From: a virus
IMG/VR virus record: IMGVR_UViG_3300005563_000004
Span: 3,332 to 67,331 of that record
DNA length: 64,000 nucleotides
Direction: 5' to 3' (one strand)
Part shown: positions 1-64,000 of the stretch, one piece after another
Position numbering within the stretch: the stretch's first letter is position 1
Layout: each line of letters starts with the position of its first letter
Program-made: the position numbers and the translations under genes
Notes under the pieces: model-generated
Seen by the model: the letters and a program-made list of their open reading frames with translations, nothing else
Database searches by the model: none
Told to the model about the DNA's origin: nothing

Positions 1-473
1 GCCTCGGTAACCCCAGCGCCAGGGACCTGGAAGGTCGACATCGCCCCGTTCTGCCAAACGAACCCGGCGTGCTGGCCGACAAAATCAGCGCCGACCACCG
101 TGCCGCCATCGTTGATGCCGTAGGCGATATCGTTTGTCTGGTCCTGCACGGTAGCGGCCGGATTGACGATTTGCTGCGTCGAGCCATCGGGCGACCGGAG
201 GAAGCCCACGACGCCGATCGGGGGCGTACCGTTCGCTCCTACGACCGTGCCGCCGTTATTGATCCCGTTGCCAGTCGCCTGATTGTTGCGGCTCGCCAGC
301 GTGATCGGTGAAAACACGCCGTTCGCATAGGTGAAGGCGTGCGGGTAGTGATCCGCGCCGAAACCGCTGTCGTAGCCGACTACCTCTCCGGCGTTGTTGA
401 TGCCGCCCAGCCAGGTACCATCCGATGCGTCGGGCACGGTGACGGTCTGGAACGTGTAGGAACCGATGGCCAC
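1..473 (-). CDS. HAF-type extracellular repeat protein (3' end runs off the window; absent from the ORF track)
   Basis: Read on the - strand: AAGGAGG SD, GTG at 473, then MAIGSYTFQTVTVPDASDGTWLGGINNAGEVVG...HAFTYANG...GINNGGTVVG...GINDGGTVVG...GFVWQNG, i.e. repeated GINxxGxVVG / HAF beta-propeller units. Confidence 0.75.
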   Translation of the reverse strand, partial: MAIGSYTFQTVTVPDASDGTWLGGINNAGEVVGYDSGFGADHYPHAFTYANGVFSPITLASRNNQATGNGINNGGTVVGANGTPPIGVVGFLRSPDGSTQQIVNPAATVQDQTNDIAYGINDGGTVVGADFVGQHAGFVWQNGAMSTFQVPGAGVTE

Positions 474-509
474 GGCGGCTTCCTCCTTCTTATGAACTGG
501 AAGGTAGTG

Positions 510-524
510 TTAACAGCCAGTTAA
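510..524. promoter_or_regulatory. CtrA-like box TTAA-N7-TTAA
   Basis: TTAACAGCCAGTTAA is an exact consensus match, about 37 bp upstream of the 473 start codon. Confidence 0.6.
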
Positions 525-557
525 CGGTAGTCACGCCATGCGGAACGGGGAGGGGAA

Positions 558-797
558 TTAGGGCGGGGATTTTTCGACACGAGCCTCGCACGTCGCCCAG
601 CCCTTGTGAGTTCGGCTGAGCGCGGTTGTGACTGCCACCTCGATGTCAGGGCCGTCCATAGCCTGCGGCCTGAGCAGGGCCACCCAGCCTCCGGTTGTCT
701 CGGCTCGAATGCCGACGACCCAGTAGCCAACTCCCTCATAGTTCACACCCTGGAAGGCGGAGAGCGGCCAATCGATGTTAACGCCAGCAATTTTCAT
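558..797 (-). CDS. hypothetical protein
   Basis: ATG at 797 follows a GGAG element; ORF packs against the upstream gene. Confidence 0.5.
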   Translation of the reverse strand: MKIAGVNIDWPLSAFQGVNYEGVGYWVVGIRAETTGGWVALLRPQAMDGPDIEVAVTTALSRTHKGWATCEARVEKSPP

Positions 798-798
798 G

Positions 799-1053
799 TT
801 AGCGCACTCCCGAAACAGTTTCCCAGGATAGTTCTGCCGCTCGTCTGTCCTCTTGGCGCATGTGCCCATTGGCTGAGCGGTATTTCTGGCGCATGTCGTC
901 CATGTTCGGCTGGCTGCACCCGTTTACTGAGATACCCCCATAGCCGTAGCCGTGCCCCGATCCCGTCCAAAGCCAACACGCCTTGGGATCACTCCGATCC
1001 CCGACCTTGATCCAGAATCGGTCTGCGAGTGGGACCGGACGCCTACCTCTCAT
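799..1053 (-). pseudogene. HNH endonuclease remnant with catalytic core missing
   Basis: RFWIKV...CWLWTG...GYG is joined almost directly to NMDDMRQK; the usual AHR...H..DNPxCVNPxHL core is absent. Confidence 0.6.
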
Positions 1054-1208
1054 TGCACCATCATTCCGTTAGTGTGGGGCCGGAACATGTAATCCTTCGC
1101 CCCTATATCTAGAATCGAACACCCGTTGCACGAACCTCACGTATCTCAGGCGTTTGACAAACCTATGATCTTGTTCATAAATTGAGTCTCAATTATCACG
1201 GAATCGTG

Positions 1209-1236
1209 AAGCCGCATAAGATATAGTATGTTCAAT
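1209..1236 (+). other. dif-like XerC/XerD recombination site
   Basis: AAGCCGCATAA-GATATA-GTATGTTCAAT has the 11-6-11 layout of E. coli dif GGTGCGCATAA-TGTATA-TTATGTTAAAT and lies in an AT-rich intergenic gap. Confidence 0.7.
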
Positions 1237-1280
1237 TACTAACAGTGTACTAGCTATAGTAGGTCTCTCTGTTAGCAATT

Positions 1281-1322
1281 ACAGGGCTGATACTTCGCAA
1301 GTATTTGCAGCCCTGTGGATAA
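1281..1322. promoter_or_regulatory. intergenic stem-loop overlapping a consensus DnaA box
   Basis: ACAGGGCTG-ATACTT-CGC-AAGTAT-ttg-CAGCCCTGT hairpin; TGTGGATAA (reverse complement of TTATCCACA) at 1314-1322. Confidence 0.4.
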
Positions 1323-1342
1323 GACTGACTCTAACAGGTTAT

Positions 1343-1672
1343 CTAGTCCAGCGTCCACCTTTTGCTGCTCAGCTTCTTTCCCAGCACCCGCAGCGTGCTG
1401 CCGATCAGGTACAGCCGGCTACGGCCGTCCAGCTTGACCGCCGCCACCCGCAGGTCGTGCACCACGCCCTCGATCATCGCCAGATGCCGCATCACCAGTT
1501 GCGGATCTTTCAGCGGTAGCCGGATATCCACGCGCGCCGGCCCAGCCACGTCACGGTCGAAGCGCGACAGGCTATCACCGTCCTCCCGCTCCAGCCTCGA
1601 CTCCTCGTTGATCTGCTTGGCGGCGATCGCCCGCTTGACCGGATCGTTCAGCACTCTCTTCCTCCTCGGCAT
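1343..1672 (-). CDS. hypothetical basic protein
   Basis: ORF from MPRRKR; consistent with the leftward early operon. Confidence 0.5.
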   Translation of the reverse strand: MPRRKRVLNDPVKRAIAAKQINEESRLEREDGDSLSRFDRDVAGPARVDIRLPLKDPQLVMRHLAMIEGVVHDLRVAAVKLDGRSRLYLIGSTLRVLGKKLSSKRWTLD

Positions 1673-1834
1673 GATCGCGGTTGCCAACCTTTCCCCTGTA
1701 CCTTTGCTGCGAGACTGGGTTTGTGCATCTGGGCAGGGATCTTCGTCAGGTTGCCGGTCCTGACCCAGTAGCAAGGTTGGCCATGTCGCCTGCGCCGCGT
1801 CGCAGTGTTGAAAGATCTCGCACCGGCTATCTCG

Positions 1835-1954
1835 TTACGGCGCTGGCGGCAGAAAGCGATCATCCTCTATCCGCGCCGCGAACATCAGCGCCACGGTGGC
1901 TACGCCGAGCATCCAGCCGACCACGCAGCCAGCCAAGAAAAAAATCGCAATCAT
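1835..1954 (-). CDS. small single-TM protein (39 aa)
   Basis: GGAGG SD; MIAIFFLAGCVVGWMLGVATVALMFAARIEDDRFLPPAP; below the ORF-track length cutoff. Confidence 0.55.
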   Translation of the reverse strand: MIAIFFLAGCVVGWMLGVATVALMFAARIEDDRFLPPAP

Positions 1955-1964
1955 GGCTGCCTCC

Positions 1965-2429
1965 TCAGAACGGAATCTCGTCGTCTATGTTGCCAGCTGG
2001 CGACTTAGCGCGCGCATTCGCCGGCCGCGACGCCATGGCGGGCTTGCCCTCCTTCGGCATCCAGCGCGTTACCCTATTCTTCGCTGGGTACGTCCCCTGA
2101 GCCGCTTGCGTTCCCACCTCGCACTGCCCGGTACGACCGATCATCTCGCCTTCCATCAGCGATCCAGTCTCGTAGGCGTCGAGCAGGCCACACGACGCAG
2201 CGAACTGGCGAATTTTGAACTGCGCTTTCTCCGTGTTTACGAGGTATTCGTAGAGCATCTTGTAATCGCCGCTCTGGTCTAAGACGCGAACCTTCAGCTC
2301 GGTCATCTCGTTGCCGCTGTTGCTGATCTTTTCCTCAGCCTCCACCACCTCGTAATCGTAAACTCCATCGACCCAGAGACCGGACTCCTGCTTCGCGGCG
2401 TCTTCTGCGGTTACTGGCTTGAACCTCAT
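1965..2429 (-). CDS. phage single-stranded DNA-binding protein (DUF669-like)
   Basis: GVYDYEVVEAEEK.SNSGNEM motif; acidic C-terminus IDDEIPF; immediately downstream of the Sak4-like gene. Confidence 0.8.
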   Translation of the reverse strand: MRFKPVTAEDAAKQESGLWVDGVYDYEVVEAEEKISNSGNEMTELKVRVLDQSGDYKMLYEYLVNTEKAQFKIRQFAASCGLLDAYETGSLMEGEMIGRTGQCEVGTQAAQGTYPAKNRVTRWMPKEGKPAMASRPANARAKSPAGNIDDEIPF

Positions 2430-3343
2430 TGCAACTTGCTCCTCAGATGTTCGATGCACTTTTCCAGCTTGTCCTGCGCCATCTCGTCCCACGTGGAGAC
2501 GTTGGCCGCGGCCAGCCATTTGTCCGTGGTGCCCTCCTCGAGCTTCACCACCTCGAGCAGCCGGTTCAGCTCCTCGATCTGCTCCGGCGTAGCGCAGGCG
2601 ACAGGCGATGACGCTTCCTCGACCACGTCACGGCCGTACAGCTTGGTGAACTCGTCGTAGGTCCAGTCGAAGGTGGCAGCGTGCGGAAACGCCGCGATGC
2701 GCGACTTGCGCACCCGGCCGAAGCGCCGATCGCCCAGCTTCACCACCTGAATTGCCAGGTCCAGCTCATATTCGAGCCGCGGCCAGCAATCGAACGTGCT
2801 ACCGATCTGCGCCCGCTCGCCCTGGCTGTCTTTCCCCCACTCGGGGATCTCGCCGCAGATCAGGATGACGTTCAGGTTCATGCGCGTCAGCCACGAGACC
2901 AGCTGGCGCATGTAGTTGACGGCCGGCTTCTTGTCGGCGCCGAACTCGTTCCGTTTGCCTTCGTCGTGCAGGCGCTCAGCCTCGCGCGCAATCTCGTTGG
3001 CGAACAGCTTGGTCATAGAGTCGATAACCAGTGTGCGCCGATCGTGCTCCTGCGTGGCCAGTGCTTGTACCTGCTCCATCACCACTTGGAATGAAGCAGC
3101 GCCATCGTCAGGACCGAGATACATGCCGTTGGCAGCCTTCAGCCTCTCCCGGTATTCGGGCTGCGTGGCGCCCCCCTCCACGTCGATGAAGTAGACATCG
3201 GGAAAATCTATGGCGAATGAGGTTTTGCCGACGCCAGACGCGCCATAGGCTAGGATCTTCGGTTTGCGGGCTTTGATCAGCTCCGGCGCAGTGGCCAGCA
3301 GCTTCGGCCTTCGCTTGGGTTTGGTTTGCAATCCATCAGGCAT
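2426..3343 (-). CDS. Sak4-like AAA (AAA_24) recombinase/ATPase
   Basis: Walker A YGASGVGKT, FIDVEGG, Walker B TLVIDSMT; paired with an SSB gene. Confidence 0.85.
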   Translation of the reverse strand: MPDGLQTKPKRRPKLLATAPELIKARKPKILAYGASGVGKTSFAIDFPDVYFIDVEGGATQPEYRERLKAANGMYLGPDDGAASFQVVMEQVQALATQEHDRRTLVIDSMTKLFANEIAREAERLHDEGKRNEFGADKKPAVNYMRQLVSWLTRMNLNVILICGEIPEWGKDSQGERAQIGSTFDCWPRLEYELDLAIQVVKLGDRRFGRVRKSRIAAFPHAATFDWTYDEFTKLYGRDVVEEASSPVACATPEQIEELNRLLEVVKLEEGTTDKWLAAANVSTWDEMAQDKLEKCIEHLRSKLQ

Positions 3344-3614
3344 TCTTGCGTTCCTCCAGGTGCACATGCGCCCGCCCATCCCGCGTGTAGATCGCCGTAG
3401 CGATCAGACCGGGCAGTTCGCGGCGGCGCTGACCGATGATGTCGAGGGCCGCGAAGCTGGCGTGCACCAATGTGTTTTCGTTCAGCGTGCCTCTGGCACG
3501 CAGCGTCGCGCGCAGCAGATCATCAACGATCGCCTCGCCGCTCTCAGGGAGAGGGGCGCCAGGCAGCGCCCGCATGTGGATCTCCTGCAGGTACTTTAGC
3601 TGCGCTGGCGTCAT
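3336..3614 (-). CDS. hypothetical protein
   Basis: GGAGG SD; overlaps the next gene start. Confidence 0.55.
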   Translation of the reverse strand: MTPAQLKYLQEIHMRALPGAPLPESGEAIVDDLLRATLRARGTLNENTLVHASFAALDIIGQRRRELPGLIATAIYTRDGRAHVHLEERKNA

Positions 3615-3631
3615 GGCGTCCCTCCTGTTGC

Positions 3632-4015
3632 TTACTGGCTGCCGCCGAACAGATCCCCATAGCTGTTGGGGTCAGGTGCATTGTAGTACTGCTGCAGGGC
3701 GGCGACTGACTGCGCGGCAGCGAACCCGGCAAGCAGGCCGGTGATCGGGCTGCCCGTTCCCACCATCGTCAGCACACCAGCGCCGACGCCCGCCGTGGGC
3801 GGTATGATATATTGCAGGTCTGGACTGACCCCCAGAAACGCATTCGCGCCCGCCGCGCCACTGCTCGATGGAGCAAATGGCGCAGGTGTCGGCCAGTTCA
3901 TGAAGGCTGGCTGTGCGGGCTGGCTCAGCGGAAGGTTCACCACCTGGAACTCACTGAACGGCTGGTTGGGGCTACCGGCCGGATTCAGCGAAGGCGCAAA
4001 GGCAATGTCGGGCAT
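3632..4015 (-). CDS. Pro/Ala-rich hypothetical protein with hydrophobic segment
   Basis: GAGGAG SD; stop/start coupled to the upstream gene. Confidence 0.5.
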   Translation of the reverse strand: MPDIAFAPSLNPAGSPNQPFSEFQVVNLPLSQPAQPAFMNWPTPAPFAPSSSGAAGANAFLGVSPDLQYIIPPTAGVGAGVLTMVGTGSPITGLLAGFAAAQSVAALQQYYNAPDPNSYGDLFGGSQ

Positions 4016-4272
4016 CAAACTCCTCCTCTCGTGTTGAACCGCATCCACTTCGGCATGCGGGGTTTCAGCGCTTCCAGCTGCTCCTCGAGCCGGCGCGCCT
4101 GGGTGATCGGCGCGACCATGGCAATCTCGAAATTCATCAGTTCGCAGCGCAGGTGATCGCCGTTGCGGCAGCCGCTATCGATCAGCTGGGTCAGGCAGTC
4201 GCGCAGGTGGGTCAGCTGCTCGCTGAGCGACTTGCCACCGCGGAAGCATTCGAGGCCGAAGAAGTCAGGCAT
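4015..4272 (-). CDS. hypothetical protein
   Basis: GGAGG SD before MPDFFG. Confidence 0.5.
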   Translation of the reverse strand: MPDFFGLECFRGGKSLSEQLTHLRDCLTQLIDSGCRNGDHLRCELMNFEIAMVAPITQARRLEEQLEALKPRMPKWMRFNTRGGV

Positions 4273-4513
4273 GGCCTCCTCCGCATCCGTCGCGAAGAAG
4301 GCGGAGGGCCAGGACAGCCATTTTGACGCCGCCTCTGCGCCGGTGGGCGATGTGATCTGGCTCGGCTGACTCCGCCTCCCAGCCCAGATCGATAACCGTT
4401 TCTGCGATGTCATCGAGCGCATCCCCTGTCGTGACTGCTTGGCCGGCAGCTTCCTGACGGCAGACTTCGGCCATGATCTCCGCCAGCAGCGGTTTGATCG
4501 GTGCGCGCGTCAT
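4265..4513 (-). CDS. hypothetical protein
   Basis: Overlap-coupled within the early operon. Confidence 0.5.
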   Translation of the reverse strand: MTRAPIKPLLAEIMAEVCRQEAAGQAVTTGDALDDIAETVIDLGWEAESAEPDHIAHRRRGGVKMAVLALRLLRDGCGGGHA

Positions 4514-4710
4514 GCAGGCCACCGGATGTAGGTCTGGTGGACGCTGACCACGTGCGGCTCCTCGAGCCGCGCGTTGACCTCCTCAATCATCAGGTCGATC
4601 TCCTGCATCGCAGCCTGGAAGTGACTGCTGAGCAGCGAGGCGCAGGTTTTCAGCCCCTTCAGCTGCTCGCGGGCGGTCAGCAGTTCGTAAGCCAACACTT
4701 CAGCGCTCAT
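4510..4710 (-). CDS. hypothetical coiled-coil protein
   Basis: AGGAGG SD before MSAEVL. Confidence 0.55.
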   Translation of the reverse strand: MSAEVLAYELLTAREQLKGLKTCASLLSSHFQAAMQEIDLMIEEVNARLEEPHVVSVHQTYIRWPA

Positions 4711-4732
4711 TGTTTCCTCCTGTTGGTTTGGT

Positions 4733-5230
4733 TCAGCGGGCACCGCGCTTCTCGGGCAATGCGGCTTGGTCAAGCGCATCGAGCCGATCACGGATGTTTC
4801 GGATGCGGCGCAGGTTATCCAGCGCCGCGGTGGCATCACTGCCGGGTAACGGCACACCGCGAGCCACCAAGCGCAGATGCAGCGCGTAGTAGTCGGACGC
4901 CTTGCGCAGCGCGCTTTCGACGTTGCCGCGAATGCTGTCCCGGTCGAACCAGTTCGTCAGGTCGTACCGTCGGTAGGGCGACATGAAGGGCGCGAACAGC
5001 TGAAGGTCAGGATCGTTCGGACAACCGAACGCCGCTTGACGACAATCAATGCCTTCTTCGATTTCCGCACCGCAGCCGCGGGGGCACGCAACAAACTTGC
5101 GTTCGGGTAAATTAGGTTGTGGTGAGGGTGGCGTGATAGGTTCGTGACGGACTACTGTCCGGTAAGACGCGCGCCGGGATGGTGCGTCTTCACGAGCAGA
5201 AGGTGCCGTCCAAGAATGATCTTCCCTCAT
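4733..5230 (-). CDS. hypothetical protein with CxxxC...C..C cluster (first gene of the leftward operon)
   Basis: Starts MREDHS; contains CPRGCG...C.....GC. Confidence 0.5.
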   Translation of the reverse strand: MREDHSWTAPSAREDAPSRRASYRTVVRHEPITPPSPQPNLPERKFVACPRGCGAEIEEGIDCRQAAFGCPNDPDLQLFAPFMSPYRRYDLTNWFDRDSIRGNVESALRKASDYYALHLRLVARGVPLPGSDATAALDNLRRIRNIRDRLDALDQAALPEKRGAR

Positions 5231-5277
5231 CCTCACGCCCTTTCGGTTGTCGCCGCGACTACCATCGTCCTGATGAA

Positions 5278-5335
5278 TGTCGCTATAGCCGACAATCGCA
5301 AGCAAGCGCAATCAAATTTGTCGGCTCAGCCGACA
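5278..5335. promoter_or_regulatory. two operator palindromes TGTCG-N7-CGACA (OL-like)
   Basis: TGTCGCTATAGCCGACA (5278-5294) and TGTCGGCTCAGCCGACA (5319-5335). Confidence 0.75.
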
Positions 5336-5356
5336 GATATTTCTACCTCTCTGGTG

Positions 5357-5764
5357 TTAGGGGAGACCGGGGATGCGCAGGAGTCGGACGACGGCCTGAC
5401 GATCGCTATCGTTGAGGCTTTCCCAAAACCCAACGAGGGCAAGTACGTCGCGGTCTTCCAAGAACTTACCGACCAGTGGTCCGCCCGGCGGAACAACACG
5501 ACACAGTAAATAGTCCATCGGAACGCGGAAATGATCAGCTAGAGCCAGCGCCGCTTGTAATCCGATCTGCTGCGTGCCGGCTTCAATGTTTGCAATGGTC
5601 GAGCGGCTGTAGCCAGTAGCAGCGGCTGTCTGTTCCTGCGTCTCGCCCGCGTTCTCGCGTAGCTGGGCCAGCCGCACGCCGATCCGTACCCTGATATTGT
5701 CCATTAGCCACATTTTCGCATGGGCAATTTCAACGGGTGTCGGCTCCGCCGTATTATTTGGCAT
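5357..5764 (-). CDS. CI-like XRE HTH repressor (no S24 peptidase domain)
   Basis: LAQLRENAGETQEQTAAATGYSRSTIANIEAG...LADHFRVPMDYLL; divergent from the Cro-like gene. Start codon uncertain. Confidence 0.85.
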   Translation of the reverse strand: MPNNTAEPTPVEIAHAKMWLMDNIRVRIGVRLAQLRENAGETQEQTAAATGYSRSTIANIEAGTQQIGLQAALALADHFRVPMDYLLCRVVPPGGPLVGKFLEDRDVLALVGFWESLNDSDRQAVVRLLRIPGLP

Positions 5765-5774
5765 TGACGACAAT

Positions 5775-5791
5775 TGTCGGCATAGGCGACA
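5775..5791. promoter_or_regulatory. operator palindrome TGTCG-N7-CGACA (OR-like)
   Basis: TGTCGGCATAGGCGACA between the divergent starts, next to TTGACG at 5764. Confidence 0.75.
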
Positions 5792-5799
5792 ATGTCGGC

Positions 5800-6009
5800 A
5801 TGGACGTAGAAGGCATCATCGAGAGGGCGGGCGGGGCAGTCGAGTTGGCCAAACGCCTAGGGGTAGCCCGCACTACGGTGCTGGACTGGCGTCGAGACGG
5901 CATGGTGCCCGGCGCTCGCATCGCTCAAATCGCGGACGAGTTCGACATTCCGGCGGCCGAGCTTGCGCGGATCACTTACCCACCGCGCGGCAGCGGAAAG
6001 GCCGCCTGA
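5800..6009 (+). CDS. Cro/YdaS-like HTH regulator
   Basis: IIERAGGAVELAKRLGVARTTVLDWRRDGMVP. Confidence 0.85.
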   Translation: MDVEGIIERAGGAVELAKRLGVARTTVLDWRRDGMVPGARIAQIADEFDIPAAELARITYPPRGSGKAA

Positions 6010-6223
6010 TGCCGCCGCACACCACAAAACCAGTTCCACCGCAGCAATGAGGTTCGCCCATGAGTGCCAAGTGTGTGCTTTTGCGTCCTCATCGTTCCGT
6101 CACACGACTTATCACCACGCTATTACATCTTGTTAGCACAAGAGACCGACACGCGACTCAGCCGTTTGTGACTGGCGGTCTCCCGCACAGTTTACCGGCT
6201 TCGCTTCGCTGGGCGCCGATCGT

Positions 6224-6778
6224 ATGAGTGACGAGACGTTTGGCGCGCGGCTGAAGCGGCTGCGCCTGGCGCGCAAGGCCGGCTCCAACGAATGGGGCGG
6301 TCCGGCTTTCTCCCGCAACATGGGCATCGTCCGCAGCACGCTGCACTCCTGGGAAAGCGGCCAGTACAAGATCGCCGACAAGTACATTCCGCGGCTTGCG
6401 CGGCTGCTGGGCTGCACTGAAAAGTACCTGCGGGCGGGGACGGACGAGCCGATTGGCGCCCGCCTGCGTCGGCTGCGCTCTGCGAAGCAGAGAGAATGGC
6501 GCGAGGCGTGGTCGGGCGACGAGATCGCGCGCCAGGTCGAGGTGTCCCGTCTCACGGTCTGGCTGTGGGAAGCCGGCCACCGCATGCCGAACGACGCGCA
6601 CATGGCGCGGCTGGCGGAATGGCTGGGCTGTAGCGAACACTATCTGAGGCACGGCACCGAAGACCCTTTCAATGCGCAGCTAATCGAGCTGCAAGCCAAG
6701 GTGCGTGCCTTCCTTACCCATCGCCGGCCCGGCCGCTCCCGCGAGCGTCGCGAGCTGCAGCAGATGGTGCAGGCATGA
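6224..6778 (+). CDS. tandem double XRE-HTH regulator
   Basis: Two repeats of (F/I)GARL.RLR...(S/L)WE(S/A)G...RLA..LGC(T/S)E.YLR.GT. Confidence 0.8.
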   Translation: MSDETFGARLKRLRLARKAGSNEWGGPAFSRNMGIVRSTLHSWESGQYKIADKYIPRLARLLGCTEKYLRAGTDEPIGARLRRLRSAKQREWREAWSGDEIARQVEVSRLTVWLWEAGHRMPNDAHMARLAEWLGCSEHYLRHGTEDPFNAQLIELQAKVRAFLTHRRPGRSRERRELQQMVQA

Positions 6779-6932
6779 AATCGGCCACGACGCGATCGGG
6801 AAATCCGCGATCGTGGCCCGATCCGCTGGCGTCGGAGCGGTGCTTTCCACCGACGCATGGTGACTTCCTCCCAAGACTCGCCCGGCGGCTTCCCGAACCC
6901 TTGCCGCCGGGCACCCTTTTGGGCGGAACGCA

Positions 6933-7082
6933 TCAGATCAGTCCTTCCAGTCGCAGCAGTTCAATCAGCCACGCCGGCCAATTCACCAAGACTTCCGGCT
7001 CCTCCACTTCCTCACGCTCCGGCGGGCGATCCTCGTGCCAGAGCCACGCCCGCTGGACGTTGTCTCTCTCAAATCTGCGCAT
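6933..7082 (-). CDS. possible 49-aa antisense small protein
   Basis: GGAGGTGA SD; MRRFERDNVQRAWLWHEDRPPEREEVEEPEVLVNWPAWLIELLRLEGLI. Confidence 0.4.
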   Translation of the reverse strand: MRRFERDNVQRAWLWHEDRPPEREEVEEPEVLVNWPAWLIELLRLEGLI

Positions 7083-7127
7083 TGTCTCAATCACCTCCCG
7101 CCTTCGACTTTTTTATCGTGATGGAGA

Positions 7128-7508
7128 ATGACGGTGGCGTGTGGGAATAAATCGCTCCCAAATGATGACGAAATAGCTATAGAGGCTGTTCGTCTAGGCG
7201 TAGCCGCATACCGAAGCGGTGGCCATAAGACACTGAACGCGCTGACTTTGCTGGCGCAGCACATCTCCGGCATCTCGGCGCGACGCATTCGCGGTTTGTT
7301 CTTCCGCGAGCATGGTCGGGACGGTGTCGGGCCGGGCGAGCGGTACACAATCCGCAAGGGTGTAGCTCGCGCTCTGCGTGCACATGCAGAGCAGCTGGAA
7401 TGCAAAGCAGCAGAGCTGCGCGTGATCGCCAATGAAATCGAACAAGAGGAGATGCAATGGGGCAGCAGTCCTTCTCCATCCGCTGCGTTGAAAAGGCTTG
7501 CCGCATGA
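7128..7508 (+). CDS. hypothetical protein, possibly HTH
   Basis: GGAG SD; LLAQHISGISARRIRGLF. Confidence 0.55.
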   Translation: MTVACGNKSLPNDDEIAIEAVRLGVAAYRSGGHKTLNALTLLAQHISGISARRIRGLFFREHGRDGVGPGERYTIRKGVARALRAHAEQLECKAAELRVIANEIEQEEMQWGSSPSPSAALKRLAA

Positions 7509-7741
7509 CCGCGCATTCAGCCCGCGTCATCGCCGATCGGCTCGAGCATTCGCGGACGCTGATGGCGTTCCTCGCGCTGCTCGTGGCTCTCGGAATCGTT
7601 TTCCTTATGCAAGAGACGTTCGACGGCGTGTCATTCTTGCTAACGATGTGGCGGCGGCCGTGAAGCCAGGCGATGGCGACGCCATTGCCATGATTGTCGT
7701 GCTCATCGCGGTGTTGGCGCTCGCTGCCTGGCTGGTGTGGC

Positions 7742-8290
7742 GTGCGCATTCAGCGTGAGCACGCGCTTCAGCGGCAGATCCTTCGCTTTGTCGGTGAAGC
7801 TGTGCGCGTGCCGCACATGTTCGCCTGCCACGACCGCGGCCGTGCACGCTCTGAATACGAACATATCCACGAAGCGGAGCGCGGCATACGTGCCGGCTGG
7901 CCCGACACAGAACTGTGCCTCAACGACGGCATTACATTCCGCTGCGAGCTGAAGGACGTAGGCAAGCATGTCGTTGCAGGCAGCGCCCAAGACTATGTCC
8001 TGGGCAAGCTCAACATGCTGGGCCATCGCTCCACTGTCGCCGACAGCGTCAAGGCGTATGGCGAGGCATGCGAGCGTTTCGGCGTGCCGCTCAGAGGCAA
8101 CTGGCGCACGCTCGCACAGCTGGCTGACGAGCGCGTGGCAGCCGATATCCGCGAGCAGGAAGTGAAAGAGGCAGCGAAACAAGCCGCGGAGCCGCCGCCG
8201 GCCGAAGTCGTGGTGCTGCGGCCGAAGCCGCGGCGCAGACCATCCCCCGCGCAGATCAAGCGCGTGTTTGGAGCGATGAAACCGCTATGA
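7742..8290 (+). CDS. VRR-NUC / PD-(D/E)XK nuclease
   Basis: EHALQRQI...GIRAGWPDTEL...RCELK...Q. Confidence 0.75.
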   Translation: MRIQREHALQRQILRFVGEAVRVPHMFACHDRGRARSEYEHIHEAERGIRAGWPDTELCLNDGITFRCELKDVGKHVVAGSAQDYVLGKLNMLGHRSTVADSVKAYGEACERFGVPLRGNWRTLAQLADERVAADIREQEVKEAAKQAAEPPPAEVVVLRPKPRRRPSPAQIKRVFGAMKPL

Positions 8291-9060
8291 CCCCAGGTTC
8301 CCAAGTTCGCCTGCGCGTATCTCTTGGTGCGGTTCCCACCGGCCACGTCTGCAAGGTGCTCGAAACCTACGAGTGCGGCGGCGTTGAAAACGCATCGATA
8401 GACATCGAATGCGATCTTGGATCGTGGCGCACACGCTACACCGTCTGGGCCAGCGAATTGGAGGCGATCAGTGAAAACGGTTGAGATCCAGCTTCGCCGA
8501 GTTGGCACTGATGAAGTTCATCACTTAGGGACAAGCGATGGCAGCCTTGACCCTGGCGATAGGTGGCTGCCGATTTTAATCCACGACTGGACTTACGTAG
8601 AGGTGCTGATCAAGCGAACCTGCGATGACCCTGGCTATTTCTGGCTGGGCGCCGATGCAGATTGCTGACCTCCGATGCGACGATTGCGGCTCCGATGACC
8701 TGGTGTGCATCGCCCCAGGTGACGAGGGAATTTATGAGCTATTCTTGTTAGTGCAGCAAACGCCAACGCGGGCTTGGTGCATGCAGTGTTGGCGGCGGCG
8801 GAGCGGTCTGCGTGACGCAGCAATCTGAAACCGTAGCGGGCCATACGTTCACCCTCTCGCGCGATGCGGTGTGTGAGTGCGGCATTGCGTGGGCGTGGTT
8901 GAAGGAGTTCGGGACGCGCGATCGGGTAGGCGAAAAGGGCTTCGCTCACGTTGAGCAGTACACCAATCACGAAGCGAGCCAAGTTGAGGAGCGCCGGGCG
9001 CGCGAGCAGGCGGAAGATGAGCGCATGTATGCGGCTATCGCCGCGGTTGCGAAGATCTGA
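8287..9060 (+). CDS. four small coupled hypothetical genes (8287-8484, 8471-8668, 8655-8828 Zn-finger-like, 8812-9060)
   Basis: Overlapping starts and stops; CxxC pairs in 8655-8828. Confidence 0.5.
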
Positions 9061-9066
9061 CGCACC

Positions 9067-11025
9067 ATGTCCGGGGCGCTGGAAGCCGCACTGCTGCTTG
9101 CCGCCCAAGGCTTCCCGGTATTTCCCTGTGGTCGTAGCAAGCGGCCTGCCCTCCAAGGTCGCGGCTTTCACGACGCCACCACCGACAGCGATCAAGTCCG
9201 CGCCATGTTCGGCAGGGCTGGCGATCTTGTCGGCTGCCCGACCGGCGCCATCACCGGCTTTGACGTTCTCGACGTTGATCCCCGACACCACGGCGATCTG
9301 TGGGAGCAGGCCAACTTTTACCGCCTGCCGGAGACCCGCATCCACCGCACGCCAGGGCTACCGAAGCCCGGCGATGCCGATCAGCGCGTCATGCCGGGGA
9401 CGCACTACCTGTTCCGCCACGCGCCAGGCGTCCGCAATACCGCCAGCAAGATAGCGCCCGGCATCGATCTGCGCGGCGATGGTGGCTACGTCATTATGCC
9501 GCCCAGCGCCGGCTACTCGGTACTGAACGAAGCCGACATTGCGGAGTGGCCTGATTGGCTGCTTGATCTGGTGCTGACAGCACCGCCAGAGCCGAAGCTG
9601 AATGGCTACCATCGTGCGCCGGTCAGTTCGCGGCGGCTCGATGGCTTCATACGGTCAGTTTGCGGGCGCGTAGCTGGCGCAGGAGAGGGCGCCAAGCATT
9701 ACGCGCTCCGCAATGCCGCCCTCTCGCTCGGCGGTATCCAGGCCGCAGCTGGGCTGTCGGAAAAGGAAGCCACGGACCTGCTGCTGGCGGCACTGCCGCG
9801 CACGGTCAAGGACTGGAAGAACGCCGGGCATACAATCGCTTGGGGTTTGGCGCACGGTCGCAACCGACCGATCGAGCTGGAAGACCGCGAGCCACCGCGC
9901 GCCAACGGCCACGCTGCGCCACCGCCCCCAGAGCCGGAGGAGCCGCGGGAGTTCGACACCAGCCTATTCGAGCTGGTCTACTTCGAGGATATCCAGCCGA
10001 ACTTAGACGCCGCCGACTTTGTCGAGGACTTGCTCATCCGCGCCAGCATGGCGGTCGTCTACGGCGAGTCCAACTGCGGCAAAACATTCTTCATGACCGA
10101 CCTCGCGCTGCATATCGCCATGGGCAAAACCTGGCGCGGCAGAGAGATTGACGGCGGCGGAGTGATCTACTGCGCCCTTGAAGGCAGCCACGGCATCAGC
10201 AACCGCGTCGCTGCGTTCCGCAAGCACCACGGCCTCGAGGGCCATCGCCTCCCGTTCGCCATCGTGCCCAGCGCCATCAATATGCTGGACCCCAAAGCCG
10301 ACACCGACCGGCTGATTGCCTCCATTCTCGACGCGGCGACCATGATGGGCTGTCCCGTCAAGCTGGTAGTGATCGACACCCTCTCGCGCGCCATGGCCGG
10401 CGGCAACGAAAACGCGCCCGACGACATGGGCGCGCTGGTCATGAATACCGATCGGGTGCGCCAGGCGACCGGTGCGGCAGTCGTCTACGTGCACCACTCC
10501 GGCAAGGATGCCGCCAAGGGTGCGCGCGGTCACTCGCTGCTGCGCGCTGCTACCGATACGGAAATTGAGGTGATCGCTGACGGCGCGTTTCGCATGGCCA
10601 CGGTGGTCAAGCAACGCGAGCTGGAATGCTCCGGCGAGTTTCCTTTCCACCTCGAGGTGGTGGATCTGGGAACCAATCGCCGCGGCAAGGCCGTGACCTC
10701 GTGCGTCGTGACGGAACAGAGCGGCAGCATACCGGCAGCTGCACAGGCGCGCCGCAAGCTTACTGGCCACGCACAACGCGCTTACGAGGTGTTAGTCGAT
10801 TTGTGCGGCTCGCAGGGGCAGTCGGGGCATCCTGGCACCCCTTCCGGCGTGCCGTCCGTCCCCGAGGATTGGTGGCGCGAGCGCTTTTATGAACGCACTC
10901 CTGGAGACACGCATGAGGCGAAACGACAGGCTTTTCGTCGTGCTTCGGTTGCGCTGGTTAATGATCAGATTGTCGGAATGGCTAACAGTCGTGTTTGGAT
11001 CATCTATCGAGAGCAGGGTGCATGA
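9067..11025 (+). CDS. bifunctional primase-polymerase fused to AAA_25 (RepA-like) helicase
   Basis: GFPVFPC..SKRP...GFHDATTD, VLDVD, HYLF, GIDLRGDGGYV..PPS; Walker A YGESNCGKT, VVIDTLSR, VHHSGKD..KGARGHS. Confidence 0.92.
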   Translation: MSGALEAALLLAAQGFPVFPCGRSKRPALQGRGFHDATTDSDQVRAMFGRAGDLVGCPTGAITGFDVLDVDPRHHGDLWEQANFYRLPETRIHRTPGLPKPGDADQRVMPGTHYLFRHAPGVRNTASKIAPGIDLRGDGGYVIMPPSAGYSVLNEADIAEWPDWLLDLVLTAPPEPKLNGYHRAPVSSRRLDGFIRSVCGRVAGAGEGAKHYALRNAALSLGGIQAAAGLSEKEATDLLLAALPRTVKDWKNAGHTIAWGLAHGRNRPIELEDREPPRANGHAAPPPPEPEEPREFDTSLFELVYFEDIQPNLDAADFVEDLLIRASMAVVYGESNCGKTFFMTDLALHIAMGKTWRGREIDGGGVIYCALEGSHGISNRVAAFRKHHGLEGHRLPFAIVPSAINMLDPKADTDRLIASILDAATMMGCPVKLVVIDTLSRAMAGGNENAPDDMGALVMNTDRVRQATGAAVVYVHHSGKDAAKGARGHSLLRAATDTEIEVIADGAFRMATVVKQRELECSGEFPFHLEVVDLGTNRRGKAVTSCVVTEQSGSIPAAAQARRKLTGHAQRAYEVLVDLCGSQGQSGHPGTPSGVPSVPEDWWRERFYERTPGDTHEAKRQAFRRASVALVNDQIVGMANSRVWIIYREQGA

Positions 11026-11026
11026 C

Positions 11027-11195
11027 CCCAGACATTTGCCCAGACATTTACCCAGACATGCCCAGACAGACACCCGACGCGACACCCAGACATTTGCCCA
11101 GACATTCGGGGATATATATCTTCGATATATCCCGAGTGTCTGGGCAAGTGTGTCCGGCTCGATTTATGTCTGGTTGGGTGTCTGGTTGTCGGGGG
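11027..11195. repeat. iteron array plus AT-cored hairpin: candidate replication origin
   Basis: Six CCCAGACA direct copies (11027, 11039, 11051, 11061, 11085, 11097), an imperfect palindrome at 11094-11147, then inverted TGTCTGG copies. Confidence 0.75.
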
Positions 11196-11289
11196 TGGGT
11201 ATCTGGTGCGGTTTTGCAACCAATGGACCAGCCCGCGCACCTCGAGGCACGCCCGCAGCAGCAGGACAGCCGGCGGTGGGATGGTGCGA

Positions 11290-11790
11290 TCAGGCTGATT
11301 CCTTCCTGGGTCGTCCCCTCGCGCGCTTCTCACGAGCGGCCTTACCCAAGAGGCTCCACCCAGCGTGGTTCTTGGAGGCATTTGACCAAGCGGCTTGGCG
11401 ACTAATCCCAAAGTGCCTCGCTGCCTCCGAAAGGGAGGCAAAAGTCCCTTCGGGCGTATTCACTGCCACGCCGTTCTTTACCGTGCCCGCGGCAAAGCCT
11501 GGCAGGCCGCGTCCGCTTCTGGTGAGTGAATCTACGTTCCACGGAGGGTCCAGCGCGGTAATGTAGCGGCGTTCTGTTGCGTCCAGTTCTGCTTTGGAGC
11601 AGGGCAGCCAAGCCCAAGCGTCATAGTCGTGATTGTGCCACGACTTTTCGCGTGTTTTGAGCACGCGGGCTTCGACGTGCGTCGATTGGCCAACGTACAT
11701 AACCTCGCCGTTCTTGATCAGGAAGTAGACTCCGATTTTGCGCTCGCCGAGTGGTCTCGCGAGAGTAAGGATTTCAGCTTTATTGAGCAT
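11290..11790 (-). CDS. GIY-YIG-like nuclease with NUMOD1-type HTH tail
   Basis: GVYFL.KNGEVMYVGQS...R...E..YI...PPWN; GTFASLSEAARHFGIS. Confidence 0.75.
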   Translation of the reverse strand: MLNKAEILTLARPLGERKIGVYFLIKNGEVMYVGQSTHVEARVLKTREKSWHNHDYDAWAWLPCSKAELDATERRYITALDPPWNVDSLTRSGRGLPGFAAGTVKNGVAVNTPEGTFASLSEAARHFGISRQAAWSNASKNHAGWSLLGKAAREKRARGRPRKESA

Positions 11791-11904
11791 GTTGCGGGAT
11801 ATATTGCTTGACAAGAATGTGTGTCAAACAATTATCAGCAAGACTAATGTGTTAACAATCAGTAAACTTTATTTGATCGATGCTGTCGTGTTACTGCGCT
11901 GCGC

Positions 11905-12276
11905 ATGTCAGACAGTGCGACTAGTGGAACGGCTACTGTGCTGCCTCCGGCTCATGTGCCAAGCCATGGCTACGGGCGCATTCACCCGTGGCAAAAGGGC
12001 CAATCAGGCAATCCCACAGGCAAGCTCGGCGAATATCACGCAGTCAGGCGACTCTGCGCTGACCATTCGATTGAGGGCGCGAAGCAACTGATCGCGCTGA
12101 TGCACGACACCGATACGCGCGTTGCCATTGTGGCAATCAAGGAAGTGCTCGACCGTGGCATTGGCAAGCCGCGCGATCACAGCAATGAGCAGGGCGGCAA
12201 GATTGATCTGTCGGCGCTGAGCGCCGAGGAGCGGGAAGCGATGGCCAAACTGCTGGCAAAGGCGATGGGGTTATGA
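11905..12276 (+). CDS. terminase small subunit-like protein (DUF5681 motif)
   Basis: PWQKGQSGNPTG; VAIKEVLDRGIGKP; IDLSALS.EE. Confidence 0.75.
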   Translation: MSDSATSGTATVLPPAHVPSHGYGRIHPWQKGQSGNPTGKLGEYHAVRRLCADHSIEGAKQLIALMHDTDTRVAIVAIKEVLDRGIGKPRDHSNEQGGKIDLSALSAEEREAMAKLLAKAMGL

Positions 12277-12781
12277 TTGTCAAAGTGGACCGTGCGGCTT
12301 TTGAGGACGCGGTGGCGGCATTTGTCTGCGCCGCGCGCAAGTGCAGCTGTGGCCATGAATGGCAACCGCTCGATGCGCCTGACAAAGCCCACGATCTGGC
12401 GGTAGCTGCGGTGCGTGGCGCGCTGAGCACGGTGTTCAATGCTCCGGTGTTTGTCGAGGACGAGCACGCGCTGGGGCTGCCAGAGGAGCGGCAGTGACCG
12501 ACGCAGAGGTGATGGAGCGGGCGACCGAACTGCAGGAGGATGCTCGCGCTGTCACCCAGGCCATCGTACTCCACCTCGACGGTGACGAGGTTGGGCGTGT
12601 GCTCGAGCGGTTTGCGGACGTGGTGCGTGACCAGCCGGTAGGCGTGATCATGGTGGCGTTCTCGATGCTGATCGCGGAGCTTGCAGCCGGCTCGCCGAAT
12701 GAGCAGATGTTTCAGGCGGTGCTGCTGGAGATGACCACGCACGCGCTGGCGACGCGGCCTGATCGCCCGGCGGTGCATTGA
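12273..12781 (+). CDS. two hypothetical proteins (12273-12497, 12494-12781)
   Basis: Four-base overlap coupling. Confidence 0.5.
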
Positions 12782-12953
12782 TGGCAGAATACACACAATC
12801 GCATATACAGCAGCAATCAGTGTCCGTTAGCTGGGCGCTGGTGCTGGGATCAGCTGTTAGTGCGTCGTGGGTGTTATCACGTCCGCAAACGCAAATTATC
12901 GCCCGTAACCCTGAGTTGCATCTGATAACTGGCGAAGTTCGCGAGGATAACGC

Positions 12954-13469
12954 GTGAAGCAGTCTCGCTCCAAGCTGACGTTGTTTCCTGATACGCCGCG
13001 TGGCTGCTCGTCGTGCAAGCGGCTGTTGCACCCATCGTGGTTTGTGCGCTGCCAGGGCAACAAGGACGGATTACACTCGCAGTGCATCGAGTGCCGCGCG
13101 GTCGCGAGGAGGGCGGACTATGCGAACCGTCGCGAGGAGTTCGCGGCTAAGCATCGTATCAAGACCTATGGCCTGGACCCAGCGACATTCGCGAGGCTGG
13201 TCGAGAGACAGCAGAACCATTGCGCGATCTGCGATGAAGACTTTGATTTCTGCATTCGCCATATCGATCATGACCACGAGACTGGCCAGGTAAGGGGTCT
13301 GCTCTGCCCTCGATGCAATACGACTATTGGCCGCGCCAATGATGATCCGGCGCTGTTGCGGGCGATGGCGGCTTACATTGAGCGGCATCGTGCACGGCAG
13401 GCGATTGAGCAACGGATCGGACGGAACACAGAAGGCGAACAACTAACGCCGGATGTGAGCGAGCCATGA
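12954..13469 (+). CDS. endonuclease VII family protein
   Basis: YGL.....L...Q...CAIC...HIDHDHETGQVRGLLCPRCNTTIG...DD. Confidence 0.88.
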   Translation: MKQSRSKLTLFPDTPRGCSSCKRLLHPSWFVRCQGNKDGLHSQCIECRAVARRADYANRREEFAAKHRIKTYGLDPATFARLVERQQNHCAICDEDFDFCIRHIDHDHETGQVRGLLCPRCNTTIGRANDDPALLRAMAAYIERHRARQAIEQRIGRNTEGEQLTPDVSEP

Positions 13470-13753
13470 GCTACAGCTACGCGAGGATTGTTGAGATTCG
13501 CCGTGAGTGGAATGACCCGGCACTGACCGTCGAGGAGATTGCCGCGGCGCATGGCACGACGCGGACGGCGCTTTGCAAGCTGCGGGCGCGGCATGGCTGG
13601 CCGGCGCGGGCGAAAACGGCGTGCCCGGTTCACACACATCGCGGCGTGTTCGCATCGGTGCGTGCTGCGGCTCGTGCTTACGGCATGTCGCCGAACTCCG
13701 CGCATTACCGCGCATCGCGGCAGATCAATGGCTGGAGGTTCGCGGATGAGTAG
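13466..13753 (+). CDS. HTH plus NUMOD1-like DNA-binding protein
   Basis: TVEEIAAAHGTTR; GVFASVRAAARAYGMS...GWRF, similar to the tail of 11290-11790. Confidence 0.6.
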   Translation: MSYSYARIVEIRREWNDPALTVEEIAAAHGTTRTALCKLRARHGWPARAKTACPVHTHRGVFASVRAAARAYGMSPNSAHYRASRQINGWRFADE

Positions 13754-14090
13754 ATGGATCGAGATGCTTGAGCGTGCCGAGATGCAGGCCCGGCCGGAGC
13801 TGCGGTCGCAGGCGTTCGAGGCGGTCAAGCGCTACTATGGCTTGGTTGATGATGGGTCTGCGGCGCATGAGCCAGCGTCGATGTCCGATTCGCCGCATTC
13901 TGAGACCGTGGAGCAGACACCGACCGATGTGGAAGTGCAGCGCCACGTTGACCGTGTGTGCGATCACCTGATTGCCGGTCGCACCACGCCGGCACAGCGA
14001 TCCGGGCTGAGCACGGCGGTAGAGAGGGCGGGGCGTGTGCCTAGCGGTTCTGACGCGGCTGTGGGGCGAATTGCGAGGCTGGTGCGGTGA
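13746..14090 (+). CDS. hypothetical protein
   Basis: GGAGG SD; operon packing. Confidence 0.45.
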   Translation: MSRWIEMLERAEMQARPELRSQAFEAVKRYYGLVDDGSAAHEPASMSDSPHSETVEQTPTDVEVQRHVDRVCDHLIAGRTTPAQRSGLSTAVERAGRVPSGSDAAVGRIARLVR

Positions 14091-14302
14091 CGCGGCATTG
14101 CCAGCGCGGCCACGAACTGTCCGCCGATAACGTCGCGCTATGGAATAGCGGTGCTGGCCATCCCATTGCGTGCTGTCGCGAGTGCAATCGCGAGCGCGCG
14201 AAGCGGTGGCGCAAGGCGAATGCGCGTTGGCTGACGCGGCGTAAGCAGACGCGGCGTAAGCAGACGGACTATGGGCATTCGGGGGCGATGTTGGCGCGAT
14301 GA
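14087..14302 (+). CDS. HNH-associated Zn-finger protein
   Basis: HCQRGHEL..DN...CRECNRER. Confidence 0.6.
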   Translation: MTRHCQRGHELSADNVALWNSGAGHPIACCRECNRERAKRWRKANARWLTRRKQTRRKQTDYGHSGAMLAR

Positions 14303-14841
14303 GATCCGCGCCGCAGCCATACAGCCACGGCTTCAATGCGTGGTGGGCGTTTAACATGCGACCAGAAAATGACGGTCAGGCGGACGACACTGGCTCGCCG
14401 AACGATCCACCGACTCGGTGGGGCTTTACGTTTCCCACTTGGCAGGATGCGCGGCGGTGGTGCGGGTATGCTGATGCGAGCTTTGCTGCGTTCGTAGCGT
14501 CGTCGCAGGACGACATGCAGATGCTGGCCTGGTCGTATTACTGGGAGCGGCTGGGGATGTTGGACGTGCGGCTCGGTGCGGACATCAGCACGGTGGACTG
14601 GTGCTGGACGAGTGGCGGAGCGGCGTTGGAGATACAGAAGATCCTCGATGTGCAACCGCTCGATGGGATCATTGGCGACATCACCATAGCGGCTATCAAT
14701 GCGGACGAGGCGTACATCGATCGGGTGTATGGGGCGCGGGTGGCTTACTACAACGACCTTGGCTTTCAGGATGTGTTCCCTGGGCTTTACACGCGGGCTG
14801 CGGCGTGTCGCGAGCGATCGATGCAGGCGGCGATGCCGTGA
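14299..14841 (+). CDS. divergent GH108-like lysozyme (endolysin candidate)
   Basis: E.DG...D.PTRWGFT; YYW; DW.WTSG; IQKILDVQ.LDGIIG.ITIAAIN; R..YY...F.G...R. Confidence 0.7.
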   Translation: MRSAPQPYSHGFNAWWAFNMRPENDGQADDTGSPNDPPTRWGFTFPTWQDARRWCGYADASFAAFVASSQDDMQMLAWSYYWERLGMLDVRLGADISTVDWCWTSGGAALEIQKILDVQPLDGIIGDITIAAINADEAYIDRVYGARVAYYNDLGFQDVFPGLYTRAAACRERSMQAAMP

Positions 14842-15275
14842 GCCTTGTCACTCGCCCTGACCGGATTGTGTGGACGACGCCGGTAAACAAGCAGGCTGCG
14901 CTACAGACTTCTGGTGTGAAGGATGTGCCTGTAACGCCGATGCAGGAGCGTCGCAATCTGCAGCGGGCGTTTAAGGCTTTGAATGAAGCGTATATCCGCG
15001 CTGACGATCCGAGAGAGAAGCGGCGTATCGGTAAGCAGATTGAGTTTGTGCAGAGGGAAATCAGCAAGCGCGGTCGCTGGACGCCTCAAGGCAAGCACGA
15101 GTTTGCGAATTGGATTGTGAATGTTGCCAAGGACAAGCTGCCTCGTCCCATATTCGACGAGATCTTGCGTGAGGCTGGCGTGAGGTACCACGACGCGCAG
15201 CGGGGGCGCGCTGCGGTCATGGAGGAGAAGCGGCACCGCTCGATGATCGAGCGTGTGAAAGCGACGGAGCTATGA
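14838..15275 (+). CDS. hypothetical protein
   Basis: GTGA overlap with the lysozyme stop. Confidence 0.5.
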   Translation: MSLVTRPDRIVWTTPVNKQAALQTSGVKDVPVTPMQERRNLQRAFKALNEAYIRADDPREKRRIGKQIEFVQREISKRGRWTPQGKHEFANWIVNVAKDKLPRPIFDEILREAGVRYHDAQRGRAAVMEEKRHRSMIERVKATEL

Positions 15276-15592
15276 CCGAGCACACTGCCCGATGCCAGGA
15301 GTGCGGGGCGGACGTTCCGCTGAGTGAGGTGTGGCACCATAGGGGTGTGTGCGGTGCTGCTCGGGAGCAAGTTATGTCGGGTGTGGTGGAGCATGTGGCT
15401 CGCGCGATTGCGATGGAGGAAGGAATTGCACCGGCAAAGTGGCCTGTGTTTCTGGAGGCAGCGAAGACGGCAATAGCGGCGCTGCGTGATCCGACTGTGG
15501 AGATGATTGGCGCGGGTGCGACTGCCGGTGCGGTGTCGAACGATGCTGCGGTGGCGGTCTGGCAGGCGATGATTGATTGTGCTGCGTCGTGA
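15272..15592 (+). CDS. hypothetical protein
   Basis: CQECG; VEHVARAI...A.AAI.ALR.PT.EM motif common in alphaproteobacterial phages. Confidence 0.55.
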   Translation: MTEHTARCQECGADVPLSEVWHHRGVCGAAREQVMSGVVEHVARAIAMEEGIAPAKWPVFLEAAKTAIAALRDPTVEMIGAGATAGAVSNDAAVAVWQAMIDCAAS

Positions 15593-15823
15593 TACAAAGT
15601 TACAATCCTCGTCGCGAGGCTGTAGCGCGTGCGATTTACTACGCTGCCACGAGCGGTCAGACTTTGTGGCCACAGGTTCTGGATCGCAGGCGTTGGTATT
15701 CGTGTGCTGATGCTGCCATTGCTGCCGCTGACAATCCAAGCATTGAGCCGACCATGGCGGAGGTGATGAGCACCTATATGCCGGCGCCAACGCCACCGAG
15801 TGTCTACCAGCACGTCTACCAGA

Positions 15824-16735
15824 ATGTTGATAGCTCGTCGTAGCTTATTGGCGGGGGCTGCGGCTGCGTTGCCTGGGATGGCGTATGCGGACTGTGGCGA
15901 GCAGGAGCGTCGCAAGCTACTGAAGTTTGGCTTGATCCCGCAGGCGTATGCGTGCGGCAACAACCCGATCGCTGGTGCGTTCTTCTCGGACGACTTCAAC
16001 ACGCTGAGCCTTTACAACACGCGCAACACAGCGGCGGGCGGGACTTGGCAGCCGGCGGGGACTTTCAGCACGTTCGTTGACGGGCAGGACTTCAGCGGCG
16101 TGTGGGTGGTCAATCCGTTCAACCCGGCAACGCCGTATAACAATGTGTATACGGTATCGAACTCCATTCTCTCGATGCGGATCGACAATTCGCCCAACCC
16201 GACGAACACGGGCGGGGATGCGTTGATTGGCGGGCAGCTGCACACGTTCAACACGTTCCAGCATGCGGTACAGGGGTATTGGGAGGTTCGTGCTGCGGTT
16301 CCGGTGTTGCCGGGGAGTAATTTTGTTTTCTGGCTGAATGATCAGACCGGGCGTCAGCAGATCGGGATATTCGATTGTGTGACGAACGCTGACAGCAGTC
16401 ACTTTGCGGGTTTCGATGTTTGGGACCCTGCGACTGACACTGAGACGTTTCAGTGGTTCACGTTCCAGATGGCGCAGCCGGTGAATGTGACCGGCTTTCA
16501 TCAGTATGGCGTGAAGGTCACGAACACACAGGTTTCGCTGCTCATTGATCGTGTGGTGCAGGTGTCGACGGCGCTGCCGGCTGGCTACGTCAATCCGATG
16601 TTTATCTTCTTGGATTGGTTCAGTGGCGGGACTGCGGGCGGGACGGGATTTATCTCGGCGCCTGTGGCATCGCCGTCGTTTGGGCAGGTTGATTACGTGG
16701 CGTATTGGCTGCCTGGCACCGGCCCGGTGCCATGA
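15824..16735 (+). CDS. Tat-signal GH16/ConA-like beta-jelly-roll protein, probably non-catalytic
   Basis: RRSLL signal; FSDDFN; GYWEVRA; FWL; GFHQYGV; VDYV. QQIGIFD occupies the ExDxxE position. Confidence 0.7.
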   Translation: MLIARRSLLAGAAAALPGMAYADCGEQERRKLLKFGLIPQAYACGNNPIAGAFFSDDFNTLSLYNTRNTAAGGTWQPAGTFSTFVDGQDFSGVWVVNPFNPATPYNNVYTVSNSILSMRIDNSPNPTNTGGDALIGGQLHTFNTFQHAVQGYWEVRAAVPVLPGSNFVFWLNDQTGRQQIGIFDCVTNADSSHFAGFDVWDPATDTETFQWFTFQMAQPVNVTGFHQYGVKVTNTQVSLLIDRVVQVSTALPAGYVNPMFIFLDWFSGGTAGGTGFISAPVASPSFGQVDYVAYWLPGTGPVP

Positions 16736-18291
16736 TTGGGCGCCGTGCGTTGCTGGGTGGTGGTGCGGCGATCATTGCTGGGCCGGCGGTGGCGGAACCG
16801 TGCGGGGAGGAGGAGCGGCGTCGGCTGCTCAGGTTCGGGGATTTATTCATACCAGAGGCGTATGCGTGTGGTTCGGGTGGCAATGGCCCAGCGGCGAGCA
16901 GTGCGTTTCTGACGGCTGACTTCACGTCAGCGCAGAACTACACGGGCACGGCGACGCAGCAGGTTGTGTCGCAGCGGATGTATGGCGTTTACATGGGGTA
17001 TGGCGCCGACGCGACGAACCGTGGCGGGACGAACACGAACAGCTTTGCGGCTTACTCCAATTCGACATTTACCACGGCGATGGCGACGGCCAATCCTGGT
17101 CTGCATGTTGTGACTGGGAACACGGTGGCTGGGGCGACGCCGTTTTGGACGAATGATGGATCGGGCAATCCTACTGTGGTGAACCCGACTGCCATGGCGA
17201 ACTTGGTGAACAATTTTTTCAAAGTCGATCCGCTGGGCATATCTGGCATTTTGTTCGGCTGTAATTTCAATGCGTTTCCGCAGTTCTCGAGCACGGCTGT
17301 TTATGCGCAGGCTCAAGGGAACATGGCTGCGTGGTGGAACAATGGCGGTGCTGGGCGAGTGATGCCGAACGGCAAGTCTGTGCCGTTCATTGGGTGCATT
17401 GGGCACAATGAGCCGGACAGCTTCGGGCCGACGACCACGGCGAGCTATTACAGCGCGATGACCTCGGCGGTGAAGGCGGTCAGCTCGAGCTATGTTGTGT
17501 CGGGGCCGGTGTGGTCGTTTTATCAGGGTGCGAACACCAAGAGCTTTTTGACGGCGTGCAGTCCGAAGCCTGATGGCGTGACGTGGGATGCGTTCAATGA
17601 CGGGAATGGCAGCAGTACGCCGCTGGGTCCCCCGATGTACACCAGTCCGACGTATGCGCAGCAGTGGATGTCGCCGGGGATCAGCAATCTTTTCGCGACT
17701 GATATGCCGGCTGGATACACGCCGACATCGGTCATGGTTGCGGGCAATGTGGGGTTTAATGGCAACCGGCCGGACATGTGGTCGATCGACGCGGTGACGT
17801 GGCTGGCGGTCAATCAGTTCAACAATTTGAGTGCTTGCAAGTGCCCGATGTGGCTGGCGATTTGGGATGATGGTGGGCAGGCGTTCAATGGCGTGATTGC
17901 TGACAACAATGGCAATGGCACTTCGATCCAGACGACGCCGATTGCGTATTACATGGGGGCTGGCGTTCGGAATGTGTTTGGGTCGCGGTGGAGTGTTCCG
18001 ACCAATCCGAATGGGTTGAAGGTGATTGCGACGACGCCTGCGTCGGGGCGGTTTGGCATGACGATCGTCAATCCTGGGCTGGGCGCCAAGAGCGGGACGG
18101 TGGCGTTGAGCCATGTTCCGCTTGGGGCGTCGCTGAATGCGCAGGGGAATGGGACGGTAAACATGTGGCAGATGACCTCCTCGGTGCAGACGCCTGGTGT
18201 GGATGGGACGCGCACGACGGTCAATGTGACGGGTGGGGTTACGACGAGCATCAGCTTTCCTGATCCGTCGGTTACGATCTTGTACACGTAG
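16732..18291 (+). CDS. Tat-signal clan GH-A-like glycoside hydrolase (GH39/51-like barrel plus beta domain)
   Basis: RRALL signal; GHNEPD acid/base motif; Y....AVKAV....VSGP; C-terminal PxSVTIL. Confidence 0.6.
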   Translation: MIGRRALLGGGAAIIAGPAVAEPCGEEERRRLLRFGDLFIPEAYACGSGGNGPAASSAFLTADFTSAQNYTGTATQQVVSQRMYGVYMGYGADATNRGGTNTNSFAAYSNSTFTTAMATANPGLHVVTGNTVAGATPFWTNDGSGNPTVVNPTAMANLVNNFFKVDPLGISGILFGCNFNAFPQFSSTAVYAQAQGNMAAWWNNGGAGRVMPNGKSVPFIGCIGHNEPDSFGPTTTASYYSAMTSAVKAVSSSYVVSGPVWSFYQGANTKSFLTACSPKPDGVTWDAFNDGNGSSTPLGPPMYTSPTYAQQWMSPGISNLFATDMPAGYTPTSVMVAGNVGFNGNRPDMWSIDAVTWLAVNQFNNLSACKCPMWLAIWDDGGQAFNGVIADNNGNGTSIQTTPIAYYMGAGVRNVFGSRWSVPTNPNGLKVIATTPASGRFGMTIVNPGLGAKSGTVALSHVPLGASLNAQGNGTVNMWQMTSSVQTPGVDGTRTTVNVTGGVTTSISFPDPSVTILYT

Positions 18292-18298
18292 GGGTGTG

Positions 18299-18526
18299 AT
18301 GACAGACGAACAGGCTGACGCGATGCCGGACGTGCCGAATGTTCCGCCTTCGCCGGACGCGGAGCCGCCGCTGACGGAGCACGAGCAGCGGATGGGCGAG
18401 GCATATGTTTATGGCAAGCGGGCGGGGCTGCAGGGCGCTCCGCTGCGAAATCCATATTTTGCCAAGGCGGATGAGGGATACGCCTATCGGTCAGGACATG
18501 TAGACGGAATGACACAGCGGCGCTAG
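18299..18526 (+). CDS. ribosome modulation factor (RMF)-like small protein
   Basis: AYVYGKRAGLQG....NPY.......YRSGHVDG resembles the RMF pattern A...GY.AG..G.....CPY......W..GW. Confidence 0.45.
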   Translation: MTDEQADAMPDVPNVPPSPDAEPPLTEHEQRMGEAYVYGKRAGLQGAPLRNPYFAKADEGYAYRSGHVDGMTQRR

Positions 18527-18551
18527 AAGGACAAAAAATTGGAGGCTTTCA

Positions 18552-18791
18552 ATGCCTGCGCGCGCGATGCTGTTACTTGCGGTTCTTCTGTCGGGATGCA
18601 CACCTTATGCACAGAGGGTTTCTAGCTTCTGCCGTCAGTTGGGAGCCACGCCTGGATCGCAGCACTACTGGGATTGCGTTCATCAGCAGATGGCGATTGA
18701 CCAGCGGGACCGGGCGATGTGGGCGGGCACGACTGCGGTGGGGGCGCAGTTAATGCAGGGGCCGCCCAATGTTTACGTATATGGCCGGTAG
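18552..18791 (+). CDS. small lipoprotein
   Basis: Lipobox LLSGC; C..LG..PGS..Y.DC. Confidence 0.7.
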   Translation: MPARAMLLLAVLLSGCTPYAQRVSSFCRQLGATPGSQHYWDCVHQQMAIDQRDRAMWAGTTAVGAQLMQGPPNVYVYGR

Positions 18792-18912
18792 ACCGATGTG
18801 CGACAAAATTTCCATGGCGCTGGCGTCGCAGGCTTTGTCTGCGCTGTCGATCAACGATTTCAAGGGCGCGTGGCGCCTGGCGGACGAGCTGAAGCGTCGG
18901 TGGGCGCGTGAG

Positions 18913-19212
18913 CTAGTGGAACCAGATCCGAAGCAGCTCGACCACAAGGGTGACGACGAAGCCGATGGCGGCGACGCCCCCAAGAAGCTGCGCTTTCAGG
19001 CTGTTTAGCTTCTCCACCTTGGCGTCTAATTTTTCCAACTTCGCGTTGGTTTCCGTTTGCTCCTTCACCATCCGCGTGACATGCGTATCGTTGACGGCCA
19101 CCTGCAGCGCCATGGTGTCGACTTTGTCGTCTACTTTCTCCACGTGCTCATGTAGGCGAGCCACGTCGTCGCGCAGGCTGACGGCCATCTGGTGTTGCAT
19201 AGAGCCAGACAT
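18913..19212 (-). CDS. coiled-coil protein with C-terminal TM helix (XhlA/holin-accessory-like)
   Basis: AAGGAG SD; heptad pattern followed by LLGGVAAIGFVVTLVV. Confidence 0.6.
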   Translation of the reverse strand: MSGSMQHQMAVSLRDDVARLHEHVEKVDDKVDTMALQVAVNDTHVTRMVKEQTETNAKLEKLDAKVEKLNSLKAQLLGGVAAIGFVVTLVVELLRIWFH

Positions 19213-19295
19213 GGCCAACTCTCCTTAAGTCATCTTGGTGCCCCGCTCGGTTGTATCAGTTGCGGATGGTATCGGGGTAGGGATAAGACCGGAGG

Positions 19296-21041
19296 GTGAT
19301 CGACCTCCAATTCCTGGTTGATGCCATTCGGGACGGCGAACTGGACGAAGACTTAGGGCGCTCGCTGCACGAGAGCCTGACCCAGTGCCGGTTGGACGAT
19401 GAGCGGGCGATCTGCGAGGGATCGCTTTACGAGTATCTGGTGCGGGCCTGGCCGGCGTTTGACCCGGCGCCGTTTGTTGGTGGCCGGCATGTGCAGGCGC
19501 TGTGCGAGCATTTGGAGGCGGTGAGCAGGGGCGAGATCCGCCGGCTGATTGCCAATGTGCCGCCAAGACATTGCAAGACCAGTATTGTTGCGATCGCCTG
19601 GGCGACGTGGACATGGGCGCTGGCGCCGGACGCGGAGTATCCGCTGATGGGGCCTGGCGTGCGGTTTTTGTGCGCGAGCTACGGGGCGAAGAAAGCGGAG
19701 GAGGATGCGGTCACCGCGCGGCGGTTGATTGCGTCGCCCTGGTATCAGCGGCTGTGGGGCGATCGGTTGGTGATCGCCAAGGACCGCGACAATTCCGGGC
19801 AGTATGACACGACGGCCGGCGGCTCGCGGATCAGCACTGGTATTCCTGAGAGCTTGGGGAAGGGCGGGATCATCAAGATCCTGGACGATCCGCACAAGAC
19901 GACTGAGGTGGAGAGTCAGGCGGTCGTTGAGAGCCAGGTGCGGGCTTACAACGAGGTGTGGCGGACGCGGTCGAACGATCCGACGAAGGGCGCCGAGGTT
20001 CTGATCATGCAGCGCCAGGCGGAGGGTGATCTGTCGGGATATCTGCTGGACAACGACGGGGCGGAGATCGTGCATCTTTGCTTGCCGGCGCTGTTCGAGG
20101 AGGACCGGCGGTGTGTGACGGCGACGGGTGGCTGGTGGATCAATGCGTGGGGCCAGCGGCTTGCGCGCACGCGATATGAGTTTGCGGACTGGCGCGAGGA
20201 GGATGGCGAGCCGCTGTGGCCGGAGCGGTTTTCGGTCGAGTGGTATGAGACGCAGGCGAAGTCGGTCGGCGAGTTTGGATTTGCCGGGCAGTATCAGCAG
20301 CGGCCTGCGCCGCGCGGCGGCGGCATTGTGCGGCGGGAATGGTGGCAGCTGTGGCCGCCGACTGGCGAGGAGGACAAGTGGCGCCGGCTGGTGGTCGATG
20401 AGGAGACCGGGCGGCAGTACTACATCGCCACTTGGCCGTCATGGGAGTTAACCATCGGTTATATAGATACGGCGTTCACCGAGAAGGAGGAGAACGCTTA
20501 CTGCGCGATGACGACTTGGGGCGTGTTTGCGGACAGTGGCGGGCGGCCGAAGGTAGCGATGACGGGTGCGTGGCGTGACCGGCCGACGCTGAAGGCGTTG
20601 GCGACGCGGATCTTGGACACGGCGCGGCGGCGGAAGCTGGACATTGTGGTGCTGGAGAACAAGGCGGGCGCCAACTGGGTGCAGTTGGAGCTGCAGCGGC
20701 TGATGAATCCGGGGGAATTTCGGATCGATCTGGACAATCAGACCGGGTTTGCGAAGGGATCGCGCGACAAGGTGTCGCGGCTGCATTCGGTGTCGGCGTT
20801 GTTCGAGGGTGGCGTGATCCATGCGCCGGACACGACCTGGTCGGAGATGGTGATCGCCGAGGTGTCGCAGTTTCCCAAGGGGCGGTGGAAGGATCTGACG
20901 GACACAGTGAGTGGCGCGCTCGGGTATTTGCGGCAGTTCGGGCTGATCAAGTTGGCGGATGAGCACGAGCGCGACGAATTTGAGTTGCGCAAGTTCCGCG
21001 GCCGGCGGATTTCGGTAGCAGAGCGGTACGGCGTCGGCTAG
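19296..21041 (+). CDS. terL: terminase large subunit
   Basis: RRLIANVPPRHCKTS, ILDDPH, VLIMQR, FAGQYQQRP, IDTAFTEK, VLENKA.G, DKVSR, FP.G...DLTD. Confidence 0.95.
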   Translation: MIDLQFLVDAIRDGELDEDLGRSLHESLTQCRLDDERAICEGSLYEYLVRAWPAFDPAPFVGGRHVQALCEHLEAVSRGEIRRLIANVPPRHCKTSIVAIAWATWTWALAPDAEYPLMGPGVRFLCASYGAKKAEEDAVTARRLIASPWYQRLWGDRLVIAKDRDNSGQYDTTAGGSRISTGIPESLGKGGIIKILDDPHKTTEVESQAVVESQVRAYNEVWRTRSNDPTKGAEVLIMQRQAEGDLSGYLLDNDGAEIVHLCLPALFEEDRRCVTATGGWWINAWGQRLARTRYEFADWREEDGEPLWPERFSVEWYETQAKSVGEFGFAGQYQQRPAPRGGGIVRREWWQLWPPTGEEDKWRRLVVDEETGRQYYIATWPSWELTIGYIDTAFTEKEENAYCAMTTWGVFADSGGRPKVAMTGAWRDRPTLKALATRILDTARRRKLDIVVLENKAGANWVQLELQRLMNPGEFRIDLDNQTGFAKGSRDKVSRLHSVSALFEGGVIHAPDTTWSEMVIAEVSQFPKGRWKDLTDTVSGALGYLRQFGLIKLADEHERDEFELRKFRGRRISVAERYGVG

Positions 21042-21050
21042 AAGCCGCGC

Positions 21051-21419
21051 GTGTCTCGCGCGTTGCGGATCTTTGTTCTTTGCCTGCTGCCGGTGTCTGC
21101 AATAGCTGCTCCGCCGCCGGGCACCGATCTTTCCAGTCCCACACACCAATGGTTCGAGCGGCAGACCGCGCATCAAGGCAGCGTGCCGTGCTGCAGTGAA
21201 GCAGATGGCGTCGTGCTGAACGAAGAAGAATGGCGCACCTACAATGGTGTTTACCAGGTGTTAATAGAAAATAGATGGTGGGACGTTCCTCGGGGAGCGA
21301 TCGTTGATCCAGGGAACGGCGCCAATCCGATCGGCAAGCCGATTGTCTGGTATCGGCACCTCGATGGCTATGAAGGCGCCCCCACAATCGACTGCTTTGC
21401 GTCGGGCACAATGGGCTAA
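21051..21419 (+). CDS. secreted Cys-containing hypothetical protein
   Basis: Signal peptide ending AIA; WF...PCCSEADG...NPIG..IVWY...CF..G. Confidence 0.7.
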   Translation: MSRALRIFVLCLLPVSAIAAPPPGTDLSSPTHQWFERQTAHQGSVPCCSEADGVVLNEEEWRTYNGVYQVLIENRWWDVPRGAIVDPGNGANPIGKPIVWYRHLDGYEGAPTIDCFASGTMG

Positions 21420-21434
21420 CAGGTTGTTAGAATC

Positions 21435-22052
21435 ATGAGTAGTAAAATGCTTCACGTGAAACTTGTTGCTGCTGCACTGATCGTGCTTCCTGCGACGGCG
21501 TTCGCCTGGAACCAAGATCAGTCACAGAACGCGGTGGCGAAGCAGAACCAAGCACAAATGCAGCATCAGGTGCAGCGCCAGGGCCAGAAACTGGTGAATG
21601 CGCCTACCACAAACGTCACCGTCACTGCGCCCGGCGGTGGCGTGGGCGGTGCAGCGCCTCCCGCTGCACCGTCCGTCAATTTCGCAGCGCCGGCATGGTC
21701 GCTGCCTTCGGTCGGTGCGTCCGGCATGGACTGTCCGACTGTGGGGTTAAGTGCCGGCGGCAGCGGGCCGATTGGTGGTGGCGGAATTGGGCCGTCGTGG
21801 ATCAGCCCCGACTGCAACGCGCGCAAGCTGGCGGAGCTGCTTTACAACATGGGCCATCCCGACATCGCCATGAAGGTGCTGGCAGATCAGTACCCGGTGG
21901 TGCGCGCAGCGGTGCCGGATGCGGCACCAGTATCGCCACCGCCAAAGCCGCTCACTGCGAATTTTAGTGACCGAGCCGCGTGGTGCAGTGCTACAGCTTT
22001 CAACAGATGGAGCCGCGCTGAGCAAGCGCGCCATCCCGAATGCAGGAACTAA
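21435..22052 (+). CDS. secreted hypothetical protein
   Basis: Signal peptide ending AFA; DC...G.S....C..RKLA. Confidence 0.7.
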   Translation: MSSKMLHVKLVAAALIVLPATAFAWNQDQSQNAVAKQNQAQMQHQVQRQGQKLVNAPTTNVTVTAPGGGVGGAAPPAAPSVNFAAPAWSLPSVGASGMDCPTVGLSAGGSGPIGGGGIGPSWISPDCNARKLAELLYNMGHPDIAMKVLADQYPVVRAAVPDAAPVSPPPKPLTANFSDRAAWCSATAFNRWSRAEQARHPECRN

Positions 22053-22067
22053 GGGGAGTTCGGGCAA

Positions 22068-22451
22068 ATGGCCGATGATATCAATGCCGCGCGGCGCACT
22101 GAGCTGAACAATCAGATGACGATCATCGCGCCGCAGATCCGTGGTCTCGACGACTTGGCGAGGACTTCGGTCTCTCCCGATCTGGCGGCCAAGTTGACGG
22201 CGCAGAGCGATATTATTAAGCGACGCCGCGACCTGATCCAGGCCGAACTGACCGGCATGGACAATGTAAACTCGCTGCATGCGTCGCTCGTGTCTGACGG
22301 ATATCCCGATCTGCCGCCAGCATCGGTGATCGATTCGCTGCTTGCTGAGCTGCGCGAGGAGCTGTCCGATATTCAGTCGGCCGTTGCCGTCTTCCAGACT
22401 GAGGCGACCAGTTTGAAGATCGCCCTCGGCACACCCACATCGAAGTCGTAA
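22068..22451 (+). CDS. coiled-coil hypothetical protein
   Basis: AAGGGGAG SD. Confidence 0.65.
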   Translation: MADDINAARRTELNNQMTIIAPQIRGLDDLARTSVSPDLAAKLTAQSDIIKRRRDLIQAELTGMDNVNSLHASLVSDGYPDLPPASVIDSLLAELREELSDIQSAVAVFQTEATSLKIALGTPTSKS

Positions 22452-22506
22452 GAGTAACGACCGTGGCTCCTTCGGGTTAAGGGGCGCTTTCCTAAGAGGA
22501 TCACAC

Positions 22507-22842
22507 ATGGCTGACCTGCTAACCTCTCAAGAGTTTCCTTCGGTCACTCTTTCCATCACCAACGCCGCAGGCCAGCCGGCGCCGGTTGATGGCGTCCCCG
22601 TATGGGCAACATCTGACGCGACGATCGTTTCCGTCGTTGCTGCGGCTGATGGCATGAGTGCTGTTGTCGCTGCTGTTGCGCCCGGCGGCCCGGCCCGCAT
22701 CACCGTCACGGCCGATGCCGATCTTGGCGCCGGGACGCTGACAATTACTGGCGTGTCGGAAGACATCAACGTTACTCAGGACCCGAACCAGCAAGCATCG
22801 GTGATGACGCTGACCCTCGGCACTCCTGCGCCGAAGGCATAG
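22507..22842 (+). CDS. Ig-like (Big_2-type) protein
   Basis: WATSDATIVSV....DGMSA.V.....G.A.ITVTAD. Confidence 0.7.
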   Translation: MADLLTSQEFPSVTLSITNAAGQPAPVDGVPVWATSDATIVSVVAAADGMSAVVAAVAPGGPARITVTADADLGAGTLTITGVSEDINVTQDPNQQASVMTLTLGTPAPKA

Positions 22843-22849
22843 GACGCTT

Positions 22850-22877
22850 CCCTCCCTGCGCTTCGGCGCGGGGAGGG
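22850..22877 (+). terminator. GC stem with cUUCGg loop after the Ig-like gene (no U-tract)
   Basis: CCCTCCCTGCG-CTTCGG-CGCGGGAGGG. Confidence 0.4.
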
Positions 22878-23063
22878 CGCACCATGATCCAGATCACTCC
22901 CGGCGGAGTTGCGTTCCTCGCGCTGTATCAGCTGAGCGGCGTGCTGTTCTATTTCGGGGTGGTGTCTGTTTCGCTGCTGGCCGTGGTGGTGCTAGCGCCA
23001 CGATGAACGGCTGTGTAATAAAGTGCCGCCCAGCGTCTGGGTCTTCCTCCTGACAGGAGACCT

Positions 23064-25352
23064 ATGCCGCCGCTCGACTCCATGTCCGATGGGACCATTC
23101 GCCAGCCAGGCCCACCGCCCGAGCCGGGTGTTGCGCCGTGGGTTGGGTGGATGGAGCAAAGCAAGCCGCCACCAGGCTCCACGATTGTCGAGGTAGACGA
23201 CGACGGCGGTGTGCGCGTTGTCGAGATAGGGGCCGATCCGGCGCCGTCGCGCGACGAGGGGTTCGATGAGAACCTGGCCGAGCGGGAGGAACTGGACGGC
23301 CGGCTTTACGAGATCGCACACGACATTCTGGAAGGCATCGAGGCCGATCTGAAGTCTCGCGAGCAGTTCGTCGCGAACTATACGCGCGGGCTGGAACTAC
23401 TCGGCCTGACCGTGGAGATGCCCGGTCAGTCGAAAGCGGAAGGCAAAAAGTCGGGGCAGAGTGTTTCGACGCTGCGCGATTCCACGATGCTGGAGAGTAT
23501 CGTCAAGGCGCAGTCGCAGGCGCGCGGCGAACTGCTGCCGGCGAACGGCCCGGCCAAGATTGTGCAGACCGCGGATGCCGGCGAGGACGAAGACAATCTG
23601 GCGGCGGATTTCGAAGAGGACTTCAACCTCGCGCTGACCAAGGGCATGCCGGAATACGTGCCCGATCTGGATCGCGGGCTGTTCGGGCTGTTCTACGGCG
23701 GCAACCTGTTCCGCTACGGCTACCACTGCCCGATCAAGCAGCGCCCGCGTGTGGATACGGTGGGCGTCGAGGATCTGATCGTCAGTGAGGAGGCGACCAG
23801 CCTCGACACGGCGACGCGCTGGACGATGCGCGCGGAGGTTTCGCCGAGCGAAGTCAAGCGCAAGATGTTCTACGGTGTGTGGCGCGACTGCGATCTTGGC
23901 GTGTCGATGCCGCAGACTGATCAGATCGAGCAGAAGAAAGACCAGATCGCCGGCATCACGTCGGTGTCGCAGCGTCCGCAGGATCAGCCGTTCCTGGTCT
24001 ACTCGACCGTCACTGATCTTGATCTGGCGATGTATGGGCTGAAGGAGCCTGGGGCGCCGAAGGGATTGGCGCTGCCGTACCGGGTGACGATCGAGCGCTA
24101 TTCGCGGCAGGTGTTGCGGATCGAGCGGTTCTGGAAGCAGGGCGACAAGCGGTTCGCGCGCAAGCGGCGCTGCGTGCATTACCAGATGGTGCCGGGCTTC
24201 GGCTTCCTGGCGTACGGGTTTCTGCATCTACAGGGCAATTCGGTGCTGACGCTGACTGCCGTTATCCGGCAGCTGGTCGAAGGCATGATGTTCGCGAACT
24301 TCCCCGGCGGCGCGAAGATCAAGGGCACGCGGATGGCGCAGAGCGACATTAACCCTTCGCCTGGGGAATGGGTCGACGTTGATGTGCCGGGTGGAACCGA
24401 CATCAGGCAGTCGATGATGGCGCTGCCGTACAAGGACATAAGCCCGGTCTCGATCCAGCTTTACGAGTTGGTGCAGCAGGCGTGTCAGCGCGTTGGCGCG
24501 GCGGCTTCGCTGGAGGTTGGCGAGGGCAGGGCGAACGTGCCAGTGGGCACGATCATGGCCATGCTCGAGGAAAAGGCCGTCGTCATGTCAGCCATCCACA
24601 AGCGGCTGCATGAGGCGATGAGCCAAGAACTGACCATGATCCGTGAACTGTTCATGGAGCGGCCGGAGGCGCTGGCGCACGTTATCCCCTCGCCGAAGCG
24701 GCAATGGGCGGCGGCGGCGGAGTTCGCGGACCTCGATCTGGTACCGGCGTCAGATCCGAACGTGCCGAGCCAGGTGCACCGCGTCATGCTGGCAACCGCG
24801 CTGGCAACGCTGGCGCAAATGCCGATGTTCACGCCGCGGCTGGATATGGACGATGTGCTGAAGCGCATTCTGCGCATGATCGGCATCAACGATACGGACA
24901 AGGTGGTGGTGCAGCCTCCGCCGCAGCAGCCGGGTGCTGATCCGGGTGCGGCGCAGGCGCAGGCATCGATCCAGGTCGCGCAGATGAAGAACCAGCAGGC
25001 TGATAAGGAAGGCCAGCGAAAGGCGGCGACTGAGCTGGAGAAATCGGCACAGCAGGACCGCAAGATGCAGGCGGAGGCGGCGAACGATGCAGCCGACCGG
25101 CAGTCCAAAGAGAAGATCGAGCTGATGAACATGGAGATTGAGCGGATGCGTCTGCAGCACGACGCCATGGCGCGGCAGCAGGAACAGCAGAACGCCCAGA
25201 TGGAGTTGGCGCAGGCCAATCAGCATCACGCCGAGGACCAGCAGATGCAGCACCACCAGATGCAGCACCAGGCAGCGCAGCAGCAGGTCCAGCAGGCGCA
25301 GAAAGCCGAGCAGGGCGGCGAGTCGCGATCGTTCGGGAGCAAGAGCATATGA
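23064..25352 (+). CDS. portal protein
   Basis: 762 aa gene between TerL and the head genes; ELLP.NGP.K, PGFGF.AYG..HL.G, EW.DVD.PG, PVGT..A..E, SAIHKRLH; Gln-rich barrel tail. Confidence 0.88.
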   Translation: MPPLDSMSDGTIRQPGPPPEPGVAPWVGWMEQSKPPPGSTIVEVDDDGGVRVVEIGADPAPSRDEGFDENLAEREELDGRLYEIAHDILEGIEADLKSREQFVANYTRGLELLGLTVEMPGQSKAEGKKSGQSVSTLRDSTMLESIVKAQSQARGELLPANGPAKIVQTADAGEDEDNLAADFEEDFNLALTKGMPEYVPDLDRGLFGLFYGGNLFRYGYHCPIKQRPRVDTVGVEDLIVSEEATSLDTATRWTMRAEVSPSEVKRKMFYGVWRDCDLGVSMPQTDQIEQKKDQIAGITSVSQRPQDQPFLVYSTVTDLDLAMYGLKEPGAPKGLALPYRVTIERYSRQVLRIERFWKQGDKRFARKRRCVHYQMVPGFGFLAYGFLHLQGNSVLTLTAVIRQLVEGMMFANFPGGAKIKGTRMAQSDINPSPGEWVDVDVPGGTDIRQSMMALPYKDISPVSIQLYELVQQACQRVGAAASLEVGEGRANVPVGTIMAMLEEKAVVMSAIHKRLHEAMSQELTMIRELFMERPEALAHVIPSPKRQWAAAAEFADLDLVPASDPNVPSQVHRVMLATALATLAQMPMFTPRLDMDDVLKRILRMIGINDTDKVVVQPPPQQPGADPGAAQAQASIQVAQMKNQQADKEGQRKAATELEKSAQQDRKMQAEAANDAADRQSKEKIELMNMEIERMRLQHDAMARQQEQQNAQMELAQANQHHAEDQQMQHHQMQHQAAQQQVQQAQKAEQGGESRSFGSKSI

Positions 25353-25506
25353 GCGAGACGCAGGAGCGCCGGGCGATCGTCTGGACGTTGCGCCCCGATG
25401 GCACGGCCGATTGCGAGGAGCACGGCCCGTTTCAGCATTATCGCGGTGGCCCGAAGGGCTGCCCAGCCTGTAAAGCCCAGCATCCGCATGCAGAGGAGCC
25501 TGACTG

Positions 25507-26121
25507 ATGGCCCATCCATACCACGAGCACCGCGCAGAGCACGTCGCCAAGGCGAACAAGATCCTCCACCGCGCGGGCCACAAGGGCTTTGCGCACGGTG
25601 GCCACGTCGATGCCGACGAAGACGCGGGCATGGTCAAGTCCGGCGTGCGCCAGCACGAGAACGACTTGCACGGCGGCAAGCATAGCAAGCTGCACCTGAA
25701 GGACGGCGGGCACGTCGAGGGCGAGCGCGGCCACCATCACATGGCGCACCGTGCGCGCGGCGGGAAGACGCACGGCGGCAAGCACACGAAGGTCAACGTG
25801 ATCATCGCTCCGCAAGGTGGCGGTGGTGGTGGTGCACCTCCGATGGCAGCACGGCCACCGATGGCTGCCGCGCCACCGCCGCGGCCACCGATGCCGCCTC
25901 CGGGTGGCGCTCCGATGGGTGGGCCGCCTCCAATGCCTCCGCCGGGCATGACGCGGCCAGGCATGGGTATGCCGGGTGCGATGCCTCCCGGTGGCATGAT
26001 GCGTGCGCGCGGCGGCAAGGTGCACATGGAAGCAGGTTCCGGCAGCGGGCCGGGCCGGTTGGAGAAGATGCACGATTACGGCAAGGGCGGCTTCAAACCG
26101 AAGGAGCGCTGCAAGGCGTGA
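25507..26121 (+). CDS. His/Pro/Gly-rich disordered protein with xxGG repeats
   Basis: GAGGAG SD; FAHGG, LKDGG, RARGG twice, GSGSG.GRLEK. Confidence 0.8.
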   Translation: MAHPYHEHRAEHVAKANKILHRAGHKGFAHGGHVDADEDAGMVKSGVRQHENDLHGGKHSKLHLKDGGHVEGERGHHHMAHRARGGKTHGGKHTKVNVIIAPQGGGGGGAPPMAARPPMAAAPPPRPPMPPPGGAPMGGPPPMPPPGMTRPGMGMPGAMPPGGMMRARGGKVHMEAGSGSGPGRLEKMHDYGKGGFKPKERCKA

Positions 26122-26303
26122 ACCGTCTAATAGAGATCGACAAGTGGACTGCTGGTCGCGACAAGATCCAGCAAGAAATCGACCGCCGCATGATGGGTTT
26201 ACTTCATGTAAACACCATAGAACAGTTGGAGAGGCAAAAGGGTTACATTGAGGGATTGAAACGCGCTATCGACGCGGTCGATTCACCAAATGAGGACCAT
26301 TGA
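26118..26303 (+). CDS. small head-region protein
   Basis: GYIEGL..A; overlap-coupled on both sides. Confidence 0.6.
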   Translation: MNRLIEIDKWTAGRDKIQQEIDRRMMGLLHVNTIEQLERQKGYIEGLKRAIDAVDSPNEDH

Positions 26304-26749
26304 TGCCTGCGCCTGTTAGAGTTGTTCACGAAGTCGATCAGAAGGAACTGATCTGGGATCAGTGCGGCAGCTATCTGAAGGGTCTTCAGCCGCTGGCCGA
26401 TCGCGTGCTTGTTGTGATGTACGAGCGCACCAACCAGGGCGAGGGTAGGGAAGCGAAGACCGCTGGCGGCATTATCATGGTCAAGAGCCAGAGCCGCACT
26501 GGGGCCGCTGAGCAGGATAAGTATCAGGGCCGGCTGGGGCTGGTCATGGCGCTGGGGCCGCTGGCCTTCAAGACTGATGCGACCCACGACTGGGGGGGCG
26601 TCACGCCCAAGGTCAACGACTGGGTCATGTTCGACTCCATCTCGAATTTCTCGCCGTTCGATCTGCCGAATGACAGGCGGGCGCGGTTCATCTTGGATCG
26701 TGCCATCGAGGCGCTTGTTCCCGACGAGACGTTCGACGCCATTTGGTAA
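26303..26749 (+). CDS. phage GroES-like co-chaperonin
   Basis: LQPLADRVLV...KTAGGII...G.V.ALGPLAF...KV.DWV.F. Confidence 0.85.
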   Translation: MPAPVRVVHEVDQKELIWDQCGSYLKGLQPLADRVLVVMYERTNQGEGREAKTAGGIIMVKSQSRTGAAEQDKYQGRLGLVMALGPLAFKTDATHDWGGVTPKVNDWVMFDSISNFSPFDLPNDRRARFILDRAIEALVPDETFDAIW

Positions 26750-26761
26750 GGAGGCGGCGCG

Positions 26762-26986
26762 ATGTGCTTCGGTTTTGGCTGGATTGAGCATTTCCTGATC
26801 TGGCTGGTGGTGGTTGGAGCCGTTGTCGCGATCCTGAAGATACTTGTCCCGCTGGCGCTATCGCAGTTGGGCGTGGCTGGCGACGTGGTGCTTCGGATCA
26901 TCAGCATCATCGTCTGGGCCATCGTGGTAATCGCGATCATTTACCTAGCGTTTGGGCTGATCACCTGTTTGCCAGGTTGGCGATAA
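26762..26986 (+). CDS. two-TM membrane protein
   Basis: AAGGAGG SD; two hydrophobic helices. Confidence 0.7.
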   Translation: MCFGFGWIEHFLIWLVVVGAVVAILKILVPLALSQLGVAGDVVLRIISIIVWAIVVIAIIYLAFGLITCLPGWR

Positions 26987-27015
26987 AACACCGGGCGTTC
27001 CGGCAGGAGAACTAA

Positions 27016-27906
27016 ATGTCAGAGACGACGGCGAGCCAAGTTGGCGAGCCAGCAGACGGCCAAGTTTCCGATGATGATGTCCGGCGGATGCTGGACGAGT
27101 ATCGGGACAAGAGTACCAGACTAGAGCAAGAACTAGCCGACGAGCGACGACAGCGACAGACCGTCGAGCGGGACCGCGATACCCATGCCGCCCGCGTCGT
27201 CAGTGAGACCGAGCAGCGCTACAACGCCGAACTGAACGCAGTCTCCACAGCATACACCTCCGCCAGCGAGGCGGTCGTTTCAGCCAAGGCGGCCTATCGG
27301 GCCGCGCTGGCAGACGGCGACCACGACAAGGCGGCCGATCTGCAGGAGGCTATCGCCAAGGCGGTGGGCCGGCGCGAGCAGGCCGAGGCTTACAAGGCGC
27401 AGCTGGAGAAGAACAAAGATCAGATCCTGCGGCCCCAGCAAACCCGGCAGGATGACGAATATGGCGGCCTGCAGCTGACATCTGAGGAGCGGTCGTGGGT
27501 TTCCTCGCGTCCGCAGTTCCGCACCGACGGTAGCTACCGCAACCGCGTGGTTGGCGCGTCGCAGATTGCCGCGGCAGAGGGTCATGGTCGCGGTTCCGAA
27601 GGCTACTTTCGCCGGATCGAGGAGATCATGGGCGAGGGGAAGCGTGCGGATCAGGAGCGTCGCGAGCCGGATCATGATGAACCAGCACCGCGGCGTCCGT
27701 CAGCCGATGTTGCGCCGACGCGGCGCGCGCAGCCTGGCGCGCAGCCGGCGGGCAGGGTGCGCGTGGAACTGAGCGCCGATGAGCGGGAGGTGGCCGACGC
27801 CATGTATGGCAATCCCACCCATGACGGCTATGTCGCGGATGACGCCGCGCGGTACGAAAAGTACTTCAAGCACAAGCAGGCCATGCGTGCCTCGGGGAGA
27901 CTGTAA
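27016..27906 (+). CDS. capsid scaffolding protein
   Basis: Charged coiled coil; C-terminal V.LS..E..VA...Y..K; position before the capsid genes. Confidence 0.7.
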   Translation: MSETTASQVGEPADGQVSDDDVRRMLDEYRDKSTRLEQELADERRQRQTVERDRDTHAARVVSETEQRYNAELNAVSTAYTSASEAVVSAKAAYRAALADGDHDKAADLQEAIAKAVGRREQAEAYKAQLEKNKDQILRPQQTRQDDEYGGLQLTSEERSWVSSRPQFRTDGSYRNRVVGASQIAAAEGHGRGSEGYFRRIEEIMGEGKRADQERREPDHDEPAPRRPSADVAPTRRAQPGAQPAGRVRVELSADEREVADAMYGNPTHDGYVADDAARYEKYFKHKQAMRASGRL

Positions 27907-28394
27907 TGGCACATCAGCCGGTCAATCAGGTGCGCGCTGAGCAGCGCCTGCCGCAGCGGGAGAAGATTTACAACTCGCTGAACATCTTCGACTACGACGA
28001 GACCAAGCGCCCTCGCGGTTATCGATATGAGTGGAAGCGCTGCAAGATCGCCGGGATGGAGGATGAGGACAACATGATCATGGCGGAGCAGAACGGCTGG
28101 GTGCCGGTTCCTGCCTCTCGCCATCCTGAGCTTTCCGGGAACCGGCGCGCGCAGGAAAATCCCAATTCCTCGATCGTCAGGCGCGGCCTGATGCTCATGG
28201 AGATACCCGAGCATTACTATCAGCAGTCGCAAGAACAGGATCGTTTTGCCGCCGAACACTCGCTGGAGTCACAGATCCAGCGTCTCGGTCTGCAGGCGCG
28301 GCGCAACGGTGCCCGCGGCATCGGTCGCACGCGCGAGCAGGTAGACGTGCCGATATCGCGTCGCCGTAGCGGCGAGGGAGAACTGGTCGAGTGA
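27906..28394 (+). CDS. conserved head-region protein
   Basis: GY.YEWKR...GW.PVPA.RHPE...GL.LME.P. Confidence 0.7.
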   Translation: MAHQPVNQVRAEQRLPQREKIYNSLNIFDYDETKRPRGYRYEWKRCKIAGMEDEDNMIMAEQNGWVPVPASRHPELSGNRRAQENPNSSIVRRGLMLMEIPEHYYQQSQEQDRFAAEHSLESQIQRLGLQARRNGARGIGRTREQVDVPISRRRSGEGELVE

Positions 28395-28624
28395 CCGGCT
28401 CCACATCACCAGGTCTCGACTCGCTGGTGCTGCAATGGAACATGGGCCGGCGTGAGAAGGCGCTGGCCATGCTCGAAAGCAATCAGGCGCTGGTCGATCA
28501 GCTCAAACAGGAGATCGCCCGGCTGGAAACGCCGGGCACACGCGATCTGCTGAAGACGGACACGCTATCGCAGCAGCTGCACCGCGTTCTGAAGGCGATT
28601 CAGTCGGCTACCACACCGTCATAG
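28391..28624 (+). CDS. hypothetical coiled-coil protein
   Basis: GTGA overlap coupling. Confidence 0.5.
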   Translation: MTGSTSPGLDSLVLQWNMGRREKALAMLESNQALVDQLKQEIARLETPGTRDLLKTDTLSQQLHRVLKAIQSATTPS

Positions 28625-29324
28625 TTTCCAGATCGACGTGGCCGACGCGGCATCCGCAGTCGACGGCACAGCGGTAGCCTAGCTCAGACGCATTGGCCCA
28701 AAAGTCCAGATCGTGCGTTCGCACTCTTGTGGCGGTTGCCTTGGTCTCGAACAGGGGCCGCGGCAGCCTCTCGTCCTTGAACATCTCGATCCGAAACAGG
28801 GTAAAGCCCATGCTGACCGCGTGGCACTCGACCAGCGAACCGTCCGTTGCCGGTGGCTGCGGGCAGAAATGGTTCTCGCCCGGCTTGCCCCAGATATGGG
28901 CGAAGCCGTTTTCCGCCTTGTTGAAGTAGAGGCCGCTGATCGCCGAGAGGTGCGGATTTTCCTGCATCCGCGCCAGCAGACGGATCATGCCATCCGGCGG
29001 CGGCAGGTTGTCGTGCTCGATCGTGAGCAGGAATTTCCATTTGGATAGCTGTTCGTTCTTCAGAATTACCTCATCGATTACCTCAGAGTAAGCGTACCCC
29101 ACTTCGTGGTCGATCGAGTACAGCCGGGCGACTTGAGTGTTCGGCGGGTGCTGCAGGCTACCCCAAGAGACGACTGATAGCGTCGGGACGGCCTTGGTCA
29201 CGGGCGAGAAGATGACCGTCGTCAGGTTGTCCCAGAGACCCGACTTGTGCAGTCGGGCAGCTACTTGGTCCAGGTTGTCATTGTTTATGCCGCCATAGGC
29301 GGAAATGAAGGTGATGTCTGCCAT
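28608..29324 (-). CDS. GT2/GT-A fold glycosyltransferase-like protein
   Basis: FLLTIEHDN..PPD...RLL; ISGLYF; MGFTLFR..F; HDLDF......GY...VD....GHV. Confidence 0.75.
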   Translation of the reverse strand: MADITFISAYGGINNDNLDQVAARLHKSGLWDNLTTVIFSPVTKAVPTLSVVSWGSLQHPPNTQVARLYSIDHEVGYAYSEVIDEVILKNEQLSKWKFLLTIEHDNLPPPDGMIRLLARMQENPHLSAISGLYFNKAENGFAHIWGKPGENHFCPQPPATDGSLVECHAVSMGFTLFRIEMFKDERLPRPLFETKATATRVRTHDLDFWANASELGYRCAVDCGCRVGHVDLETMTVW

Positions 29325-29346
29325 GCGCGCGTCAGTAGCATAGTCC

Positions 29347-29376
29347 TTGACGAAAGACATACCGATCCCGTAGCGT
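29347..29376 (+). promoter_or_regulatory. sigma70-like promoter for the capsid operon
   Basis: TTGACG-N18-TAGCGT. Confidence 0.4.
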
Positions 29377-29381
29377 CCGGC

Positions 29382-29514
29382 CAGCCAAGCGCGCCATTCC
29401 GCGTCGGAATGTTGATGCGCGGCTGAGCCGAAGCAGGTTTGCGTGTCGTTCGCCTGCCAGCTGGGTGTTCCAGTCAATCGCAACCAATTCTCCCCGGTCC
29501 TTATGGACCGGGGA
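29382..29514 (+). ncRNA. structured 5' leader of the capsid operon
   Basis: Three consecutive stems, including the perfect TCCCCGGTCC-TTAT-GGACCGGGGA. Confidence 0.5.
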
Positions 29515-29533
29515 CGTATGGAGTGGACTGGAC

Positions 29534-30166
29534 GTGGCAGCGAACACATTCGCCCCCAGCGGTTTCCATCCGGTGTTCATGTTCGGCGGATCGCCGACCA
29601 ACTTCGGAATCTGGGACCGGCAGCTTACCTGGAATTACGCCTCCAACATCGCGTTCGGTGATCCGGTCAAGCAGGACACGAACGGGATGATCAACGTGGT
29701 GGCCAACGGTGGCACGACCATCGACGGCATCGCGTTGGGGCTTAATTACTTTGATCCGAACAACATCCTCGGCGGGCGCTATCACCCGGCGTGGCTGCAG
29801 CCGGCTCTGACCTCCAGCGTCGCGGTGTCGGTCAAGGTCATGGCCGATCCACGCATGGTGCTCTACTGCCAGGCGAAGGGCACGGCGGTCACAGCCACAG
29901 CGATCGGCAAGAACGTCGACATCTCGACTGGCACCAGCGCTGCGCCGGTTACCGGCTCCGGTCTGAGCACATGTGCTCTGGATGTTGCCAACGCGGCGAC
30001 CACCAGCACCTTGCCGTTCCGCATCGTCGGCATCGTGGGTGTGACGCCTGGCTTCAGCCCGGCTGCTCCCTGCATCAGCCCCTCATACGTCGGCACCAAC
30101 GACAATCAGTGGCTGGCTGTGATGATGAATACGCAAGACCTGACCACACGCAGCGGTCAGGCATAA
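29534..30166 (+). CDS. capsid decoration/auxiliary protein
   Basis: ANTFAP.GF.PV...I..GDPV...V..DP...T..LPFRIVG; directly upstream of the MCP. Confidence 0.75.
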   Translation: MAANTFAPSGFHPVFMFGGSPTNFGIWDRQLTWNYASNIAFGDPVKQDTNGMINVVANGGTTIDGIALGLNYFDPNNILGGRYHPAWLQPALTSSVAVSVKVMADPRMVLYCQAKGTAVTATAIGKNVDISTGTSAAPVTGSGLSTCALDVANAATTSTLPFRIVGIVGVTPGFSPAAPCISPSYVGTNDNQWLAVMMNTQDLTTRSGQA

Positions 30167-30178
30167 GGAGCCGCGGGA

Positions 30179-31087
30179 ATGCCTATTAACAGAGCTTCAG
30201 CCCGCGACCTTCTCCTCCCAGGTCTTGCGGACATCGAGGGCAAGTATCCTCAGCTGCCGACGCGGTACAAGGAATGGGCGTCGACCAGCACCTCCAAGAT
30301 GGCCATGGAGCGCATCGATGAGATGCGGTACACTGGCCTGGCCCAGCTCAAGGGCGAAGGCGCGGCGACCACATTCGACAACGCTTCCGGCCAGCGTTTC
30401 ACCTACGTCGCCAACATGATCAACGTGGGCCTTGGCTTCGCCATCACCCGCGAGATGCTGGACGACAACCTCTACAAAGAGCAGTTCGGACCATCCTCGA
30501 TGGGGCTGGCGGAGTCTTTCGCCCAGTTCAAAGAGGTCTACGTCCACACGCTGCTGAACAACGCCACCACCTACAACAGCGAGATCGTCGCTGACGGTGT
30601 GGCGCTGGCGTCAACGGCGCATCCTATCGACAACGGCACCTACGCCAACACCTTCTCCACGCAGCTCGACTTCAACGAGGCGGCGGTGGAGTCGGCGCTG
30701 AACACCATTCGCCTCTGGCCGGATCAGGCCGGACTGCTGGCCATGGTGCGCGCCCGTAAGGTGGTGGTGCCGGTGGCGCTGTCATGGGCAGCTGAGCGGC
30801 TATTCAAGACCGAACTGCGCACCAACACCAACAACAACGACGTGTCGGCGATCATCACCTCTGGCGCCATGCCGGAAGGCTACGTGGTCAGCGAATTTCT
30901 CACGTCGTCGTTCGCCTGGTTCGTCATGACGAATGTGCGCGGGCTTCGGGTGTTCGACCGCATCCCGTACGAGATGGACCTGCAGGTCGATCCGACCACG
31001 GGCAACCTGCTGGTTGTCGGGTACGAGCGCTACGGCATCACCTACAGCAATCCGCGCTCCGTATTCGTCAGCACGCCGACCTCTTAA
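30179..31087 (+). CDS. major capsid protein (HK97 fold, Mu gpT-like family)
   Basis: LLLPGL, K.EG....FD, LGFAITRE..DDNLY, DGVAL.ST.HP, LTS..AWF, ERY.....PR. Confidence 0.9.
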   Translation: MPINRASARDLLLPGLADIEGKYPQLPTRYKEWASTSTSKMAMERIDEMRYTGLAQLKGEGAATTFDNASGQRFTYVANMINVGLGFAITREMLDDNLYKEQFGPSSMGLAESFAQFKEVYVHTLLNNATTYNSEIVADGVALASTAHPIDNGTYANTFSTQLDFNEAAVESALNTIRLWPDQAGLLAMVRARKVVVPVALSWAAERLFKTELRTNTNNNDVSAIITSGAMPEGYVVSEFLTSSFAWFVMTNVRGLRVFDRIPYEMDLQVDPTTGNLLVVGYERYGITYSNPRSVFVSTPTS

Positions 31088-31099
31088 GGAACCCAGCTA

Positions 31100-31579
31100 A
31101 TGCCCGGTCCCGGTAGCACCTCGCTAGGCGGCCCGATCATGGTCGGCACCAAGCTGGCAAATCCTCCGGCTGGTAACGGCGACATCGGCACGGTCGTTCT
31201 GCAGCAGGACGTGACGCTGACGCACAACGGCACGAACACCGTCGATCAGACGCTGCTCCTGCCTGGTGGCGCGCAGATCATCGACATCATCTCGGACACG
31301 ACCACCGCCTGGAACTCGGCCACCTCCGACACGTTGTCGGTCGGGCTGACCTCTGGCGGCACGGACTATGCGAGCGGTGTCGATGTTAAGGCTGGTGCCG
31401 CGCGCATCCGGCCGACATTCACCACGACGCAGCTGACCAACATGCTGAACATCGGCACTGGCTCGCCGCAGATCACCATCCACGCGACGGTGACGCCGGT
31501 TGGTTCGGCTGCTGCTGGCGTAACGACCGTCACGATCCTCTACCTCATGACCGTGCAGTCGACGCTGGGCACCTCATAG
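31100..31579 (+). CDS. virion structural protein
   Basis: LP.G.QI.DI......WN....LSVG; located after the MCP. Confidence 0.7.
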   Translation: MPGPGSTSLGGPIMVGTKLANPPAGNGDIGTVVLQQDVTLTHNGTNTVDQTLLLPGGAQIIDIISDTTTAWNSATSDTLSVGLTSGGTDYASGVDVKAGAARIRPTFTTTQLTNMLNIGTGSPQITIHATVTPVGSAAAGVTTVTILYLMTVQSTLGTS

Positions 31580-31583
31580 TCAA

Positions 31584-32276
31584 ATGCGGCCGGTCTCGCT
31601 CACGAAGACGCTGGCGGCGGCCTCCGCCAATAATATCTGCCTTTCGCAAGCGCTTGCGGCTGCCGGCAATCTCAATCTGAATGGCAGCACTTCTGTCGCT
31701 GCGCAGGGGACTGCCGGCACGTTCGGCTTCATCCCCAAGCAGGCGGTGCTGGATACCCAGCGGCGCATCCTGTTTACGCCTGCCGGCGCAGAGGCGGGGA
31801 AGATAGCGACGATCATCGGCACCAACGACTCTGGTGCGATCATCTCTGAGACCCTGACGATGGTCAGCAACCCATCAACGGTTGCCTCGGCGCTGGACTA
31901 CAAAACCGTTCTGCAGATTTCGTTCGCTGTAGCGCTTGCCTCCACGATCACGGTTGGCACCAACACCACCGGTTCGACGGTGTGGGTCATGCCGAACTTC
32001 CACCTGACGCCGTTTGCGGTGGACGTGCGAAGCCAGGTCAGCGGATCGGTTACGTTCCAGGGCGAGACCACCGACGACGACTTTTTCACCGCGATAAACA
32101 ACGCCGGCCTCGTGAACCTGACGCCGGCCGTCAACGCGGCGACCATCATCGCCTCTGGGACCACTGCGGCAGTGACCGCACTGACCAGTCCATTCCGTGG
32201 CTTTCGGCTCACGGTAACAACGGGCACCGGAACCGTTACTGCGCAGTTCGAGCAGGCCGGCATCGTGAATTACTAA
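31584..32276 (+). CDS. virion structural protein
   Basis: Beta-rich; C-terminal P..GFRL.V..GTGTV.....QAG. Confidence 0.7.
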   Translation: MRPVSLTKTLAAASANNICLSQALAAAGNLNLNGSTSVAAQGTAGTFGFIPKQAVLDTQRRILFTPAGAEAGKIATIIGTNDSGAIISETLTMVSNPSTVASALDYKTVLQISFAVALASTITVGTNTTGSTVWVMPNFHLTPFAVDVRSQVSGSVTFQGETTDDDFFTAINNAGLVNLTPAVNAATIIASGTTAAVTALTSPFRGFRLTVTTGTGTVTAQFEQAGIVNY

Positions 32277-32299
32277 CGGAAGGCAAAGGAGCTATCCGA

Positions 32300-32686
32300 A
32301 TGGCATACAAGAAGCGCAGTGAGCGGAAGGGCCGCTCCTTCGGCGGCAGAGCCGAAAAGAACGAGCACCAGTACGACGCGCAGGGATCGCCGGAGGAAAA
32401 GGCGGAGCACGCCAAAAGCGAGGGCTTCAAGCGCGGCGGATCGCATCACCACCGCAAGCATGGTGGTAATGTCGAGGGCGAGCACGCGCATCATCACATG
32501 GGCCACCGCAAGCGCGGCGGCGGTGTGCATGAGGAGCATGAGCATCACGCCAAGGGCGGCAAGGTCGGGCGCATGAGCCACCACGCGGCGGCGCGCGGCG
32601 GCTCGCCGTTCAGTTCCGGGCGCGCGAAGTCCGGTCCCAGCAACGGTAAAGGATCGCCTGGAGAGCAAGCCCCACTGGAACCATGA
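32300..32686 (+). CDS. His/Lys-rich disordered protein with xxGG repeats
   Basis: AAGGAG SD; RSFGG, FKRGG, RKHGG, RKRGG, HAKGG, AARGG. Confidence 0.8.
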   Translation: MAYKKRSERKGRSFGGRAEKNEHQYDAQGSPEEKAEHAKSEGFKRGGSHHHRKHGGNVEGEHAHHHMGHRKRGGGVHEEHEHHAKGGKVGRMSHHAAARGGSPFSSGRAKSGPSNGKGSPGEQAPLEP

Positions 32687-32934
32687 GGGCCGCAGGGGGG
32701 CGACTCTCTGCGGCCGACACCGAAAACCGAGTCCAGCCGAAACTTCTGGCGCGCGGTGGCGGCATCCACATCAAGCCGTCGCACCGCGGGCTTCTGACCA
32801 AGGAGGTCGGCAAGAGCGGACTGAAGGTGGGCAACCTTCGCAAAGAGATTGCTCACGACAAGGCTGAAGGGAACACGGCCAAGGAGAAACGCGAGGTTTT
32901 TGCGTTGAACGCCAAGACCAAGTTCCACCACTAA
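32683..32934 (+). CDS. small basic protein with xxGG motifs
   Basis: RAAGG, LARGG, IHIKPSHRG.LT...R..FA.NA..F.H. Confidence 0.7.
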   Translation: MRAAGGRLSAADTENRVQPKLLARGGGIHIKPSHRGLLTKEVGKSGLKVGNLRKEIAHDKAEGNTAKEKREVFALNAKTKFHH

Positions 32935-32944
32935 GGAGGTTCAC

Positions 32945-33199
32945 ATGCGCCGGATAGTTGGAACCAGCTTTCTGGCGCTCCTCTTGGCAGTGCCGGCCTT
33001 CGCACAGACGCCGGCCGTCATTGACGGGCCGCTGACGATCAACGGCAATCTTCAGGTGAATGGAGCTGCCCAGATGCGGCAGCAGACGGTGCTTCAGGGC
33101 ACTATCCTCAAGGCGCCCAACCTGCCATCTGCGGCACCCGCCCAGCACTGCGCGATCTGGGTCAACAACGGGGTGCTGAACAGAACGGTGTGCCCGTGA
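32945..33199 (+). CDS. small secreted protein
   Basis: AAGGAGG SD; signal peptide ending AFA-Q; two Cys. Confidence 0.7.
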   Translation: MRRIVGTSFLALLLAVPAFAQTPAVIDGPLTINGNLQVNGAAQMRQQTVLQGTILKAPNLPSAAPAQHCAIWVNNGVLNRTVCP

Positions 33200-34407
33200 G
33201 TGGCACGACCGGCACATATGCGTTCAATCCGGCGCTGAGCGAGATCGCAATCGACGCTTTCGAGCGTTGCGGAAAGTCGCTGCAAACGTTGACCGACCAG
33301 ACCGGCTATATCCAGTCCGCGCGCCGGTCGATGAACTTTGTGCTCTCCTCGTGGAGCAACCGCGGCGTGAACCTCTGGACGGTGCAGGAAGTGCACCAGT
33401 TCATGCCGCAGGGCGTGGCGCAGTATTTCGATGACGCAAGCTGTGTCGAGATCCTGCCAGCGAGCGTCGTGCTGCGGCAGTACCTGATGGGGGCGCCCGT
33501 CTCGGTCTCACCCGCCTTCGCCACCACGGCCGGATCGAATGTGGTCACGGTGGCGGGCTTTAACCCGACGCCGACTGTCGGAAGCTACGTGAACATTGGC
33601 GTCATGGTCAGCGTTGGCGGAGTGATCCTTGATGGCTTTTACCCGGTGCAGTCAGTACCGATTTCTGGCTCAGCCACGATCTTGGCAAACGCGGCTGCGA
33701 CGGCGACGACATCGAATGCCGGGTCTGTCCCGGTATTTTCGATGACGGCCGGCTCCAACGTCGTCACCGTCACCTTCGCCAATCACGGACTGCTGGCCGG
33801 CGCGACTTTCACCGTCGAGAGCGCGACGGCGATCGGCGGCGGACAGCTGCTTGGTCCCTATACGGTGCTGGCGGCAAACCTGACCGCCAACACCTTCCAG
33901 ATCACTGCCTCGTTCAACGCCGGCTTCAACACGAATATCGGCGAGAACGGCGGGCAGACGCTGCTGACCAGCCAGGCGATGACGCCGGGCACCGCGGCCA
34001 ATCCGACAGACATTACGCTCTGGGCGATCAGCCGCGACGAGTACATGGAGATCCCGAACAAGTCGCAGCAGGCGCGCCCGACCAGCTTTTGGATCGATCG
34101 CCAGGTGGTGCCGGTGTTCAACATCTGGCCGGTGCCGGACGAGAACGGCCCATACGAACTGCGCTATCGCCGCTCGCGGCAGATCCAGGATGCGGATCTG
34201 GCCGGCGGCCTGCAGATCCAGACGCCGTATCGCTTCCTCGAGGCGTTCACCGCGGACCTCGCCGCGCACCTTGCACTGAAGTTCGCGCCCGATCGGCTCG
34301 CGGTGCTGAAGCCGTACGCCACTGAGCAATGGGTGCTGGCGAGCGAGGAAGACCGCGAAGTTGTCAGCACATACATCGTGCCTGACTTCGCGGGGTACTA
34401 CGGATAG
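33196..34407 (+). CDS. head-tail adaptor with inserted tandem beta domains
   Basis: DAFERCG...ARRSMN....WSNRGVNLWTV; ISRDEY..IPNK....RP..FW; IWPVPD; PYRFLEAF..LA. Confidence 0.75.
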   Translation: MSGTTGTYAFNPALSEIAIDAFERCGKSLQTLTDQTGYIQSARRSMNFVLSSWSNRGVNLWTVQEVHQFMPQGVAQYFDDASCVEILPASVVLRQYLMGAPVSVSPAFATTAGSNVVTVAGFNPTPTVGSYVNIGVMVSVGGVILDGFYPVQSVPISGSATILANAAATATTSNAGSVPVFSMTAGSNVVTVTFANHGLLAGATFTVESATAIGGGQLLGPYTVLAANLTANTFQITASFNAGFNTNIGENGGQTLLTSQAMTPGTAANPTDITLWAISRDEYMEIPNKSQQARPTSFWIDRQVVPVFNIWPVPDENGPYELRYRRSRQIQDADLAGGLQIQTPYRFLEAFTADLAAHLALKFAPDRLAVLKPYATEQWVLASEEDREVVSTYIVPDFAGYYG

Positions 34408-34413
34408 CGCGCG

Positions 34414-35013
34414 ATGGGCATTCAGCAATCCAGTCGCTGTTACGCCGACATCCGCAAGCCGCAGCCGTGGGCGTTCTGCGACCGCTGCAACAATCGCGTG
34501 TTTCATCACGATCTGCGCTGGCAGTTCGACTATCGCGGGCCGAAGCTGGCGAACCTGTGCATTCTCGTGTGCGATCGCTGCTACGATCAGCCGTACGAAT
34601 TTAATCGGCCGATTGTCATCGGTCCCGACCCAGTCCCAGTGAAAGATCCGCGGCCTGGCTATCTGGCGCAGCAGGCGGGGCCGGCGCCGCCGCCGTTCTT
34701 TCCGTTCCAGATCCAGCCGGTGCCGCCGGGGCGGTTCGTCTTTCTCACGGATGACCTGGGCAACGTCATCACTGATGATCTTGGCCAGCCGATCGAGATT
34801 GAGGCCGGCACGGCGCTCGTGCCGCCGATCCCGCCGGTCACGTTCCAGTACCTGACAGACGACCTCGGCAACGTCATCACCGATGACCTCGGCCAACCGA
34901 TCGAGTTTGAGGTTGGCGGCGGTGGCCCAACGCCGATCCCACCAACGCCACCGTCAGGCAATCTGGTCTTCACGGGGCCTGGTTCATCTCAATACGTGCC
35001 GGTGGTCCTATGA
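34414..35013 (+). CDS. CDRC Zn-finger protein with duplicated LTDDLGNVITDDLGQPIE
   Basis: CDRC twice, DP.PV..PRP, and an internal repeat. Confidence 0.75.
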   Translation: MGIQQSSRCYADIRKPQPWAFCDRCNNRVFHHDLRWQFDYRGPKLANLCILVCDRCYDQPYEFNRPIVIGPDPVPVKDPRPGYLAQQAGPAPPPFFPFQIQPVPPGRFVFLTDDLGNVITDDLGQPIEIEAGTALVPPIPPVTFQYLTDDLGNVITDDLGQPIEFEVGGGGPTPIPPTPPSGNLVFTGPGSSQYVPVVL

Positions 35014-37802
35014 CGCGGTTTCTTGCTCTCCTGCTCCTCTTGTTCGCCGGCCCGGCATCGGCCGCGCAGCTGACCATTGTCGATGGCAATGGCGTGTCGC
35101 AGAAGCTGAACGTCCAGGCTGATGGCAGCGGGGCATTCTCTAATCGCAACATCATCTGTGACGCGACGAACCCGGATATCTGCGCCACCGTCAGCGCGAC
35201 CCTTGGACTCTCTGTGCTGGCCACAGGCAACGGCTCGGCCGGATCACCGGATACCGGCGTTCTGACGGTCCAGGGCATTTCCTCCATGACGCCGCTGGTG
35301 GTCAACAATCCGACCGCGGCGAACCTGTTGACCACGACGACTGGCGCGGGCGTTGCGGGCACTCCGGATGCGGGTGTGGTGACGATCCAGGGCGTCACCG
35401 GCATGACTCCAGTTCAGACGACGGTGGTTGGTGGATCGAGCGTCACTGCCACGCAGACCACGGCATCGAACCTGAAGACCCAGACAACAGGTGCCGGATC
35501 GCCAGGCACCGCGGATAGCGGTGTTCTGACAGTGCAGGGCATCAGCAGCATGACGCCGCTTCAGGTGTCGCAATCTGTGGCGGCTAATCTGAACGCAACG
35601 GTCACTGGCACGATCACAGCTATTCAGCCGACCGGCAGCAACCTGCACATGACGTGTGACAGCGGCTGTTCGCCTTCAACCAATCCTTCGGACGAAAGTG
35701 TCTTCACTTTTGGCTCGACGCCAACAGGCACATTCGGCGGTGTCTTTCAGACGACGGCGACAAGCAACGCTCTGACATCCGGCCAGACTGGTGCGGTCCA
35801 GCTGACGGCGCAGCGCGCCTTGTTCGTGAACCTGCGCAACTCCTCCGGCACCGAGATGGCGACCGCGGGCGCGCCGCTTCAGGTATCGCTGGCCAACACC
35901 GGGGCCAATGGCACAGCGGTTACCGTTGGGCAGAGTACTGCCGCGAACCTTAAGGCGACCGTGACCGGCGCGGGAACGGCCGGCACGGCGGATACCGGCG
36001 TCCAGACCATCCAGGGCATTGCCTCGATGACGCCGGTTCAGGTCAGCCAGGCGACCGCTGCGAACCTGAATGCGACGGTGGCACAGGCGACCGCTGCGAA
36101 TTTGAACGCCACTGTCATCGGCTCTGGCGCGGCGGGAACTGCTGCGACGGGTGTTGTGACGGTGCAGGGTATCGCCTCAATGACTCCAGTCCAGGTGTCG
36201 CAGAGCACCGGCACGAACTTGCATATCGTTTGTGACAGTGGCTGCTCATCGACTGGCGCGCCTGCTGACGAGTCTGCGTTTACAGCCGGCACAACGTCGC
36301 AATCTACGGTCGGCGGCTTCTTTCAGACGACGGCCACCAACAATGCGCTCACGACTGGCCAGATGGGCGCGTTTCAGGTGACCGCCAATCGTGCGCTGTT
36401 CACCAACCTACGCAACGCTTCCGGCACAGAAATCGGCACCTCGTCCAATCCGGTCCAAGTGTCCGTCGCCAACACTGGCGCGAACGGCACAGCGATCGCC
36501 GTGACTGCGGCGCAGGCGACGGCTGCCAATCTGAACGCGACGGTCGTGCAGGGCACGGCGGCAAACCTGCTGACCCAGGTCTCGCAGCCGACTGCCGCCA
36601 ATCTGAATGCGACGATCGTCGGTGCAGGAACCGCCGGAACGGCAAATTCCGGCGTGCTGACGATCCAAGGCATCTCGTCGATGACACCTGTTCAGGTTTC
36701 GCAGGCGACCGCCTCTAGCCTCAATGCCACCGTCGTCCAGGCCACCGGCTCCAACCTTCACGTGGTTTGCGACAGCGGCTGCACCTCAACCAGCATTCCC
36801 GCGGACGAGAGCGCTTTCACGGCCGGCACGACTGGCCAAAGCCCAGTGGGCGGCTTCTTCCAGACCACGGCAACGAACAATGCGCTGACCACGGGCCAGA
36901 TGGGCGCCTTCCAGGTCACTGCGAACCGCGCACTCTTTACGAACCTGCGGAACGCGGCCGGCACAGAAATCGGCACCTCGACCACGCCGGTTCAGGTCTC
37001 TCTGGCGAACACAGGCGCGAACGCGACAGCGGTGCTGGTGAACCAGCCGACTGCGGCGAACCTGAATGCGACCGTCGTCCAGGGCACAGCGACCAACTTG
37101 AAGGCGCTGGTCAACATCCAGGGCAATGGTGGGGCGGTGATGGACTTCGCCGGCCAGAACGCGGCAGCGCCCGCCAACTCGCTGCTGACCGGCTGTGTGT
37201 TCAACACCACGCCGACCTCGCTGACCAGCGGAAATGCAACGCAGCGTCAATGCGATTCTGCCGGGAATGCTTTGGTCAATCTGAAGACCTCGATCCCGCC
37301 AGGTGGCAACACGATCGGTGCAGTCACTCAGGCGTCCGGACCTTGGACTGTGCAGGGCACGACGACGATGACGCCGGTTTTAGCGGCATCGGCTCCATCT
37401 TCAGCGACCGCGGCAGCGATCACTCCGGTGTCCAGCTCGGCCTTGGAAAGCTCTCATGTTCTGAAGGCCAGCGCCGGCAACCTGTACAGCGTGTATGCGA
37501 TCAACAGCACCTCCACTTCCGGCTACCTGGTGATCATCAACGCCACATCGGCACCCGCAGATGGAGCGATCACGCCGCTTGCCTGTGCGCCACTGCCGGC
37601 AAATGGCGGCGGTGCTTTCTCATCAGGCTTCAGCAGTGGATTTTCATCAGCCGTTTCCGCGTCCCCCGGTCTCGCCGGCATCCAGTTTCACGTTCCAGAA
37701 TCTTATTCCACGGGGATCACGGCGGTTCTGACGAGTGCGACCAGCTGCTTTACGAAAACAACTGGCGTTATCACCGGCTACATCAGCGGGCAGGTCCAGT
37801 GA
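35010..37802 (+). CDS. signal-peptide-bearing repeat fibre-like protein
   Basis: MTRFLALLLLLFAGPASA; many Q.TAANLNATV and GV.T.QGI.SMTPVQV repeats; CDSGC three times. Confidence 0.8.
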   Translation: MTRFLALLLLLFAGPASAAQLTIVDGNGVSQKLNVQADGSGAFSNRNIICDATNPDICATVSATLGLSVLATGNGSAGSPDTGVLTVQGISSMTPLVVNNPTAANLLTTTTGAGVAGTPDAGVVTIQGVTGMTPVQTTVVGGSSVTATQTTASNLKTQTTGAGSPGTADSGVLTVQGISSMTPLQVSQSVAANLNATVTGTITAIQPTGSNLHMTCDSGCSPSTNPSDESVFTFGSTPTGTFGGVFQTTATSNALTSGQTGAVQLTAQRALFVNLRNSSGTEMATAGAPLQVSLANTGANGTAVTVGQSTAANLKATVTGAGTAGTADTGVQTIQGIASMTPVQVSQATAANLNATVAQATAANLNATVIGSGAAGTAATGVVTVQGIASMTPVQVSQSTGTNLHIVCDSGCSSTGAPADESAFTAGTTSQSTVGGFFQTTATNNALTTGQMGAFQVTANRALFTNLRNASGTEIGTSSNPVQVSVANTGANGTAIAVTAAQATAANLNATVVQGTAANLLTQVSQPTAANLNATIVGAGTAGTANSGVLTIQGISSMTPVQVSQATASSLNATVVQATGSNLHVVCDSGCTSTSIPADESAFTAGTTGQSPVGGFFQTTATNNALTTGQMGAFQVTANRALFTNLRNAAGTEIGTSTTPVQVSLANTGANATAVLVNQPTAANLNATVVQGTATNLKALVNIQGNGGAVMDFAGQNAAAPANSLLTGCVFNTTPTSLTSGNATQRQCDSAGNALVNLKTSIPPGGNTIGAVTQASGPWTVQGTTTMTPVLAASAPSSATAAAITPVSSSALESSHVLKASAGNLYSVYAINSTSTSGYLVIINATSAPADGAITPLACAPLPANGGGAFSSGFSSGFSSAVSASPGLAGIQFHVPESYSTGITAVLTSATSCFTKTTGVITGYISGQVQ

Positions 37803-37822
37803 GGCAAGGAGAGTAACTCACA

Positions 37823-38236
37823 ATGTCTGGTACAGTTTCATCGCCGTCGTCCTTGATGACGAACGAGATCGTGGACAACACGACTGGCTTGATCACGCCG
37901 GCCCGCATCCGGGACGTGGTGGAGAGTTTGGCGGCAATCCCAGAATCGACGCAAACGGCGTCATATACTGCCGTGTTCGCGGATCGCGGAACTTGCGTCA
38001 TAATGAACTCAGCGTCGGCGGTGAATTTTACCGTGCCGCCTAACTCATCCGTAGCATTTCCTATCGCTGCCAGGATCTATGTCTTTCAGTATGGTGCAGG
38101 CCAGGTGACGGTTGTTGCTGGCGCAGGCGTCACTTTGCGCAATTCATCGAGCCTCACGACAAGAATACAGTACTCGCTCATTGGTCTTCTAAAGATCAAC
38201 ACAGACGAGTGGCTGGTGTTTGGAGATGTGACGTGA
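37823..38236 (+). CDS. tail fibre-associated protein
   Basis: DNTTGLITPARIR; TVP..SSVAFPI...Q.GAGQVT..AGAGVT...W...GD. Confidence 0.75.
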   Translation: MSGTVSSPSSLMTNEIVDNTTGLITPARIRDVVESLAAIPESTQTASYTAVFADRGTCVIMNSASAVNFTVPPNSSVAFPIAARIYVFQYGAGQVTVVAGAGVTLRNSSSLTTRIQYSLIGLLKINTDEWLVFGDVT

Positions 38237-39729
38237 CCACATACTACGTCAATAGCGCTACGGGTAGCGATGGAAACAATGGCACAAGCCCCGGCACAGC
38301 GAAGGCGACGATCAACGCAGCGGCGGCCCTGACCAATGCTGGTGACACGGTCATCATTGCTCCTGGCAACGGGTACGGGGGGGGGACAGGAGGGAGTCCG
38401 ATCGTCACCATCAGCCGCAGCGGCACGTCGGGCAACCCCATTACCTATACAGGTGACACCACCCAAGCGCGGCCAGTAATTACAACCGGGCGCGGATTTC
38501 AGGTAGTTCTCATCAACGCGAACTTTATCAACTGGAACTACACAGAAATATCGGGCCTTGGGAACGGATGCACCATTGCCGGTTCATACGATTTAATTTG
38601 GACCGGAGGAAGTAGCTCTCAATATGAGAACGTCGGCATAGGCGCTAATGGCGTGGCTGCGACGCCGGCCCACAATATCAACATCACCAACAACTATGTT
38701 CATGATATGCCATCCGATGGCATCTCATCATTGTGGGCTGACTATGTAACCATTGACAGCAACATTGCCGTCAACAACGCCTTTTATAGCTATGTGGCCG
38801 GCAGCGGCATATCTCTCGGATTTTCTAAACCGATTGACGGCTTGACGACGGCGAAATGCTTCATCACAAAGAATATTTGTTACAACAATAATAATCTTGT
38901 CGTTTTCGACACGGGAGCGACCACGACTACGGCGAACGGCACGTCTAATTCCGGGCAGGCGGTATTAAACGTCGCCAGCACTGCAGGATTCTCTGCTGGC
39001 ACCTTTGTTTATAATTCGACGCGCGCCTCGATAACAAATGGGACTTATGTGCTCTCAGTCGGCGCCGGCTCGCTTACGCTGTCGGCAAACCTTGTTGACC
39101 AGTCCTTGAATGGTGATCATATAGTGGGCGGGGACTTCAGCGATGGTGAGGGAATAATTATCGATACAAATACCGACACCGGGGGCGTTGGGGCATATAC
39201 CGGCAGAACTGTCGTCCAAAACAATCTGTGCTTTAACAATGGCAGCGGTGGAGTGTACATAACCAGATCCTCCCATTGCGACGTAAACTTCAACACGTGC
39301 TGGCAGAACCAGCAGGGGTTCTCGCGCAATGACAACACCCACAGCATATTCATCGGATCGATAGGACTATTTGTCAGTGCGTCATCAGCGGACAACAACC
39401 TATACAATAATCTAGTTGTTTCTCCGAGCTGGGGGCCGTGTATCAAAAATGCCGGCACAACCACCACTTTCAGCACCAATCTTGGTAACGGCGGCGATGG
39501 CACGGCTCTGCCGGGCAGTGGAAACATCACCACAGCCCCTACGTTCTTCAACGCATCGACTAATCCTGCCGTGATGGATTTCCGCCTAAAGAATAGCTCT
39601 GCAGGCGTGAATGCTGCGAGCGCGACCTACACGCGAACGGTGGATATTTCCGGCCGCAAGGGGTCTATCGGATCAGCTAGTGACATTGGCTGTTACGAAG
39701 GTCGGCTGATTTCACTGCCGGCGATGTAG
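38233..39729 (+). CDS. right-handed beta-helix (pectate lyase-like) depolymerase/tailspike
   Basis: TYYV....GSD.N.GTS.....TI..A......GDTV.I..G; Asn-ladder repeats; DF.L...S...; DIGCYE. Confidence 0.8.
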   Translation: MTTYYVNSATGSDGNNGTSPGTAKATINAAAALTNAGDTVIIAPGNGYGGGTGGSPIVTISRSGTSGNPITYTGDTTQARPVITTGRGFQVVLINANFINWNYTEISGLGNGCTIAGSYDLIWTGGSSSQYENVGIGANGVAATPAHNINITNNYVHDMPSDGISSLWADYVTIDSNIAVNNAFYSYVAGSGISLGFSKPIDGLTTAKCFITKNICYNNNNLVVFDTGATTTTANGTSNSGQAVLNVASTAGFSAGTFVYNSTRASITNGTYVLSVGAGSLTLSANLVDQSLNGDHIVGGDFSDGEGIIIDTNTDTGGVGAYTGRTVVQNNLCFNNGSGGVYITRSSHCDVNFNTCWQNQQGFSRNDNTHSIFIGSIGLFVSASSADNNLYNNLVVSPSWGPCIKNAGTTTTFSTNLGNGGDGTALPGSGNITTAPTFFNASTNPAVMDFRLKNSSAGVNAASATYTRTVDISGRKGSIGSASDIGCYEGRLISLPAM

Positions 39730-40491
39730 ATGGCCGCACAGACCTGGACATCGCTGCAACAGTCTTGCGCAATCGCCATGGGGCGATTGCCGTCTCCTGT
39801 GCCTGCGACGCCGGTCTACGACTCGCTGTTCCTCGCGCAGTTCCCGCTGGCGACCAGCTACGCTGAGGCGCGCATCTACCACGAGATGCCGTTCATCGCG
39901 TCCTACGCCGAAGACACGTCAGCTTCGACCACCGCCGGCAGCCGACTGATCAACCTCTCGGCGACGACGTTGCCGCTGGTGACGCTCGAGCAGATCCGGC
40001 TGGTCGTACCAACATCATCGGTCCTGCCGGCCGGGACGATGGTGCCATTCGATCGCGTGACGCTCGACTTCATCGACCGCTACTGGCCGGTGGAAGGTGC
40101 GACGCTCACGCCGTCCCTGACCTCGCAATATGGCCGGTACTGGGCGCTGGTCAGCGATCGCACTGTAGCCATCGCCCCGACGCCGGATGCTGTCTACCAG
40201 GTCAAGGCCGGCGGGCTGTACCAGCCGGCGCCGATCAGCGCGAGCAATCCAAGCACGTATCTCTCGCAGCAGTATCCCGATCTGCTGCAGGCCGGCATCT
40301 GCATGTTCCTGGCCGGCGCACTGAATCGGAACTATGGCGCCCAGTCTGACGAAAGCGGCCAGGCGATGAGTTGGGAAGCGGTGTTCCAAAAGGAACTGGC
40401 ACCGGCCCGTGCCGAAGAAATGCGGCGCCGTGGGCTGGCGCCTGACATGCCCATGCCAGCGCCTCCACCTTCAATAGCGGCACGACGATAG
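39730..40491 (+). CDS. tail adaptor / tubular protein A-like
   Basis: AE.RIY; YWA......IAPTPD..Y; TYLS..YPDLL. Confidence 0.7.
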   Translation: MAAQTWTSLQQSCAIAMGRLPSPVPATPVYDSLFLAQFPLATSYAEARIYHEMPFIASYAEDTSASTTAGSRLINLSATTLPLVTLEQIRLVVPTSSVLPAGTMVPFDRVTLDFIDRYWPVEGATLTPSLTSQYGRYWALVSDRTVAIAPTPDAVYQVKAGGLYQPAPISASNPSTYLSQQYPDLLQAGICMFLAGALNRNYGAQSDESGQAMSWEAVFQKELAPARAEEMRRRGLAPDMPMPAPPPSIAARR

Positions 40492-41763
40492 ATGGCCACA
40501 ACCTTTACCGCCTCCAACCGCCTCAATGATCTGCTGCAGGGCGATCCTGGCACACGGGACAACTGGGGCACGCCGAACAGCGAGAACATGGTTCTCGTTG
40601 ACTCTGCGCTGGACGGACTGGCCCAGGTCAACATCGCCGGGCTGACCAACTTCACGCTCTCGGCCAACTCCGGCCAGCCGGATCAGGCGCGCGAGCGCAT
40701 GCAGAGCTACACCGGAGCACTGACCGGCGCGTGCACCGTGACGGTGCCGAACGTGCAGAAGTGGGGATACGCGCGGAACGTCACGACGGGCGGTCAGAAC
40801 GTGGTGCTCTCGGCCGGTGCCGGCACGACGATGACACTGCCGCCGGACAGCTTCTGGTATCTCTACTGGACCGATGGCGCCACCAATGTCAGCGGCCTCG
40901 CACTCGGCCTCGGCAGTTTGTCGGTCGGCAACCTCACGGCAGCCAATGTCTCAGCATCCGGCAACCTGACAGCGGCAGGCAACCTGGCCGTCACGGGCAC
41001 CACGACACTGACCGGAGCGCTGACCGCTCCTACCATCTCGGGGCCGGTCGCCTTCGACAGCACGATCAGCCTGCCGAACAACGTCAACATTACGATGGCG
41101 GACTCGCTCAACGCTCAGCGAAACGTTCTAAATCTGAGCGCGGCGAACATTGTTACGCTGACCAATGCGGGAAATGCCGGCTGGCAATTGGTCAACAACA
41201 CGAATACTCGGACGCTGGTCGGCATCGATAGCAACGGGAGCATTACCGTCAATGGCAACGCTTCTGGGCAAGATTGCACCGTGGCGCTGGAAGCGAATAC
41301 CAGCGGCAAGGCTGGTGTCACCGTAAACTCTTTGCCGGTTCCGGCACATAATTACACGTCCTTTATCAGCAACATCGTGAACACCAGTTGCTTTCACGCC
41401 ATTTGGCAGTTCCAGGGCGCGGTCGCAGGAAGCATAACGGCCGGTGCCGGCCCCTCGACAAGCTACAATACGACCTCAGACGCAACGCTGAAGCTCGATG
41501 ATGGCGCCATTGACGATCCCGGTCGCATGATCGATCGGCTCAAGCCGCGCTGGTTTCGCTGGAAGGACGCACCGGATGCTGACTCGCAGCCCGGCTTCTT
41601 CGCGCAGCAGGTTCATCGCGTCTTTCCGTGGGCTGTGACGAAGGGCAGCCGCGGCAAGCCGTGGCAAATGGATAACTCAAAACTGGTGCCGCTGCTGGTG
41701 GCTGAGCTGCAGTCACTACGCCGACGCTTACGGGAGCTGGAGCGGTGCCGTTCCGATCGCTGA
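40492..41763 (+). CDS. tail fibre with C-terminal intramolecular chaperone (peptidase S74)
   Basis: YNTTSDATLK...L.P..F.WK...GF.AQ....FP.AV...KLVPLLV..LQ.L. Confidence 0.85.
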   Translation: MATTFTASNRLNDLLQGDPGTRDNWGTPNSENMVLVDSALDGLAQVNIAGLTNFTLSANSGQPDQARERMQSYTGALTGACTVTVPNVQKWGYARNVTTGGQNVVLSAGAGTTMTLPPDSFWYLYWTDGATNVSGLALGLGSLSVGNLTAANVSASGNLTAAGNLAVTGTTTLTGALTAPTISGPVAFDSTISLPNNVNITMADSLNAQRNVLNLSAANIVTLTNAGNAGWQLVNNTNTRTLVGIDSNGSITVNGNASGQDCTVALEANTSGKAGVTVNSLPVPAHNYTSFISNIVNTSCFHAIWQFQGAVAGSITAGAGPSTSYNTTSDATLKLDDGAIDDPGRMIDRLKPRWFRWKDAPDADSQPGFFAQQVHRVFPWAVTKGSRGKPWQMDNSKLVPLLVAELQSLRRRLRELERCRSDR

Positions 41764-43799
41764 TCCTGAAGCCTGGCATTGACACCCAGCACACACCTAC
41801 GCTGGATCAGGCTCAGCTGACGCTGTCGAACCTGATCAGGTTCAGGAATGGCTTGCCGGAGAAGCGCGGCGGCTGGCAGCAGATGACCAGCACACCGCTC
41901 ATCGGCACGTGCTCCGGCCTGCACGCTTTCAGCGACCTCGAAAGCAATATCTACCTGGCGGCTGGCACCGAGCAGCGGCTGGAGATCCTGACGGGTGGCG
42001 TCCTGTCAGACATCACGCCACTCTCGGCAACGACCAATCCAGTCGTTGCGTTTTCAACTACCGCCGGCTCGTCGGTGGTCACTGTTCTTGATCCTGGCGC
42101 CGCACCGTCGATTGGCGACTGGGTTTATATCGGGGTGCCGGTTGCGGTCGGCGGGCTGATCGTTTTCGGTTACCAGCTGGTCAGCGGCGAGCCGGGGGCC
42201 AATCAGTTCTCGTTCGATGTGGGCACGCCGGCAACCGCCAGCGTGGCGAATGGCGGTGCTGTTCCGACCTATACCAGCCAGAACGGCCAACCGACCGTCA
42301 CCGTGGCGCTGGCGAACCATGGGCTGAACGTCGGCGGCGTCTATAACGCCACCGTCTCAACCACCTTCGCCGGCCTGACAGTAAGCGGCCCCTACAGTGT
42401 GCTGACGGCGCCGGACGCCAACAGCTTCACGATCGCGGCGGCCACGACGGCGAATGCGACCACGACGGTCGCGGTGAACGGCGGCAATGCGCGGATTGAA
42501 TATCTGATACCGACGAGTGTTGCGCAGGATACCGTGCTCGTCGGCTATGGTACCGGGCTGTACGGGTCCGGTCTCTACGGCGTGTCATCCGGCGGCGGAA
42601 TCGCTGTCACTCCTGCTCGTCAGTGGTCGCTGGATAACTTTGGCCAGGTGCTGATCGCCAGCCCGACGAATGGCGGCATTTACCAGTGGACGCCACCTGA
42701 CATCGCGCCGGCAGTGGTCGTGTCCGGCAGCGCGCCGCTTTACAACACCGCTGTCTTTGTCTTGTCCGAGGCGCGCATCGTGGTGGCGCTGGGGGCCGAA
42801 GTGCTCGGAACGCAGCAGCCGTTGCTGGTGCGCTGGTCGAACGCGGGCGATTTCACCGACTGGACGCCGACCGTAAGCAATCAGGCCGGCTCCTACACCA
42901 TCCCGCAGGGGAACAAGCTGGTCGGCGGCCTGGCTGCTGGTCTCGCCGCAATACTGTGGACGGACGAAGGCGTTTTCCTGATGACCTATCAGGGACTGCC
43001 ATTCGTCTTCGGCTTCCAGCCGATCGCGCAGTACGGCTGCGGTCTGATCGGAACGCGCGCTTTCTCGGTCATCGGCCAGATGGTGTTCTGGGTATCGCCG
43101 CATGGCTTCTTTGAGATGAGCATGGGCGGCGGCGCTCCAACGCCGGTCGACTGCGAAGTCTGGGACATTCTCTATCAGAACTGGGACCTCTCTCAGCCCG
43201 GCCTGTTCGTCATGGGCGGCAGCCCGACCAATAACGAGTTCGAGCTGCATTTCCCGCTATCGCAATCCTCCTCGTTCTACGTCGCGGGATCGGTGACGAA
43301 GGGGAGCGTCAAGTTCAACTACGTGGATCGGGCGTGGGACTTCAGCATAACCCCGCAGCTGCAGCGGACGGCTTGGCTGCTCGAGAACGTGCAAAGCGGG
43401 CCGTCGCCGAACACGCCGGTCGGCGCCGATCCTTCCGGCCTGCTGCAGCAGCACGAGATTGGCTACGACGCGAACGGTGTGCCGATATCGTGGTCCTACC
43501 GCACCGCCGATTTCTTCATCGGCGACGGCGAGGATATCCAGTTCGTTGACTGGCTGCTGCCGGATTTCATCACGCTGAACAACCCGACGATCCAGATTTC
43601 TCTGCTGTTCCGCAATCTGCCCAGCGATAGCTACACGACGGTCGGCCCGTTCAGCTGGAGCCAGGCCAACGCCTTCATTCCGTTGTTCGCCGGCCGCGGG
43701 CGGCAGATGGCGATACAGGTCGAGGGCAACGATCTCGGGACATTCAACCGGATCGGCCGCATCCGCTATCGCATCGCGGCTGACGGGCGGGGCTTCTGA
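41745..43799 (+). CDS. tail nozzle/stabilisation protein (beta-propeller)
   Basis: LKPGID...RFRNG.PEK.GGW; WSLDNFG..L.A; P.LVRWS...W.P...NQAG; ILWTD; CGLI. Confidence 0.75.
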   Translation: MPFRSLILKPGIDTQHTPTLDQAQLTLSNLIRFRNGLPEKRGGWQQMTSTPLIGTCSGLHAFSDLESNIYLAAGTEQRLEILTGGVLSDITPLSATTNPVVAFSTTAGSSVVTVLDPGAAPSIGDWVYIGVPVAVGGLIVFGYQLVSGEPGANQFSFDVGTPATASVANGGAVPTYTSQNGQPTVTVALANHGLNVGGVYNATVSTTFAGLTVSGPYSVLTAPDANSFTIAAATTANATTTVAVNGGNARIEYLIPTSVAQDTVLVGYGTGLYGSGLYGVSSGGGIAVTPARQWSLDNFGQVLIASPTNGGIYQWTPPDIAPAVVVSGSAPLYNTAVFVLSEARIVVALGAEVLGTQQPLLVRWSNAGDFTDWTPTVSNQAGSYTIPQGNKLVGGLAAGLAAILWTDEGVFLMTYQGLPFVFGFQPIAQYGCGLIGTRAFSVIGQMVFWVSPHGFFEMSMGGGAPTPVDCEVWDILYQNWDLSQPGLFVMGGSPTNNEFELHFPLSQSSSFYVAGSVTKGSVKFNYVDRAWDFSITPQLQRTAWLLENVQSGPSPNTPVGADPSGLLQQHEIGYDANGVPISWSYRTADFFIGDGEDIQFVDWLLPDFITLNNPTIQISLLFRNLPSDSYTTVGPFSWSQANAFIPLFAGRGRQMAIQVEGNDLGTFNRIGRIRYRIAADGRGF

Positions 43800-44284
43800 T
43801 GTCCGGCAGCAACATCAACCTCGGCCAGATTGTCGCGCAGCAGACGGAAGGCAACCGGCTCCTCGCCGCGCTGGAGCAGGCCCTGCGTGGCGCAACGGTC
43901 GCCGGCAATATTGCCTATTCCCAGCTGCCGGCCGAAGTGCAGCAGCTGCCGATCGCTTTCCCGTTCCAGGGCAAGCCGGGCAGTGGCGAACTGATGCACC
44001 TGGTCTTGCCGTTCGCGATTTCCCTCCCGGCCGGACTGACCGGCGCGGTGGTCTACGACGCGACGCAGGCGACCGCGAACGCCGTCTTCACCTTCAACCG
44101 CATATCGAGCGGCGTGCTGACGCAGCTCGGCACCGTCACGATCACGCCAGCGTCACACAGCAGCTGTGTGCTAGCTGGTGCTGGCGGAACGCTGATTGCG
44201 GGAGACGTGTTGCAACGTGTTGCGCCGACGCAGGACGCAACGCTCGCCGATGGCTGCATAACCCTATTGGCTATGAGGAACTGA
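43799..44284 (+). CDS. tail-associated protein
   Basis: TGATG coupling; C-terminal AGD.L...AP..DATLAD. Confidence 0.65.
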   Translation: MSGSNINLGQIVAQQTEGNRLLAALEQALRGATVAGNIAYSQLPAEVQQLPIAFPFQGKPGSGELMHLVLPFAISLPAGLTGAVVYDATQATANAVFTFNRISSGVLTQLGTVTITPASHSSCVLAGAGGTLIAGDVLQRVAPTQDATLADGCITLLAMRN

Positions 44285-44287
44285 CGA

Positions 44288-44743
44288 ATGGCCGCCGGAG
44301 CATGGACTGTCTACTCGAATGCGGTCCTTGGGATATCCAAGGGCAGCTTCAACCTGTCGACCGACAACTATAATATCATCCTCGTTACAAACTCCTACAC
44401 GCCAGCGCCGAACACGGACACGACCTACTCGAACGTCAGCGCCAATGAGCTGACGACGGCCGGTGGCTACACGGTGGGCGGCATAACGCTGGCCAGCGAG
44501 ACCGATACGCTAACGACGGCCACGGTGACGTTCACCTCCGCCAATCCGGCGTGGAGTTCGTTCACCGCTGGTCCGTTCAGGTATGGCGTCATCGTGCGGC
44601 GCGCTGGTGGCGGTCTCGTCTCTGGCGATTTGCTGCTGTGTTACTCGGACCTTGGCGGCGGCTCATCAATCACCGGAGCGGGCGGCACGCTGACTGTCAC
44701 CATGAACGCCTCCGGCATCTTCACCATCACACACTCTCCGTAG
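44288..44743 (+). CDS. structural protein (fibre anchor-like)
   Basis: L.....YTP......NE....GYT.GG..L...L..Y.D.G...GIF. Confidence 0.7.
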   Translation: MAAGAWTVYSNAVLGISKGSFNLSTDNYNIILVTNSYTPAPNTDTTYSNVSANELTTAGGYTVGGITLASETDTLTTATVTFTSANPAWSSFTAGPFRYGVIVRRAGGGLVSGDLLLCYSDLGGGSSITGAGGTLTVTMNASGIFTITHSP

Positions 44744-44753
44744 GAGCGAGAAC

Positions 44754-45326
44754 ATGGCTTCCGGTTATCTTGCACCGCTTGCAATCGCCACTGCAGACGG
44801 CCCTACGCTGACTGCCGCCTCCGCGGCAACCTGCCTTCCCGTCACGGCGAAGCTGACGTTTCCGCCAAACTCGATCCAGGTGGGATCGGTGTTCCGCATT
44901 ACTGCGCATGGGCGCATCTCGTGTGTGGTGACCACGCCTGGAACGGCTCGCTTCGACATCCGGCTCGGCAGCACTGTGGTCTTCGACTCCGGCCCAATGA
45001 ACCTGAACACGACGGCGCAAACGACTGTGCCCTGGCGCCTCGTGATCAACTTGACTTGTCGCGCAAGTGGCTCATCAGGGAACTTCATTGGCTTCTCGGA
45101 CTTTACGACGGTCGCTGTCGTTGGTTCTCCATCAGTCACCACGGGGGGCAATGGCGAGTTCATTTCGTCGGTGTCTGGCGGTCCTGGCAGCGCGCCGGCA
45201 GTGGGTGGCAACGTGGACCTGACTGCGAGCAACACGTTCGATATGTTCTTCACGCAGACGGTCGCGACCGGCAGCATGACGGTTCATGCTTTCCTGCTGG
45301 AGTCAGCCGGCCTCGCTCTGATGTAA
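44754..45326 (+). CDS. structural beta protein
   Basis: AGGAG SD; PPN...VGS.FRI.A.G. Confidence 0.65.
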   Translation: MASGYLAPLAIATADGPTLTAASAATCLPVTAKLTFPPNSIQVGSVFRITAHGRISCVVTTPGTARFDIRLGSTVVFDSGPMNLNTTAQTTVPWRLVINLTCRASGSSGNFIGFSDFTTVAVVGSPSVTTGGNGEFISSVSGGPGSAPAVGGNVDLTASNTFDMFFTQTVATGSMTVHAFLLESAGLALM

Positions 45327-45354
45327 GCGGCGTCCGGCCAGAGGGCCGCGCTCT

Positions 45355-47190
45355 GTGACCACGATCTACATTGTCGGCGCTGGCGCCGGGACTTTTACGC
45401 CGCCCTCAACGGCCACCGCCACTGTTGACTGTTTCGGCGCCGGTCCCGCAGGCGGCGTAGGGGGGACTGGTGGCGGCAGCGCGGGATGGGCGCGGAAGAA
45501 TTCACTTAGCCTAACTCTAGGTGTCGGGGTCAGTTTTAACCTTGGCGCTCCGGGCGTAACGGCATCACAGGCTGGCGGCAATACTTGGTTCTCTAGCACT
45601 GCAACTGTCCTTGCTGCTGGCGGTCTCTCGGGAACGACTCAGGTCGGTGACTCGACCTTTGCTGGCGCAGGTCAACAAACGAGCGCGCCGGTAGGGAACG
45701 CTGGCGGCGCTGGGGCGGCTGGCCCAAACGGCGCAGGTAAGCTGGGTGGTGCCGCCCCCAACACGGGAGGTGGGGGCGGTGGGGGTAATGGCGGCGGCGC
45801 TGTTGGGCAGGATTCTCCTGTCAGCGGCAACGGCGGCAATGGCGGCAATGGCTTTGCGGGCACAGGCGGCACGGGCGGCGCGGGTGCTGGTGCGCCTGGT
45901 GGAAATGGTTCGGGCGGGGCTGGCGCTGGTTCCAGTGGCGGAGCTGGCGGCAACGGCGGTGACGACTTCGACAATGGAGGCGGTGGTGGTGGTGGCACTC
46001 CACCTGGGGCAAACGGAGGCACCACGGGTGGTATTGGTGGTACTCCGGGTGGTGGAGGCGGATCTTCGGCCGGCGGGCAGTCCGCTGTTCGGGGCGGCTA
46101 TGGTCTCATCAAGATCACCTATCCTGGGTCTGATCCAGACCGGATAATCTTCGGCGGCGGGATCACTCAGGCGCAAATCCTGACGAACATTCCGGCCTCG
46201 TGGAACGGCACCTATACTGTGGGCGTGATGAACGGCGGCTTCACCGTTCTCACGCAAGGTGCGCCGCTGGTACTGCCGTCAGTCTATGGCGACAATCCTA
46301 AGCTGATCAGGCGCCCAGGTCGGATCGGTGGCAAGCGCATCACACCGCGGCCAATCCGCGATTATTCTACGCCAGCCAGTAACATAACGGTCGCACCGGA
46401 CGTTGGCTCGATTGTCTTTACCGGCCTGGCTCCTTCAGCCGATGAAAGTCTGCTTCCCGGCGTTGGCTCGATCCTGTTCACAGGACAGGCGCCATCAGCA
46501 AACGAAGCTGTACAGCCTGGCGCTGGATCGATCGTCTTCACTGGCCTGGCTCCTTCGGTCGGTGAAAGTTTAGCTCCCGGCGCCGGCTCGATCCTTTTCA
46601 CCGGCAATGCTCCGTCAGCCGACGAAAGCCTGTTGCCCGGTGCTGGCTCGATCTTGTTTTCAGGGCAGGCGCCATCCGCAGATGAAGCGCTGTTGCCCGG
46701 CGCCGGATCGGTGCTGTTCACCGGGCTGGCGCCGTCAGTAAACGAAGCGCTTCTGCCTGGTGTCGGCGCGATCGTCTTTACCGGCAACGCTCCGTCGCTT
46801 TTCGCTGAAGCGGTAGCGTCGAGACTTCCGCGTCAGCTGGGTCGTGGCCCGCGACCGCTCATTCCGCATCCGCTGCGCGACTACTCCGCCACCGTATCGA
46901 GCCTATTCCCAGATGCTGGCTCGATCATATTCACTGGCTTGGCGCCAAGCCTCGATGAGATGCTATCCCCAGGTGTCGGATCAGTCGTCTTCACGGGGCA
47001 GGCTCCATCTGCGGATGAAAGCCTGCTTCCTGGCGTCGGGTCGATCACCTTCACTGGCCTCGCGCCGACGCCGCTTTACAACGTGGCTGTCGCGCCCGGT
47101 GTTGGCTCGGTGTCGTTCACCGGCTTTGTTCCGACAGTGACAGCACCGCCGACGCGCGCCATCGTTGCACAACCAGCGTTCTTGTGGTGA
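45355..47190 (+). CDS. Gly-rich plus 20-aa-repeat fibre protein
   Basis: Gly-rich N-terminal half; 11 copies of P(G/D)(V/A)G(S/A)hxF(T/S)GxxP. Confidence 0.75.
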   Translation: MTTIYIVGAGAGTFTPPSTATATVDCFGAGPAGGVGGTGGGSAGWARKNSLSLTLGVGVSFNLGAPGVTASQAGGNTWFSSTATVLAAGGLSGTTQVGDSTFAGAGQQTSAPVGNAGGAGAAGPNGAGKLGGAAPNTGGGGGGGNGGGAVGQDSPVSGNGGNGGNGFAGTGGTGGAGAGAPGGNGSGGAGAGSSGGAGGNGGDDFDNGGGGGGGTPPGANGGTTGGIGGTPGGGGGSSAGGQSAVRGGYGLIKITYPGSDPDRIIFGGGITQAQILTNIPASWNGTYTVGVMNGGFTVLTQGAPLVLPSVYGDNPKLIRRPGRIGGKRITPRPIRDYSTPASNITVAPDVGSIVFTGLAPSADESLLPGVGSILFTGQAPSANEAVQPGAGSIVFTGLAPSVGESLAPGAGSILFTGNAPSADESLLPGAGSILFSGQAPSADEALLPGAGSVLFTGLAPSVNEALLPGVGAIVFTGNAPSLFAEAVASRLPRQLGRGPRPLIPHPLRDYSATVSSLFPDAGSIIFTGLAPSLDEMLSPGVGSVVFTGQAPSADESLLPGVGSITFTGLAPTPLYNVAVAPGVGSVSFTGFVPTVTAPPTRAIVAQPAFLW

Positions 47191-47217
47191 AGCGGCGCAT
47201 TTTGCTACAGGAACGCA

Positions 47218-47553
47218 ATGCCCGTCCTGCCTCGCTTTACATCGGCTCGTGGCCTCGTCCGTCCCAATATTGATCAGTATTTAACCGTTCATTTGCCGGG
47301 TGAGATCATGCAGGCAGTGGTGGTCCAGGTCGTGGATCGGGACCGCGTGATTGTCGAACTTGACTCCACGCCAATGTCGAGGAGCCACACCTATCGCAAG
47401 GGCGACCGGCCCGGCGCGCGGCGGCGGCGGGAGCACGGCATAGATATCTGGGAAGTGGTGGACGATCGGTACTTCATCTCCAACATGAGTCCGAACGAGT
47501 TCCGGCCGGCGGAGGAGAAGCCGGCGCCGAAGAAGCGAAGGGCGAAACACTGA
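47218..47553 (+). CDS. hypothetical protein
   Basis: TGATG-coupled to the next gene. Confidence 0.6.
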   Translation: MPVLPRFTSARGLVRPNIDQYLTVHLPGEIMQAVVVQVVDRDRVIVELDSTPMSRSHTYRKGDRPGARRRREHGIDIWEVVDDRYFISNMSPNEFRPAEEKPAPKKRRAKH

Positions 47554-48761
47554 TGCCGTGGTCTGGGCAGTCCTTTCAAAAGCACAACCACGCACTGCAC
47601 GGCGCGAAAGCTGAGCACGCAGCACATATTGCTAACGCGGTGTTAAAATCTGGTGTCGATGAAGGCGAAAGCATCGCCATCGCGAACAAGTGGGCGCAGC
47701 ATCACGCGGACGGCGGCGCCATCAAGCACAGCAAAGATTCGCCCGAGGTACAGTACGGCCACGGTATGCCGAGTGCCCACTGCGGGATCTGCTCGCACTT
47801 CCGCGCGCCGCATAGCTGCGAGGTGGTGGCGGGCGAAGTCAGTTCGCAGGGCTGGTGCAAGCTGTTCAAGCATCGCGAGAGCCGCGGCATGGGTGGCCCG
47901 ATCGGCTACGATGGTGGTGGGATGATCGATCCGACTGCCGGCTCCGTCGCGCTCAATCCGCCGGCACTGGGCGGCATAACGCCATCGGCATCCACGGCCT
48001 CGCCGATGATAGCGCAGACGCTGCAACGTTACGCGCAGATGCCGACCGAGAAGCTGCAGGAAATGGCCATGGTGATGGGCAATTCTCCGCAGGGGAAGAT
48101 GGTCAAGCGGGCGCTGATGCAGAAGCATATGGTGCCACAAGTGCAGCAGGCGGTTCCGCAGCAGCAAGCACCGGCCATGGGCCAGGCGGCTGGTGGCCCG
48201 GTTGCACACCGCGACATGGGTGGTGGGATGCTCGGCATGGGTTTGTCGCAGGCTGAGCCGTGGTGGACGCGATCGGAAGCGCGCGGTGCTGACGCGGGAC
48301 CAATGACCGGCTACCTGCATGGCGCTACCGCCGGCCGTGCCGATGCGCTCAAGGGCACGGCGCTGTCGGATAGCTATATCCTGCCGGCGGAGGAGATTGC
48401 CGGGCTGGGCGAGGGCAACAGCCTCATGGGCGCTCGTGTGATCAACGCCATGCTGGGAAGTGGTCCGCACGGCATTGCGCAGCCCCATGGTCGCGCCGGT
48501 CACGGGCCACCGCGTCCGCCGGCTCCGCCACGCGAGTATCAAGCCAAGGGCGGCGGAGTGCAGCAGGGCGAGCAGCCAACAACCAAAGTCGCACTGAGCC
48601 ACGGCGAATACTCAATGACACCAGAGCAAGTGATGCAGTTCACAGGAAGGAATGATTTGAAAAGCGCACACCGCGTCATGGACCTGTTCACCATGGAGCT
48701 GCGGAAGCGGCACATCAAGGAATTGAAAGGACTCGAACCACCGGTTGGCAGCAAACAATGA
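47553..48761 (+). CDS. modular ejection-region protein: YdaT-like N-terminus, HiPIP-like module, xxGG motifs
   Basis: MPW...IANA.L..G..EG..IAIA; CGICSHF....CEVV.G.V...GWC..F; GRAD...SYILPA; VALS.GEY...PEQV. Confidence 0.75.
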   Translation: MPWSGQSFQKHNHALHGAKAEHAAHIANAVLKSGVDEGESIAIANKWAQHHADGGAIKHSKDSPEVQYGHGMPSAHCGICSHFRAPHSCEVVAGEVSSQGWCKLFKHRESRGMGGPIGYDGGGMIDPTAGSVALNPPALGGITPSASTASPMIAQTLQRYAQMPTEKLQEMAMVMGNSPQGKMVKRALMQKHMVPQVQQAVPQQQAPAMGQAAGGPVAHRDMGGGMLGMGLSQAEPWWTRSEARGADAGPMTGYLHGATAGRADALKGTALSDSYILPAEEIAGLGEGNSLMGARVINAMLGSGPHGIAQPHGRAGHGPPRPPAPPREYQAKGGGVQQGEQPTTKVALSHGEYSMTPEQVMQFTGRNDLKSAHRVMDLFTMELRKRHIKELKGLEPPVGSKQ

Positions 48762-49312
48762 ACAACCCGCACGGCGTACGTCGCGCCACCGACGCGGACA
48801 TTCCCGGTCTCCTGACCCTCGTACCGCAGATCCTCGCCGAGAGCGAAGTGCTGGCACTTTCCGAACCGAAGATTCGGACGCTGATCGAAAAGTGCTGCCA
48901 GCGCCAAGCCGGCGCCATCGCCGGCATCATCGACGGCGCGGCCGGCGTGATCGACGCCAGCATTGGCATGACTTTCGCTCAGTCCGAAGTGTCGGACGAG
49001 CCGTATATCTCGGTGGTGTGGTTCGGCCTGGCGCCGCACGCGCGCACGTTGCCGCAGGACATTGCCGCGGTGCCCGACCATCCGCGGGCGCATTACAGCC
49101 GGCGCCTGGCAAACTTCGCCAAGTGGACGCATGAGACGGCGGAAGCCGCCGCCGGCCATCGGATCATCATGCGGTGGGACGTGCTGACGCTCGAAAGCCT
49201 CGGGCCGAAGCTGAACATGTACGGCCGCAACTTCCCCCAGGTCGGCGCCTATTTTGCGCTCGGCGCAGCCGGCACGTTCAAGCCGCGCGGGCAAAGCGTT
49301 GAAGCTGCCTGA
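48758..49312 (+). CDS. GNAT-like protein (degenerate)
   Basis: VRRATDADI..L; paralogous in layout to the next gene. Confidence 0.55.
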   Translation: MNNPHGVRRATDADIPGLLTLVPQILAESEVLALSEPKIRTLIEKCCQRQAGAIAGIIDGAAGVIDASIGMTFAQSEVSDEPYISVVWFGLAPHARTLPQDIAAVPDHPRAHYSRRLANFAKWTHETAEAAAGHRIIMRWDVLTLESLGPKLNMYGRNFPQVGAYFALGAAGTFKPRGQSVEAA

Positions 49313-49802
49313 CAGGGTCCGGCTCGCCCAACCGTCCGACCTGGACCGGCTCTGCGATTTTTGTTGGGTCGCTGCGGCCGATAATGGCCTTTTCCCGCTG
49401 GCGCCGGCCAAGGTCATCGATCTCCTGAAGCGCGCATGCTGGCGGTCGTCTGATCCGCCGGCTGTCATTGGCTTGATCGATGGGCCGGGCCGGATCGAGG
49501 CGGCGGTTTACCTGGATGCCATGACCCACTGGTATTCGAACTACTGGTTATACGTTGATCGCTTTCTCTATGTGCATCCTGCCCATCGCCGCAGCCGGCA
49601 CGCCTTCCGGTTGTTGCAGTTCTGTCGTTTCTGGTATGAAGCCAACGGGGTGCCTGTTGTCCTCACGATCGAGACCCTGAAAGAGCGGGAGGGCAAGGAG
49701 CGCTTGTATAGCCGTTACGCGCGTCGCGTCGGCGCCAGCTTCGTCATTGGCGAACTGTGTGTGGAGAACGCGACGGATGGGCAAGGGATCAAGCGGCAGT
49801 AA
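49299..49802 (+). CDS. GNAT-like acetyltransferase
   Basis: VRLAQPSD; WYS; FLYVHPAHRRSRHA..LL.F; K.RLY.R....GA.F. Confidence 0.7.
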   Translation: MKLPDRVRLAQPSDLDRLCDFCWVAAADNGLFPLAPAKVIDLLKRACWRSSDPPAVIGLIDGPGRIEAAVYLDAMTHWYSNYWLYVDRFLYVHPAHRRSRHAFRLLQFCRFWYEANGVPVVLTIETLKEREGKERLYSRYARRVGASFVIGELCVENATDGQGIKRQ

Positions 49803-52791
49803 CACGACCGTCCAGAACAATGCGCCTCCGCAGCAGTTCATGGACGCCTATACCCATGCGGTTCAGAACGCTCAGAACCTTGCCGCGCAGCCGTTTCAGC
49901 AATACACCGGCAACCTTCAGGCGGGACTATCGCCCGATCAGCTAGGCGCCATCAGCAACATCGAGAGCGCACAAGGCGTCGCGTCGCCGTACATTAACAG
50001 CGCCGCTCAGTACATAAACAACGCGACGGCACCGCTGCAGCCTACGCTGCAGCCGTATCAGAATGCGCAGGACTGGTGGGCACAGCAGGAGGCCGGCATT
50101 GCGCAAAACAATCCGAACCTGCTCAACCAATTCTTCACGCCTGCCAATCAGAACCTGAACAAAGAACAGGGCATCGCGCAGCAGGCGCTGGGAACGGTAT
50201 CGCCATTCCAGCAGCTCGGTTCGTCGCAGATCAACCAGTACCTCAACCCGTATCTGAACCAGGTTGTCGGTGCGACGCAGGCACAGTTCAACAACCAGAA
50301 CGCGCAGCAGGCGAACCAACTGGCCGGCAACGCCGTATCGGCGGGAGCTTATGGCGGCGATCGTGAGGCGCTGGCGCAGTCATCGCTGGCCAATCAGCAG
50401 CAGCTGGCGCAGGCGCCGGTTATCGCCGGGCTGGAAAGCCAAGGTTACGGCCAGGCAGTGCAGACCGCGCAGCAGCAGCAGCAAGCGCAGCTCTCGAACC
50501 AGCAGGCGCAGCTTCAGGGCCAAGGATTGGCAAGCAACCTGTATCAGAATGCTGCCAATGCCGCGATGCAGCAGGCCGGGCTTGGCTTGCAGGGATCGCA
50601 GATGAACGCCGGCATCTACAACAACATCGCCAACATGCTTGGCCAGCAGGGGCAGATGAGCCTCGGCGCCAATGAGGCGAATGCATGGCTCAACAGCCAG
50701 GCTGGCTACGGCATGGCGAACCTCGGCAACGAAGCGCTCAACTCGACACTGACTGGCGCGAATGCGCTGCTCGGCGTGGGTGGCCTCGAGCAACAGCAGG
50801 CGCAGCAATCGCTGAACATTCCGTACGAGCAGTTCATCGCTCAGCAATCGTGGCCGTTTCAGACGGCTGGCTGGGAATCGAACATTGCGGAGGGGCTGGG
50901 TGCCAACGCGGGCGGCACCGGCACAACGACTGTGCCAGGACCAAGCGTCGGCTCACAGGTTGCCGGCGGGGCGCTGGCTACGGCGGGACTGCTGGGCCAG
51001 ACAGGTGCCTTTGGCAACAGCGGGTGGCTGACCGGCGCAGGGGGCGGCGCTGGCGTAGTCGACACAGGAGCTTTCGATGCCGGCGCTGGCGTAGTCGATG
51101 CGGGAGCGTTCGCTGCTCGTGGCGGCTCCATTCCACATCGTGCCTTTGGCGGTGGCATGGGTCAGCCGATTGCGCTGCCGCAAGGCATGCCCAACGTGCC
51201 CGATGTCAGCATGAGCATCGTCCCTCAAGGATCAGTGTCGCACGGTGGGATGAACGTGCTGAAGAATTACGGTTCGACTTCTACCACGACCGGCGGCGGC
51301 GGCGGTGGCCAAGAGGCTGCGCAAGCCATTAGTGACGTTATCAAGATCGTCGGCACTATTGCGGCGTTTGCCAAACGTGGCGGTCACATCCCGCGCCGCG
51401 CCGCAGGCGGTTCGGCTCCGGTTTCTGTCACGCTCAAGCCAGGCTCCTATGCCGGATCGCCCCAAGTGCCAGTGCTGTCGAACGGTGGTGGTGGCATGGG
51501 GGCGCCGACCGCCGGAACGCCGCAAGGACTGAGCGACTATCTATCGAGCACCGCCGCGTCGGCGCGCCCGCCGCCAGCACCCGCCCCTGCAGCATCCGCT
51601 CCACCTTCAGCCTCTCCGGCGCCAGCTGCGCAGCCGCCGGGACCAGCAGTCGCAACCGAGGGCATGATGTCACCCTATGGCTTTGCGCTTCCTACAGGCA
51701 TGCCGCTCGCGACTGGTCCGTACGGCGACTATCTGAATGCCTTCAACGCAGGCAATTGGCCGGGCATCGGTGCGCCTGCCAGCTTTGGCGGCCAGCAGGC
51801 CAGCGGTGGCCGTGTCGGATTGGACGATGGCGGTGTGCCTGGCATGGGCGACGACGGGCCCCCTCCTCCGATGGGCGGCATGGGTGCACCAGTTGCTCCG
51901 CCATCTGATGGTCGCGACTGGTCGCGTGCGTTGCTGTACGCTGGTCTCGGCATCATGGGCGGCAACTCGCCGAACGCTGGCGTCAACATTGGCCGCGGTG
52001 CGCTACAGGGATTGCAGGCGGCAAGCAAAGAACAGCGCGAAAACGCCTACGAACGGCATCAGGCAGAGACCGAACGGCAGGCGGCAATCCGGCTGGCGAA
52101 CGAGGCTGATTACCACAAGCAGCAACTGCAGCAGCAGGACAAGCATCTGTCAGCTGAGCAGGAGCACTGGAAGGCACAGGAAGGCCAGTTCCAGCAGATG
52201 ATGCCTATCCACCAGGGGCAGCTGGATATCGGTCGTGGCAATCTTGCGCTGCATCAAGACGAGTTTGGCGAGAAGACCGCTAAAGATGCACTGGCAGTGC
52301 AGCAGGGGCGCTGGGTGCCGGGCTACGGAAGCGGCGAGAACGGCGACCACATCCCCGGCATGTACTACATGCCGAAGACTGGCGGCGAGCCGATATTCCA
52401 TCCTGGCGTCAACTCAGCGACGACCCAGCGGCTTGACCAGTCGACGGCGAATCAGAACGCGCTGCTCGAGATGAAGAAGCAGGCGCTTGCTCAGACCAAG
52501 GATCTAAAGACTCAGGGGATGATCCAGGGAGCCAGCGGCCAAGTACTGCGGAGCGCTGGCAATATCATCAACGCAAATCCAGGGATCAAATGGGACAAAG
52601 CCATCGAGATGGCGACAAAGTCCCAGAGCAATGTGCAGTCCCAAGTGCAACTGCCACCATCGTCTCAGCCGGCGTCTCAGCCATCTGCCGCCGCACCGCC
52701 GCCGATCCCCAAGCCGGGCGACATTCTCCAAGGCTACGTCTTCAAGGGAGGCGACCCAGGCAACCAGGCGAACTGGGCGCCGCAACAGTAG
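49777..52791 (+). CDS. DNA ejection (internal virion) protein
   Basis: MGKGSS..T.; Y.NPY..QV; AGAYGG.R; Gln-rich; C-terminal G.VFKGGDP....NW. Confidence 0.8.
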   Translation: MGKGSSGSNTTVQNNAPPQQFMDAYTHAVQNAQNLAAQPFQQYTGNLQAGLSPDQLGAISNIESAQGVASPYINSAAQYINNATAPLQPTLQPYQNAQDWWAQQEAGIAQNNPNLLNQFFTPANQNLNKEQGIAQQALGTVSPFQQLGSSQINQYLNPYLNQVVGATQAQFNNQNAQQANQLAGNAVSAGAYGGDREALAQSSLANQQQLAQAPVIAGLESQGYGQAVQTAQQQQQAQLSNQQAQLQGQGLASNLYQNAANAAMQQAGLGLQGSQMNAGIYNNIANMLGQQGQMSLGANEANAWLNSQAGYGMANLGNEALNSTLTGANALLGVGGLEQQQAQQSLNIPYEQFIAQQSWPFQTAGWESNIAEGLGANAGGTGTTTVPGPSVGSQVAGGALATAGLLGQTGAFGNSGWLTGAGGGAGVVDTGAFDAGAGVVDAGAFAARGGSIPHRAFGGGMGQPIALPQGMPNVPDVSMSIVPQGSVSHGGMNVLKNYGSTSTTTGGGGGGQEAAQAISDVIKIVGTIAAFAKRGGHIPRRAAGGSAPVSVTLKPGSYAGSPQVPVLSNGGGGMGAPTAGTPQGLSDYLSSTAASARPPPAPAPAASAPPSASPAPAAQPPGPAVATEGMMSPYGFALPTGMPLATGPYGDYLNAFNAGNWPGIGAPASFGGQQASGGRVGLDDGGVPGMGDDGPPPPMGGMGAPVAPPSDGRDWSRALLYAGLGIMGGNSPNAGVNIGRGALQGLQAASKEQRENAYERHQAETERQAAIRLANEADYHKQQLQQQDKHLSAEQEHWKAQEGQFQQMMPIHQGQLDIGRGNLALHQDEFGEKTAKDALAVQQGRWVPGYGSGENGDHIPGMYYMPKTGGEPIFHPGVNSATTQRLDQSTANQNALLEMKKQALAQTKDLKTQGMIQGASGQVLRSAGNIINANPGIKWDKAIEMATKSQSNVQSQVQLPPSSQPASQPSAAAPPPIPKPGDILQGYVFKGGDPGNQANWAPQQ

Positions 52792-55700
52792 ATGGCCGGC
52801 CCCTGGACAGAGTTTCAGGGCGGCGACCTCGACCGCTTCTACGACGATGCGGGTAAGCAGAACGGTGTCGATCCCGATCTGCTGCGATCCGTCCACAGCG
52901 TAGAAAGCCGCGGCAACGATATGGCCGTGTCGCCGGCCGGGGCGCTGGGCCGCGGCCAGTTCCTGCCTAGCACCGCGCGCTCCGTTGGAATGACCGACCC
53001 GTTCAACGCACGGCAGTCGATCTACGGCACCGCAAAGTACCTCAAGGTGCTGTCGGGCGAACTGGGTGACGATCGGCTGGCAGTCGCTGGTTATCACGGT
53101 GGCCCGAACACGCAGGAGTGGGGGCCGAAGACCGCACAGTACGTCCAGCACGTCAGCCAGGACTATCAGCAGCGGAAGGCCGCCGAAGCACCGCCGCCTT
53201 CTGGGCCGTGGACGCAGTTTCAGAAGCAGCCGCAACAGACTGGGCCGTGGGCGCTGTTCCAGCAGCAAGACGAAGGCCGACCGCTGACGAACGCAGAGGC
53301 GGTGAAGCAGCTGCCGATGGCGGAGAGGGACGAGGGCACTGCGCAGCCGCAGATCCAAGTCGGCAACGGCGCTGATCTGGCGAAGGTGCTTTCGTCGCCC
53401 GAAGCGGAGGCTGCCGATATTCCGCAGTCGCAAGCGCCAGCGGACACGTCAGAAATCCAAGAGGCGATGCGTAAGGCATATGCCTCAACGCCACCGCTGG
53501 TTAATCCGCAGTCGGGCACCGGTCAATGGTTGTCGCAGCACGGCATGAGTGGGCTGACGCAGCCGATCGTGCCGATGGCGGCGATGAATGCCGGCTGGGC
53601 CGGGCTGTCGGAAGCAGCGATCGAGGCGACGAAGCGATACGCGGGCGAGGGCGCAGCGAAGACTGTCGGACAAGTGATGGAGATGGCCGGCTCCGGTGCA
53701 TTGGCACCGGAACTGATGGGCGGTGGAATGCGGATGCATGAGGCGCCTGCGGCTCCGGTGTCTCCGCCCGGAGTAAGACCGGAGCCACAGGCTACGGCGC
53801 AGACGCTACCGCAGCGTTCTGCTACCCCAACGCTTGATGCGGTTGCAAGCGAAGCGCGCGCTCGCGCGCAAACGCCGGAGCAGGCAGCGCTGGACGAACT
53901 GCACCAGCAAGCCGCGCCGGCACCGGAGGCGCCCGCTGGATCGGCGATCGAGGCGCTGAAGAAGCAGGCGGCGACAGACACGCCAGCCGCGCCGATGCAG
54001 CAACCTCCGCCATCACCCGCAGGCACACCGGCAACAGAGCCGCCGTTGCCAGCCGCGCGCATGGAGACGCCACCACCTACACCGCCCGACGTGCGCCAGC
54101 GCCTGGCGGAAGTCAGCGCGAAGGAGGCGGAGCTATCGAAGGCGGAGGAAGCGGCAAATGCGCCGGCTCCTGAAGTCGACAAGGCAACAAACCGACCGGC
54201 CGGAAGCTGGGTCGCGGTCAGTAAGGAGACAGGCCAGCCTGTTCTCGAGACATTCGAGAAGCAGACGGCCGACGCCATCGACAAGTCGAAATACGATGTG
54301 CTGCCAGCTGGCGAATATCTCGGCAACCTAAACAAGCAGATACGCGAAGGGCAGGCGCCAGAGGAGACGCCACCGACGCCACCAGCTCCACCACCGCGCC
54401 GCGGTGAGCCGACGCCATTCGAGAAGCTGCCGCGCGAGCCGATGCGGCTAGTGGAATGGCTGAAGCAGAACGGCGGCATCAAGGATGAAGGCGGCGATCT
54501 GAACGCCATTCTCGGCGGCAGCAAAGGGCGCCCCGGCCTGATCAACAACAAGCGCGGCGCCACACTGGACGACGCGGCGCACGCAGCGTGGCAGGCCGGC
54601 TATCTACCCGATGCCTCCCGGCCCGACACAAACGCGCTGCTCGACGCCATCCGCGATGACCACACCGGCACCAAGCGGTACAGCCAGCAAGACTTCGATC
54701 GCGTGCAGGACTACCAGGAAGCGGTCGGGCGCAATGAGGAAGTCGATCGCCTCGCCACGACGCACGAGATCGAGACGCGCGGCAAGACGCGCGATCAGTT
54801 CTACGACGAGCTGCACGACCGGCTATCGACCGAAGACCGGGCGCGCGAGATCGCGGAGCAGGAAGCAGGCTTCCTCGACGCGCAGCGCGAACTGGATCGT
54901 GGCGCGCGAGAGCACAAGCCGGAGCCGGAAGCAGGACTTGCGCCGTCACCGTGGAACGCGCGAGAGTTCTACGGCCAGTCGCAGGCGCGGACGCTGGAGG
55001 ATTTAGAGCGTGAGCATCGCGAGGAGACACATCCTGCAGCAGCGCAGCAACGCGGTGAAGGTGCTGAACGACCCGCACCTGCCGCACCACCTGAAGGTGT
55101 CGGCCAAGAAGCTGAAGGACCACGCGGACGTGCTGCTGGGGATGCAGGACGCGGCGAAGCGGTCAGCGCAGAAGCGGGAATCGCAAGGCCGTGGGAGCAA
55201 GGCGGCAAGCAGAGGGTCTACTTCAACCTAGGCCGCGGCAAGTCTGGATTCATTGAACAGACTGCTCACAACGGTGATTACGACTGGACGATGCGCTATC
55301 CGACAGCCAATCGGGGCGGCGAAAAGGTGCGCGACGCAATGCACCAATGGATGGCCGAACGATTCGGCAACGAGCGCAATCCACAATGGTCTGAGATATG
55401 GGACCGTGCCAACGGCAAGACGCCTGCGGCTGACCTCCTCGGGCGACAAATAGCCGAACCACGCGCCAAGGCCGGCGCCGAACCGACCATCCGCAACGAC
55501 CCGAACCAGATCGGCATGCCCGGCATGGAGGCGTCAGCCGTCCAGGCACAGGCCGCACGAGACGCGCAGGGCCGCGGCGCACTGCAATCTGAAGCACCGC
55601 AGAAGCCCGCGAACGAAGGGCTGTTCGCGCCAGACACGACAGGGCAGGGGACGCTGTATAGCTTCCCCGGAGCGTTGGTTGATCCAGAGGCATGGCGCCG

Positions 55701-58203
55701 GGCGTTCGGCCCGCTGGCGCCGGCACTGACGCGGCTGCGCGACAGTTCGCGCGCACTGGCCAAGACGATCGCCGATGGCGTTGCACCGATGCAGTCGGGC
55801 ACGAAACGTTCTCAGGCGTTTGCGGCCGATTTCGCCAATGGATTGCGCCAAATCAACTATCGATTTGGCGAAATTGACAAGGAAATCGAGGGTGCGTTCC
55901 CTCGCCAGGAACGCGATGCGATGGGCCGCGCGCTCGACGCGCAGTCGGTGTTTGAGCAGCAGCTGCGCCAGATGCCGCCTGAGATGCGGGACGCGGCACG
56001 CGCCGAGTTCGACAGCGGCGGCACGGGACTGGCCGGGCTGAACGAACGCCAGCGCCAGGTCATCGACTCGCTGGACGCCATCTCGCAGGATGTGTGGCGG
56101 CGGATGCAGGAGCGCGGCATGGTCGCGCCGCAAGCGCAGGGGCTGCCCTATTACATGCCGCGGCAGATCCTGATGTGGTCTGAGGAGAACGGCTTTCAGC
56201 GGCCAGGCAGCGGAGGTCCCACCGCGAGCATCGGCATCGATGGCCGCGGCGCGAACCTGACCACCGCCGGCCCGATGAGCCGCGAGCATCTGACGCCGGA
56301 GGAGACCGAAGCCGCAGCGCGAGCCAAGCTGGGCGAGGGGGCGCAACTGCTCCGCGACATTCGCTCGCTGCCGGCGCGGCTGGCATTTTCGGAACGGGCG
56401 ATCGTCGGCACCGATTTGATGAACCGGATCGATGAAGTCGGCAAGCAAACCGGCGTCAACCTGATGGTGCGCGGCGACATCCCCGGCCTGCTCAATCCAG
56501 GCGACTACTTCACCATGGCTGACCATCCGTCGTTCCGTCGCTGGACCGGCACCGGCTGGCAGGCGCTGCACGTCGCCAAGGAGTTCGAGGGGCCGCTGAA
56601 AGCGGTACTCAGCAAGAAGTCGCCGGAGTGGTATCGCGCGGCGCAGAACCTCAAAAGCGGCATCATGTCCGCGATCATGTATTCGCCGCTCATCCACCTT
56701 GCCGTGGAACTGGGCCGGTCACTGCCGGTCATGCCGATGCGTGTGCTGACGCTGCAGGTAATACGCGATGGTGGCCGCTTGCGTGGTGATCGCAGCTACA
56801 TGGAACAGGCAGTGCGCGACGGCCTCTCGCCGCTCGGCCGGCGCGGCTGGGTCGACGTAGCCTCGATTGCCGACCAGGCGCGCGAGCCGCCGGTAGAGAG
56901 CGCGCTGCGGCGCACCATCATGGCGATACCGCACGCCTGGGACCAGATGCACCAGCGGCTGCTCTGGGATCAGGTGTTCAATCTCCAGGTCGGTCTCTAC
57001 GACGGCATGCGGTCCAAGTTCATTGCCAAGGGCTTCGAGCCTGACGTGGCCGGCACGATGGCGGCGCACCTCGCGAACCGTTACGCGGGCGCATTGCCGC
57101 CGGAGCATCTGAGCCGCGAAGCCAACATGATGGCGAACCTGCTGCTGTTCTCGCGGTCCTTCACGCTCGGCAACCTCGGCGTGATGAAGGACATGTTCAA
57201 CGGCGCGCCATCGCAGATCCGCGCCCGCATCGAGCAGATGGCTGGGCCGGAGGCAGCGAAGTCGGCGCAGTCTGCGCTCCGCCGCAAGGCGCTGACCGCC
57301 TTCGCCATGGATGTTGGCCTGTTCTATTCGGCGAACGCGCTGCTGCAGGCTGGTCTACAGGTGATGCGCCAATCGCAAACGTCCGGCCTGCCGCAAGCCG
57401 CGCAGGACGTGTTCAACCAGTGGTACGACGAAGCCACATCAGCCGTCGCGCATGCCGGCTCCAACCCGCTATCGATCTTTGGAGTGCTGCCGCAGCACTG
57501 GAACGAGCCGGGCAAGCAAGACCGCGTTTACGCCGGCACCGACTCCACTGGCCGCGGTGTCTACCTGCGGCTGCCGCCGGGCAAGGTGGGCGAGGAGTTC
57601 ATGGGCTGGTTCGCCAAGCCTGGCACCATGCTGATGAACAAGGCGTCGCCGCTGGTGCGGCCGATCATCGAATTGATCATGGGCCACGATAGTCTGGGCC
57701 GTGAGCTGCTGCCGCCGAACCCGCGGACGATCGGCGATTACGTCGACACGGCCGGTGCGATCGTGAAGCACATCGGCGAGAACCTGGGACCGACATCGAC
57801 GCTGCAAGGACTGCATGAGATGTACCAGCAGCACATCCAGGGGAAGCCAACGCAAGCCGATCCCGGCATCTCAGCGGCGAAAGTGCTCGCCCCACTGACT
57901 GGATTGGCACAGGTCAGCCAAGGCTATCCTGGCGGCCCAGCGGCAGGCGAGATTCATGCGCAGGACGAGCGGCAGAAGTATGCCATTCAGCATGCTCTGC
58001 CTGGCGTCCGAGAGAAGATCAGGGCAGGGGACACAGAGGGCGCGGTGGCCGATATGACCAAGCTCGGCGTTCCGCCCGGCCTTCAGCGATACTACCTGCG
58101 GCAGACCATCAATCCGCAACCGTCGAGGCGAGCGCTCCAAAACTTTCAGCGCACCGCTCCGCCGGAGGTTATGGAGCGTTACCAGCGGCAGGTTTCGCCG
58201 TGA
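52792..58203 (+). CDS. large ejection protein with N-terminal lytic transglycosylase (SLT)
   Basis: GVDPDLL..V..VES....AVSPAGALG..QF.P.TA...DPF...QSI.G.AKYL...A.AGY.GG; 1803 aa, helical C-terminal part. Confidence 0.88.
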   Translation: MAGPWTEFQGGDLDRFYDDAGKQNGVDPDLLRSVHSVESRGNDMAVSPAGALGRGQFLPSTARSVGMTDPFNARQSIYGTAKYLKVLSGELGDDRLAVAGYHGGPNTQEWGPKTAQYVQHVSQDYQQRKAAEAPPPSGPWTQFQKQPQQTGPWALFQQQDEGRPLTNAEAVKQLPMAERDEGTAQPQIQVGNGADLAKVLSSPEAEAADIPQSQAPADTSEIQEAMRKAYASTPPLVNPQSGTGQWLSQHGMSGLTQPIVPMAAMNAGWAGLSEAAIEATKRYAGEGAAKTVGQVMEMAGSGALAPELMGGGMRMHEAPAAPVSPPGVRPEPQATAQTLPQRSATPTLDAVASEARARAQTPEQAALDELHQQAAPAPEAPAGSAIEALKKQAATDTPAAPMQQPPPSPAGTPATEPPLPAARMETPPPTPPDVRQRLAEVSAKEAELSKAEEAANAPAPEVDKATNRPAGSWVAVSKETGQPVLETFEKQTADAIDKSKYDVLPAGEYLGNLNKQIREGQAPEETPPTPPAPPPRRGEPTPFEKLPREPMRLVEWLKQNGGIKDEGGDLNAILGGSKGRPGLINNKRGATLDDAAHAAWQAGYLPDASRPDTNALLDAIRDDHTGTKRYSQQDFDRVQDYQEAVGRNEEVDRLATTHEIETRGKTRDQFYDELHDRLSTEDRAREIAEQEAGFLDAQRELDRGAREHKPEPEAGLAPSPWNAREFYGQSQARTLEDLEREHREETHPAAAQQRGEGAERPAPAAPPEGVGQEAEGPRGRAAGDAGRGEAVSAEAGIARPWEQGGKQRVYFNLGRGKSGFIEQTAHNGDYDWTMRYPTANRGGEKVRDAMHQWMAERFGNERNPQWSEIWDRANGKTPAADLLGRQIAEPRAKAGAEPTIRNDPNQIGMPGMEASAVQAQAARDAQGRGALQSEAPQKPANEGLFAPDTTGQGTLYSFPGALVDPEAWRRAFGPLAPALTRLRDSSRALAKTIADGVAPMQSGTKRSQAFAADFANGLRQINYRFGEIDKEIEGAFPRQERDAMGRALDAQSVFEQQLRQMPPEMRDAARAEFDSGGTGLAGLNERQRQVIDSLDAISQDVWRRMQERGMVAPQAQGLPYYMPRQILMWSEENGFQRPGSGGPTASIGIDGRGANLTTAGPMSREHLTPEETEAAARAKLGEGAQLLRDIRSLPARLAFSERAIVGTDLMNRIDEVGKQTGVNLMVRGDIPGLLNPGDYFTMADHPSFRRWTGTGWQALHVAKEFEGPLKAVLSKKSPEWYRAAQNLKSGIMSAIMYSPLIHLAVELGRSLPVMPMRVLTLQVIRDGGRLRGDRSYMEQAVRDGLSPLGRRGWVDVASIADQAREPPVESALRRTIMAIPHAWDQMHQRLLWDQVFNLQVGLYDGMRSKFIAKGFEPDVAGTMAAHLANRYAGALPPEHLSREANMMANLLLFSRSFTLGNLGVMKDMFNGAPSQIRARIEQMAGPEAAKSAQSALRRKALTAFAMDVGLFYSANALLQAGLQVMRQSQTSGLPQAAQDVFNQWYDEATSAVAHAGSNPLSIFGVLPQHWNEPGKQDRVYAGTDSTGRGVYLRLPPGKVGEEFMGWFAKPGTMLMNKASPLVRPIIELIMGHDSLGRELLPPNPRTIGDYVDTAGAIVKHIGENLGPTSTLQGLHEMYQQHIQGKPTQADPGISAAKVLAPLTGLAQVSQGYPGGPAAGEIHAQDERQKYAIQHALPGVREKIRAGDTEGAVADMTKLGVPPGLQRYYLRQTINPQPSRRALQNFQRTAPPEVMERYQRQVSP

Positions 58204-58312
58204 TCCGCTGGGTGCTCTGGGTCATCTTCCTATGGCACGCCCTCACAATATTGCTATAGGTTCTTCAGCTTTCAGCGTCTGAGAGCGCACACACACTGGC
58301 CGAGTGCTGCGC

Positions 58313-60106
58313 ATGCCTGGACGCTATCTGATCGCTCTCCTGATCAATGCTATCCTCTTGGCTCTTTCGGTGGTGTCGGGCCACGCCCAGCCCGCCTGTC
58401 TCACGACCGCGCCGAACGCGGTCGCGTGCCAGCAGAATGGCAACAATCTGCAGCCGACCGATATCATCCTTGGACAGCAGGCCACCGGCCCGTCACGGTC
58501 CAATCAGACGGTCAACTTCTCCATCAGCCAGATCATGTCGGCCGGCGTGCCGGCCAGCGTCGCCTCACTCTCGGCAAGCGGCAACGCGAACCTGAATGGC
58601 ACGTTGACTGTCGGCGGCGTGGCCACGCTCAACTCCAGCCTCTCCGTATCCGGCGCCAGCACGCTTCACGCCACCACCATCACCGGCAACACCTCGATCA
58701 GCGGCACGCTAAGCGCCGGCAGCACGACCCTCACCGGCACACTTGCCGCCTCGGGCAACAGCACAGTCGGCGGCACGCTCATCGTCACTGGCGCGGTCAC
58801 CGCACCGTCCATCAGCAGCGCCGGCAACAGCTTCCAGATTGCGCCAAATGCGGCCACCACGACCTTTGGCGGCGTCACGGTGTTTGATCCGATCAACACA
58901 GGTTCTCTGCCCGGCAGCGCCGCACAGGGATCGTTCGCGTGGTCGCCAGACTGCCGCAACGGCAGCGAGGCAAACGGCGCCGGCACTGGCTGCTTCTCCT
59001 ATGTCAACGACAACGGCACATGGGTTCAGCTGTCGAATCCATCCACGCTCCAGATCAACGTCGCCGGCCAGTCGGTCTTTCTCGGGGGTACGGTAGCCGG
59101 CCAGGGCAACGGCTCGCGGCTGCTGACTGCCACCGGCACATTCACCGCCGGCAACGCCATTGTCGCATCAGCCAGCGGCACCGCGATCGACGGCGGTGTT
59201 CCGCCAGGCGGCGGTTCAGGCGGCGGCGGCACAGTCGGCAACTGCGTCAGCGCACCAGCCATTGCCTACTACTCGACAGCCGGAACGTCTGTCACTTGCT
59301 TGGCGCAGGTGAACAACGCGGTGTTGTCGACCAACGGCACAGCCATTCCATCCCTCTCGACCACACTGCCGGCCGGTTTGACCATTCCATCCGCCACGCT
59401 CAGCAGCCCGGTCACCACCGGCCTGGCAACGATGGCTTCGGCAACGCTGACCGGCCCGCTGACGACTGCGGCCTCCACCACGGGTGGCGCCAACATCTTC
59501 TGCCCGCAGGGCACTGCTCCGACATCACCGACCAACGGCAGCATCTGGTGCACGACGCAGGGCATGTTCGGCCGCTTTAACGGCTTCACGCTTGGCCCGT
59601 TCGCGTCGCTGACCAGCTTCAGCGGCACTTCGCCGATCACCTTCAACAGCGGCACGGGCGCCATCGGTTGCGCCACATGTTTGGTCGGTGCAAGTGGGGG
59701 CACGCTATCGGCGACGGCTCCGCTAACCCTTACCGGCAGCACGTTGAGCATGGGCACCGCTATCCAGACCGCCACACTCTGGTGGCCTGCCAATGTCACC
59801 GTGACAAATGATACTGCCCCAGTCCCGCAAGAGACATGGCCGTGGGCCAGTGGCACAATCGACTCGATCACTTACCATACGGGCGGCACCAATGCGCCGT
59901 CGTTCGTTGTCACCGCACAGGTGAATGGCTCGCCCGTCACCGGATGCTCCAACATCACTGTCTCGTCGGCCACCGATACGACGGCGACATGTACCGCCGC
60001 CAACACAGTGGCGTCGGGAGGTCATGTTACGCTGGTCACATCGAGCGTGGCCGGCACGCCGTTCTCAGCGGTGGTACAGGTGAATTATCATCGGTCGTTC
60101 CCGTGA
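58313..60106 (+). CDS. signal-peptide-bearing Thr/Ser/Gly-rich fibre-like protein
   Basis: Hydrophobic N-terminus ending GHA-Q; L.V.G beta repeats; many Cys. Confidence 0.75.
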   Translation: MPGRYLIALLINAILLALSVVSGHAQPACLTTAPNAVACQQNGNNLQPTDIILGQQATGPSRSNQTVNFSISQIMSAGVPASVASLSASGNANLNGTLTVGGVATLNSSLSVSGASTLHATTITGNTSISGTLSAGSTTLTGTLAASGNSTVGGTLIVTGAVTAPSISSAGNSFQIAPNAATTTFGGVTVFDPINTGSLPGSAAQGSFAWSPDCRNGSEANGAGTGCFSYVNDNGTWVQLSNPSTLQINVAGQSVFLGGTVAGQGNGSRLLTATGTFTAGNAIVASASGTAIDGGVPPGGGSGGGGTVGNCVSAPAIAYYSTAGTSVTCLAQVNNAVLSTNGTAIPSLSTTLPAGLTIPSATLSSPVTTGLATMASATLTGPLTTAASTTGGANIFCPQGTAPTSPTNGSIWCTTQGMFGRFNGFTLGPFASLTSFSGTSPITFNSGTGAIGCATCLVGASGGTLSATAPLTLTGSTLSMGTAIQTATLWWPANVTVTNDTAPVPQETWPWASGTIDSITYHTGGTNAPSFVVTAQVNGSPVTGCSNITVSSATDTTATCTAANTVASGGHVTLVTSSVAGTPFSAVVQVNYHRSFP

Positions 60107-60116
60107 GCGATGCCGG

Positions 60117-62102
60117 ATGAGATCGCTCACAGCGCTGCTCTTTCTGCTGCTCGCCGTTCTGATCGGCGCCGCTGCCCCATTCAGCAGCGGCTTTAACTCC
60201 CAGGCATTCGGCCCGTTTCCGACAACGCCAACCGGCGCGATACTCAGCTCGGGCTATTTCACGGTCAGCGGCAACCAGTTTCTCGACGGCTCGAATAACC
60301 CGCAGCGCTTCGCCTGCACCCAGTTCCTCGGCGCTCCCAACGACGGGACGATGGCGGCGATCCGTCAGCAAGGCCAGTTCAACTGCGTGGTCATCGACTG
60401 GCGCGACAAGTACCTGACTGCGCCCTCTCCACCGAACGGCTGCAATACCTTCGCGCAGATCGACGTGTGCGTGGCCAACGCCAGCGCCAACAATCTGAAG
60501 GTCATCCTTTCGCACCGCGGCAACGAGATCCCGGTCTCTCCGACCAGTCCGTGCTGGTCGCGCCAGGCAAACGGCCTGCCCTATGATAGCGGCGGCGACT
60601 CAGGGAATGACGACGGCTGTAACGACGGCGGCAACGTCACCTATCTGCAGTTTCTGCAAAACACGGTATCGCTGCTGCAGCGATACGCCAATAATTCGAC
60701 TGTCATAGGCTACCAGATCCACCACGAGCCGATCGTCTCTGGCACCTACACCGGCCAGCCCAATCCCAACAGCGGGGGCACCAACGCTGCGATCTGCTGG
60801 AACTGTGGCAACGGCGACACCGATTGGCTCTGCATCGCGCAGGAGGTCGGCAACGACGTTGCAGTGGTCAATCCGGGTGTGATCGAGTTCGTTCCGGGGC
60901 CAATCAATAGGACCGCGACTCTGTTAAACGGACAGCCGCTATCGACCGGCAGCGGTATGATGGACCTGTCGGCAGTGGCGGCCTCCCCAGTCGGTGGCGG
61001 CGCTGGCCCGGTAGCGACCAAGGTGGCGTACGGCGTCGACCTCTATCCGACCAACGTGACCAGCGTGTCGCCAGACAGCGGAGCGAGCGCGATAACCGCC
61101 TGGAATACCTTTTTCGGCTTCATCGAGAAGAACAACACTGCACCTGTCATGTTCATAGAAACTGGCTGCTCGTGCGACGGCACGAACGGCAATCTCGCTG
61201 ACGATCAGGCGTTCATGAACACCTTTGTCCTATACGTGAACGGCCTGGCCGCCAACGGCCCGACCTTTGCGGGACGCAACCAGCCGATGTCGACCAACTG
61301 GTATGCCTGGGGCAACCTGACATCCAACCCCAACGGGACGCTGAACGCTGACAGCACAACCAAGACTGGGCAGCAGAACTACTTCGGCCAGATGCTCTTT
61401 GTGCCGTCGATTTCCCCGGTGGCAACAACGTGGAACCCGAACGATTCGCTTACCATCACGCTCAGCAATAACAACCTGACAGCGACCAGTGCCGCCGGCA
61501 CTGGCGGTGGCGTTCCCGCTGCGGTGCGGTCGACCACCAGCTATTCCGCTGGCAAGGTCTGCTTCGAGATAACCGCCTCCACGATATCGAATGACTGGGA
61601 CGTGGGGCTGGCAAATGCCAGCTACGCTCTGGCCAACGGCAATGGGCTTGGTTCCGACACGAACGGCATCGGCTTCGATCCCAACTTCGACCTCGGAAAC
61701 AACAATGCTCTCGGCATCTTCTTCATAAACATCTTGTCGCAGGCCAGCACCGGAACGGGCGATGCGAACGGTGCGAAGGTTACGATCTGCGAGGACTTTG
61801 GCGCCGAACTGTTCTGGGTCACCAGCACGCGGATGCGCGCTCTGGGAAGCACCTGGAACAACAGCCCGACAGCCAATCCTGCAACCGGCACAGGCGGTCT
61901 CAGCACGTCCGGCCTGAACTGTCCGTGCTTCATCGCCTACCAGAATGGCGAGCCGGGAGCAGTCGCTGTTCTCAACACGGCTGGGCCTTTTGCGGTTGCA
62001 ACGCCGGCTGGTTTTAGTGCATGGGACACGCCGGTCGCCTCTACGACTGGGCGTCCATTCATCATTCTTGGGATGCTTGATCGTCCCTTTAGGAGCCACT
62101 GA
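60117..62102 (+). CDS. secreted GH5 (cellulase-family) hydrolase with SPRY-like domain
   Basis: Signal peptide; GYF.VSG.Q..D; LKVIL.H; RY..N.TVIG....HEP; APV...E.G; WY.W; TWNP.D...LSN.NLTAT...GK..FE. Confidence 0.8.
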   Translation: MRSLTALLFLLLAVLIGAAAPFSSGFNSQAFGPFPTTPTGAILSSGYFTVSGNQFLDGSNNPQRFACTQFLGAPNDGTMAAIRQQGQFNCVVIDWRDKYLTAPSPPNGCNTFAQIDVCVANASANNLKVILSHRGNEIPVSPTSPCWSRQANGLPYDSGGDSGNDDGCNDGGNVTYLQFLQNTVSLLQRYANNSTVIGYQIHHEPIVSGTYTGQPNPNSGGTNAAICWNCGNGDTDWLCIAQEVGNDVAVVNPGVIEFVPGPINRTATLLNGQPLSTGSGMMDLSAVAASPVGGGAGPVATKVAYGVDLYPTNVTSVSPDSGASAITAWNTFFGFIEKNNTAPVMFIETGCSCDGTNGNLADDQAFMNTFVLYVNGLAANGPTFAGRNQPMSTNWYAWGNLTSNPNGTLNADSTTKTGQQNYFGQMLFVPSISPVATTWNPNDSLTITLSNNNLTATSAAGTGGGVPAAVRSTTSYSAGKVCFEITASTISNDWDVGLANASYALANGNGLGSDTNGIGFDPNFDLGNNNALGIFFINILSQASTGTGDANGAKVTICEDFGAELFWVTSTRMRALGSTWNNSPTANPATGTGGLSTSGLNCPCFIAYQNGEPGAVAVLNTAGPFAVATPAGFSAWDTPVASTTGRPFIILGMLDRPFRSH

Positions 62103-62363
62103 ATGAAGCGTTTGGTACTGGTCGCCCTTCTGGCCGCGCCTTTTGCGGCGCATGCGCAGCAGGCAAATCTCGAGGATAAGGTTGCCGCAGCCGAGGCGAC
62201 CAACGTCGATCTTCTGCAACTGGTGACCAACCTGCGCGCGCAGATCAACGCTGATGCACGCGAGAGAGCGCAGCTGATCAAGCGTGCGGCCGAAGCCGAC
62301 AAGGAGAAGCCGACTGCGGCGCCGAGTGCACCGACACCGGTTAACCCGAAGGAAGGCAAATGA
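62103..62363 (+). CDS. secreted coiled-coil protein
   Basis: Signal peptide ending AHA-Q. Confidence 0.65.
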   Translation: MKRLVLVALLAAPFAAHAQQANLEDKVAAAEATNVDLLQLVTNLRAQINADARERAQLIKRAAEADKEKPTAAPSAPTPVNPKEGK

Positions 62364-62551
62364 CCAAGTTCGAGGCGTGGCTGCGCCAGCCGAGCACGAT
62401 CCACGCGCTCGGGGTCTGCGCGGGCGCGATCGGCGCAGCCCTCTCGCAGCTGACCACAGGCAACGCCACGGCTGACGCTATGGTCGGCCTGGTGGCTTAC
62501 GCGCTCGTGCACGCGAGCGTTCGGGACCACACGGCCCCGCCCTCGGCGTGA
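62360..62551 (+). CDS. holin-like two-TM protein
   Basis: WLRQPST..L; two hydrophobic segments; 63 aa. Confidence 0.6.
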   Translation: MTKFEAWLRQPSTIHALGVCAGAIGAALSQLTTGNATADAMVGLVAYALVHASVRDHTAPPSA

Positions 62552-62979
62552 AACCCGCGGCAGCACTTCTTGTGCTGCTGCTGGCCGGCTGCGCCGCTCA
62601 GTCCAACGCCAGCCTCAACGACTCCCTGGCAAAGCTGGCATCTGTCACGATCGCTGATCTCAACGCGGCGGCTGCCGATGCCGGCGCGCACGGCGACGTT
62701 CTGGCGGCAGCGTGTTACCCGCCGCTGGCAAACTGGGTCATGACGATGCAGGAGCAGCACGGGGCGCCTATTGCGGCGCCAGCCGGAGCCTTCAGCGCTT
62801 TCCAGCAGACCAGAGACGTGTACAAGGGCCTGACGGCCGGTGGCCTCGCCGCTGTGCCACCAACCGTCAAGCTGGGCTGCTCTGCCCTCTATCTGGACGC
62901 GATGGGAGACGTGACGCAGTTCGTCTCCATGCTGGCACTTATCGCGACTGGGCGATACGTGCCTCCGATTCTGCCTTAA
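62548..62979 (+). CDS. lipoprotein (spanin candidate)
   Basis: Lipobox LLAGC; follows the holin-like gene. Confidence 0.6.
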   Translation: MKPAAALLVLLLAGCAAQSNASLNDSLAKLASVTIADLNAAAADAGAHGDVLAAACYPPLANWVMTMQEQHGAPIAAPAGAFSAFQQTRDVYKGLTAGGLAAVPPTVKLGCSALYLDAMGDVTQFVSMLALIATGRYVPPILP

Positions 62980-63767
62980 GGGGCTTGCACCGCGCGCATC
63001 AGCGTTTCCATCTGCTGGACGGTCAGCCCGGCGGGCGTCTTGCCGGTCCTGTCGACCCACATCTGGCAGGCAATACCGTAGGCTTCGTCAGTGAATTTCT
63101 GAAAGAAATCCCAGCTCATCTGATACCAGCTGCCCCATGAGGCGAGCGTGATCATGTTCTGGTCGTAGCCGACCAACACCACGTCATGGCCGCCGATGAT
63201 GCTGTTGTCGGCGCTAGGATTGATGATCCATTGCCGCGGCGGCGGCGAACCGTCATCGGGCAGGATGTACTGCGGCACGTTGAAACCGATATTGCAGACG
63301 CCGCATTCATCGATGATCCGCATCACGTCCTGTTTATTGCGGATATCGACTTCGACCCAGAGCAGAACTTTTGTCGTGCCGCCGCCGGACAGCGGGATGC
63401 CGTTCTTCATCAGGTAGTTCTGGACCACCTGCATGTTGCCGCCCTGGTCGGTCGGATTGCTGCCGTCCGGCTGGGTTTGATTCGGATCGTAGCCGCAGAT
63501 TTTCTCGTAAAGACCAAGGATTTCCTGATCAGTCGGCGTGACCATGCGCTTTTGTGCGTTGCTGCTCCACACCTGAACGGCGTGGCCAGGCGCAGCGCAG
63601 GTACAGTCCCCGAGCTGATCGTTCAGCATCATACCGATGTGCGCCGGCATACCACGGCTGTAGTCCACCGAAGGCGGCGGAGGGGGCAGATCGCGACCGC
63701 ACATCAGCGCCGAGAGGTGCGGGATGCGCGGATCGTATGACCGGGGATGCCGACCCAGCTTGTACAT
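62976..63767 (-). CDS. papain-like (C1-related) cysteine peptidase
   Basis: PPSVDY; NDQLGDCTCAA; GGHDVVLVGYD; SWG...MSW.F.....DEA. Confidence 0.85.
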   Translation of the reverse strand: MYKLGRHPRSYDPRIPHLSALMCGRDLPPPPPSVDYSRGMPAHIGMMLNDQLGDCTCAAPGHAVQVWSSNAQKRMVTPTDQEILGLYEKICGYDPNQTQPDGSNPTDQGGNMQVVQNYLMKNGIPLSGGGTTKVLLWVEVDIRNKQDVMRIIDECGVCNIGFNVPQYILPDDGSPPPRQWIINPSADNSIIGGHDVVLVGYDQNMITLASWGSWYQMSWDFFQKFTDEAYGIACQMWVDRTGKTPAGLTVQQMETLMRAVQAP

Positions 63768-63834
63768 CGGTAGCTCCACTTGCTTTGGGTGGGGCTTACC
63801 TTGTCTGGCCGAAGTAATCTACCAATACAATCTG

Positions 63835-63849
63835 CTAACAGCCGGTTAA
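63835..63849. promoter_or_regulatory. CtrA-like box (CTAA-N7-TTAA)
   Basis: CTAACAGCCGGTTAA, 13/15 identical to the box at 510-524; upstream of the peptidase gene. Confidence 0.5.
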
Positions 63850-64000
63850 ATAGAATGGCGCGGCACGATGCGCTCTGCGTCCTGCGTCATTGCGGCTGAT
63901 CACAGCGCCAGCACACCCAGCCGCGCGTGTCAGTGTAGCGTAGCAGGTCGCGACATTTGGGACATCTAGCATTTGGATCAATCAGCATGGCTGGGTTTCC

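Follow-up and report, generated by a model that had tools for sequence, protein, structure and literature searches.

A leader of about 46 residues, consisting of an export signal with a pair of arginines (RR) followed by a conserved segment between two Cys, stands at the N-terminus of two proteins (A and B) encoded in the stretch of viral DNA analyzed here (the window, 64,000 nucleotides). The leader is a real, discrete and portable module without a name, always N-terminal, and its second half, the Cys-bracketed block, is under purifying selection. In its general layout, an RR signal ending in AxA (site 1) is followed by a Cys, 18-21 residues (ERR[KR]LL[KR]FG..P.AxA, ending in site 2) and Cys-Gly. 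The features of the locus are as follows (coordinates of the window):

14299..14841, + strand: endolysin-like gene upstream of A (PF05838 GH108, E 2e-4)
15272..15592, + strand: small Cys-rich protein upstream of A (46% identical to its L003 homologue, E 7e-22)
15824..16735, + strand: gene A, leader plus GH16-like domain, 303 aa (ORF and translation)
15824..15889, + strand: signal half of A (M1-A22), RR at 5-6, 16 uncharged Gly/Ala-rich residues, P-G-M-AYA
15890..15958, + strand: block of A (D23-G45), C24, GEQERRKLLKFGLIPQAYA, C44, G45, with 19 residues between the Cys
15980..16732, + strand: cargo of A, GH16-like beta-jelly-roll (profile against PDB)
16732..18291, + strand: gene B, leader plus GH79/GH30-like domain, 519 aa (ORF and translation)
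16732..16794, + strand: signal half of B (M1-A21), RR at 4-5, 16 uncharged residues, G-P-AVA
16795..16872, + strand: block of B (E22-G47), C24, GEEERRRLLRFGDLFIPEAYA, C46, G47, with 21 residues between the Cys
16879..18288, + strand: cargo of B, predicted (beta/alpha)8 barrel plus beta-sandwich (AF2, Foldseek)
17407-17418, + strand: NEPD in the cargo of B (alignment)
18552..18791, + strand: 79-aa ORF downstream of B with a lipoprotein-type signal (LLSGC), read from the translation
19296..21041, + strand: terminase large subunit (PHROG 38, E 1.6e-65)

Two leader-bearing genes and their cargo

Genes A and B adjoin each other in the uncultured phage genome and overlap by ATGA, A running from the ATG at 15824 to its stop at 16733-16735 and B from the ATG at 16732 to its stop at 18289-18291. 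The public gene call for A begins at Met19 (P0003, 285 aa); we prefer the longer start (ATG 15824), because the upstream RR signal is kept in the relatives P0004, P0006 and P0007. Two isoforms of A through an alternative start at Met19 were considered and rejected, since the internal Met is not conserved among relatives. Neither start of A showed a clear Shine-Dalgarno sequence. BLASTP of A against B gave a single significant segment (A 2-64, B 1-70; 36 of 70 positions identical, E 5e-16), which confines their likeness to the first 64-70 residues; outside the leader no segment was significant, the remaining ones all having E >= 2.6. With tblastn against the 64-kb window, each protein matched only the leader of its partner (E 4e-14 and 8e-10), and the 67,331-bp virus record holds two copies of the leader, those of A and B. 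The sequence-only reading had reported two leader peptides here, ahead of unrelated GH16-like and clan GH-A-like domains; both peptides are present in the sequence, and the two domain assignments and their unrelatedness were upheld.

The pair sits just ahead of the packaging genes, between the endolysin-like gene (PF05838, 22.3 bits against a cut-off of 21.2; PHROG 315 endolysin, 1.9e-6) and the terminase. The small Cys-rich protein, which matched no family in Pfam or PHROG, is likewise encoded upstream of leader-bearing genes in L003, L004 and L005; it may be a dedicated chaperone, although the synteny could simply mirror phage relatedness. Neither Pfam nor PHROG gave a family match for the 79-aa ORF, no holin gene was identified near A and B, and no domain of A or B was found among the tail genes of the same phage in the 64-kb window.

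A profile of the A family matched 45 GH16 chains in the PDB at E <= 0.1 (best: 3atg, a glucanase, E 2.1e-11). The A protein itself (P0001) had no Pfam match and its best NCBIfam match, EglC (E 2e-17), lies far under the cut-off of that model; its relatives P0008 and P0010 exceed the PF00722 threshold. The catalytic motif of GH16 is ExDxxE. The corresponding columns read EIDIVE in P0008 and EIDIIE in P0010, QIGIFD in P0001 and P0004 (16358-16375 in A) and QIAVFG in P0005, and in the PDB alignment EIDIME falls at the QIGIFD position; judged from these alignments, A has lost the motif. The AF2 model of A was poor (mean pLDDT 46.3) and was therefore left out of the fold search. That of B (mean pLDDT 78.1, pTM 0.82) was matched best by Foldseek to GH79 beta-glucuronidase and heparanase, then to GH30, GH51 and GH39 (E 2e-16 to 4e-12, TM 0.45-0.61, with 0.57-0.61 for the nearest structures), and its predicted fold is that of clan GH-A, GH79/GH30-like. 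Enzymes of this clan carry an acid/base Glu after strand 4 (N-E-P) and a nucleophile Glu after strand 7. E227 of NEPD is nearly invariant in the alignment of the B family; by alignment only, the modelled strand 333-338 is followed by AG-N and no Glu in P0002, and by a Glu in P0023, P0015 and P0029. The cargo had been proposed to be carbohydrate-binding: its folds are indeed glycan-active, but they are enzyme folds and not merely binding ones, though A is without the GH16 catalytic motif.

Recurrence, composition and selection of the leader

Altogether 22 leaders were examined (2 from the window, 11 cluster representatives, 3 metagenome loci and 6 members of the P0007 cluster). The 20 further bearers are all metagenomic and carry the module at the extreme N-terminus. 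An exhaustive HMM search of 1.84 billion representatives returned 10 proteins at E <= 1e-3, eight of them true bearers, matched at the extreme N-terminus; the other two are unrelated repeat proteins. The cargo behind the leader is GH16-like, GH79/GH30-like (three lineages), both of these fused, or fn3 plus GH26-like; P0024 has B-like and GH16-like domains behind a single leader. P0025 and P0031 lie on one 22,275-bp contig, and P0037 on a contig of 23,477 bp. Identities of block and cargo disagree (P0023 and P0029: blocks 100%, cargo 37%; P0001 and P0004: blocks 41%, cargo 85%), which shows that the module has been shuffled among cargo. The proposal that the leader recurs elsewhere on varied glycan-active cargo is supported by the HMM search and the four cargo architectures, and its modularity, with interchangeable cargo, by the incongruence between block and cargo similarity. 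By tblastn, no relatives of A or B were found in 50,697 cultured-phage records; peptide patterns and a degenerate DNA pattern found none in IMG/VR, and 0 of 139 pattern matches in GTDB species genomes encode the leader.

No named domain corresponds to the leader, as had been supposed: whole proteins A and B gave no match in Pfam (E <= 1) or PHROGs (E <= 0.1), eight leaders searched against Pfam at E <= 10 yielded only Hexapep (0.033) and TAT_signal (0.23), in one member each, and the leader profile had one chance match among PDB sequences (E 2.1). Between the blocks of A and B, pS is 0.79 (synonymous sites near saturation) and pN 0.11; the two leaders are therefore not a recent local copy. A recent local duplication of a motif found nowhere else was among the outcomes that, by the sequence-only reading, would have spoken against it. 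The dN/dS is 0.04-0.25 for the block (8 of 10 pairs computable) and 0.12-0.71 for the signal half. At the motif level, RR-x-LL ... P-x-AxA-C occurs twice within each leader, and a duplicated signal is the probable origin of the block. Scored as an internal repeat, signal and block did not reach solid statistical support (z 0.9-3.35; 7 to 189 of 1000 shuffles reach the score).

Of the 22 leaders, 18 conform to a strict pattern, AxA-(0-2 residues)-C-(18-21 residues, ending AxA)-C-G; the remaining four (P0032, P0033, P0034 and P0037) have V-L-A at site 1, with RRRVFL present. All 18 pattern-matching leaders (22 examined) show RR-x-hydrophobic-hydrophobic and an uncharged run of 13-17 residues, then a small-x-small site, and a Pro or Gly sits 4-6 residues ahead of site 1. 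Signal halves have a mean hydropathy of 0.7-1.8 and 0-2 charged residues (in A, a Kyte-Doolittle mean of 1.34 and no charge after RR). The Tat-like character proposed for them holds by motif rules (the twin-arginine motif, a moderately hydrophobic, uncharged h-region of at least 13 residues, and AxA), but not by the curated models: PF10518 matched one of eight leaders (E 0.23, its threshold not reached), TIGR01409 none of the eight double-leader proteins scanned, and the single-signal relative P0016 alone matched TIGR01409, at E 0.081 and below its cut-off. Neighbors with Tat signals in the ESM Atlas scored just 0.78, the level of a lead. Signal length is about 21-27 residues in most bearers, and because this is short for Tat substrates, export may proceed by Sec. 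In 401 genomes from the family to which an Acetobacteraceae MAG belongs, the leader profile matched 13 places, spread over 12 genomes. All 10 places that were read are ordinary host periplasmic proteins with signals like MIxRRxLLxGxAAxLAAPAxAQ and without the block, and in the other three the match is limited to profile positions 1-37, the signal half. The hosts of the leader-bearing phages are probably Acetobacteraceae-like alphaproteobacteria.

The block is 23-26 residues long, and both its Cys are invariant across leaders. D23 lies between the signal end A22 and C24 in A; in B, E22 and P23 come before the bracketed part, and a Gly-rich linker (SGGNGPAASS) follows. With a mean hydropathy of 0.0-0.6 and 2-4 charged residues, against 0.7-1.8 and 0-2 in the signal, the block cannot span a membrane. 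At site 2, every aligned leader has Ala at -3 and -1, with a varying -2 (Y, W, Q, H, N, E), and most have Pro at -5. AF2 placed a helix at residues 26-34 of both A and B, at a leader pLDDT of 20-48 (B helix, 26-33, <50) that lends no structural confidence to the helix or to closure of the loop. A docking prediction of the A block with the B block scored 0.03 (mark 0.32), a value that speaks neither for nor against their binding.

Possible roles of the block

At a probability of roughly 0.5, we favor a leader of two parts: a signal that can be cleaved off and is probably of the Tat type, and a helix-loop under selection, bracketed by Cys, that stays at the mature N-terminus on a Gly-rich tether. 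We infer a Tat route with cleavage at site 1, in which an ordinary twin-arginine-type signal, like those of periplasmic proteins of Acetobacteraceae-like hosts, would be cut at AxA and the block would remain at the mature N-terminus. For the block, we infer a disulfide and a handle function: a helix that is first acidic and then basic (EEERRK LL[KR]F), a turn at Gly and the P-x-AxA segment would be closed into a loop by the two invariant Cys, which probably pair once in the periplasm, and a Gly/Ser/Asn-rich linker would connect this loop to the enzyme domain, so that the glycanase might be positioned or retained in the envelope of the infected cell. The most likely origin of the block is a tandem duplication of the signal (RR-x-LL ... 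P-x-AxA-C twice), after which the copy would have lost its hydrophobic core and acquired a different function under strong selection.

Site 2, with its Ala at -3/-1, free -2 and usual Pro at -5, has the classic pattern of a signal peptidase site, and a second cleavage explains this form no less well than a structural loop does. The block could then be a pro-peptide, cut off between AxA and C-G by signal peptidase I or another periplasmic protease, and the mature enzyme would begin at Cys-Gly like the single-signal relatives, the block having delayed activity or guided folding or export. We regard such two-step processing as unlikely. MAFFT pairs the end of the block (..PEAYA-C-G-linker) with the signal c-region (..TDALS-C-T-C-linker) of the single-signal B relatives P0016, P0019 and P0021, and ERR[KR]LL[KR]F is closer to the Tat consensus (RRxFLK) than the first signal is. 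However, signal peptidase I normally requires an h-region embedded in the membrane ahead of its site, and the block lacks such hydrophobicity; a discarded block would leave the invariant first Cys and the dN/dS of 0.04-0.25 needing another reason; and the C-T-C relatives, too, retain both Cys (as AL[SA]-C-T-C, before the same GPAASS linker), which suggests that they act together in the mature protein. A lipid anchor, in which the second Cys is acylated as in lipoproteins (A-x-A-C plus Gly-rich tether) and the glycanase is membrane-bound, had been among the first suggestions and now appears improbable. Its Cys and Gly/Ser/Asn-rich linker do resemble a lipoprotein tether, and LSSC in P0014, a relative from the B family, is a plausible canonical lipobox, suggesting that membrane tethering occurs in the B family. 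The lipobox pattern is [LVI][ASTVI][GAS]C, however, and Cys 2 fails this test, being preceded by A-[YWQHNE]-A (Ala at -3, Y/W/Q/H/N/E at -2) with E/Q/D/S/G, usually E/Q/D, at -4; the 12-15 residues ahead of it have a hydropathy of 0.0-0.6 and 2-4 charges, and it lies about 20 residues past the membrane segment, with no hydrophobic h-region before it. Cys 1 comes after AxA and is directly preceded by D, P or A. On the whole, the sequence-only reading stands in its discrete, unnamed, recurrent and swapped module, but not in Cys lipidation or with respect to the Tat models; its disulfide loop, two-step processing and docking peptide are candidates that the computations do not tell apart.

We also attach little weight to release timed by lysis, in which the Gly/Ala-rich signal would be a releasable, SAR-like anchor, or the second RR would hold the folded enzyme at the translocon, with the Cys pair as a thiol switch, so that the glycanases become free and active only upon membrane depolarization. 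The place of A and B between endolysin-like and terminase genes, which is kept in relatives, and the Gly/Ala-rich, weakly hydrophobic h-region would suit this, and SAR endolysins are controlled through their N-terminal domain and disulfide isomerization (PMC6116005). But in 22 of 22 leaders the h-region is followed by a canonical AxA (or VxA) site with Pro/Gly at -4 to -6, which argues for plain cleavage; neither the uncleaved releasable domain nor the muralytic enzyme of a SAR endolysin was found, a holin is not seen nearby, and no Cys is conserved across the differing cargo domains. Equally speculative is that the block works as a 'headless' Tat signal, a TatC-binding RR-K-L-L-K plus an AxA-C site but no membrane-spanning core, and provides a second, ordered checkpoint; the glycanases would be retained by the translocon or the membrane, or by disulfide tethering of a pro-form, until holin collapses the membrane potential and frees them. 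If true, this would be a Tat-based counterpart of SAR-endolysin control, with degradation of exopolysaccharide or envelope glycans timed to lysis. Least credible is that the block has no function and is left over from a duplication of the signal, or that the likeness of A and B reflects recent local duplication or chance; RR-x-LL ... P-x-AxA-C is repeated at the motif level inside each leader, but the low dN/dS of the block (0.04-0.25), its synonymous sites close to saturation, its retention in 22 sequences with four cargo architectures and the BLASTP E-value of 5e-16 between A and B all speak against it.

Comparison with known systems

Our present claim is a well-documented new N-terminal module and not a mechanism, because it is built on 22 metagenomic sequences with no cultured host, from which function is only deduced. 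An uncultured phage lineage is predicted to send soluble glycanases to the periplasm behind a shared leader that is swapped among enzyme genes, and the second half of this leader is a short, strongly selected, unnamed element that resembles a Tat signal in form only. Should it serve as a retention handle, as a pro-peptide or for timing, exported enzymes would be under the control of a small tag that can be moved between proteins, and Tat or signal-peptidase biology would gain a new feature. In most cases, the enzymes with which phages cut the surface sugars of their hosts belong to the virion.

Tat signals (PF10518, TIGR01409) share with the leader the RR plus two hydrophobics, the Gly/Ala-rich, uncharged h-region of 13-17 residues and the AxA end, and the signals of periplasmic binding proteins in the Acetobacteraceae family are very similar to its signal half; the leader differs from Tat signals in adding a second, non-hydrophobic RR...AxA-C segment and in falling short of the curated thresholds. 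To our knowledge, no Tat signal with such an extra segment has been described, and a narrow full-text search of the literature found nothing on a tandem signal peptide with a twin-arginine. A conserved extra motif is combined with a standard signal, on unrelated passengers, in the ESPR of autotransporters, in YSIRK and in bipartite thylakoid transit peptides. Such motifs precede the signal or form part of it and are lost together with it, whereas the block follows the predicted cleavage site, is Cys-bracketed and mimics an RR...AxA signal without the hydrophobic core.

Among glycan-cutting enzymes, WceF of Pantoea stewartii hydrolyzes exopolysaccharide, is exported by Tat and folds like a phage tailspike; its presumed task is the trimming of exopolysaccharide of the host, either in the periplasm or outside the cell (PMC7949094). 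Like A and B, it has a glycan-cutting enzyme fold of phage-like ancestry, and it bears a signal of the Tat type proposed for them; it differs in its single 28-residue signal, the lack of a Cys-bracketed block, its beta-helix fold and its being encoded by a bacterium. The rhizobial succinoglycan glycanases ExoK, ExsH and EglC belong to GH16, the family to which the cargo of A is related (best NCBIfam match EglC); A is without the ExDxxE motif. ExsH-like glycanases, thought to cleave host exopolysaccharide, are carried by phages of alphaproteobacteria, the Sinorhizobium phages PhiM9 and PhiM12. Their genes are surrounded by structural genes for baseplate and neck, and the proteome of PhiM12 contains its homologue in abundance (PMC4621102); unlike these enzymes, A and B bear predicted export signals and adjoin an endolysin-like gene. 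SAR endolysins (P1 Lyz, phage 21 R) are similarly late phage proteins with a weakly hydrophobic N-terminal export domain and activity-controlling Cys residues nearby (PMC6116005). Their SAR domain is uncleaved, however, and their cargo is a muramidase, whereas A and B have a canonical cleavage site and GH16-/GH79-like cargo.

The shared leader and its surroundings

The window (bases 3332-67331 of a 67,331-bp IMG/VR record that has direct terminal repeats and a completeness rating of 100%) derives from a tailed phage, in which a primase/helicase, a portal, a head protein, the large terminase and virion proteins were identified. Two neighbouring genes, A and B, encode proteins of 303 and 519 aa that are alike at the N-terminus only (36/70 residues identical, E 5e-16; all other segments E >= 2.6). 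Translation from the start codons proposed in the sequence-only reading gives exactly the peptides quoted there, which together with this alignment confirms the double leader as a whole; the record holds just these two copies.

Features around genes A and B (window coordinates; strand where assigned)
14299-14841, GH108/endolysin-like gene about 1 kb upstream of A/B (PF05838 E 2e-4, just over the cut-off; PHROG endolysin 1.9e-6)
15272-15592, small Cys-rich protein
15824-16735, + strand, gene A, leader and GH16-related cargo
16358-16375, QIGIFD, residues 179-184 of A, in the column of the GH16 catalytic motif
16732-18291, + strand, gene B, leader and barrel cargo, its start overlapping the stop of A as ATGA
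17731-17754, AG-N without Glu, residues 334-341 of B, after modelled strand 7
downstream of A/B, small ORF with a lipoprotein-type signal
19296, start of the terminase gene, downstream of A/B

Organisation of the two leaders
A: signal M1-A22 (RR at 5-6, AYA); spacer D23; block C24 plus 19 residues; end C44-G45
B: signal M1-A21 (RR at 4-5, AVA); spacer E22-P23; block C24 plus 21 residues; end C46-G47, then a Gly-rich linker

Family searches of the neighbouring genes recognised no holin near A/B. Two endonuclease VII/HNH-type genes (12954-13469 and 14087-14302; PF02945 E 1.5e-20, PHROG HNH 5e-7) lie close together directly upstream of the endolysin-like gene. On the minus strand, opposite to all neighbouring genes, 18913-19218 encodes a putative 100-aa coiled-coil protein with a C-terminal hydrophobic tail, which overlaps plus-strand ORFs 18769-19008 and 18950-19228 and gave weak PHROG 'hemolysin' matches (E 6e-4) and generic coiled-coil matches only in Pfam; if its frame is the real one, its product may be a membrane protein associated with lysis.

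At three metagenome loci (L003, 3365-3715; L004, 3996-4367; L005, 453-839) a homologue of the small Cys-rich protein (46% identity for that of L003, E 7e-22) likewise directly precedes the leader-bearing gene. Family searches returned no match for this protein, whose N-terminal part has a stretch resembling C-x2-C...H-x3-C and whose C-terminal half is helical and conserved. In L003 it is itself preceded by a weakly SLT-like gene (2901-3377; PF01464 E 0.0016, below the cut-off), and an evidently similar ORF, judged by eye, occupies that position in L004 and L005. Since the SLT-like gene shows no relationship to the GH108-like gene of the window, a wall hydrolase is kept beside the leader genes while its type differs, and the endolysin type looks to have been replaced at a conserved position.

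Constraint on the signal half and the block

For the five leaders with DNA sequence, substitutions were counted by the Nei-Gojobori method. Between A and B the block has pS 0.79 (saturated) and pN 0.11, against pS 0.54 and pN 0.36 in the signal half; across pairs (8/10 computable for each) dN/dS is 0.04-0.25 in the block and 0.12-0.71 in the signal half. Within the leader, constraint is strongest in the block, and it acts on the protein, not on DNA or RNA. With its synonymous sites saturated, the pair reflects an old duplication or exchange and not the recent local duplication that the sequence-only reading had itself considered; the match to a known Pfam entry, also considered there, did not appear, and neither PHROG families nor solved structures matched the leader.

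In all 18 regex-matched leaders the signal half has RR, then a hydrophobic pair and an uncharged, Gly/Ala-rich stretch of 13-17 residues, with Pro or Gly at -4 to -6 and then AxA. In 401 genomes from the family of an Acetobacteraceae MAG the leader profile matched at 13 places (12 genomes): the ten that were read are all periplasmic binding proteins of an ordinary kind that carry a near-identical signal (MIxRRxLLxGxAAxLAAPAxAQ) without the block, and the other three match in the signal half only, which indicates by sequence likeness that this half is a host-type export signal. It obeys the Tat consensus but falls below threshold in curated Tat models, and its ESM Atlas neighbours bearing Tat signals score just 0.78; export would be by Tat with odds of roughly two in three, and by Sec with one in three.

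The block, (E/D)(P)-C-G-E-E-E-R-R-K-L-L-R-F-G-(x2)-hydrophobic-x-P-x-A-x-A-C-G, has a mean hydropathy of 0.0-0.6 and 2-4 charged residues and therefore cannot span a membrane. Its EEE/RRK spacing favours an exposed helix, and AF2 places a helix at 26-34 in both proteins with pLDDT below 50. RR is kept in 16/18 blocks; the divergent type in relatives P0004 and P0026 reads R-W-R-K-I-L and retains both Cys and P-[ED]-A-H-A-C-G. The signal logic recurs in the block (RR-x-L-L, then P-x-AxA-C), and the two halves align only modestly above shuffles (z 0.9-3.35). In three single-signal relatives of B (P0016, P0019, P0021) the RR signal ends in [DER]-A-L-[SA]-C-T-C and is followed by the same linker, GPAASS; MAFFT pairs their c-region with P-E-A-Y-A-C of the block. 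The block plausibly arose when the ancestral signal was copied in tandem and the copy lost its hydrophobic core.

Distribution, shuffling and cargo

A six-leader profile run against 1.84 billion cluster representatives gave 10 proteins at E <= 1e-3, of which eight are true bearers, each with the match at its very N-terminus, and the other two are repeat proteins of no relation. A word-indexed search of longer proteins returned 11 matches, all bearers (P0029, P0030 and P0031 new), family searches with whole A and B gave P0004, P0006, P0007 and P0012, the metagenome scan the three leader loci, and the P0007 cluster six further N-termini. Of the 22 leaders examined, 18 fit AxA-(0-2 residues)-C-(18-21 residues, ending in AxA)-C-G, and four have V-L-A at the first site. 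No bearer occurred in 50,697 cultured-phage records, in IMG/VR outside the phage's own record or in 185,579 species genomes (139 pattern matches, 0 relatives); alphaproteobacterial MAGs, one labelled Acetobacteraceae, hold B-family domains without the leader. The module is real, though it is rare and all bearers known so far come from metagenomes. Narrow searches of the main texts of open-access papers, judged by title and abstract for those on twin-arginine signals and phage depolymerases, found no such leader and no account of a tandem signal peptide of twin-arginine type.

The leader stands before GH16-like cargo (A, P0004, P0006, P0007), an fn3 plus GH26-like protein (P0025; 2ddx beta-1,3-xylanase, E 2.7e-5) and three B-type lineages that are mutually 30-32% identical by BLASTP (B, P0012 and L003; P0023, P0031 and L005; P0029 and P0030). 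It also stands before a metagenomic fusion of B-like and GH16-like domains (P0024, 727 aa). In this fusion one leader precedes the B-like and then the GH16-like domain, which in the window belong to two neighbouring genes; such an arrangement suggests a common substrate for A and B. Block identity does not track cargo identity: P0023 and P0029 have identical blocks and cargo just 37% identical, A and P0004 share 85% of their cargo and just 41% of their blocks, and the block of P0030 (third lineage) is 92% identical to that of L003 (first lineage). The modular tag proposed from sequence is thus supported in part, as a shared leader shuffled among varied cargo. The records of P0025 and P0031 both name a contig of 22,275 bp; if, as we take it, this is one contig, a second phage would carry two leader-bearing genes.

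B-type and GH16-like domains also follow fn3-type N-terminal regions (P0014, P0015, P0017, P0018, P0020, P0009 and locus L009), one such relative sitting in an alphaproteobacterial MAG. Judged from their N-termini, most lack an evident signal peptide, and P0014 has a lipoprotein-type signal. These forms look like virion-borne depolymerases, so the lineage would use one enzyme domain both tail-attached and exported.

The relation of A to GH16 was borne out, its family profile matching 45 GH16 chains in the PDB (best 3atg, E 2.1e-11); A matches NCBIfam EglC at 2e-17, far below that model's cut-off, and two of its relatives, P0008 and P0010, score above the threshold of PF00722. The catalytic columns EIDIVE (P0008) or EIDIIE (P0010) read QIGIFD in A and P0004 and QIAVFG in P0005, so A may bind glycans instead of cutting them, and this sub-lineage may represent a non-catalytic, lectin-like GH16 fold. 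For B, the good AF2 model (mean pLDDT 78.1, pTM 0.82) is a (beta/alpha)8 barrel with a beta-sandwich, in agreement with the clan GH-A-like fold proposed from sequence; in Foldseek it lies nearest to GH79 beta-glucuronidase and heparanase, then GH30, GH51 and GH39 (E 2e-16 to 4e-12, TM 0.45-0.61). The NEP glutamate is retained, and no nucleophile glutamate after strand 7 is evident from the alignment; P0023, P0015 and P0029 have Glu there, most aligned family members do not, and the family may do without the nucleophile that is canonical in clan GH-A.

Possible mechanism and role

The leader is a genuine, previously unnamed N-terminal module, under selection and shuffled among cargo: a variant of signal-peptide architecture carried by phage glycanases. 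We give a probability of about one half to the following mechanism as a whole. The enzyme would be exported by Tat, or possibly Sec, and cut at the first AxA; the two invariant Cys would be oxidised to a loop in the periplasm, and the block would remain attached through a flexible Gly-rich tether, a small handle by which the enzyme is positioned or retained.

It is unlikely that the block is instead cleaved off at the second AxA|C as a pro-peptide: although selection maintains a textbook peptidase motif there, the site has no membrane-embedded h-region. For the second Cys, lipidation is very improbable, as that residue failed the lipobox test, and so, to the same degree, is a release timed to lysis (SAR-like or by translocon hold), against which speak the canonical cleavage site and the non-muralytic cargo. 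A relic or chance resemblance, contradicted by the Nei-Gojobori counts for the block, is scarcely credible.

A/B-type enzymes would probably act in the periplasm or after release, trimming or binding exopolysaccharide of the host, or other glycans of its envelope, at a late stage of infection, a role that two precedents support. One is WceF of Pantoea, which is exported by Tat, has a tailspike-like fold and shortens stewartan (PMC7949094). The other is the ExsH-like glycanases of Sinorhizobium phages, members of GH16, to which the cargo of A is related; they are virion-associated and not exported (PMC4621102), whereas A and B are predicted to be exported.

Follow-up and report, generated by a model that had tools for sequence, protein, structure and literature searches.

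Introduction

Phage T4 directs internal proteins into its prohead by a short peptide, the capsid targeting sequence; this signal is a single N-terminal leader that the prohead protease removes at L/I-x-E, and T4 gp21 cleaves proteins in the prohead core. In adenovirus, Gly-Gly sites occur in core proteins packed inside the capsid, and the adenovirus protease cuts (M/I/L)XGG-X sites, the adenain anchor lying four residues before the cut. Encapsulins load their cargo by short peptides of Gly and hydrophobic residues, which are single and C-terminal and attach to the inner surface of a shell with the HK97 fold.

Small proteins that dock by short loops have been described in T7, where gp6.7 (88 aa) and gp7.3 (99 aa) are mostly unresolved and dock the loops 34-50 and 84-98 on gp15 and gp12, the surfaces used being core, portal or nozzle proteins; gp6.7 bridges the symmetry mismatch between 12-fold and 8-fold parts, and K84 and K85 of gp7.3, adjoining its docked loop, touch the DNA end (Zheng et al., 2024, PMC11784390). 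In crAss001 the cargo protein C1 (gp45) belongs to the virion and binds the portal; its residues 425-552 are described, in the text rather than in coordinates, as modelled on the wing of the portal (Bayfield et al., 2023, PMC10172136). Polyvalent phage proteins are virion-delivered chains of unrelated, shuffled modules, for which processing by an embedded MPTase has been proposed; the words "linker" and "glycine" are absent from the main text of that study (Iyer et al., 2017, PMC5512222).

Results

A seven-residue Gly-Gly motif in five proteins

The window analysed here, a stretch of 64,000 nucleotides, belongs to a podovirus that is unrelated to the crAss-like phages and has a T7-like internal-protein block. 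A preliminary description had listed 25 Gly-Gly heptads in five proteins, and all 25 were found in the translations of the genes concerned: five in 25507-26121, six in 32300-32686, two in 32683-32934, and six each in the ejection-block genes 47553-48761 and 49777-52791, the last heptad ending at base 51840. Their general form starts with a long residue, basic or aromatic, and continues with Ala, Lys or Asp, a free position, Gly-Gly, a second free position and Val or Ile. We call this portable heptad a "junction tag"; two copies frequently stand in succession, with a repeat length of about 9 residues. The tags are restricted to proteins of the head and ejection gene blocks, and no published description was found in the literature searched.

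The consensus first proposed, [RHFYQL][AKD]xGGx[VIM], which was derived from the same sites as those counted, gives 14 matches over the 1821 aa of the five proteins, where 0.26 are expected. Over 2000 shuffles per set, the mean was 0.26 with whole-protein and 0.24 with 40-residue block shuffling, with a maximum of 3 and none reaching 14, and the other 41 proteins of the window (13,801 aa) gave one match against 0.89 expected. For the simpler pattern GGx[VIM] the corresponding figures were 18 observed against 3.8-4.6 expected in the five proteins, and 19 against 18.1 in the other 41. When a mixture model was fitted to the 3393 GG sites of 984 ORFs (the window and 62 related loci), 472 sites were called as tags; rescoring with the same model gave 471 tags, where block shuffles averaged 71.7, and 83 ORFs with at least three tags, where they averaged 0.9. 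The pairing at about 10 residues noted earlier also held: among 290 distances from tag to tag, 76 measure 8-10 residues, where 0.7 are expected.

Five positions flanking Gly-Gly are conserved and +2 is hydrophobic, the information content of the mixture-model tags being 1.48 bits at -3, 1.39 at -2, 0.97 at -1 and 1.02 at +2. Basic residues are frequent in the related clade (R 34% at -3, K+R 29% at -2, R+K 35% at -1), and Asp makes up 11-16% at -2 and -1. The motif is retained across 47% to 69% G+C, Lys taking the place of Arg where G+C is low, which indicates selection on the protein and not on the DNA. The claim that the five proteins are otherwise unrelated is very nearly correct: filtered BLASTP among them gave E > 1.7 throughout, but without filtering the tag-rich part of the 25507 protein aligned with the 32300 protein at E = 1e-13, so that these two look like related tag arrays.

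Architecture of the tagged proteins

The post-portal protein (204 aa; 25507..26121, + strand), whose architecture recurs after the portal gene in relatives, combines a His-rich array of tags with a KVNVIIA strand, a spacer rich in Pro and Gly and further tags at the C-terminus; its heptads (FAHGGHV, LKDGGHV, RARGGKT, RARGGKV, YGKGG) lie at 25588-25608, 25696-25716, 25750-25770, 26002-26022 and 26077-26097. A small, nearly tag-only protein of 128 aa (32300..32686, +), delineated from its translation and a family alignment (A2), carries six tags (RSFGGRA, FKRGGS, RKHGGNV, RKRGGGV, HAKGGKV, AARGGS) at 32333-32353, 32426-32446, 32453-32473, 32507-32527, 32546-32566 and 32588-32608, and the profile of its family recovers 617 representative clusters at E <= 1e-3. 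Its stop is overlapped (ATGA) by the start of the gene for an 83-aa protein (32683..32934, +), in which the tags RAAGGRL and LARGGGI (32686-32706, residues 2-8, and 32746-32766) precede a helical module (HIKPSHRG...). AF2 places helices at residues 37-79, and both tag stretches have block-mean pLDDT values of 43-58. The small tag proteins are rich in K, R and H, and also contain ~15% D+E. In seven of 25 members of the 83-aa family the module stands at or near the N-terminus, exactly at the start in six, and the Gly-Gly is lost (MANKSGIHIKP); such a loss is what a pure joint or a cleavage site would predict, against docking.

The tagged proteins of the ejection block are encoded upstream of a T7 gp16-like transglycosylase protein. 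In the putative internal protein of 402 aa (47553..48761, +), delineated from translation, conservation and AF2, tags join an N-terminal helical module, a HiPIP-like insert that carries its own flanking tags, a helical module and a conserved C-terminal domain. Its six tags (HADGGAI, RGMGGPI, YDGGGMI, QAAGGPV, RDMGGGM, QAKGGGV; 47703-47723, 47883-47903, 47907-47927, 48183-48203, 48210-48230, 48540-48560) all fall in segments with pLDDT < 50, the folded parts being 1-52, 146-195 and 250-400. The Gly-Gly positions are kept in 29 homologues of 35-76% identity, where D120, G122, G123, G224, G225, G333 and G334 are invariant or nearly so; two tandem pairs are included, RGMGGPI/YDGGGMI (47883..47927, +; 8 residues apart; D120, G122 and G123 invariant in 29 sequences) and QAAGGPV/RDMGGGM (48183..48230, +; 9 residues apart; G224 and G225 invariant).

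The 1004-aa ejection protein (49777..52791, +) has a weak match to the PHROG "DNA ejection protein" and lies downstream of two GNAT-like genes. Homology is limited to residues 1-420 and 710-980, and between the conserved N- and C-terminal domains lies a variable centre with three tandem pairs: AARGGSI/RAFGGGM (51112..51159, +), directly after the N-terminal domain, AKRGGHI/RAAGGSA (51370..51417, +) and QASGGRV/LDDGGVP (51796..51840, +). All 16 family members examined, including this protein itself, have tags in the centre, and 11 of them show, at the N-domain boundary, a first pair with a spacing of 8-10 residues. As in T7, an acetyltransferase-like gene is followed by those for the large ejection protein and the transglycosylase protein, a likeness in internal-protein gene order to the arrangement treated by Hardies et al. 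(2016, PMC4819975). Judging from gene position, the five tag proteins are probably packed inside the head or present in the virion.

Gene positions and module exchange in relatives

Gene positions were compared in 15 phages, all with the same portal family. In most of them tag genes recur at three places, namely behind the portal gene, behind the capsid gene and within the ejection block; 12 of the 15 have an ORF with at least two tags between the portal and capsid genes, and 13 a small ORF with at least two tags after the capsid gene. Tags bracket swappable modules, and inserted modules bring their own flanking tags. SLT modules of L004 and L016 are flanked in this way, L054 reuses the helical module of the 402-aa protein, and the tagged post-portal proteins of the relative MW202675 resemble polyvalent proteins in carrying ART-PolyVal, InPase, Peptidase_M15 and a GNAT domain. 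A tag forms the exact C-terminus of proteins in three relatives (RFMGGAI, RFVGGAV, KKKGGKV). No tag-rich protein occurs in four cultured phages whose capsid, GroES-like and portal module is related, so this head type does not need tags; Pag-Yong1 has one possible tag pair.

Comparison with T7 and crAss001

T7 offers a precedent of small internal proteins that dock short Gly-Gly loops (PMC11784390), as loop 34-50 begins FGGSS and loop 84-98 holds SSGGGIN. However, every T7 Gly-Gly site scored below zero log-odds with the tag model, no sequence relation was found, and T7 has neither tandem pairs nor tags on large core proteins.

Heptads of the same kind are seen in crAss001 gp45, which carries FAEGGGL, KAFGGSL, NAFGGWL, NTQGGDF, FAYGGDT and KAKGGKV, and whose Gly-Gly at 427, 434 and 447, two of them with the tag pattern, fall inside the segment 425-552. 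Its modules 281-336 and 373-427 are homologous to modules in small tagged proteins of the phage's clade; the module of the 83-aa protein occurs in gp45 residues 373-427 and in the protein at the same, cargo, gene position of the crAss-like cr108_1, bracketed there by YAEGGGI...HDDGGWL. The portal-bound domain of gp45 was not found in our phage, whose portal, capsid protein and 402-aa protein have no detectable sequence similarity to their crAss001 counterparts; its tags are more basic, whereas crAss-like versions are aromatic and acidic (YAEGGGI, HDDGGWL, NAFGGWL); and PMC10172136 does not mention the motif. Since tagged modules are common to phages whose portals and capsid proteins lack detectable sequence similarity, a lineage-specific receptor pocket is not obvious, which counts against docking.

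Search for a protease

No peptidase family was recognised in the complete genome of 67,331 bases, six-frame searches included, the sole peptidase-type match being the S74 chaperone domain of the tail fibre. Searches of 16 genomes, the phage and its 15 relatives, gave no MPTase-PolyVal match, a difference from the polyvalent proteins. The tags are like the T4 targeting sequence in being short peptides on proteins putatively of the head interior; unlike the T4 leader they are internal, repeated and sometimes C-terminal, and a prohead protease was not found in the genome. Nor, in contrast to adenovirus, was a clan CE protease, in a search that was weak, its C5 control being silent.

Discussion

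The preliminary description had offered a choice between a short linear motif that loads cargo and a processing site, with the phage peptidase as a partner for co-folding. A short linear motif at conserved positions, in low-confidence linkers of head and ejection-block proteins, agrees with our results; the peptidase was not found. It is extremely improbable that the pattern plays no part in the protein and arises only from low-complexity sequence rich in Gly and G+C, or from linkers that serve recombination of the DNA. The five proteins are 12-20% Gly in a genome of ~62% G+C, and modules are clearly shuffled at tags, yet the composition-keeping shuffles (0.24 against 14 matches, 71.7 against 471 tags) contradict Gly-rich composition alone, the doubt raised at the outset; a 611-aa protein at 45355-47190 with 23% Gly and 44 GG sites has no tag, and retention at 47-51% G+C with Lys for Arg places the conservation in amino acids, not DNA. 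Very unlikely, too, are nucleic-acid-binding elements of the RGG-box or AT-hook kind that would tie internal proteins to packed DNA or condense it: the often basic flanks, the small proteins rich in K, R and H and the contact of gp7.3 K84/K85 with the DNA end beside a docked loop (PMC11784390) would fit, but acidic variants are invariant at some positions (RDxGG, D120), Asp is regular at -2 and -1, +2 is hydrophobic, the crAss-like tags are aromatic and acidic, and the small proteins hold D+E as well.

A small probability attaches to tags that have no specific partner and serve as structured hinges or module caps, the small modules forming beads on a string, which would allow the cargo to be packed densely and to pass the portal and tail channel one module at a time. 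This accords with low-confidence linkers between small modules, with Gly-Gly lost in the 83-aa family when nothing is joined upstream, and with tags common to phages without detectable portal or capsid protein similarity; plain linkers, however, would show neither five conserved positions around the Gly-Gly nor tandem copies at so narrowly set a distance (8-10 residues), and tag-only proteins and tags at the very ends of proteins join nothing. Cleavage after Gly-Gly by an unrecognised phage or host protease, freeing modules from polyprotein-like cargo and chopping tag-only proteins into small internal peptides, keeps a real but minor chance. Tags do stand at module joints and bracket inserted modules, Gly-Gly is lost in seven of 25 relatives of the 83-aa protein, and the tag-only family with its 617 clusters would fit a precursor of small internal peptides; polyvalent proteins, which the tagged proteins of relatives resemble (GNAT, M15 and ART-PolyVal, InPase), are argued to be processed into units (PMC5512222). 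The evidence nevertheless leans towards binding, given that neither a protease family in the complete genome nor an MPTase in any of 16 genomes was detected, that +2 is strongly conserved, that gp45 tags lie within a segment reported as modelled (PMC10172136), and that some tags stand at the exact C-terminus, where a cut would release just two residues. Tags at residues 2-8 of the 83-aa protein, tandem pairs that would yield 9-residue fragments, and a hydrophobic/basic anchor five residues ahead of the would-be cut (four in adenain) speak against cleavage as well.

We therefore suggest, with a probability of roughly 0.45, that the tags are uncut docking handles that fasten putative head cargo. 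From the structure predictions, they probably occupy flexible linkers where putatively head-packed, ejected proteins end or where their parts are joined. We infer that they bind some partner, and as to its identity the candidate surfaces would be the portal, core proteins, the scaffold or the inner capsid surface. The tags would then stay uncut and act as short docking loops, holding these proteins at a site that recurs within the internal core or shell, and the small tag-only proteins may serve as multivalent adaptors, like gp6.7 and gp7.3 of T7.

A conserved, paired Gly-Gly heptad in five putative head and ejection proteins

The preliminary description had listed 25 heptads around Gly-Gly in five proteins, named here by window start base or length (25507, 204 aa; 32300, 128 aa; 32683, 83 aa; 47553, 402 aa; 49777, 1004 aa), and all 25 were found in the translations. 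Its consensus, [RHFYQL][AKD]xGGx[VIM] (hereafter the tag, with positions −3 to −1 before and +1 to +3 after Gly-Gly), is matched 14 times in these 1821 residues against 0.26 expected from shuffles, or 0.24 if residues are shuffled within 40-residue blocks, and none of 2000 shuffles of either kind gave more than three matches; the other 41 window proteins (13,801 aa) hold one match, with 0.89 expected. Given that the consensus was derived from these same sites, the bare pattern GGx[VIM] was tested too, resulting in 18 matches against 3.8–4.6 expected in the five proteins and 19 against 18.1 in the remainder. Gly-rich composition can be ruled out as the cause, since a 611-aa protein with 23% Gly (ORF 45355–47190) has 44 Gly-Gly sites and none that scores as a tag. 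This protein, which is without a family match, contains about 5.7 tandem 60-base units (20 residues, PGxGSIxFTGxAPSxxExL) at 46396–46785, and its N-terminal half upstream of them is poly-Gly-rich.

That the five proteins are otherwise unrelated was borne out in filtered BLASTP (all E > 1.7), but not in unfiltered comparison, where 25507 and 32300 align at E = 1e-13, probably as related tag arrays. For the 402-aa protein 222 relatives were found at E ≤ 1e-3. In an alignment of the window protein with 28 of these (29 sequences, 35–76% identity), D120/G122/G123, G224/G225 and G333/G334 are invariant or nearly so, and the linkers around these Gly-Gly pairs vary in both length and sequence.

To describe the tag across its relatives, 62 viral loci with 402-aa relatives were fetched and a two-component mixture model was fitted to every isolated GG or GGG site, 3393 in total, from 984 distinct ORFs; 472 sites were called tags, a generous count because the model was seeded with the earlier pattern and trained on the scored data. 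In bits of information, the model scores 1.48 for −3 (R, F, Y, L), 1.39 for −2 (A, K, D) and 0.97 for −1, followed by 0.52 for +1, 1.02 for +2 (V, I, A, L) and 0.53 for +3 (P, G). The heptad thus opens with a long residue, hydrophobic or basic, followed by one of A/K/D type, and closes with a hydrophobic one. On rescoring, 471 tags compare with a mean of 71.7 over 20 block shuffles (highest value 93), and 83 ORFs have at least three tags against 0.9 expected; 802 of the 984 ORFs are without any. The pairing of tags about 10 residues apart, proposed earlier, is equally clear: 76 spacings of 8–10 residues were counted against 0.7 expected, indicating that tags can recur in tandem about every nine residues, and a second peak lies at 18. 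At E ≤ 1e-3, a profile of the tag-only small proteins retrieved 617 representative clusters from 1.84 billion representatives, 83 of them at E ≤ 1e-10; among the best 150 clusters, 139 have at least three tags, with a median length of 112 residues.

Genomic context and position of tagged genes

The source record, of which the window covers bases 3332–67331, is complete (67,331 bases, about 62% G+C) with direct terminal repeats, and its gene content, assigned with PHROGs, Pfam and NCBIfam, suggests a short-tailed phage whose internal-protein block is T7-like. The large terminase (19296–21041) and portal (23064–25352) precede a GroES-like protein (26300–26749), a charged scaffold-like protein of 296 aa (27016–27906) and a 302-aa capsid protein (30179–31087; weak Mu gpT match, 4346 homologues at E ≤ 1e-10); tail fibres (35010 to 43799), two GNAT-like genes (48758–49802), the 1004-aa protein (49777–52791; weak “DNA ejection protein” match) and an 1803-aa protein with an SLT transglycosylase at its N-terminus (52792–58203) follow. 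As T7 internal virion protein A is described as matching an acetyltransferase in the text of Hardies et al. (2016; PMC4819975), the order of acetyltransferase-like genes, large protein and transglycosylase protein corresponds to that of T7 gp13–16. From gene position alone, we infer a virion location for the five motif proteins.

Two divergently placed Xre-type HTH genes (5357–5773, minus strand; 6224–6778, plus strand) and a serine recombinase (Resolvase, E = 1e-41; locus L067, 404–1102, record bases beyond the window) suggest a temperate or switch-controlled lifestyle, and two relatives are classified as proviruses. A stretch F-M/V-x-GGSPTN is common to the 233-aa protein encoded immediately upstream of the capsid gene (29465–30166) and a 684-aa virion structural protein (41745–43799), with insignificant overall similarity (E = 0.16).

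Fifteen near-genome-sized records holding a 402-aa relative were used to compare gene positions. All 15 encode a portal of the same family (26–41% identity); the portal as a single query retrieved no related viral loci, so the portals were located by searching the loci’s own records, and the 16 kb downstream of each was fetched. In 12 of the 15, the interval from portal to capsid gene contains an ORF with at least two tags (11 if a 110-aa ORF of L084 is left out), the exceptions being L074, L082 and L086, and in 13 a small ORF with at least two tags lies downstream of the capsid gene (exceptions L077 and L082). The relatives’ ORFs were called as longest frames, and the post-portal miss in L074 may be false, as the call resembles a wrong frame. 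Across these records G+C content spans 47–69%, with Lys standing for Arg at low G+C and the motif retained. Together with the 14 matches against one in the window, the comparison argues for a tag confined to gene positions of presumed virion-internal proteins and to small basic proteins encoded close to the capsid gene. The portal of one relative (L084, 16–2655, reverse-complemented) is itself tagged, with AKTGGVI and RDKGGLA among roughly its 40 final residues.

No tag-rich protein is present in four cultured phages whose head module is related (Caulobacter RW, Pelagibacter HTVC023P, Roseobacter CRP-901 and Alcaligenes QDWS535), and Planktothrix Pag-Yong1 has one possible tag pair; the tags therefore represent an accessory layer which this head type does not require. 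GroES is annotated in all five at the position it holds here, between the portal and scaffold-like genes, indicating a head module common to cultured phages of very different hosts. In tblastn of a phage collection that included the tagless relatives, the C-terminal domain of the 402-aa protein was found in MW202675 only, which offers a lead that this domain accompanies the tags in this clade, although the contrast is confounded by phylogeny and by genome choice. [quoted passage not shown]

Tags at module joints and protein ends

In the AlphaFold2 model of the 402-aa protein, built from its family alignment, residues 1–52, 146–195 and 250–400 form folded modules and all six tags fall in segments of pLDDT < 50. 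The model of the 83-aa protein likewise has a helical module (37–79) and both tags in low-confidence stretches. The tags are thus predicted to sit in linkers that are flexible, between modules and at the ends of proteins. Inserted modules of HiPIP-like, SLT and helical type were found with a tag on either side. The HiPIP-like insert, with four cysteines, a possible 4Fe-4S module in a presumed internal virion protein, occupies residues ~58–106 of the 402-aa protein (47724–47870), between HADGGAI and RGMGGPI, and is present in just three of the 29 aligned sequences; it matches the NCBIfam iron oxidase Iro at E = 2.6e-11 but with 43.7 bits where the cut-off is 100, and Pfam HIPIP at 16.8 bits (cut-off 22).

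The 1004-aa family is conserved at its ends only (residues 1–420 and 710–980), and the variable centre is tagged in all 16 members examined, the window protein among them. In 11 of the 16 the first tags are a tandem pair that follows the N-terminal domain directly, an SLT domain lies between tags in two members, and the helical module of the 402-aa protein lies between tags in one. The N-terminal module of the 402-aa protein (residues 1–52, 47553–47708; MPW...HNH...HAA.IANA) is helical and is replaced by other N-termini in some homologues; it bears a weak resemblance to ChaB (VIA Z 4.5, rank 17). In a wider VIA-align comparison of the 402-aa model, the top Z, 5.3, came from the N-terminal helices alone and the C-terminal domain was barely covered; Foldseek against the PDB gave nothing at E ≤ 0.001. 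PDB sequence searches with the 402-aa family alignment, the portal, both small proteins and three head-module proteins yielded chance-level matches only; the small window proteins have no Pfam or PHROG match, and an ESM Atlas search with the 83-aa protein found viral clusters only, none of them named. The genes of the tag-only 128-aa protein and the 83-aa tag-plus-module protein overlap by ATGA (32683–32686). In several homologues (e.g., P0248, P0263) tag array and module are fused as one protein, in reverse order in two, so that the gene pair looks like a split form.

Modules in common with crAss-like phages

In tblastn the 83-aa protein matches the crAss-like genomes cr108_1 and cr85_1. The cr108_1 match lies within a 609-aa protein after a 2031-aa virion structural protein, and the module is bracketed by YAEGGGI and HDDGGWL. 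Like the window proteins, the crAss001 cargo protein C1 (gp45) carries heptads fitting the tag pattern, six in number, and its residues 281–336 and 373–427 match small tagged proteins of this clade (best E = 2e-6). Modules are therefore common to crAss-like cargo proteins and the tagged proteins described here. BLASTP found no relation between the window and crAss001 portals, and hhalign detected no relation between the 402-aa family and gp45 or between the capsid protein alignment and crAss001 gp32. The tag and some modules are thus common to phages whose core structural proteins have diverged past recognition at the level of sequence. Going by the wording of Bayfield et al. (2023; PMC10172136) rather than by coordinates, gp45 residues 425–552 are modelled on the portal wing. 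Gly-Gly pairs at 427, 434 and 447 fall within this segment and FAYGGDT lies just beyond it, at 559–565. In the accessible text of the crAss001 papers no band size or termini were found for gp45.

Comparison with other Gly-Gly motifs and polyvalent proteins

The tag was compared with several known motif classes. The T4-type capsid targeting sequence is a single N-terminal leader removed by the phage prohead protease. Here just 9 of 182 tagged ORFs have their first tag no more than 12 residues from the N-terminus, and neither S78 nor another prohead protease was found (Pfam scans, six-frame S78 search). Double-glycine leaders for C39 export, which are N-terminal and end in GG, do not fit either, as the tags are internal and repeated and C39 was absent in six frames (control positive in 7 of 14 genomes). 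RTX nonapeptide repeats consist of GGxGxDxUx units in long tandem runs; the tag model is without G at unit position 4 or D at 6, tags occur in pairs and not in runs, and none of the five proteins matches HemolysinCabind. RGG/RG boxes are clusters of Arg-Gly-Gly in disordered regions, otherwise unconstrained, and here Arg at −1 accounts for just 27% and Asp for 16%, with a conserved hydrophobic residue at +2. In encapsulins, cargo-loading peptides bind the HK97-fold shell protein on its luminal side.

In polyvalent proteins several unrelated effector-type domains are joined in one virion-delivered polypeptide, as is the case in the relative MW202675. After its portal gene lie four large tagged proteins with 3, 2, 2 and 8 tags (locus L093, 316–8978; MW202675 bases 40315–48977), two of which contain GNAT, Peptidase_M15 and ART-PolyVal, and InPase, respectively, listed as hallmarks of polyvalent proteins in the text of Iyer et al. 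(2017; PMC5512222), and polyvalent cargo seems to concentrate in this region. In the window the sub-threshold HiPIP-like insert is the sole candidate found for such a domain. Self-processing of polyvalent proteins by an MPTase has been proposed (Iyer et al., 2017); unlike in that proposal, no embedded MPTase (MPTase-PolyVal, PF18818) was found in the 16 genomes considered here, namely the window record and its 15 relatives. The words “linker” and “glycine” do not appear in the main text of that article. In genomes without MPTase, one class of polyvalent proteins may have the tags as joints that have so far escaped notice.

Possible docking loops or cleavage sites

Four observations count against cutting at the tags. 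No peptidase family was found by Pfam scans of 76 ORFs covering the whole record (with a few antisense ORFs left out), by PHROGs or by NCBIfam, the sole peptidase-named match being a tail-fibre S74 chaperone, which cleaves itself; in six frames, S78, MPTase-PolyVal, C48 and C39 gave no match. Gly-Gly processing of the adenain/Ulp1 type would call for a clan CE cysteine protease that the virus encodes or packages; the search for Peptidase_C5 was empty too but weak, since its control matched nowhere, and a divergent clan CE enzyme could escape it. Tags occur at the extreme C-terminus of two post-portal proteins (RFMGGAI, RFVGGAV) and one small protein (KKKGGKV), the 83-aa protein begins MRAAGGRL, and the +2 residue is conserved about as well as the residues preceding Gly-Gly. 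In addition, the gp45 Gly-Gly pairs at 427, 434 and 447 fall in the segment described as modelled on the portal wing. The GroES-like, scaffold-like and 233-aa proteins were considered as hidden proteases, without support from Pfam, PHROGs, NCBIfam or the PDB. One observation points in the opposite direction: in the 83-aa family the Gly-Gly before the module is missing in 7 of 25 members (MANKSGIHIKP), six of which begin exactly there; two of the seven have tags at the C-terminal side instead. The module thus does not need the tag, which is dropped where there is no upstream partner; a loading handle accounts for this pattern no better than a joint or a cleavage site would.

The best functional precedent found for docking comes from T7, where, according to the text of Zheng et al. 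(2024; PMC11784390), short loops alone are resolved for gp6.7 and gp7.3: residues 2–15 of gp6.7 on the portal barrel and 34–50 on the gp15 cylinder, and residues 84–98 of gp7.3 on two adjacent nozzle subunits, with gp6.7 described as an adapter across a 12-fold/8-fold mismatch. The gp6.7 loop 34–50 and the gp7.3 loop 84–98 contain Gly-Gly, as the tags do, but every T7 Gly-Gly site scores below 0 with the tag model, so that T7 provides an analogy and not a member of the family. Following this precedent, we suggest that the tags could act as uncut docking loops and the tag-only proteins as multivalent adaptors, a reading to which we give a probability of roughly 0.45. Cleavage at the tags by a novel phage or host protease, which the tag-loss variants would suit and the terminal tags and empty peptidase searches would not, seems unlikely. 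Hinges without a binding partner would agree with the predicted flexible joints, to be set beside the conservation on both sides of Gly-Gly, and appear somewhat less likely again. Binding of nucleic acid by the tags, whose small carriers are basic and which admit Asp at −1, is improbable, and an artefact of composition or of the DNA itself, considered against the shuffles and the 611-aa protein, is close to negligible. Extending the docking reading, the tag might be a portable cargo code across phage orders, in which one or two copies fasten any small module into the core to be taken along at ejection and tag-only proteins serve as multivalent glue; this wider proposal is less likely than not.

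Significance

No published description of the motif was found, and as far as literature searches reach it is new in print. The window adds its occurrence outside the crAss-like phages, the tandem nine-residue form, conserved positions in 15 relatives and a direct module homology to gp45, as well as, on the question of cutting, tags at protein ends, no recognisable protease and natural tag-loss variants. Cargo proteins of crAss-like gut phages and of an unrelated environmental podovirus group have the tag at their joints, the small-protein family alone comprising 617 representative clusters. If the tags were cut after all, they would represent a new maturation protease specificity in phages apparently without a protease.

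How injected proteins are chosen and held is known for few model phages, and a short, conserved and transferable tag would provide a testable loading rule for many uncultured ones. A loading tag would help in annotating many “hypothetical” virion proteins and account for the swapping of cargo modules, and might make it possible to load laboratory phage particles with proteins of choice. Should the portable code hold true, it would amount to a general, transferable rule for head loading, common to crAss-like phages and unrelated podoviruses.

What the first reader, a model, noticed from the sequence alone, without database searches (positions are those of the whole stretch)
32945..62363. Fibre-like and glycan-active proteins inside the virion operon carry export signal peptides: possible periplasm-matured virion appendages
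Seen: classical signal peptides on 32945 (AFA-Q), 35010 (930-aa repeat fibre, ASA-A), 58313 (GHA-Q), 60117 (GH5+SPRY) and 62103 (AHA-Q). All lie among adaptor, nozzle, fibre and ejection genes. Most contain closely paired Cys (CDSGC three times, CATC, CWNC, CSC, CPC). The secreted-type genes at 21051 and 21435 and the Tat pair at 15.8-18.3 kb add to the set. Known: tailed phages assemble in the reducing cytoplasm and their fibres normally lack signal peptides. Inference: this phage exports a set of disulfide-bonded parts that either dock on virions at lysis or coat and remodel the infected cell surface or biofilm matrix.
Basis: partly seen in the sequence, partly recalled or inferred. Interest (0 to 1): 0.85.

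Follow-up and report, generated by a model that had tools for sequence, protein, structure and literature searches.

The report
Phage fibre-like proteins with export signals
A complete 67-kb tailed phage genome carries, inside its particle-building gene block, fibre-shaped and sugar-cutting proteins that start with bacterial export signals, so they probably fold and act outside the cytoplasm where phage particles are normally built.

Summary
All five named genes (32945, 35010, 58304/58313, 60117, 62103) start with a charged n-region, a hydrophobic core and an AxA-type site. My heuristic flags 8 of 40 curated genes against 7 of 247 non-gene ORFs of the window. The signals are conserved in relatives: 88 of 120, 25 of 28 and 19 of 22 homologues of 35010, 58304 and 60117. 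The -1 Ala is the only nearly invariant N-terminal residue in two of these families. A 72-kb syntenic relative keeps all three genes with diverged signals.

35010 and 58304 are fibre-like with C-terminal jelly-roll knobs, and a trimer model of 58304 passes its controls. 60117 is a GH5 glycanase. The "Tat pair" is a GH16-like and a GH5-like domain behind twin-arginine signals. Close Cys pairs track the signal within the 35010 family.

Export is well supported. Attachment to virions is untested. I favour free, exported glycan-binding and glycan-cutting proteins built from tail-fibre modules, acting on the infected cell's own envelope (0.45). Periplasm-matured virion appendages come second (0.25). 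32945, 62548, the Tat pair, 21051 and 21435 have no detectable homologue in the nearest relative, so they look accessory. 62103 has only a positional analogue there. The finding is a new variant of a known kind.

The parts
35010..37802 (+). 930-aa exported repeat protein. It has a Sec-type signal (ASA-A), a conserved strand motif right after the site, three ~90-aa repeats each with CDSGC, and a C-terminal jelly-roll knob (about residues 800-930).
   Evidence: 88 of 120 homologues signal-like; A18 nearly invariant.
58304..60106 (+). 600-aa (597 aa from ATG 58313) exported fibre-like protein with signal GHA-Q, six local Cys pairs, and a trimeric shaft plus jelly-roll knob in its C-terminal half.
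   Evidence: 25 of 28; A25 nearly invariant; trimer score 0.82, best control 0.00.
60117..62102 (+).
   Evidence: 1ECE endocellulase E1, E 6e-9, both catalytic Glu aligned; 19 of 22.
32945..33199 (+). 84-aa signal-bearing small protein (AFA-Q) with two C-terminal Cys. It is absent from the syntenic relative G001.
62103..62363 (+). 86-aa protein with signal or anchor (AHA-Q), a coiled-coil-like middle and a Pro-rich end. It may be lysis-related. G001 has an 80-aa protein of like build at the same position.
   Evidence: no BLASTP alignment to the G001 analogue.
62548..62979 (+). 143-aa predicted lipoprotein (lipobox LLAGC).
   Evidence: no homologue in G001-G003.
15800..16735 (+). 311-aa protein with a twin-arginine signal (ARRSLLAG ... 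AYA-D), a Cys-loop module, then a GH16-like domain in which the aligned catalytic motif reads QIGIFD instead of EIDITE.
   Evidence: (E 3e-13 to the GH16 domain of P0206).
16705..18291 (+). 528-aa protein (519 aa from ATG 16732) with a twin-arginine signal (GRRALLGG ... AVA-E), the same Cys-loop module, then a GH5-like (clan GH-A) domain.
   Evidence: PF00150 in P0199 at 24.3 bits, cut-off 23.5, inside the homologous region.
21051..21419 (+). 122-aa signal-bearing protein just after the large terminase gene.
21435..22052 (+). 205-aa signal-bearing Gln/Gly-rich protein (AFA-W).
18552..18791 (+). 79-aa predicted lipoprotein (LLSGC) upstream of the terminase gene.
   Evidence: genome 21883-22122 = window 18552-18791.

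Best explanation
These are real export signals: Sec type on 32945, 35010, 58304, 60117, 62103, 21051 and 21435; twin-arginine type on 15800 and 16705; lipoprotein type on 62548 and 18552. They sit on proteins transcribed with the late genes.

The conserved core is 35010, 58304 and 60117. It consists of trimeric fibre-with-knob proteins and a GH5 glycanase built from the same modules that other phages use in signal-less tail fibres and giant depolymerase-like proteins. Here a signal peptide stands where a virion-attachment domain would be.

Shown by sequence evidence:
- The signals are conserved in homologues.
- The proteins are fibre-like or glycanase-like.
- Paired Cys track the signal.

Inferred:
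- Late in infection the proteins cross the inner membrane of a diderm host.
- They fold with disulfides in the periplasm.
- They act as free proteins, not bound to particles, on the infected cell's own envelope polysaccharide, and on the surrounding matrix after lysis.
- By binding or cutting the glycan the phage uses as receptor or barrier, they keep progeny from sticking to debris or to the doomed cell and clear the way out.
- Periplasmic targeting restricts this action to the producing cell.
For: Signals:
- They are conserved while their sequence drifts: 88 of 120, 25 of 28 and 19 of 22 homologues, and 40 of 52 complete ORFs on viral contigs, 38 without a far-downstream start.
- In the alignments the -1 Ala (A25 in A2, A18 in A3) is the only nearly invariant residue in the first 30 positions.
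- The 72-kb relative G001 keeps all three genes with different signal sequences.

Cysteines:
- Cys pairs co-occur or are lost together in the 58304 family.
- In the 35010 family a close Cys pair is present in 87 of 89 proteins with a hydrophobic N-terminus against 7 of 12 without (Fisher p 2e-4).

Module re-use behind a signal:
- The 35010 repeats also occur in signal-less proteins of 600-2119 aa with other N-termini.
- The domain of 16705 also lies near or at the C-terminal end of signal-less proteins of 1582-2930 aa that carry fn3, GH16 and beta-helix domains.
- 58304 residues 357-454 match annotated tail fibres of phages Paso and StenR_269.

Other points:
- The phage has signal-less fibre candidates of its own (38209 beta-helix; 40492 with an S74 chaperone). 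The N-terminal 160 aa of 40492 are conserved in relatives, as a virion anchor would be.
- The enzymes are glycan-active: GH5 with both catalytic Glu aligned and a GH5-like domain behind a Tat signal.
- Precedent for an exported tailspike-like glycan enzyme: WceF, Tat-exported, trimeric, cleaves stewartan (PMC7949094, passages read).
Against: - No experiment or proteome bears on where the proteins end up.
- The genes lie inside the tail block, coupled to their neighbours, with no excess of promoter- or terminator-like sites.
- The slot after the 34414-like gene is filled by a different signal-bearing fibre in G003. That looks like receptor-binding cassette exchange.
- G003 and G002 invest in five and four such large proteins, which is more typical of virion receptor-binding sets.
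- Two signal-less family members (P0070, P0110) start with the same strand motif that follows the cleavage site in 22 of 88 signal-bearing members. The mature proteins may therefore be equivalent with and without export.
- The GH16-like protein lacks the catalytic motif, so it cannot cut.
- The host and its glycans are unknown.
Confidence: 0.45

Rival explanations
1. Periplasm-matured virion appendages. The fibre-like proteins are exported and fold with disulfides in the periplasm. They join fibre-less particles when the holin opens the inner membrane or after lysis, much as tailspikes and fibres can be added to particles in vitro. This would be an assembly route split between two compartments.
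For: - The genes sit in the tail module and are coupled to it.
- Different signal-bearing fibres occupy the same slot in G000, G001 and G003.
- They share modules with annotated tail fibres.
- A trimeric shaft-and-knob model is supported (score 0.82, best control 0.00; the mark was reached by 20 of 30 solved one-chain pairs and 1 of 23 single chains; contacts agree at 97% or more; partner pLDDT at least 93).
- A conserved strand motif follows the cleavage site directly and also heads two signal-less members.
- G003 invests about 8 kb in five such proteins.
Against: - I found no precedent for a Sec-exported part of a tailed-phage particle in five literature searches of the held library.
- The mature N-termini of 35010, 58304 and G003's 645-aa protein are unlike each other, so no common anchor is visible.
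- Signal-less fibre and tailspike candidates already exist in this phage.
- Clear enzymes and Tat or lipoprotein signals travel with the set.
- Homologues in G001 are conserved over their full length rather than diverging at the tip.
Confidence: 0.25
2. Host-benefit cargo (auxiliary or lysogenic-conversion genes). The secreted glycanases and adhesin-like fibres would serve the lysogen, for example in polymer degradation, biofilm or surface change, as described for soil viral carbohydrate-active enzymes.
For: - Soil prophage carbohydrate-active enzymes with signal peptides are on record: 3261 of 64,678 (5%) by SignalP (PMC13507307, passages read).
- Repressor-like HTH genes lie at 6224 and a small serine recombinase lies outside the window.
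- The Tat pair, 21051, 21435, 32945 and 62548 have no homologue in G001, as accessory cargo would.
- Family members occur on MAG contigs labelled Alphaproteobacteria, Acetobacteraceae and Ca. Sulfotelmatobacter.
Against: - The three core genes are conserved in place inside the late operon, with no promoter or terminator signal of their own.
- Their nearest look-alikes are overwhelmingly viral.
- No integrase of the usual size was seen among the proteins I scanned. The record has terminal repeats, so a temperate life style is not shown.
Confidence: 0.15
3. These are not export signals. The hydrophobic N-termini would be uncleaved anchors or assembly helices of cytoplasmic virion proteins, or artefacts of start-codon choice in GC-rich DNA.
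For: - GC-rich ORFs can mimic signals: 7 of 247 non-gene ORFs are flagged.
- 60117's own site (GAAA-P) is poor.
- 62103 could be a signal-anchor of spanin type.
Against: - 20% of genes are flagged against 3% of controls.
- The feature is conserved across hundreds of homologues, with a nearly invariant -1 Ala and variable cores.
- Starts are fixed by gene packing and match independent gene calls (P0158, P0186).
- Cys pairs are associated with the signal.
Confidence: 0.05

Closest known systems
WceF of Pantoea stewartii (and AmsF of Erwinia): a Tat-exported, trimeric, tailspike-like exopolysaccharide hydrolase (PMC7949094; passages read)
   Same: It is a phage-fibre or tailspike architecture placed behind an export signal. 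It is trimeric and acts on the producer's own envelope glycan, possibly during periplasmic transit.
   Different: WceF is a chromosomal bacterial gene in an EPS cluster, with a beta-helix fold and a P22-tailspike-like head domain. Here the genes lie in a phage late operon, the folds are repeat shaft plus jelly-roll knob or GH5, most signals are Sec type, and no activity is known.
Exported accessory proteins encoded in or next to phage tail genes: lambda Lom and Bor, T5 Llp, P1 Sim, HK97 gp15 (recalled, not looked up here)
   Same: They are signal-peptide or lipoprotein products encoded among or beside structural genes. They act on the infected or lysogenic cell's envelope, for example Llp blocking the phage's own receptor.
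   Different: Those are small single-domain proteins. Here three are large (600-930 aa), fibre-like and trimeric or enzymatic, conserved across a lineage, and made from tail-fibre modules.
Soil viral or prophage carbohydrate-active enzymes ('auxiliary metabolic genes') with signal peptides (PMC13507307; passages read)
   Same: 60117 and 16705 are phage-borne GH5-type domains with export signals from a soil-type lineage.
   Different: That work counts enzymes across prophages and reads them as host-metabolism extensions. It does not treat fibre-like proteins or placement in the virion operon.
Canonical podovirus tail fibres and tailspikes (T7 gp17 position; P22 gp9; the Rhizobium phage Paso tail fibre)
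   Same: 58304 lies just after the SLT internal virion protein, where Paso and T7-like phages have their fibre. It shares a roughly 70-aa motif with Paso's fibre and is predicted to form a trimer with a distal knob.
   Different: Canonical fibres start with a virion-binding domain (Paso: PF03906, per its annotation) and have no signal peptide. These start with a cleavable signal and have Cys pairs.
XepA, the 'exported protein' of the Bacillus subtilis PBSX late/lysis cassette (PDB 6i56 title; PMC6834076, search listing and abstract start only)
   Same: It is an exported protein encoded at the end of a phage-like element's late operon. Its beta-sandwich domain is among the middling structural matches of the 35010 knob (Z 6.1, rmsd 3.1, 87 aligned).
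   Different: XepA is pentameric, comes from a monoderm host and has a cytotoxic or lysis-linked role. The structural match is at the level of a common fold only.

Membership tests
Sec-type (signal peptidase I) signal peptide | Positively charged n-region, an uncharged hydrophobic core of about 7-15 residues, and small residues at -3 and -1 | tested here: met
   All five named genes plus 21051 and 21435 pass. 60117's own site is weak, but most of its homologues have AxA-Q.
Sec-type (signal peptidase I) signal peptide | The feature, not the sequence, is conserved in homologues, with a conserved -1 residue | tested here: met
   88 of 120, 25 of 28 and 19 of 22 homologues. A18 and A25 are nearly invariant.
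Sec-type (signal peptidase I) signal peptide | Positive score from a trained predictor (SignalP 6); cleavage shown by the mature N-terminus | not testable with these tools
   No predictor or proteome is on hand.
Twin-arginine (Tat) signal peptide | An RR motif of the S/T-R-R-x-F-L-K type (recalled) before a mildly hydrophobic core and an AxA site; conserved in homologues | tested here: met
   15800 has ARRSLLAG...AYA-D and 16705 has GRRALLGG...AVA-E. An RR motif is found by regex in 6 other proteins of the 50 printed (P0188, P0198, P0200, P0205, P0207, P0229), and by eye in P0218.
Glycoside hydrolase family 5 (60117) | Sequence match to GH5 with both catalytic glutamates (NEP-type acid/base and nucleophile; residue roles recalled) | tested here: met
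   1ECE matches at E 6e-9 over residues 178-412, with hhEP aligned to hnEP and fiEtg aligned to lgEfg. Homologues P0141 and P0151 pass PF00150. The window protein itself gives no Pfam hit at E up to 1.
SPRY domain (C-terminal part of 60117) | Match to PF00622 or to a solved SPRY domain | tested here: inconclusive
   There is no hit for residues 440-661. Homologue P0147 scores 15.3 bits against a cut-off of 26.3.
Glycoside hydrolase family 16 (15800) | GH16 fold with the catalytic E-x-D-x-x-E motif (motif recalled) | tested here: not met
   It is homologous to the GH16 domain of P0206 (E 3e-13; Pfam 72.7 bits on P0206). The aligned motif is QIGIFD against EIDITE. It is therefore GH16-like in fold but probably not a hydrolase.
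Virion tail fibre / receptor-binding protein | Trimeric fibrous architecture with a distal binding domain | tested here: met
   58304 residues 395-597 as three copies: score 0.82, best control 0.00, contacts agree at 97% or more, pLDDT at least 93. Jelly-roll knobs are seen in both proteins, but the matches are middling. The monomer models are poor (mean pLDDT 60 and 53.5).
Virion tail fibre / receptor-binding protein | N-terminal domain that binds the tail, and assembly in the cytoplasm (no signal peptide) | tested here: not met
   A signal peptide stands at the N-terminus. No known anchor domain was found by Pfam or PHROGs.
Virion tail fibre / receptor-binding protein | Presence in purified particles | not testable with these tools
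   The best match in the phage collection for 35010 covers 17% of it in one uncultured phage record, 58304 gives two 11-12% motif matches, and 60117 gives no match at all.
Two-component spanin (62103 as i-spanin, 62548 as o-spanin) | An N-terminal membrane anchor plus a periplasmic coiled coil; a small Pro-rich outer-membrane lipoprotein partner; neighbourhood of holin and endolysin | tested here: inconclusive
   The build of 62103 fits, with only weak coiled-coil-type Pfam hits below cut-off. 62548 has a lipobox but is 143 aa and not Pro-rich. The only endolysin candidate (14299, GH108, weak) lies 48 kb away. There are no PHROG hits.

The most novel reading that the evidence does not exclude
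A lineage of soil podophages builds part of its receptor-binding apparatus outside the cytoplasm. Sec-exported, disulfide-locked trimeric fibres mature in the host periplasm. They are added to otherwise complete particles only when holin lesions or lysis merge the two compartments. This would be a two-compartment assembly route unknown for tailed phages.
Probability: 0.22. Interest if true: 0.9.

Novelty: new variant of a known kind. Interest (0 to 1): 0.62.

Why it matters
Tailed phages are taken to fold and assemble all particle parts in the reducing cytoplasm. Phage-encoded exported proteins are known mainly as small exclusion factors, lysis proteins or stray enzymes. Here, large trimeric proteins made of tail-fibre modules carry conserved export signals and paired cysteines, inside the virion operon, across several complete ~70-kb phage genomes.

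Either outcome is new. If they are free proteins, the phage sends copies of its glycan-binding and glycan-cutting modules into the periplasm to treat its own cell's surface. That would be a new class of receptor-destroying or receptor-masking factor, and a caution for reading soil viral glycanases as 'metabolic' genes. If they are virion parts, particle assembly is split between two compartments.

The question is directly testable with particle proteomics and export reporters. It also matters for annotation pipelines, which call such genes 'tail fibre' by position.

Tried and rejected
- Megablast of 25 kb of the window against the phage collection gave no match.
- Single-protein locus searches with 33190 and 58304 found none and one weak locus. 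The alignment-based search worked.
- Pfam, PHROGs and PDB sequence searches gave nothing for 35010 and 58304, and nothing for 15800 and 16705 in PDB.
- AlphaFold2 monomer models were poor outside the C-terminal knobs. Fold matches of the knobs are middling and show only a common jelly roll.
- The 'SPRY' label was not confirmed.
- My GC3-based gene caller chose antisense frames in the Thr/Ser/Gly/Ala-rich fibre genes and was dropped. I replaced it with a curated list and a one-strand greedy ORF set, which includes spurious ORFs.
- BLASTP of 62103 against the G001 protein at the same position gave no alignment, so I claim only a positional analogue.
- Promoter and terminator scans showed no excess over shuffles.
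- The nearest record in the phage collection (MW202675) has no signal on the fibre-like genes after its ejection genes. The trait is therefore not general to the wider group.
- Literature: five searches found no report of a Sec-signal-bearing fibre in a tailed-phage particle. The library lacks most subscription journals, so this is not proof of absence.
- A spanin reading for 62103 and 62548 was considered and left open.
- An autotransporter reading for 35010 (one homologue is so named by its source) was rejected. The C-terminus is a confident beta-sandwich knob, not a barrel.

Full report
WHAT THE WINDOW IS. The window is bases 3332-67331 of a 67,331-bp virus record with direct terminal repeats (105 bp exact) and a CheckV completeness of 100%. 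GC is about 62% and no tRNA genes were found. No record of the phage collection is close at DNA level. Family searches give this + strand map:
- primase-helicase 9067
- endonuclease VII 12954
- a weak GH108 endolysin candidate 14299
- large terminase 19296
- portal 23064
- capsid 30179
- beta-helix protein 38209
- tail fibre with S74 chaperone 40492
- 684-aa hub protein 41745
- ejection protein 49747
- 1803-aa internal virion protein with an SLT domain 52792

By tblastn the hub and portal are nearest to uncultured freshwater phages and, at 27-34% identity, to Pelagibacter phages HTVC027P and HTVC023P, Roseobacter phages CRP-901 and CRP-902 and Caulobacter phages. The hub gene is annotated there as 'phage stabilization protein'. 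So this is a podovirus-like phage of a diderm host. Its host is not identified.

THE OBSERVATION. Each of the five named genes begins with one or two basic residues, an uncharged hydrophobic core and a small-x-small site:
- 32945: AFA-Q
- 35010: ASA-A
- 58304/58313: GHA-Q
- 60117: GAAA-P, a weak site
- 62103: AHA-Q

Gene packing leaves little freedom for the starts. Independent gene calls in the protein databases use the same starts for 58313 and for ATG 16732 (P0158, P0186).

A simple heuristic (not SignalP) flags 8 of 40 curated genes, but only 7 of 247 other ORFs of 80 aa or more in the same GC-rich window. With a -3/-1 rule the control falls to 3 of 247. The two twin-arginine proteins are not caught by that heuristic and were read by eye. 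Two lipobox proteins add to the set: 62548 (LLAGC) and 18552 (LLSGC).

Cys density is 1.69% in the ten signal-bearing proteins and 0.63% in the other thirty.

ARE THE SIGNALS REAL? The strongest evidence is comparative.
- Of the 120 best homologues of 35010 (633 with E up to 1e-3), 88 have a signal-like N-terminus. Many of the rest are fragments that do not start with Met.
- For 58304 the count is 25 of 28, and for 60117 it is 19 of 22.
- On 55 viral loci carrying the 35010 repeat, 3 ORFs are cut by a contig end. Of the 52 complete ORFs, 40 have a signal. Two of these need a start more than 100 codons downstream, so 38 are firm. Several loci are duplicates of one phage: L004-L007, L016/17, L033/35, L041/42 and L043/44.
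- In the alignments the hydrophobic cores vary freely. The -1 Ala (A25 in the 58304 family, A18 in the 35010 family) is the only nearly invariant residue in the first 30 positions.
- In 22 of 88 signal-bearing 35010 relatives, a conserved strand motif (hydrophobic-x-hydrophobic-x-D/N-G-x-G) begins one to three residues after the site.

THE NEAREST RELATIVE. G001 is a 72,189-bp record with terminal repeats and a capsid protein 89% identical to the window's. It is syntenic with the window and keeps homologues of 35010 (68%), 58304 (62%) and 60117 (66%) in the same places. Each has a signal of different sequence: AHA-D, an ASA/ARS site, and AWA-Q. It has no detectable homologue of 32945, 62103, 62548, 21051, 21435 or the Tat pair. 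It does have an 80-aa protein with a signal and a coiled-coil-like middle in the position of 62103, but that protein gives no BLASTP alignment to 62103.

CYSTEINES. In the 58304 family the Cys come in local pairs that are kept or lost together:
- 214/227: 26 and 26 of 26
- 453/456: 25 and 25 of 25
- 311/329: 11 of 11 and 11 of 26
- 397/413: 9 and 9 of 26

In the 35010 family, 76 of 88 signal-bearing members have an even Cys count in the mature part. Among members that start with Met, a close C-x(2-4)-C pair is present in 87 of 89 with a hydrophobic N-terminus. It is present in 7 of 12 with a clearly non-hydrophobic one; 8 intermediate cases were set aside (Fisher p 2e-4). The association is real but not absolute, since seven signal-less members keep such pairs. 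In the trimer model the CATC motifs of the three chains meet at the axis. That pair could equally hold a metal.

WHAT THE PROTEINS ARE.

60117. Its N-terminal two thirds are GH5. It matches Acidothermus endocellulase E1 (1ECE) at E 6e-9, with the acid/base and nucleophile glutamates aligned (residue roles recalled). Two homologues pass Pfam PF00150. The C-terminal 220 aa could not be assigned, and SPRY is only a sub-threshold hint in one homologue.

58304. It has no Pfam or PDB sequence match. Residues 357-454 match annotated tail fibres of Rhizobium phage Paso and Stenotrophomonas phage StenR_269. Its protein-language-model neighbours are all viral, some with Mtd_N or gp9/10-type domains; the scores are below 0.9, so these are leads only. 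The AlphaFold2 monomer is poor (mean pLDDT 60), except for residues 480-597, which form a jelly roll resembling BclA/C1q-type knobs and phage cement or minor tail proteins. Folded as three copies, residues 395-597 give a score of 0.82 against 0.00 for the best of three controls. The runs agree in at least 97% of contacts and partner pLDDT is at least 93. In the tool's calibration the mark was reached by 20 of 30 solved one-chain pairs and 1 of 23 single chains. The calibration used two copies and other alignments, so these counts hold only roughly. This supports a trimeric shaft and knob; it does not prove it.

35010. It has three ~90-aa repeats. Its model is poor (mean pLDDT 53.5), apart from a confident knob at residues 800-930. 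The knob's best matches are jelly rolls of TNF/C1q type, Pgp3, XepA and BclA at Z 5-6.7, a level the tool warns is common. Small phage proteins match the knob in BFVD.

The Tat pair. The two proteins share a short Cys-loop module after the signal. The body of 16705 has 75 relatives at E up to 1e-3 (41 at 1e-30). In many of them the domain lies at or near the C-terminal end of signal-less proteins of 1582-2930 aa. I scanned 12 of the 75 with Pfam. Seven have fn3 above cut-off, four have GH16, one has a beta-helix, and one has PF00150 above cut-off inside the shared region. The body of 15800 aligns to the GH16 domain of one of these giants (E 3e-13), but it reads QIGIFD where that protein has EIDITE. 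It is therefore probably a binding domain, not a hydrolase (motif role recalled). Six other relatives of the 50 printed carry twin-arginine N-termini by my regex, plus one seen by eye.

A LINEAGE TRAIT. Two more complete or near-complete ~70-kb records that share capsid, portal or hub genes with the window also carry runs of large signal-bearing proteins in the tail block. These counts come from a crude one-strand ORF set.
- G003 has five, of 555, 595, 248, 601 and 645 aa. One of them fills the slot after the 34414-like gene that 35010 fills here.
- G002 has four, of 252, 369, 439 and 583 aa.

G002's 252- and 583-aa proteins match tail-fibre PHROGs 863, 454 and 6202 in their Gly-rich C-terminal parts. 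MAG contigs labelled Alphaproteobacteria and Acetobacteraceae that carry the 35010 repeat show similar clusters. The nearest record of the phage collection, a freshwater phage, has no signals on its fibre-like genes. The trait therefore marks a sub-lineage, not the whole group.

HOW IT MOST LIKELY WORKS. Export is the well-supported step. What the exported proteins then do is inference. Three observations make me favour free proteins over particle parts.
1. In three separate cases (the 35010 repeats, the Tat pair, the 58304 motif) a module that elsewhere sits inside signal-less fibre-like or giant multi-domain proteins appears here behind a signal. No recognisable tail-binding domain comes with it.
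2. The phage has ordinary signal-less fibre and tailspike candidates. The N-terminal 160 aa of 40492 are conserved in relatives while its tip is not, which is the usual pattern of a virion-anchored receptor-binding protein. 35010, 58304 and 60117 are instead conserved over their full length.
3. The set includes true glycanases and Tat and lipoprotein signals, which are typical of envelope-acting proteins.

A periplasmic location would confine binding or cutting of the receptor or barrier glycan to the producing cell. That is the logic of T5 Llp (recalled). The bacterial enzyme WceF has the same geometry: a Tat-exported, trimeric, tailspike-like stewartan hydrolase thought to act during periplasmic transit or in the biofilm (PMC7949094, passages read).

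Against this reading stand several points:
- the position and coupling of the genes in the tail block, with no promoter or terminator signal
- cassette-like replacement in one slot
- the large coding investment in G002 and G003
- two signal-less relatives that begin with the very motif that follows the cleavage site

The virion-appendage reading therefore stays a serious rival at about one in four. Particles lacking spikes or fibres can be completed in vitro in classical systems (recalled). A merger of periplasm and cytoplasm at holin triggering is thus physically conceivable.

WHAT IS NOT PART OF THE CORE. 32945 sits between conserved genes and is missing from G001, whose gene order is otherwise the same. 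It looks like an inserted accessory gene. 62103, the 63-aa membrane protein at 62360 and the lipoprotein 62548 lie at the right end of the genome and could be lysis or exclusion genes. The spanin test is inconclusive. 21051, 21435 and 18552 flank the terminase gene and are likewise not conserved in G001.

COMPARISON WITH WHAT IS KNOWN. Exported phage proteins are known in several forms:
- small exclusion and conversion factors next to tail genes
- SAR endolysins and spanins
- signal-bearing carbohydrate-active enzymes in soil prophages (3261 of 64,678 by SignalP; PMC13507307, passages read)

Exported tailspike-like enzymes are known in bacteria (WceF). Five searches of the held library found no description of large trimeric fibre-like proteins with conserved Sec signals inside the virion operon of tailed phages, nor of any Sec-exported part of a tailed-phage particle. 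The library misses most subscription journals, and I saw no supplements.

I therefore rate the finding a new variant of a known kind. If the proteins prove to be on the particle, it would become categorically new.

VERDICT. Interest is 0.62.

Noticed in passing
window 34414-35013: A 199-aa protein with an N-terminal CxxC...CxxC pattern (six Cys in the first 56 residues), a Pro-rich stretch and two copies of an LTDDLGNVITDDLGQPIE-type repeat. Its N-terminal part is conserved directly upstream of the signal-bearing fibre slot in G001, G003 and L023. It has no Pfam family.
   Followed up: partly
window 38001-40000 (gene 38209-39729): The beta-helix (tailspike-like) gene lies in a GC trough (0.542 against about 0.62 elsewhere) and has no homologue in G001-G003. 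It may be a recently acquired receptor-binding cassette.
   Followed up: no
window 15800-18291: The two twin-arginine proteins share a module of about 25 aa after the signal (C-G-E-x-E-R-R-x-L-L-x-F-G ... A-Y-A-C-G). It is also present in relatives P0188 and P0229. Its function is unknown.
   Followed up: partly
window 15800-16735: The GH16-like domain has QIGIFD where a homologous GH16 domain (P0206) has EIDITE. It is probably a non-catalytic, lectin-like copy.
   Followed up: yes
window 35010-37802, 58304-62102: In the Thr/Ser/Gly/Ala-rich fibre genes a GC3-minus-GC2 criterion prefers the antisense frame. Composition-based gene callers may therefore miscall these genes.
   Followed up: no
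window 62360-62551 and 26762-26986: Two small proteins (63 and 74 aa) with hydrophobic segments are possible holin-type or membrane proteins. The first lies between 62103 and the lipoprotein 62548. Neither has a Pfam hit.
   Followed up: partly
window 32296-32686 (inside ORF 31982-32686): A basic, His-rich small protein that begins MAYKKRSERKG has a counterpart at the same place in G001. The long GTG-started ORF listed there probably overstates the gene.
   Followed up: no
L079 512-1102 (genome bases before the window): A 196-aa small serine recombinase (Resolvase N-terminal domain, 142.9 bits). It is an invertase or resolvase rather than a large integrase. The life style of the phage is undetermined.
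   Followed up: partly
window 62976-63779, minus strand: A 267-aa protein on the opposite strand at the right end matches phrog_19005 (unknown function, E 4e-26) over its full length.
   Followed up: no
L043 7958-14317 and L044: A 2119-aa signal-less protein carries the 35010-type repeat behind a conserved N-terminus (MADPxVxIxNGxP...), which is shared by P0102, P0120 and L036. It is probably the cytoplasmic, virion-anchored form of the family. These members have almost no Cys.
   Followed up: partly
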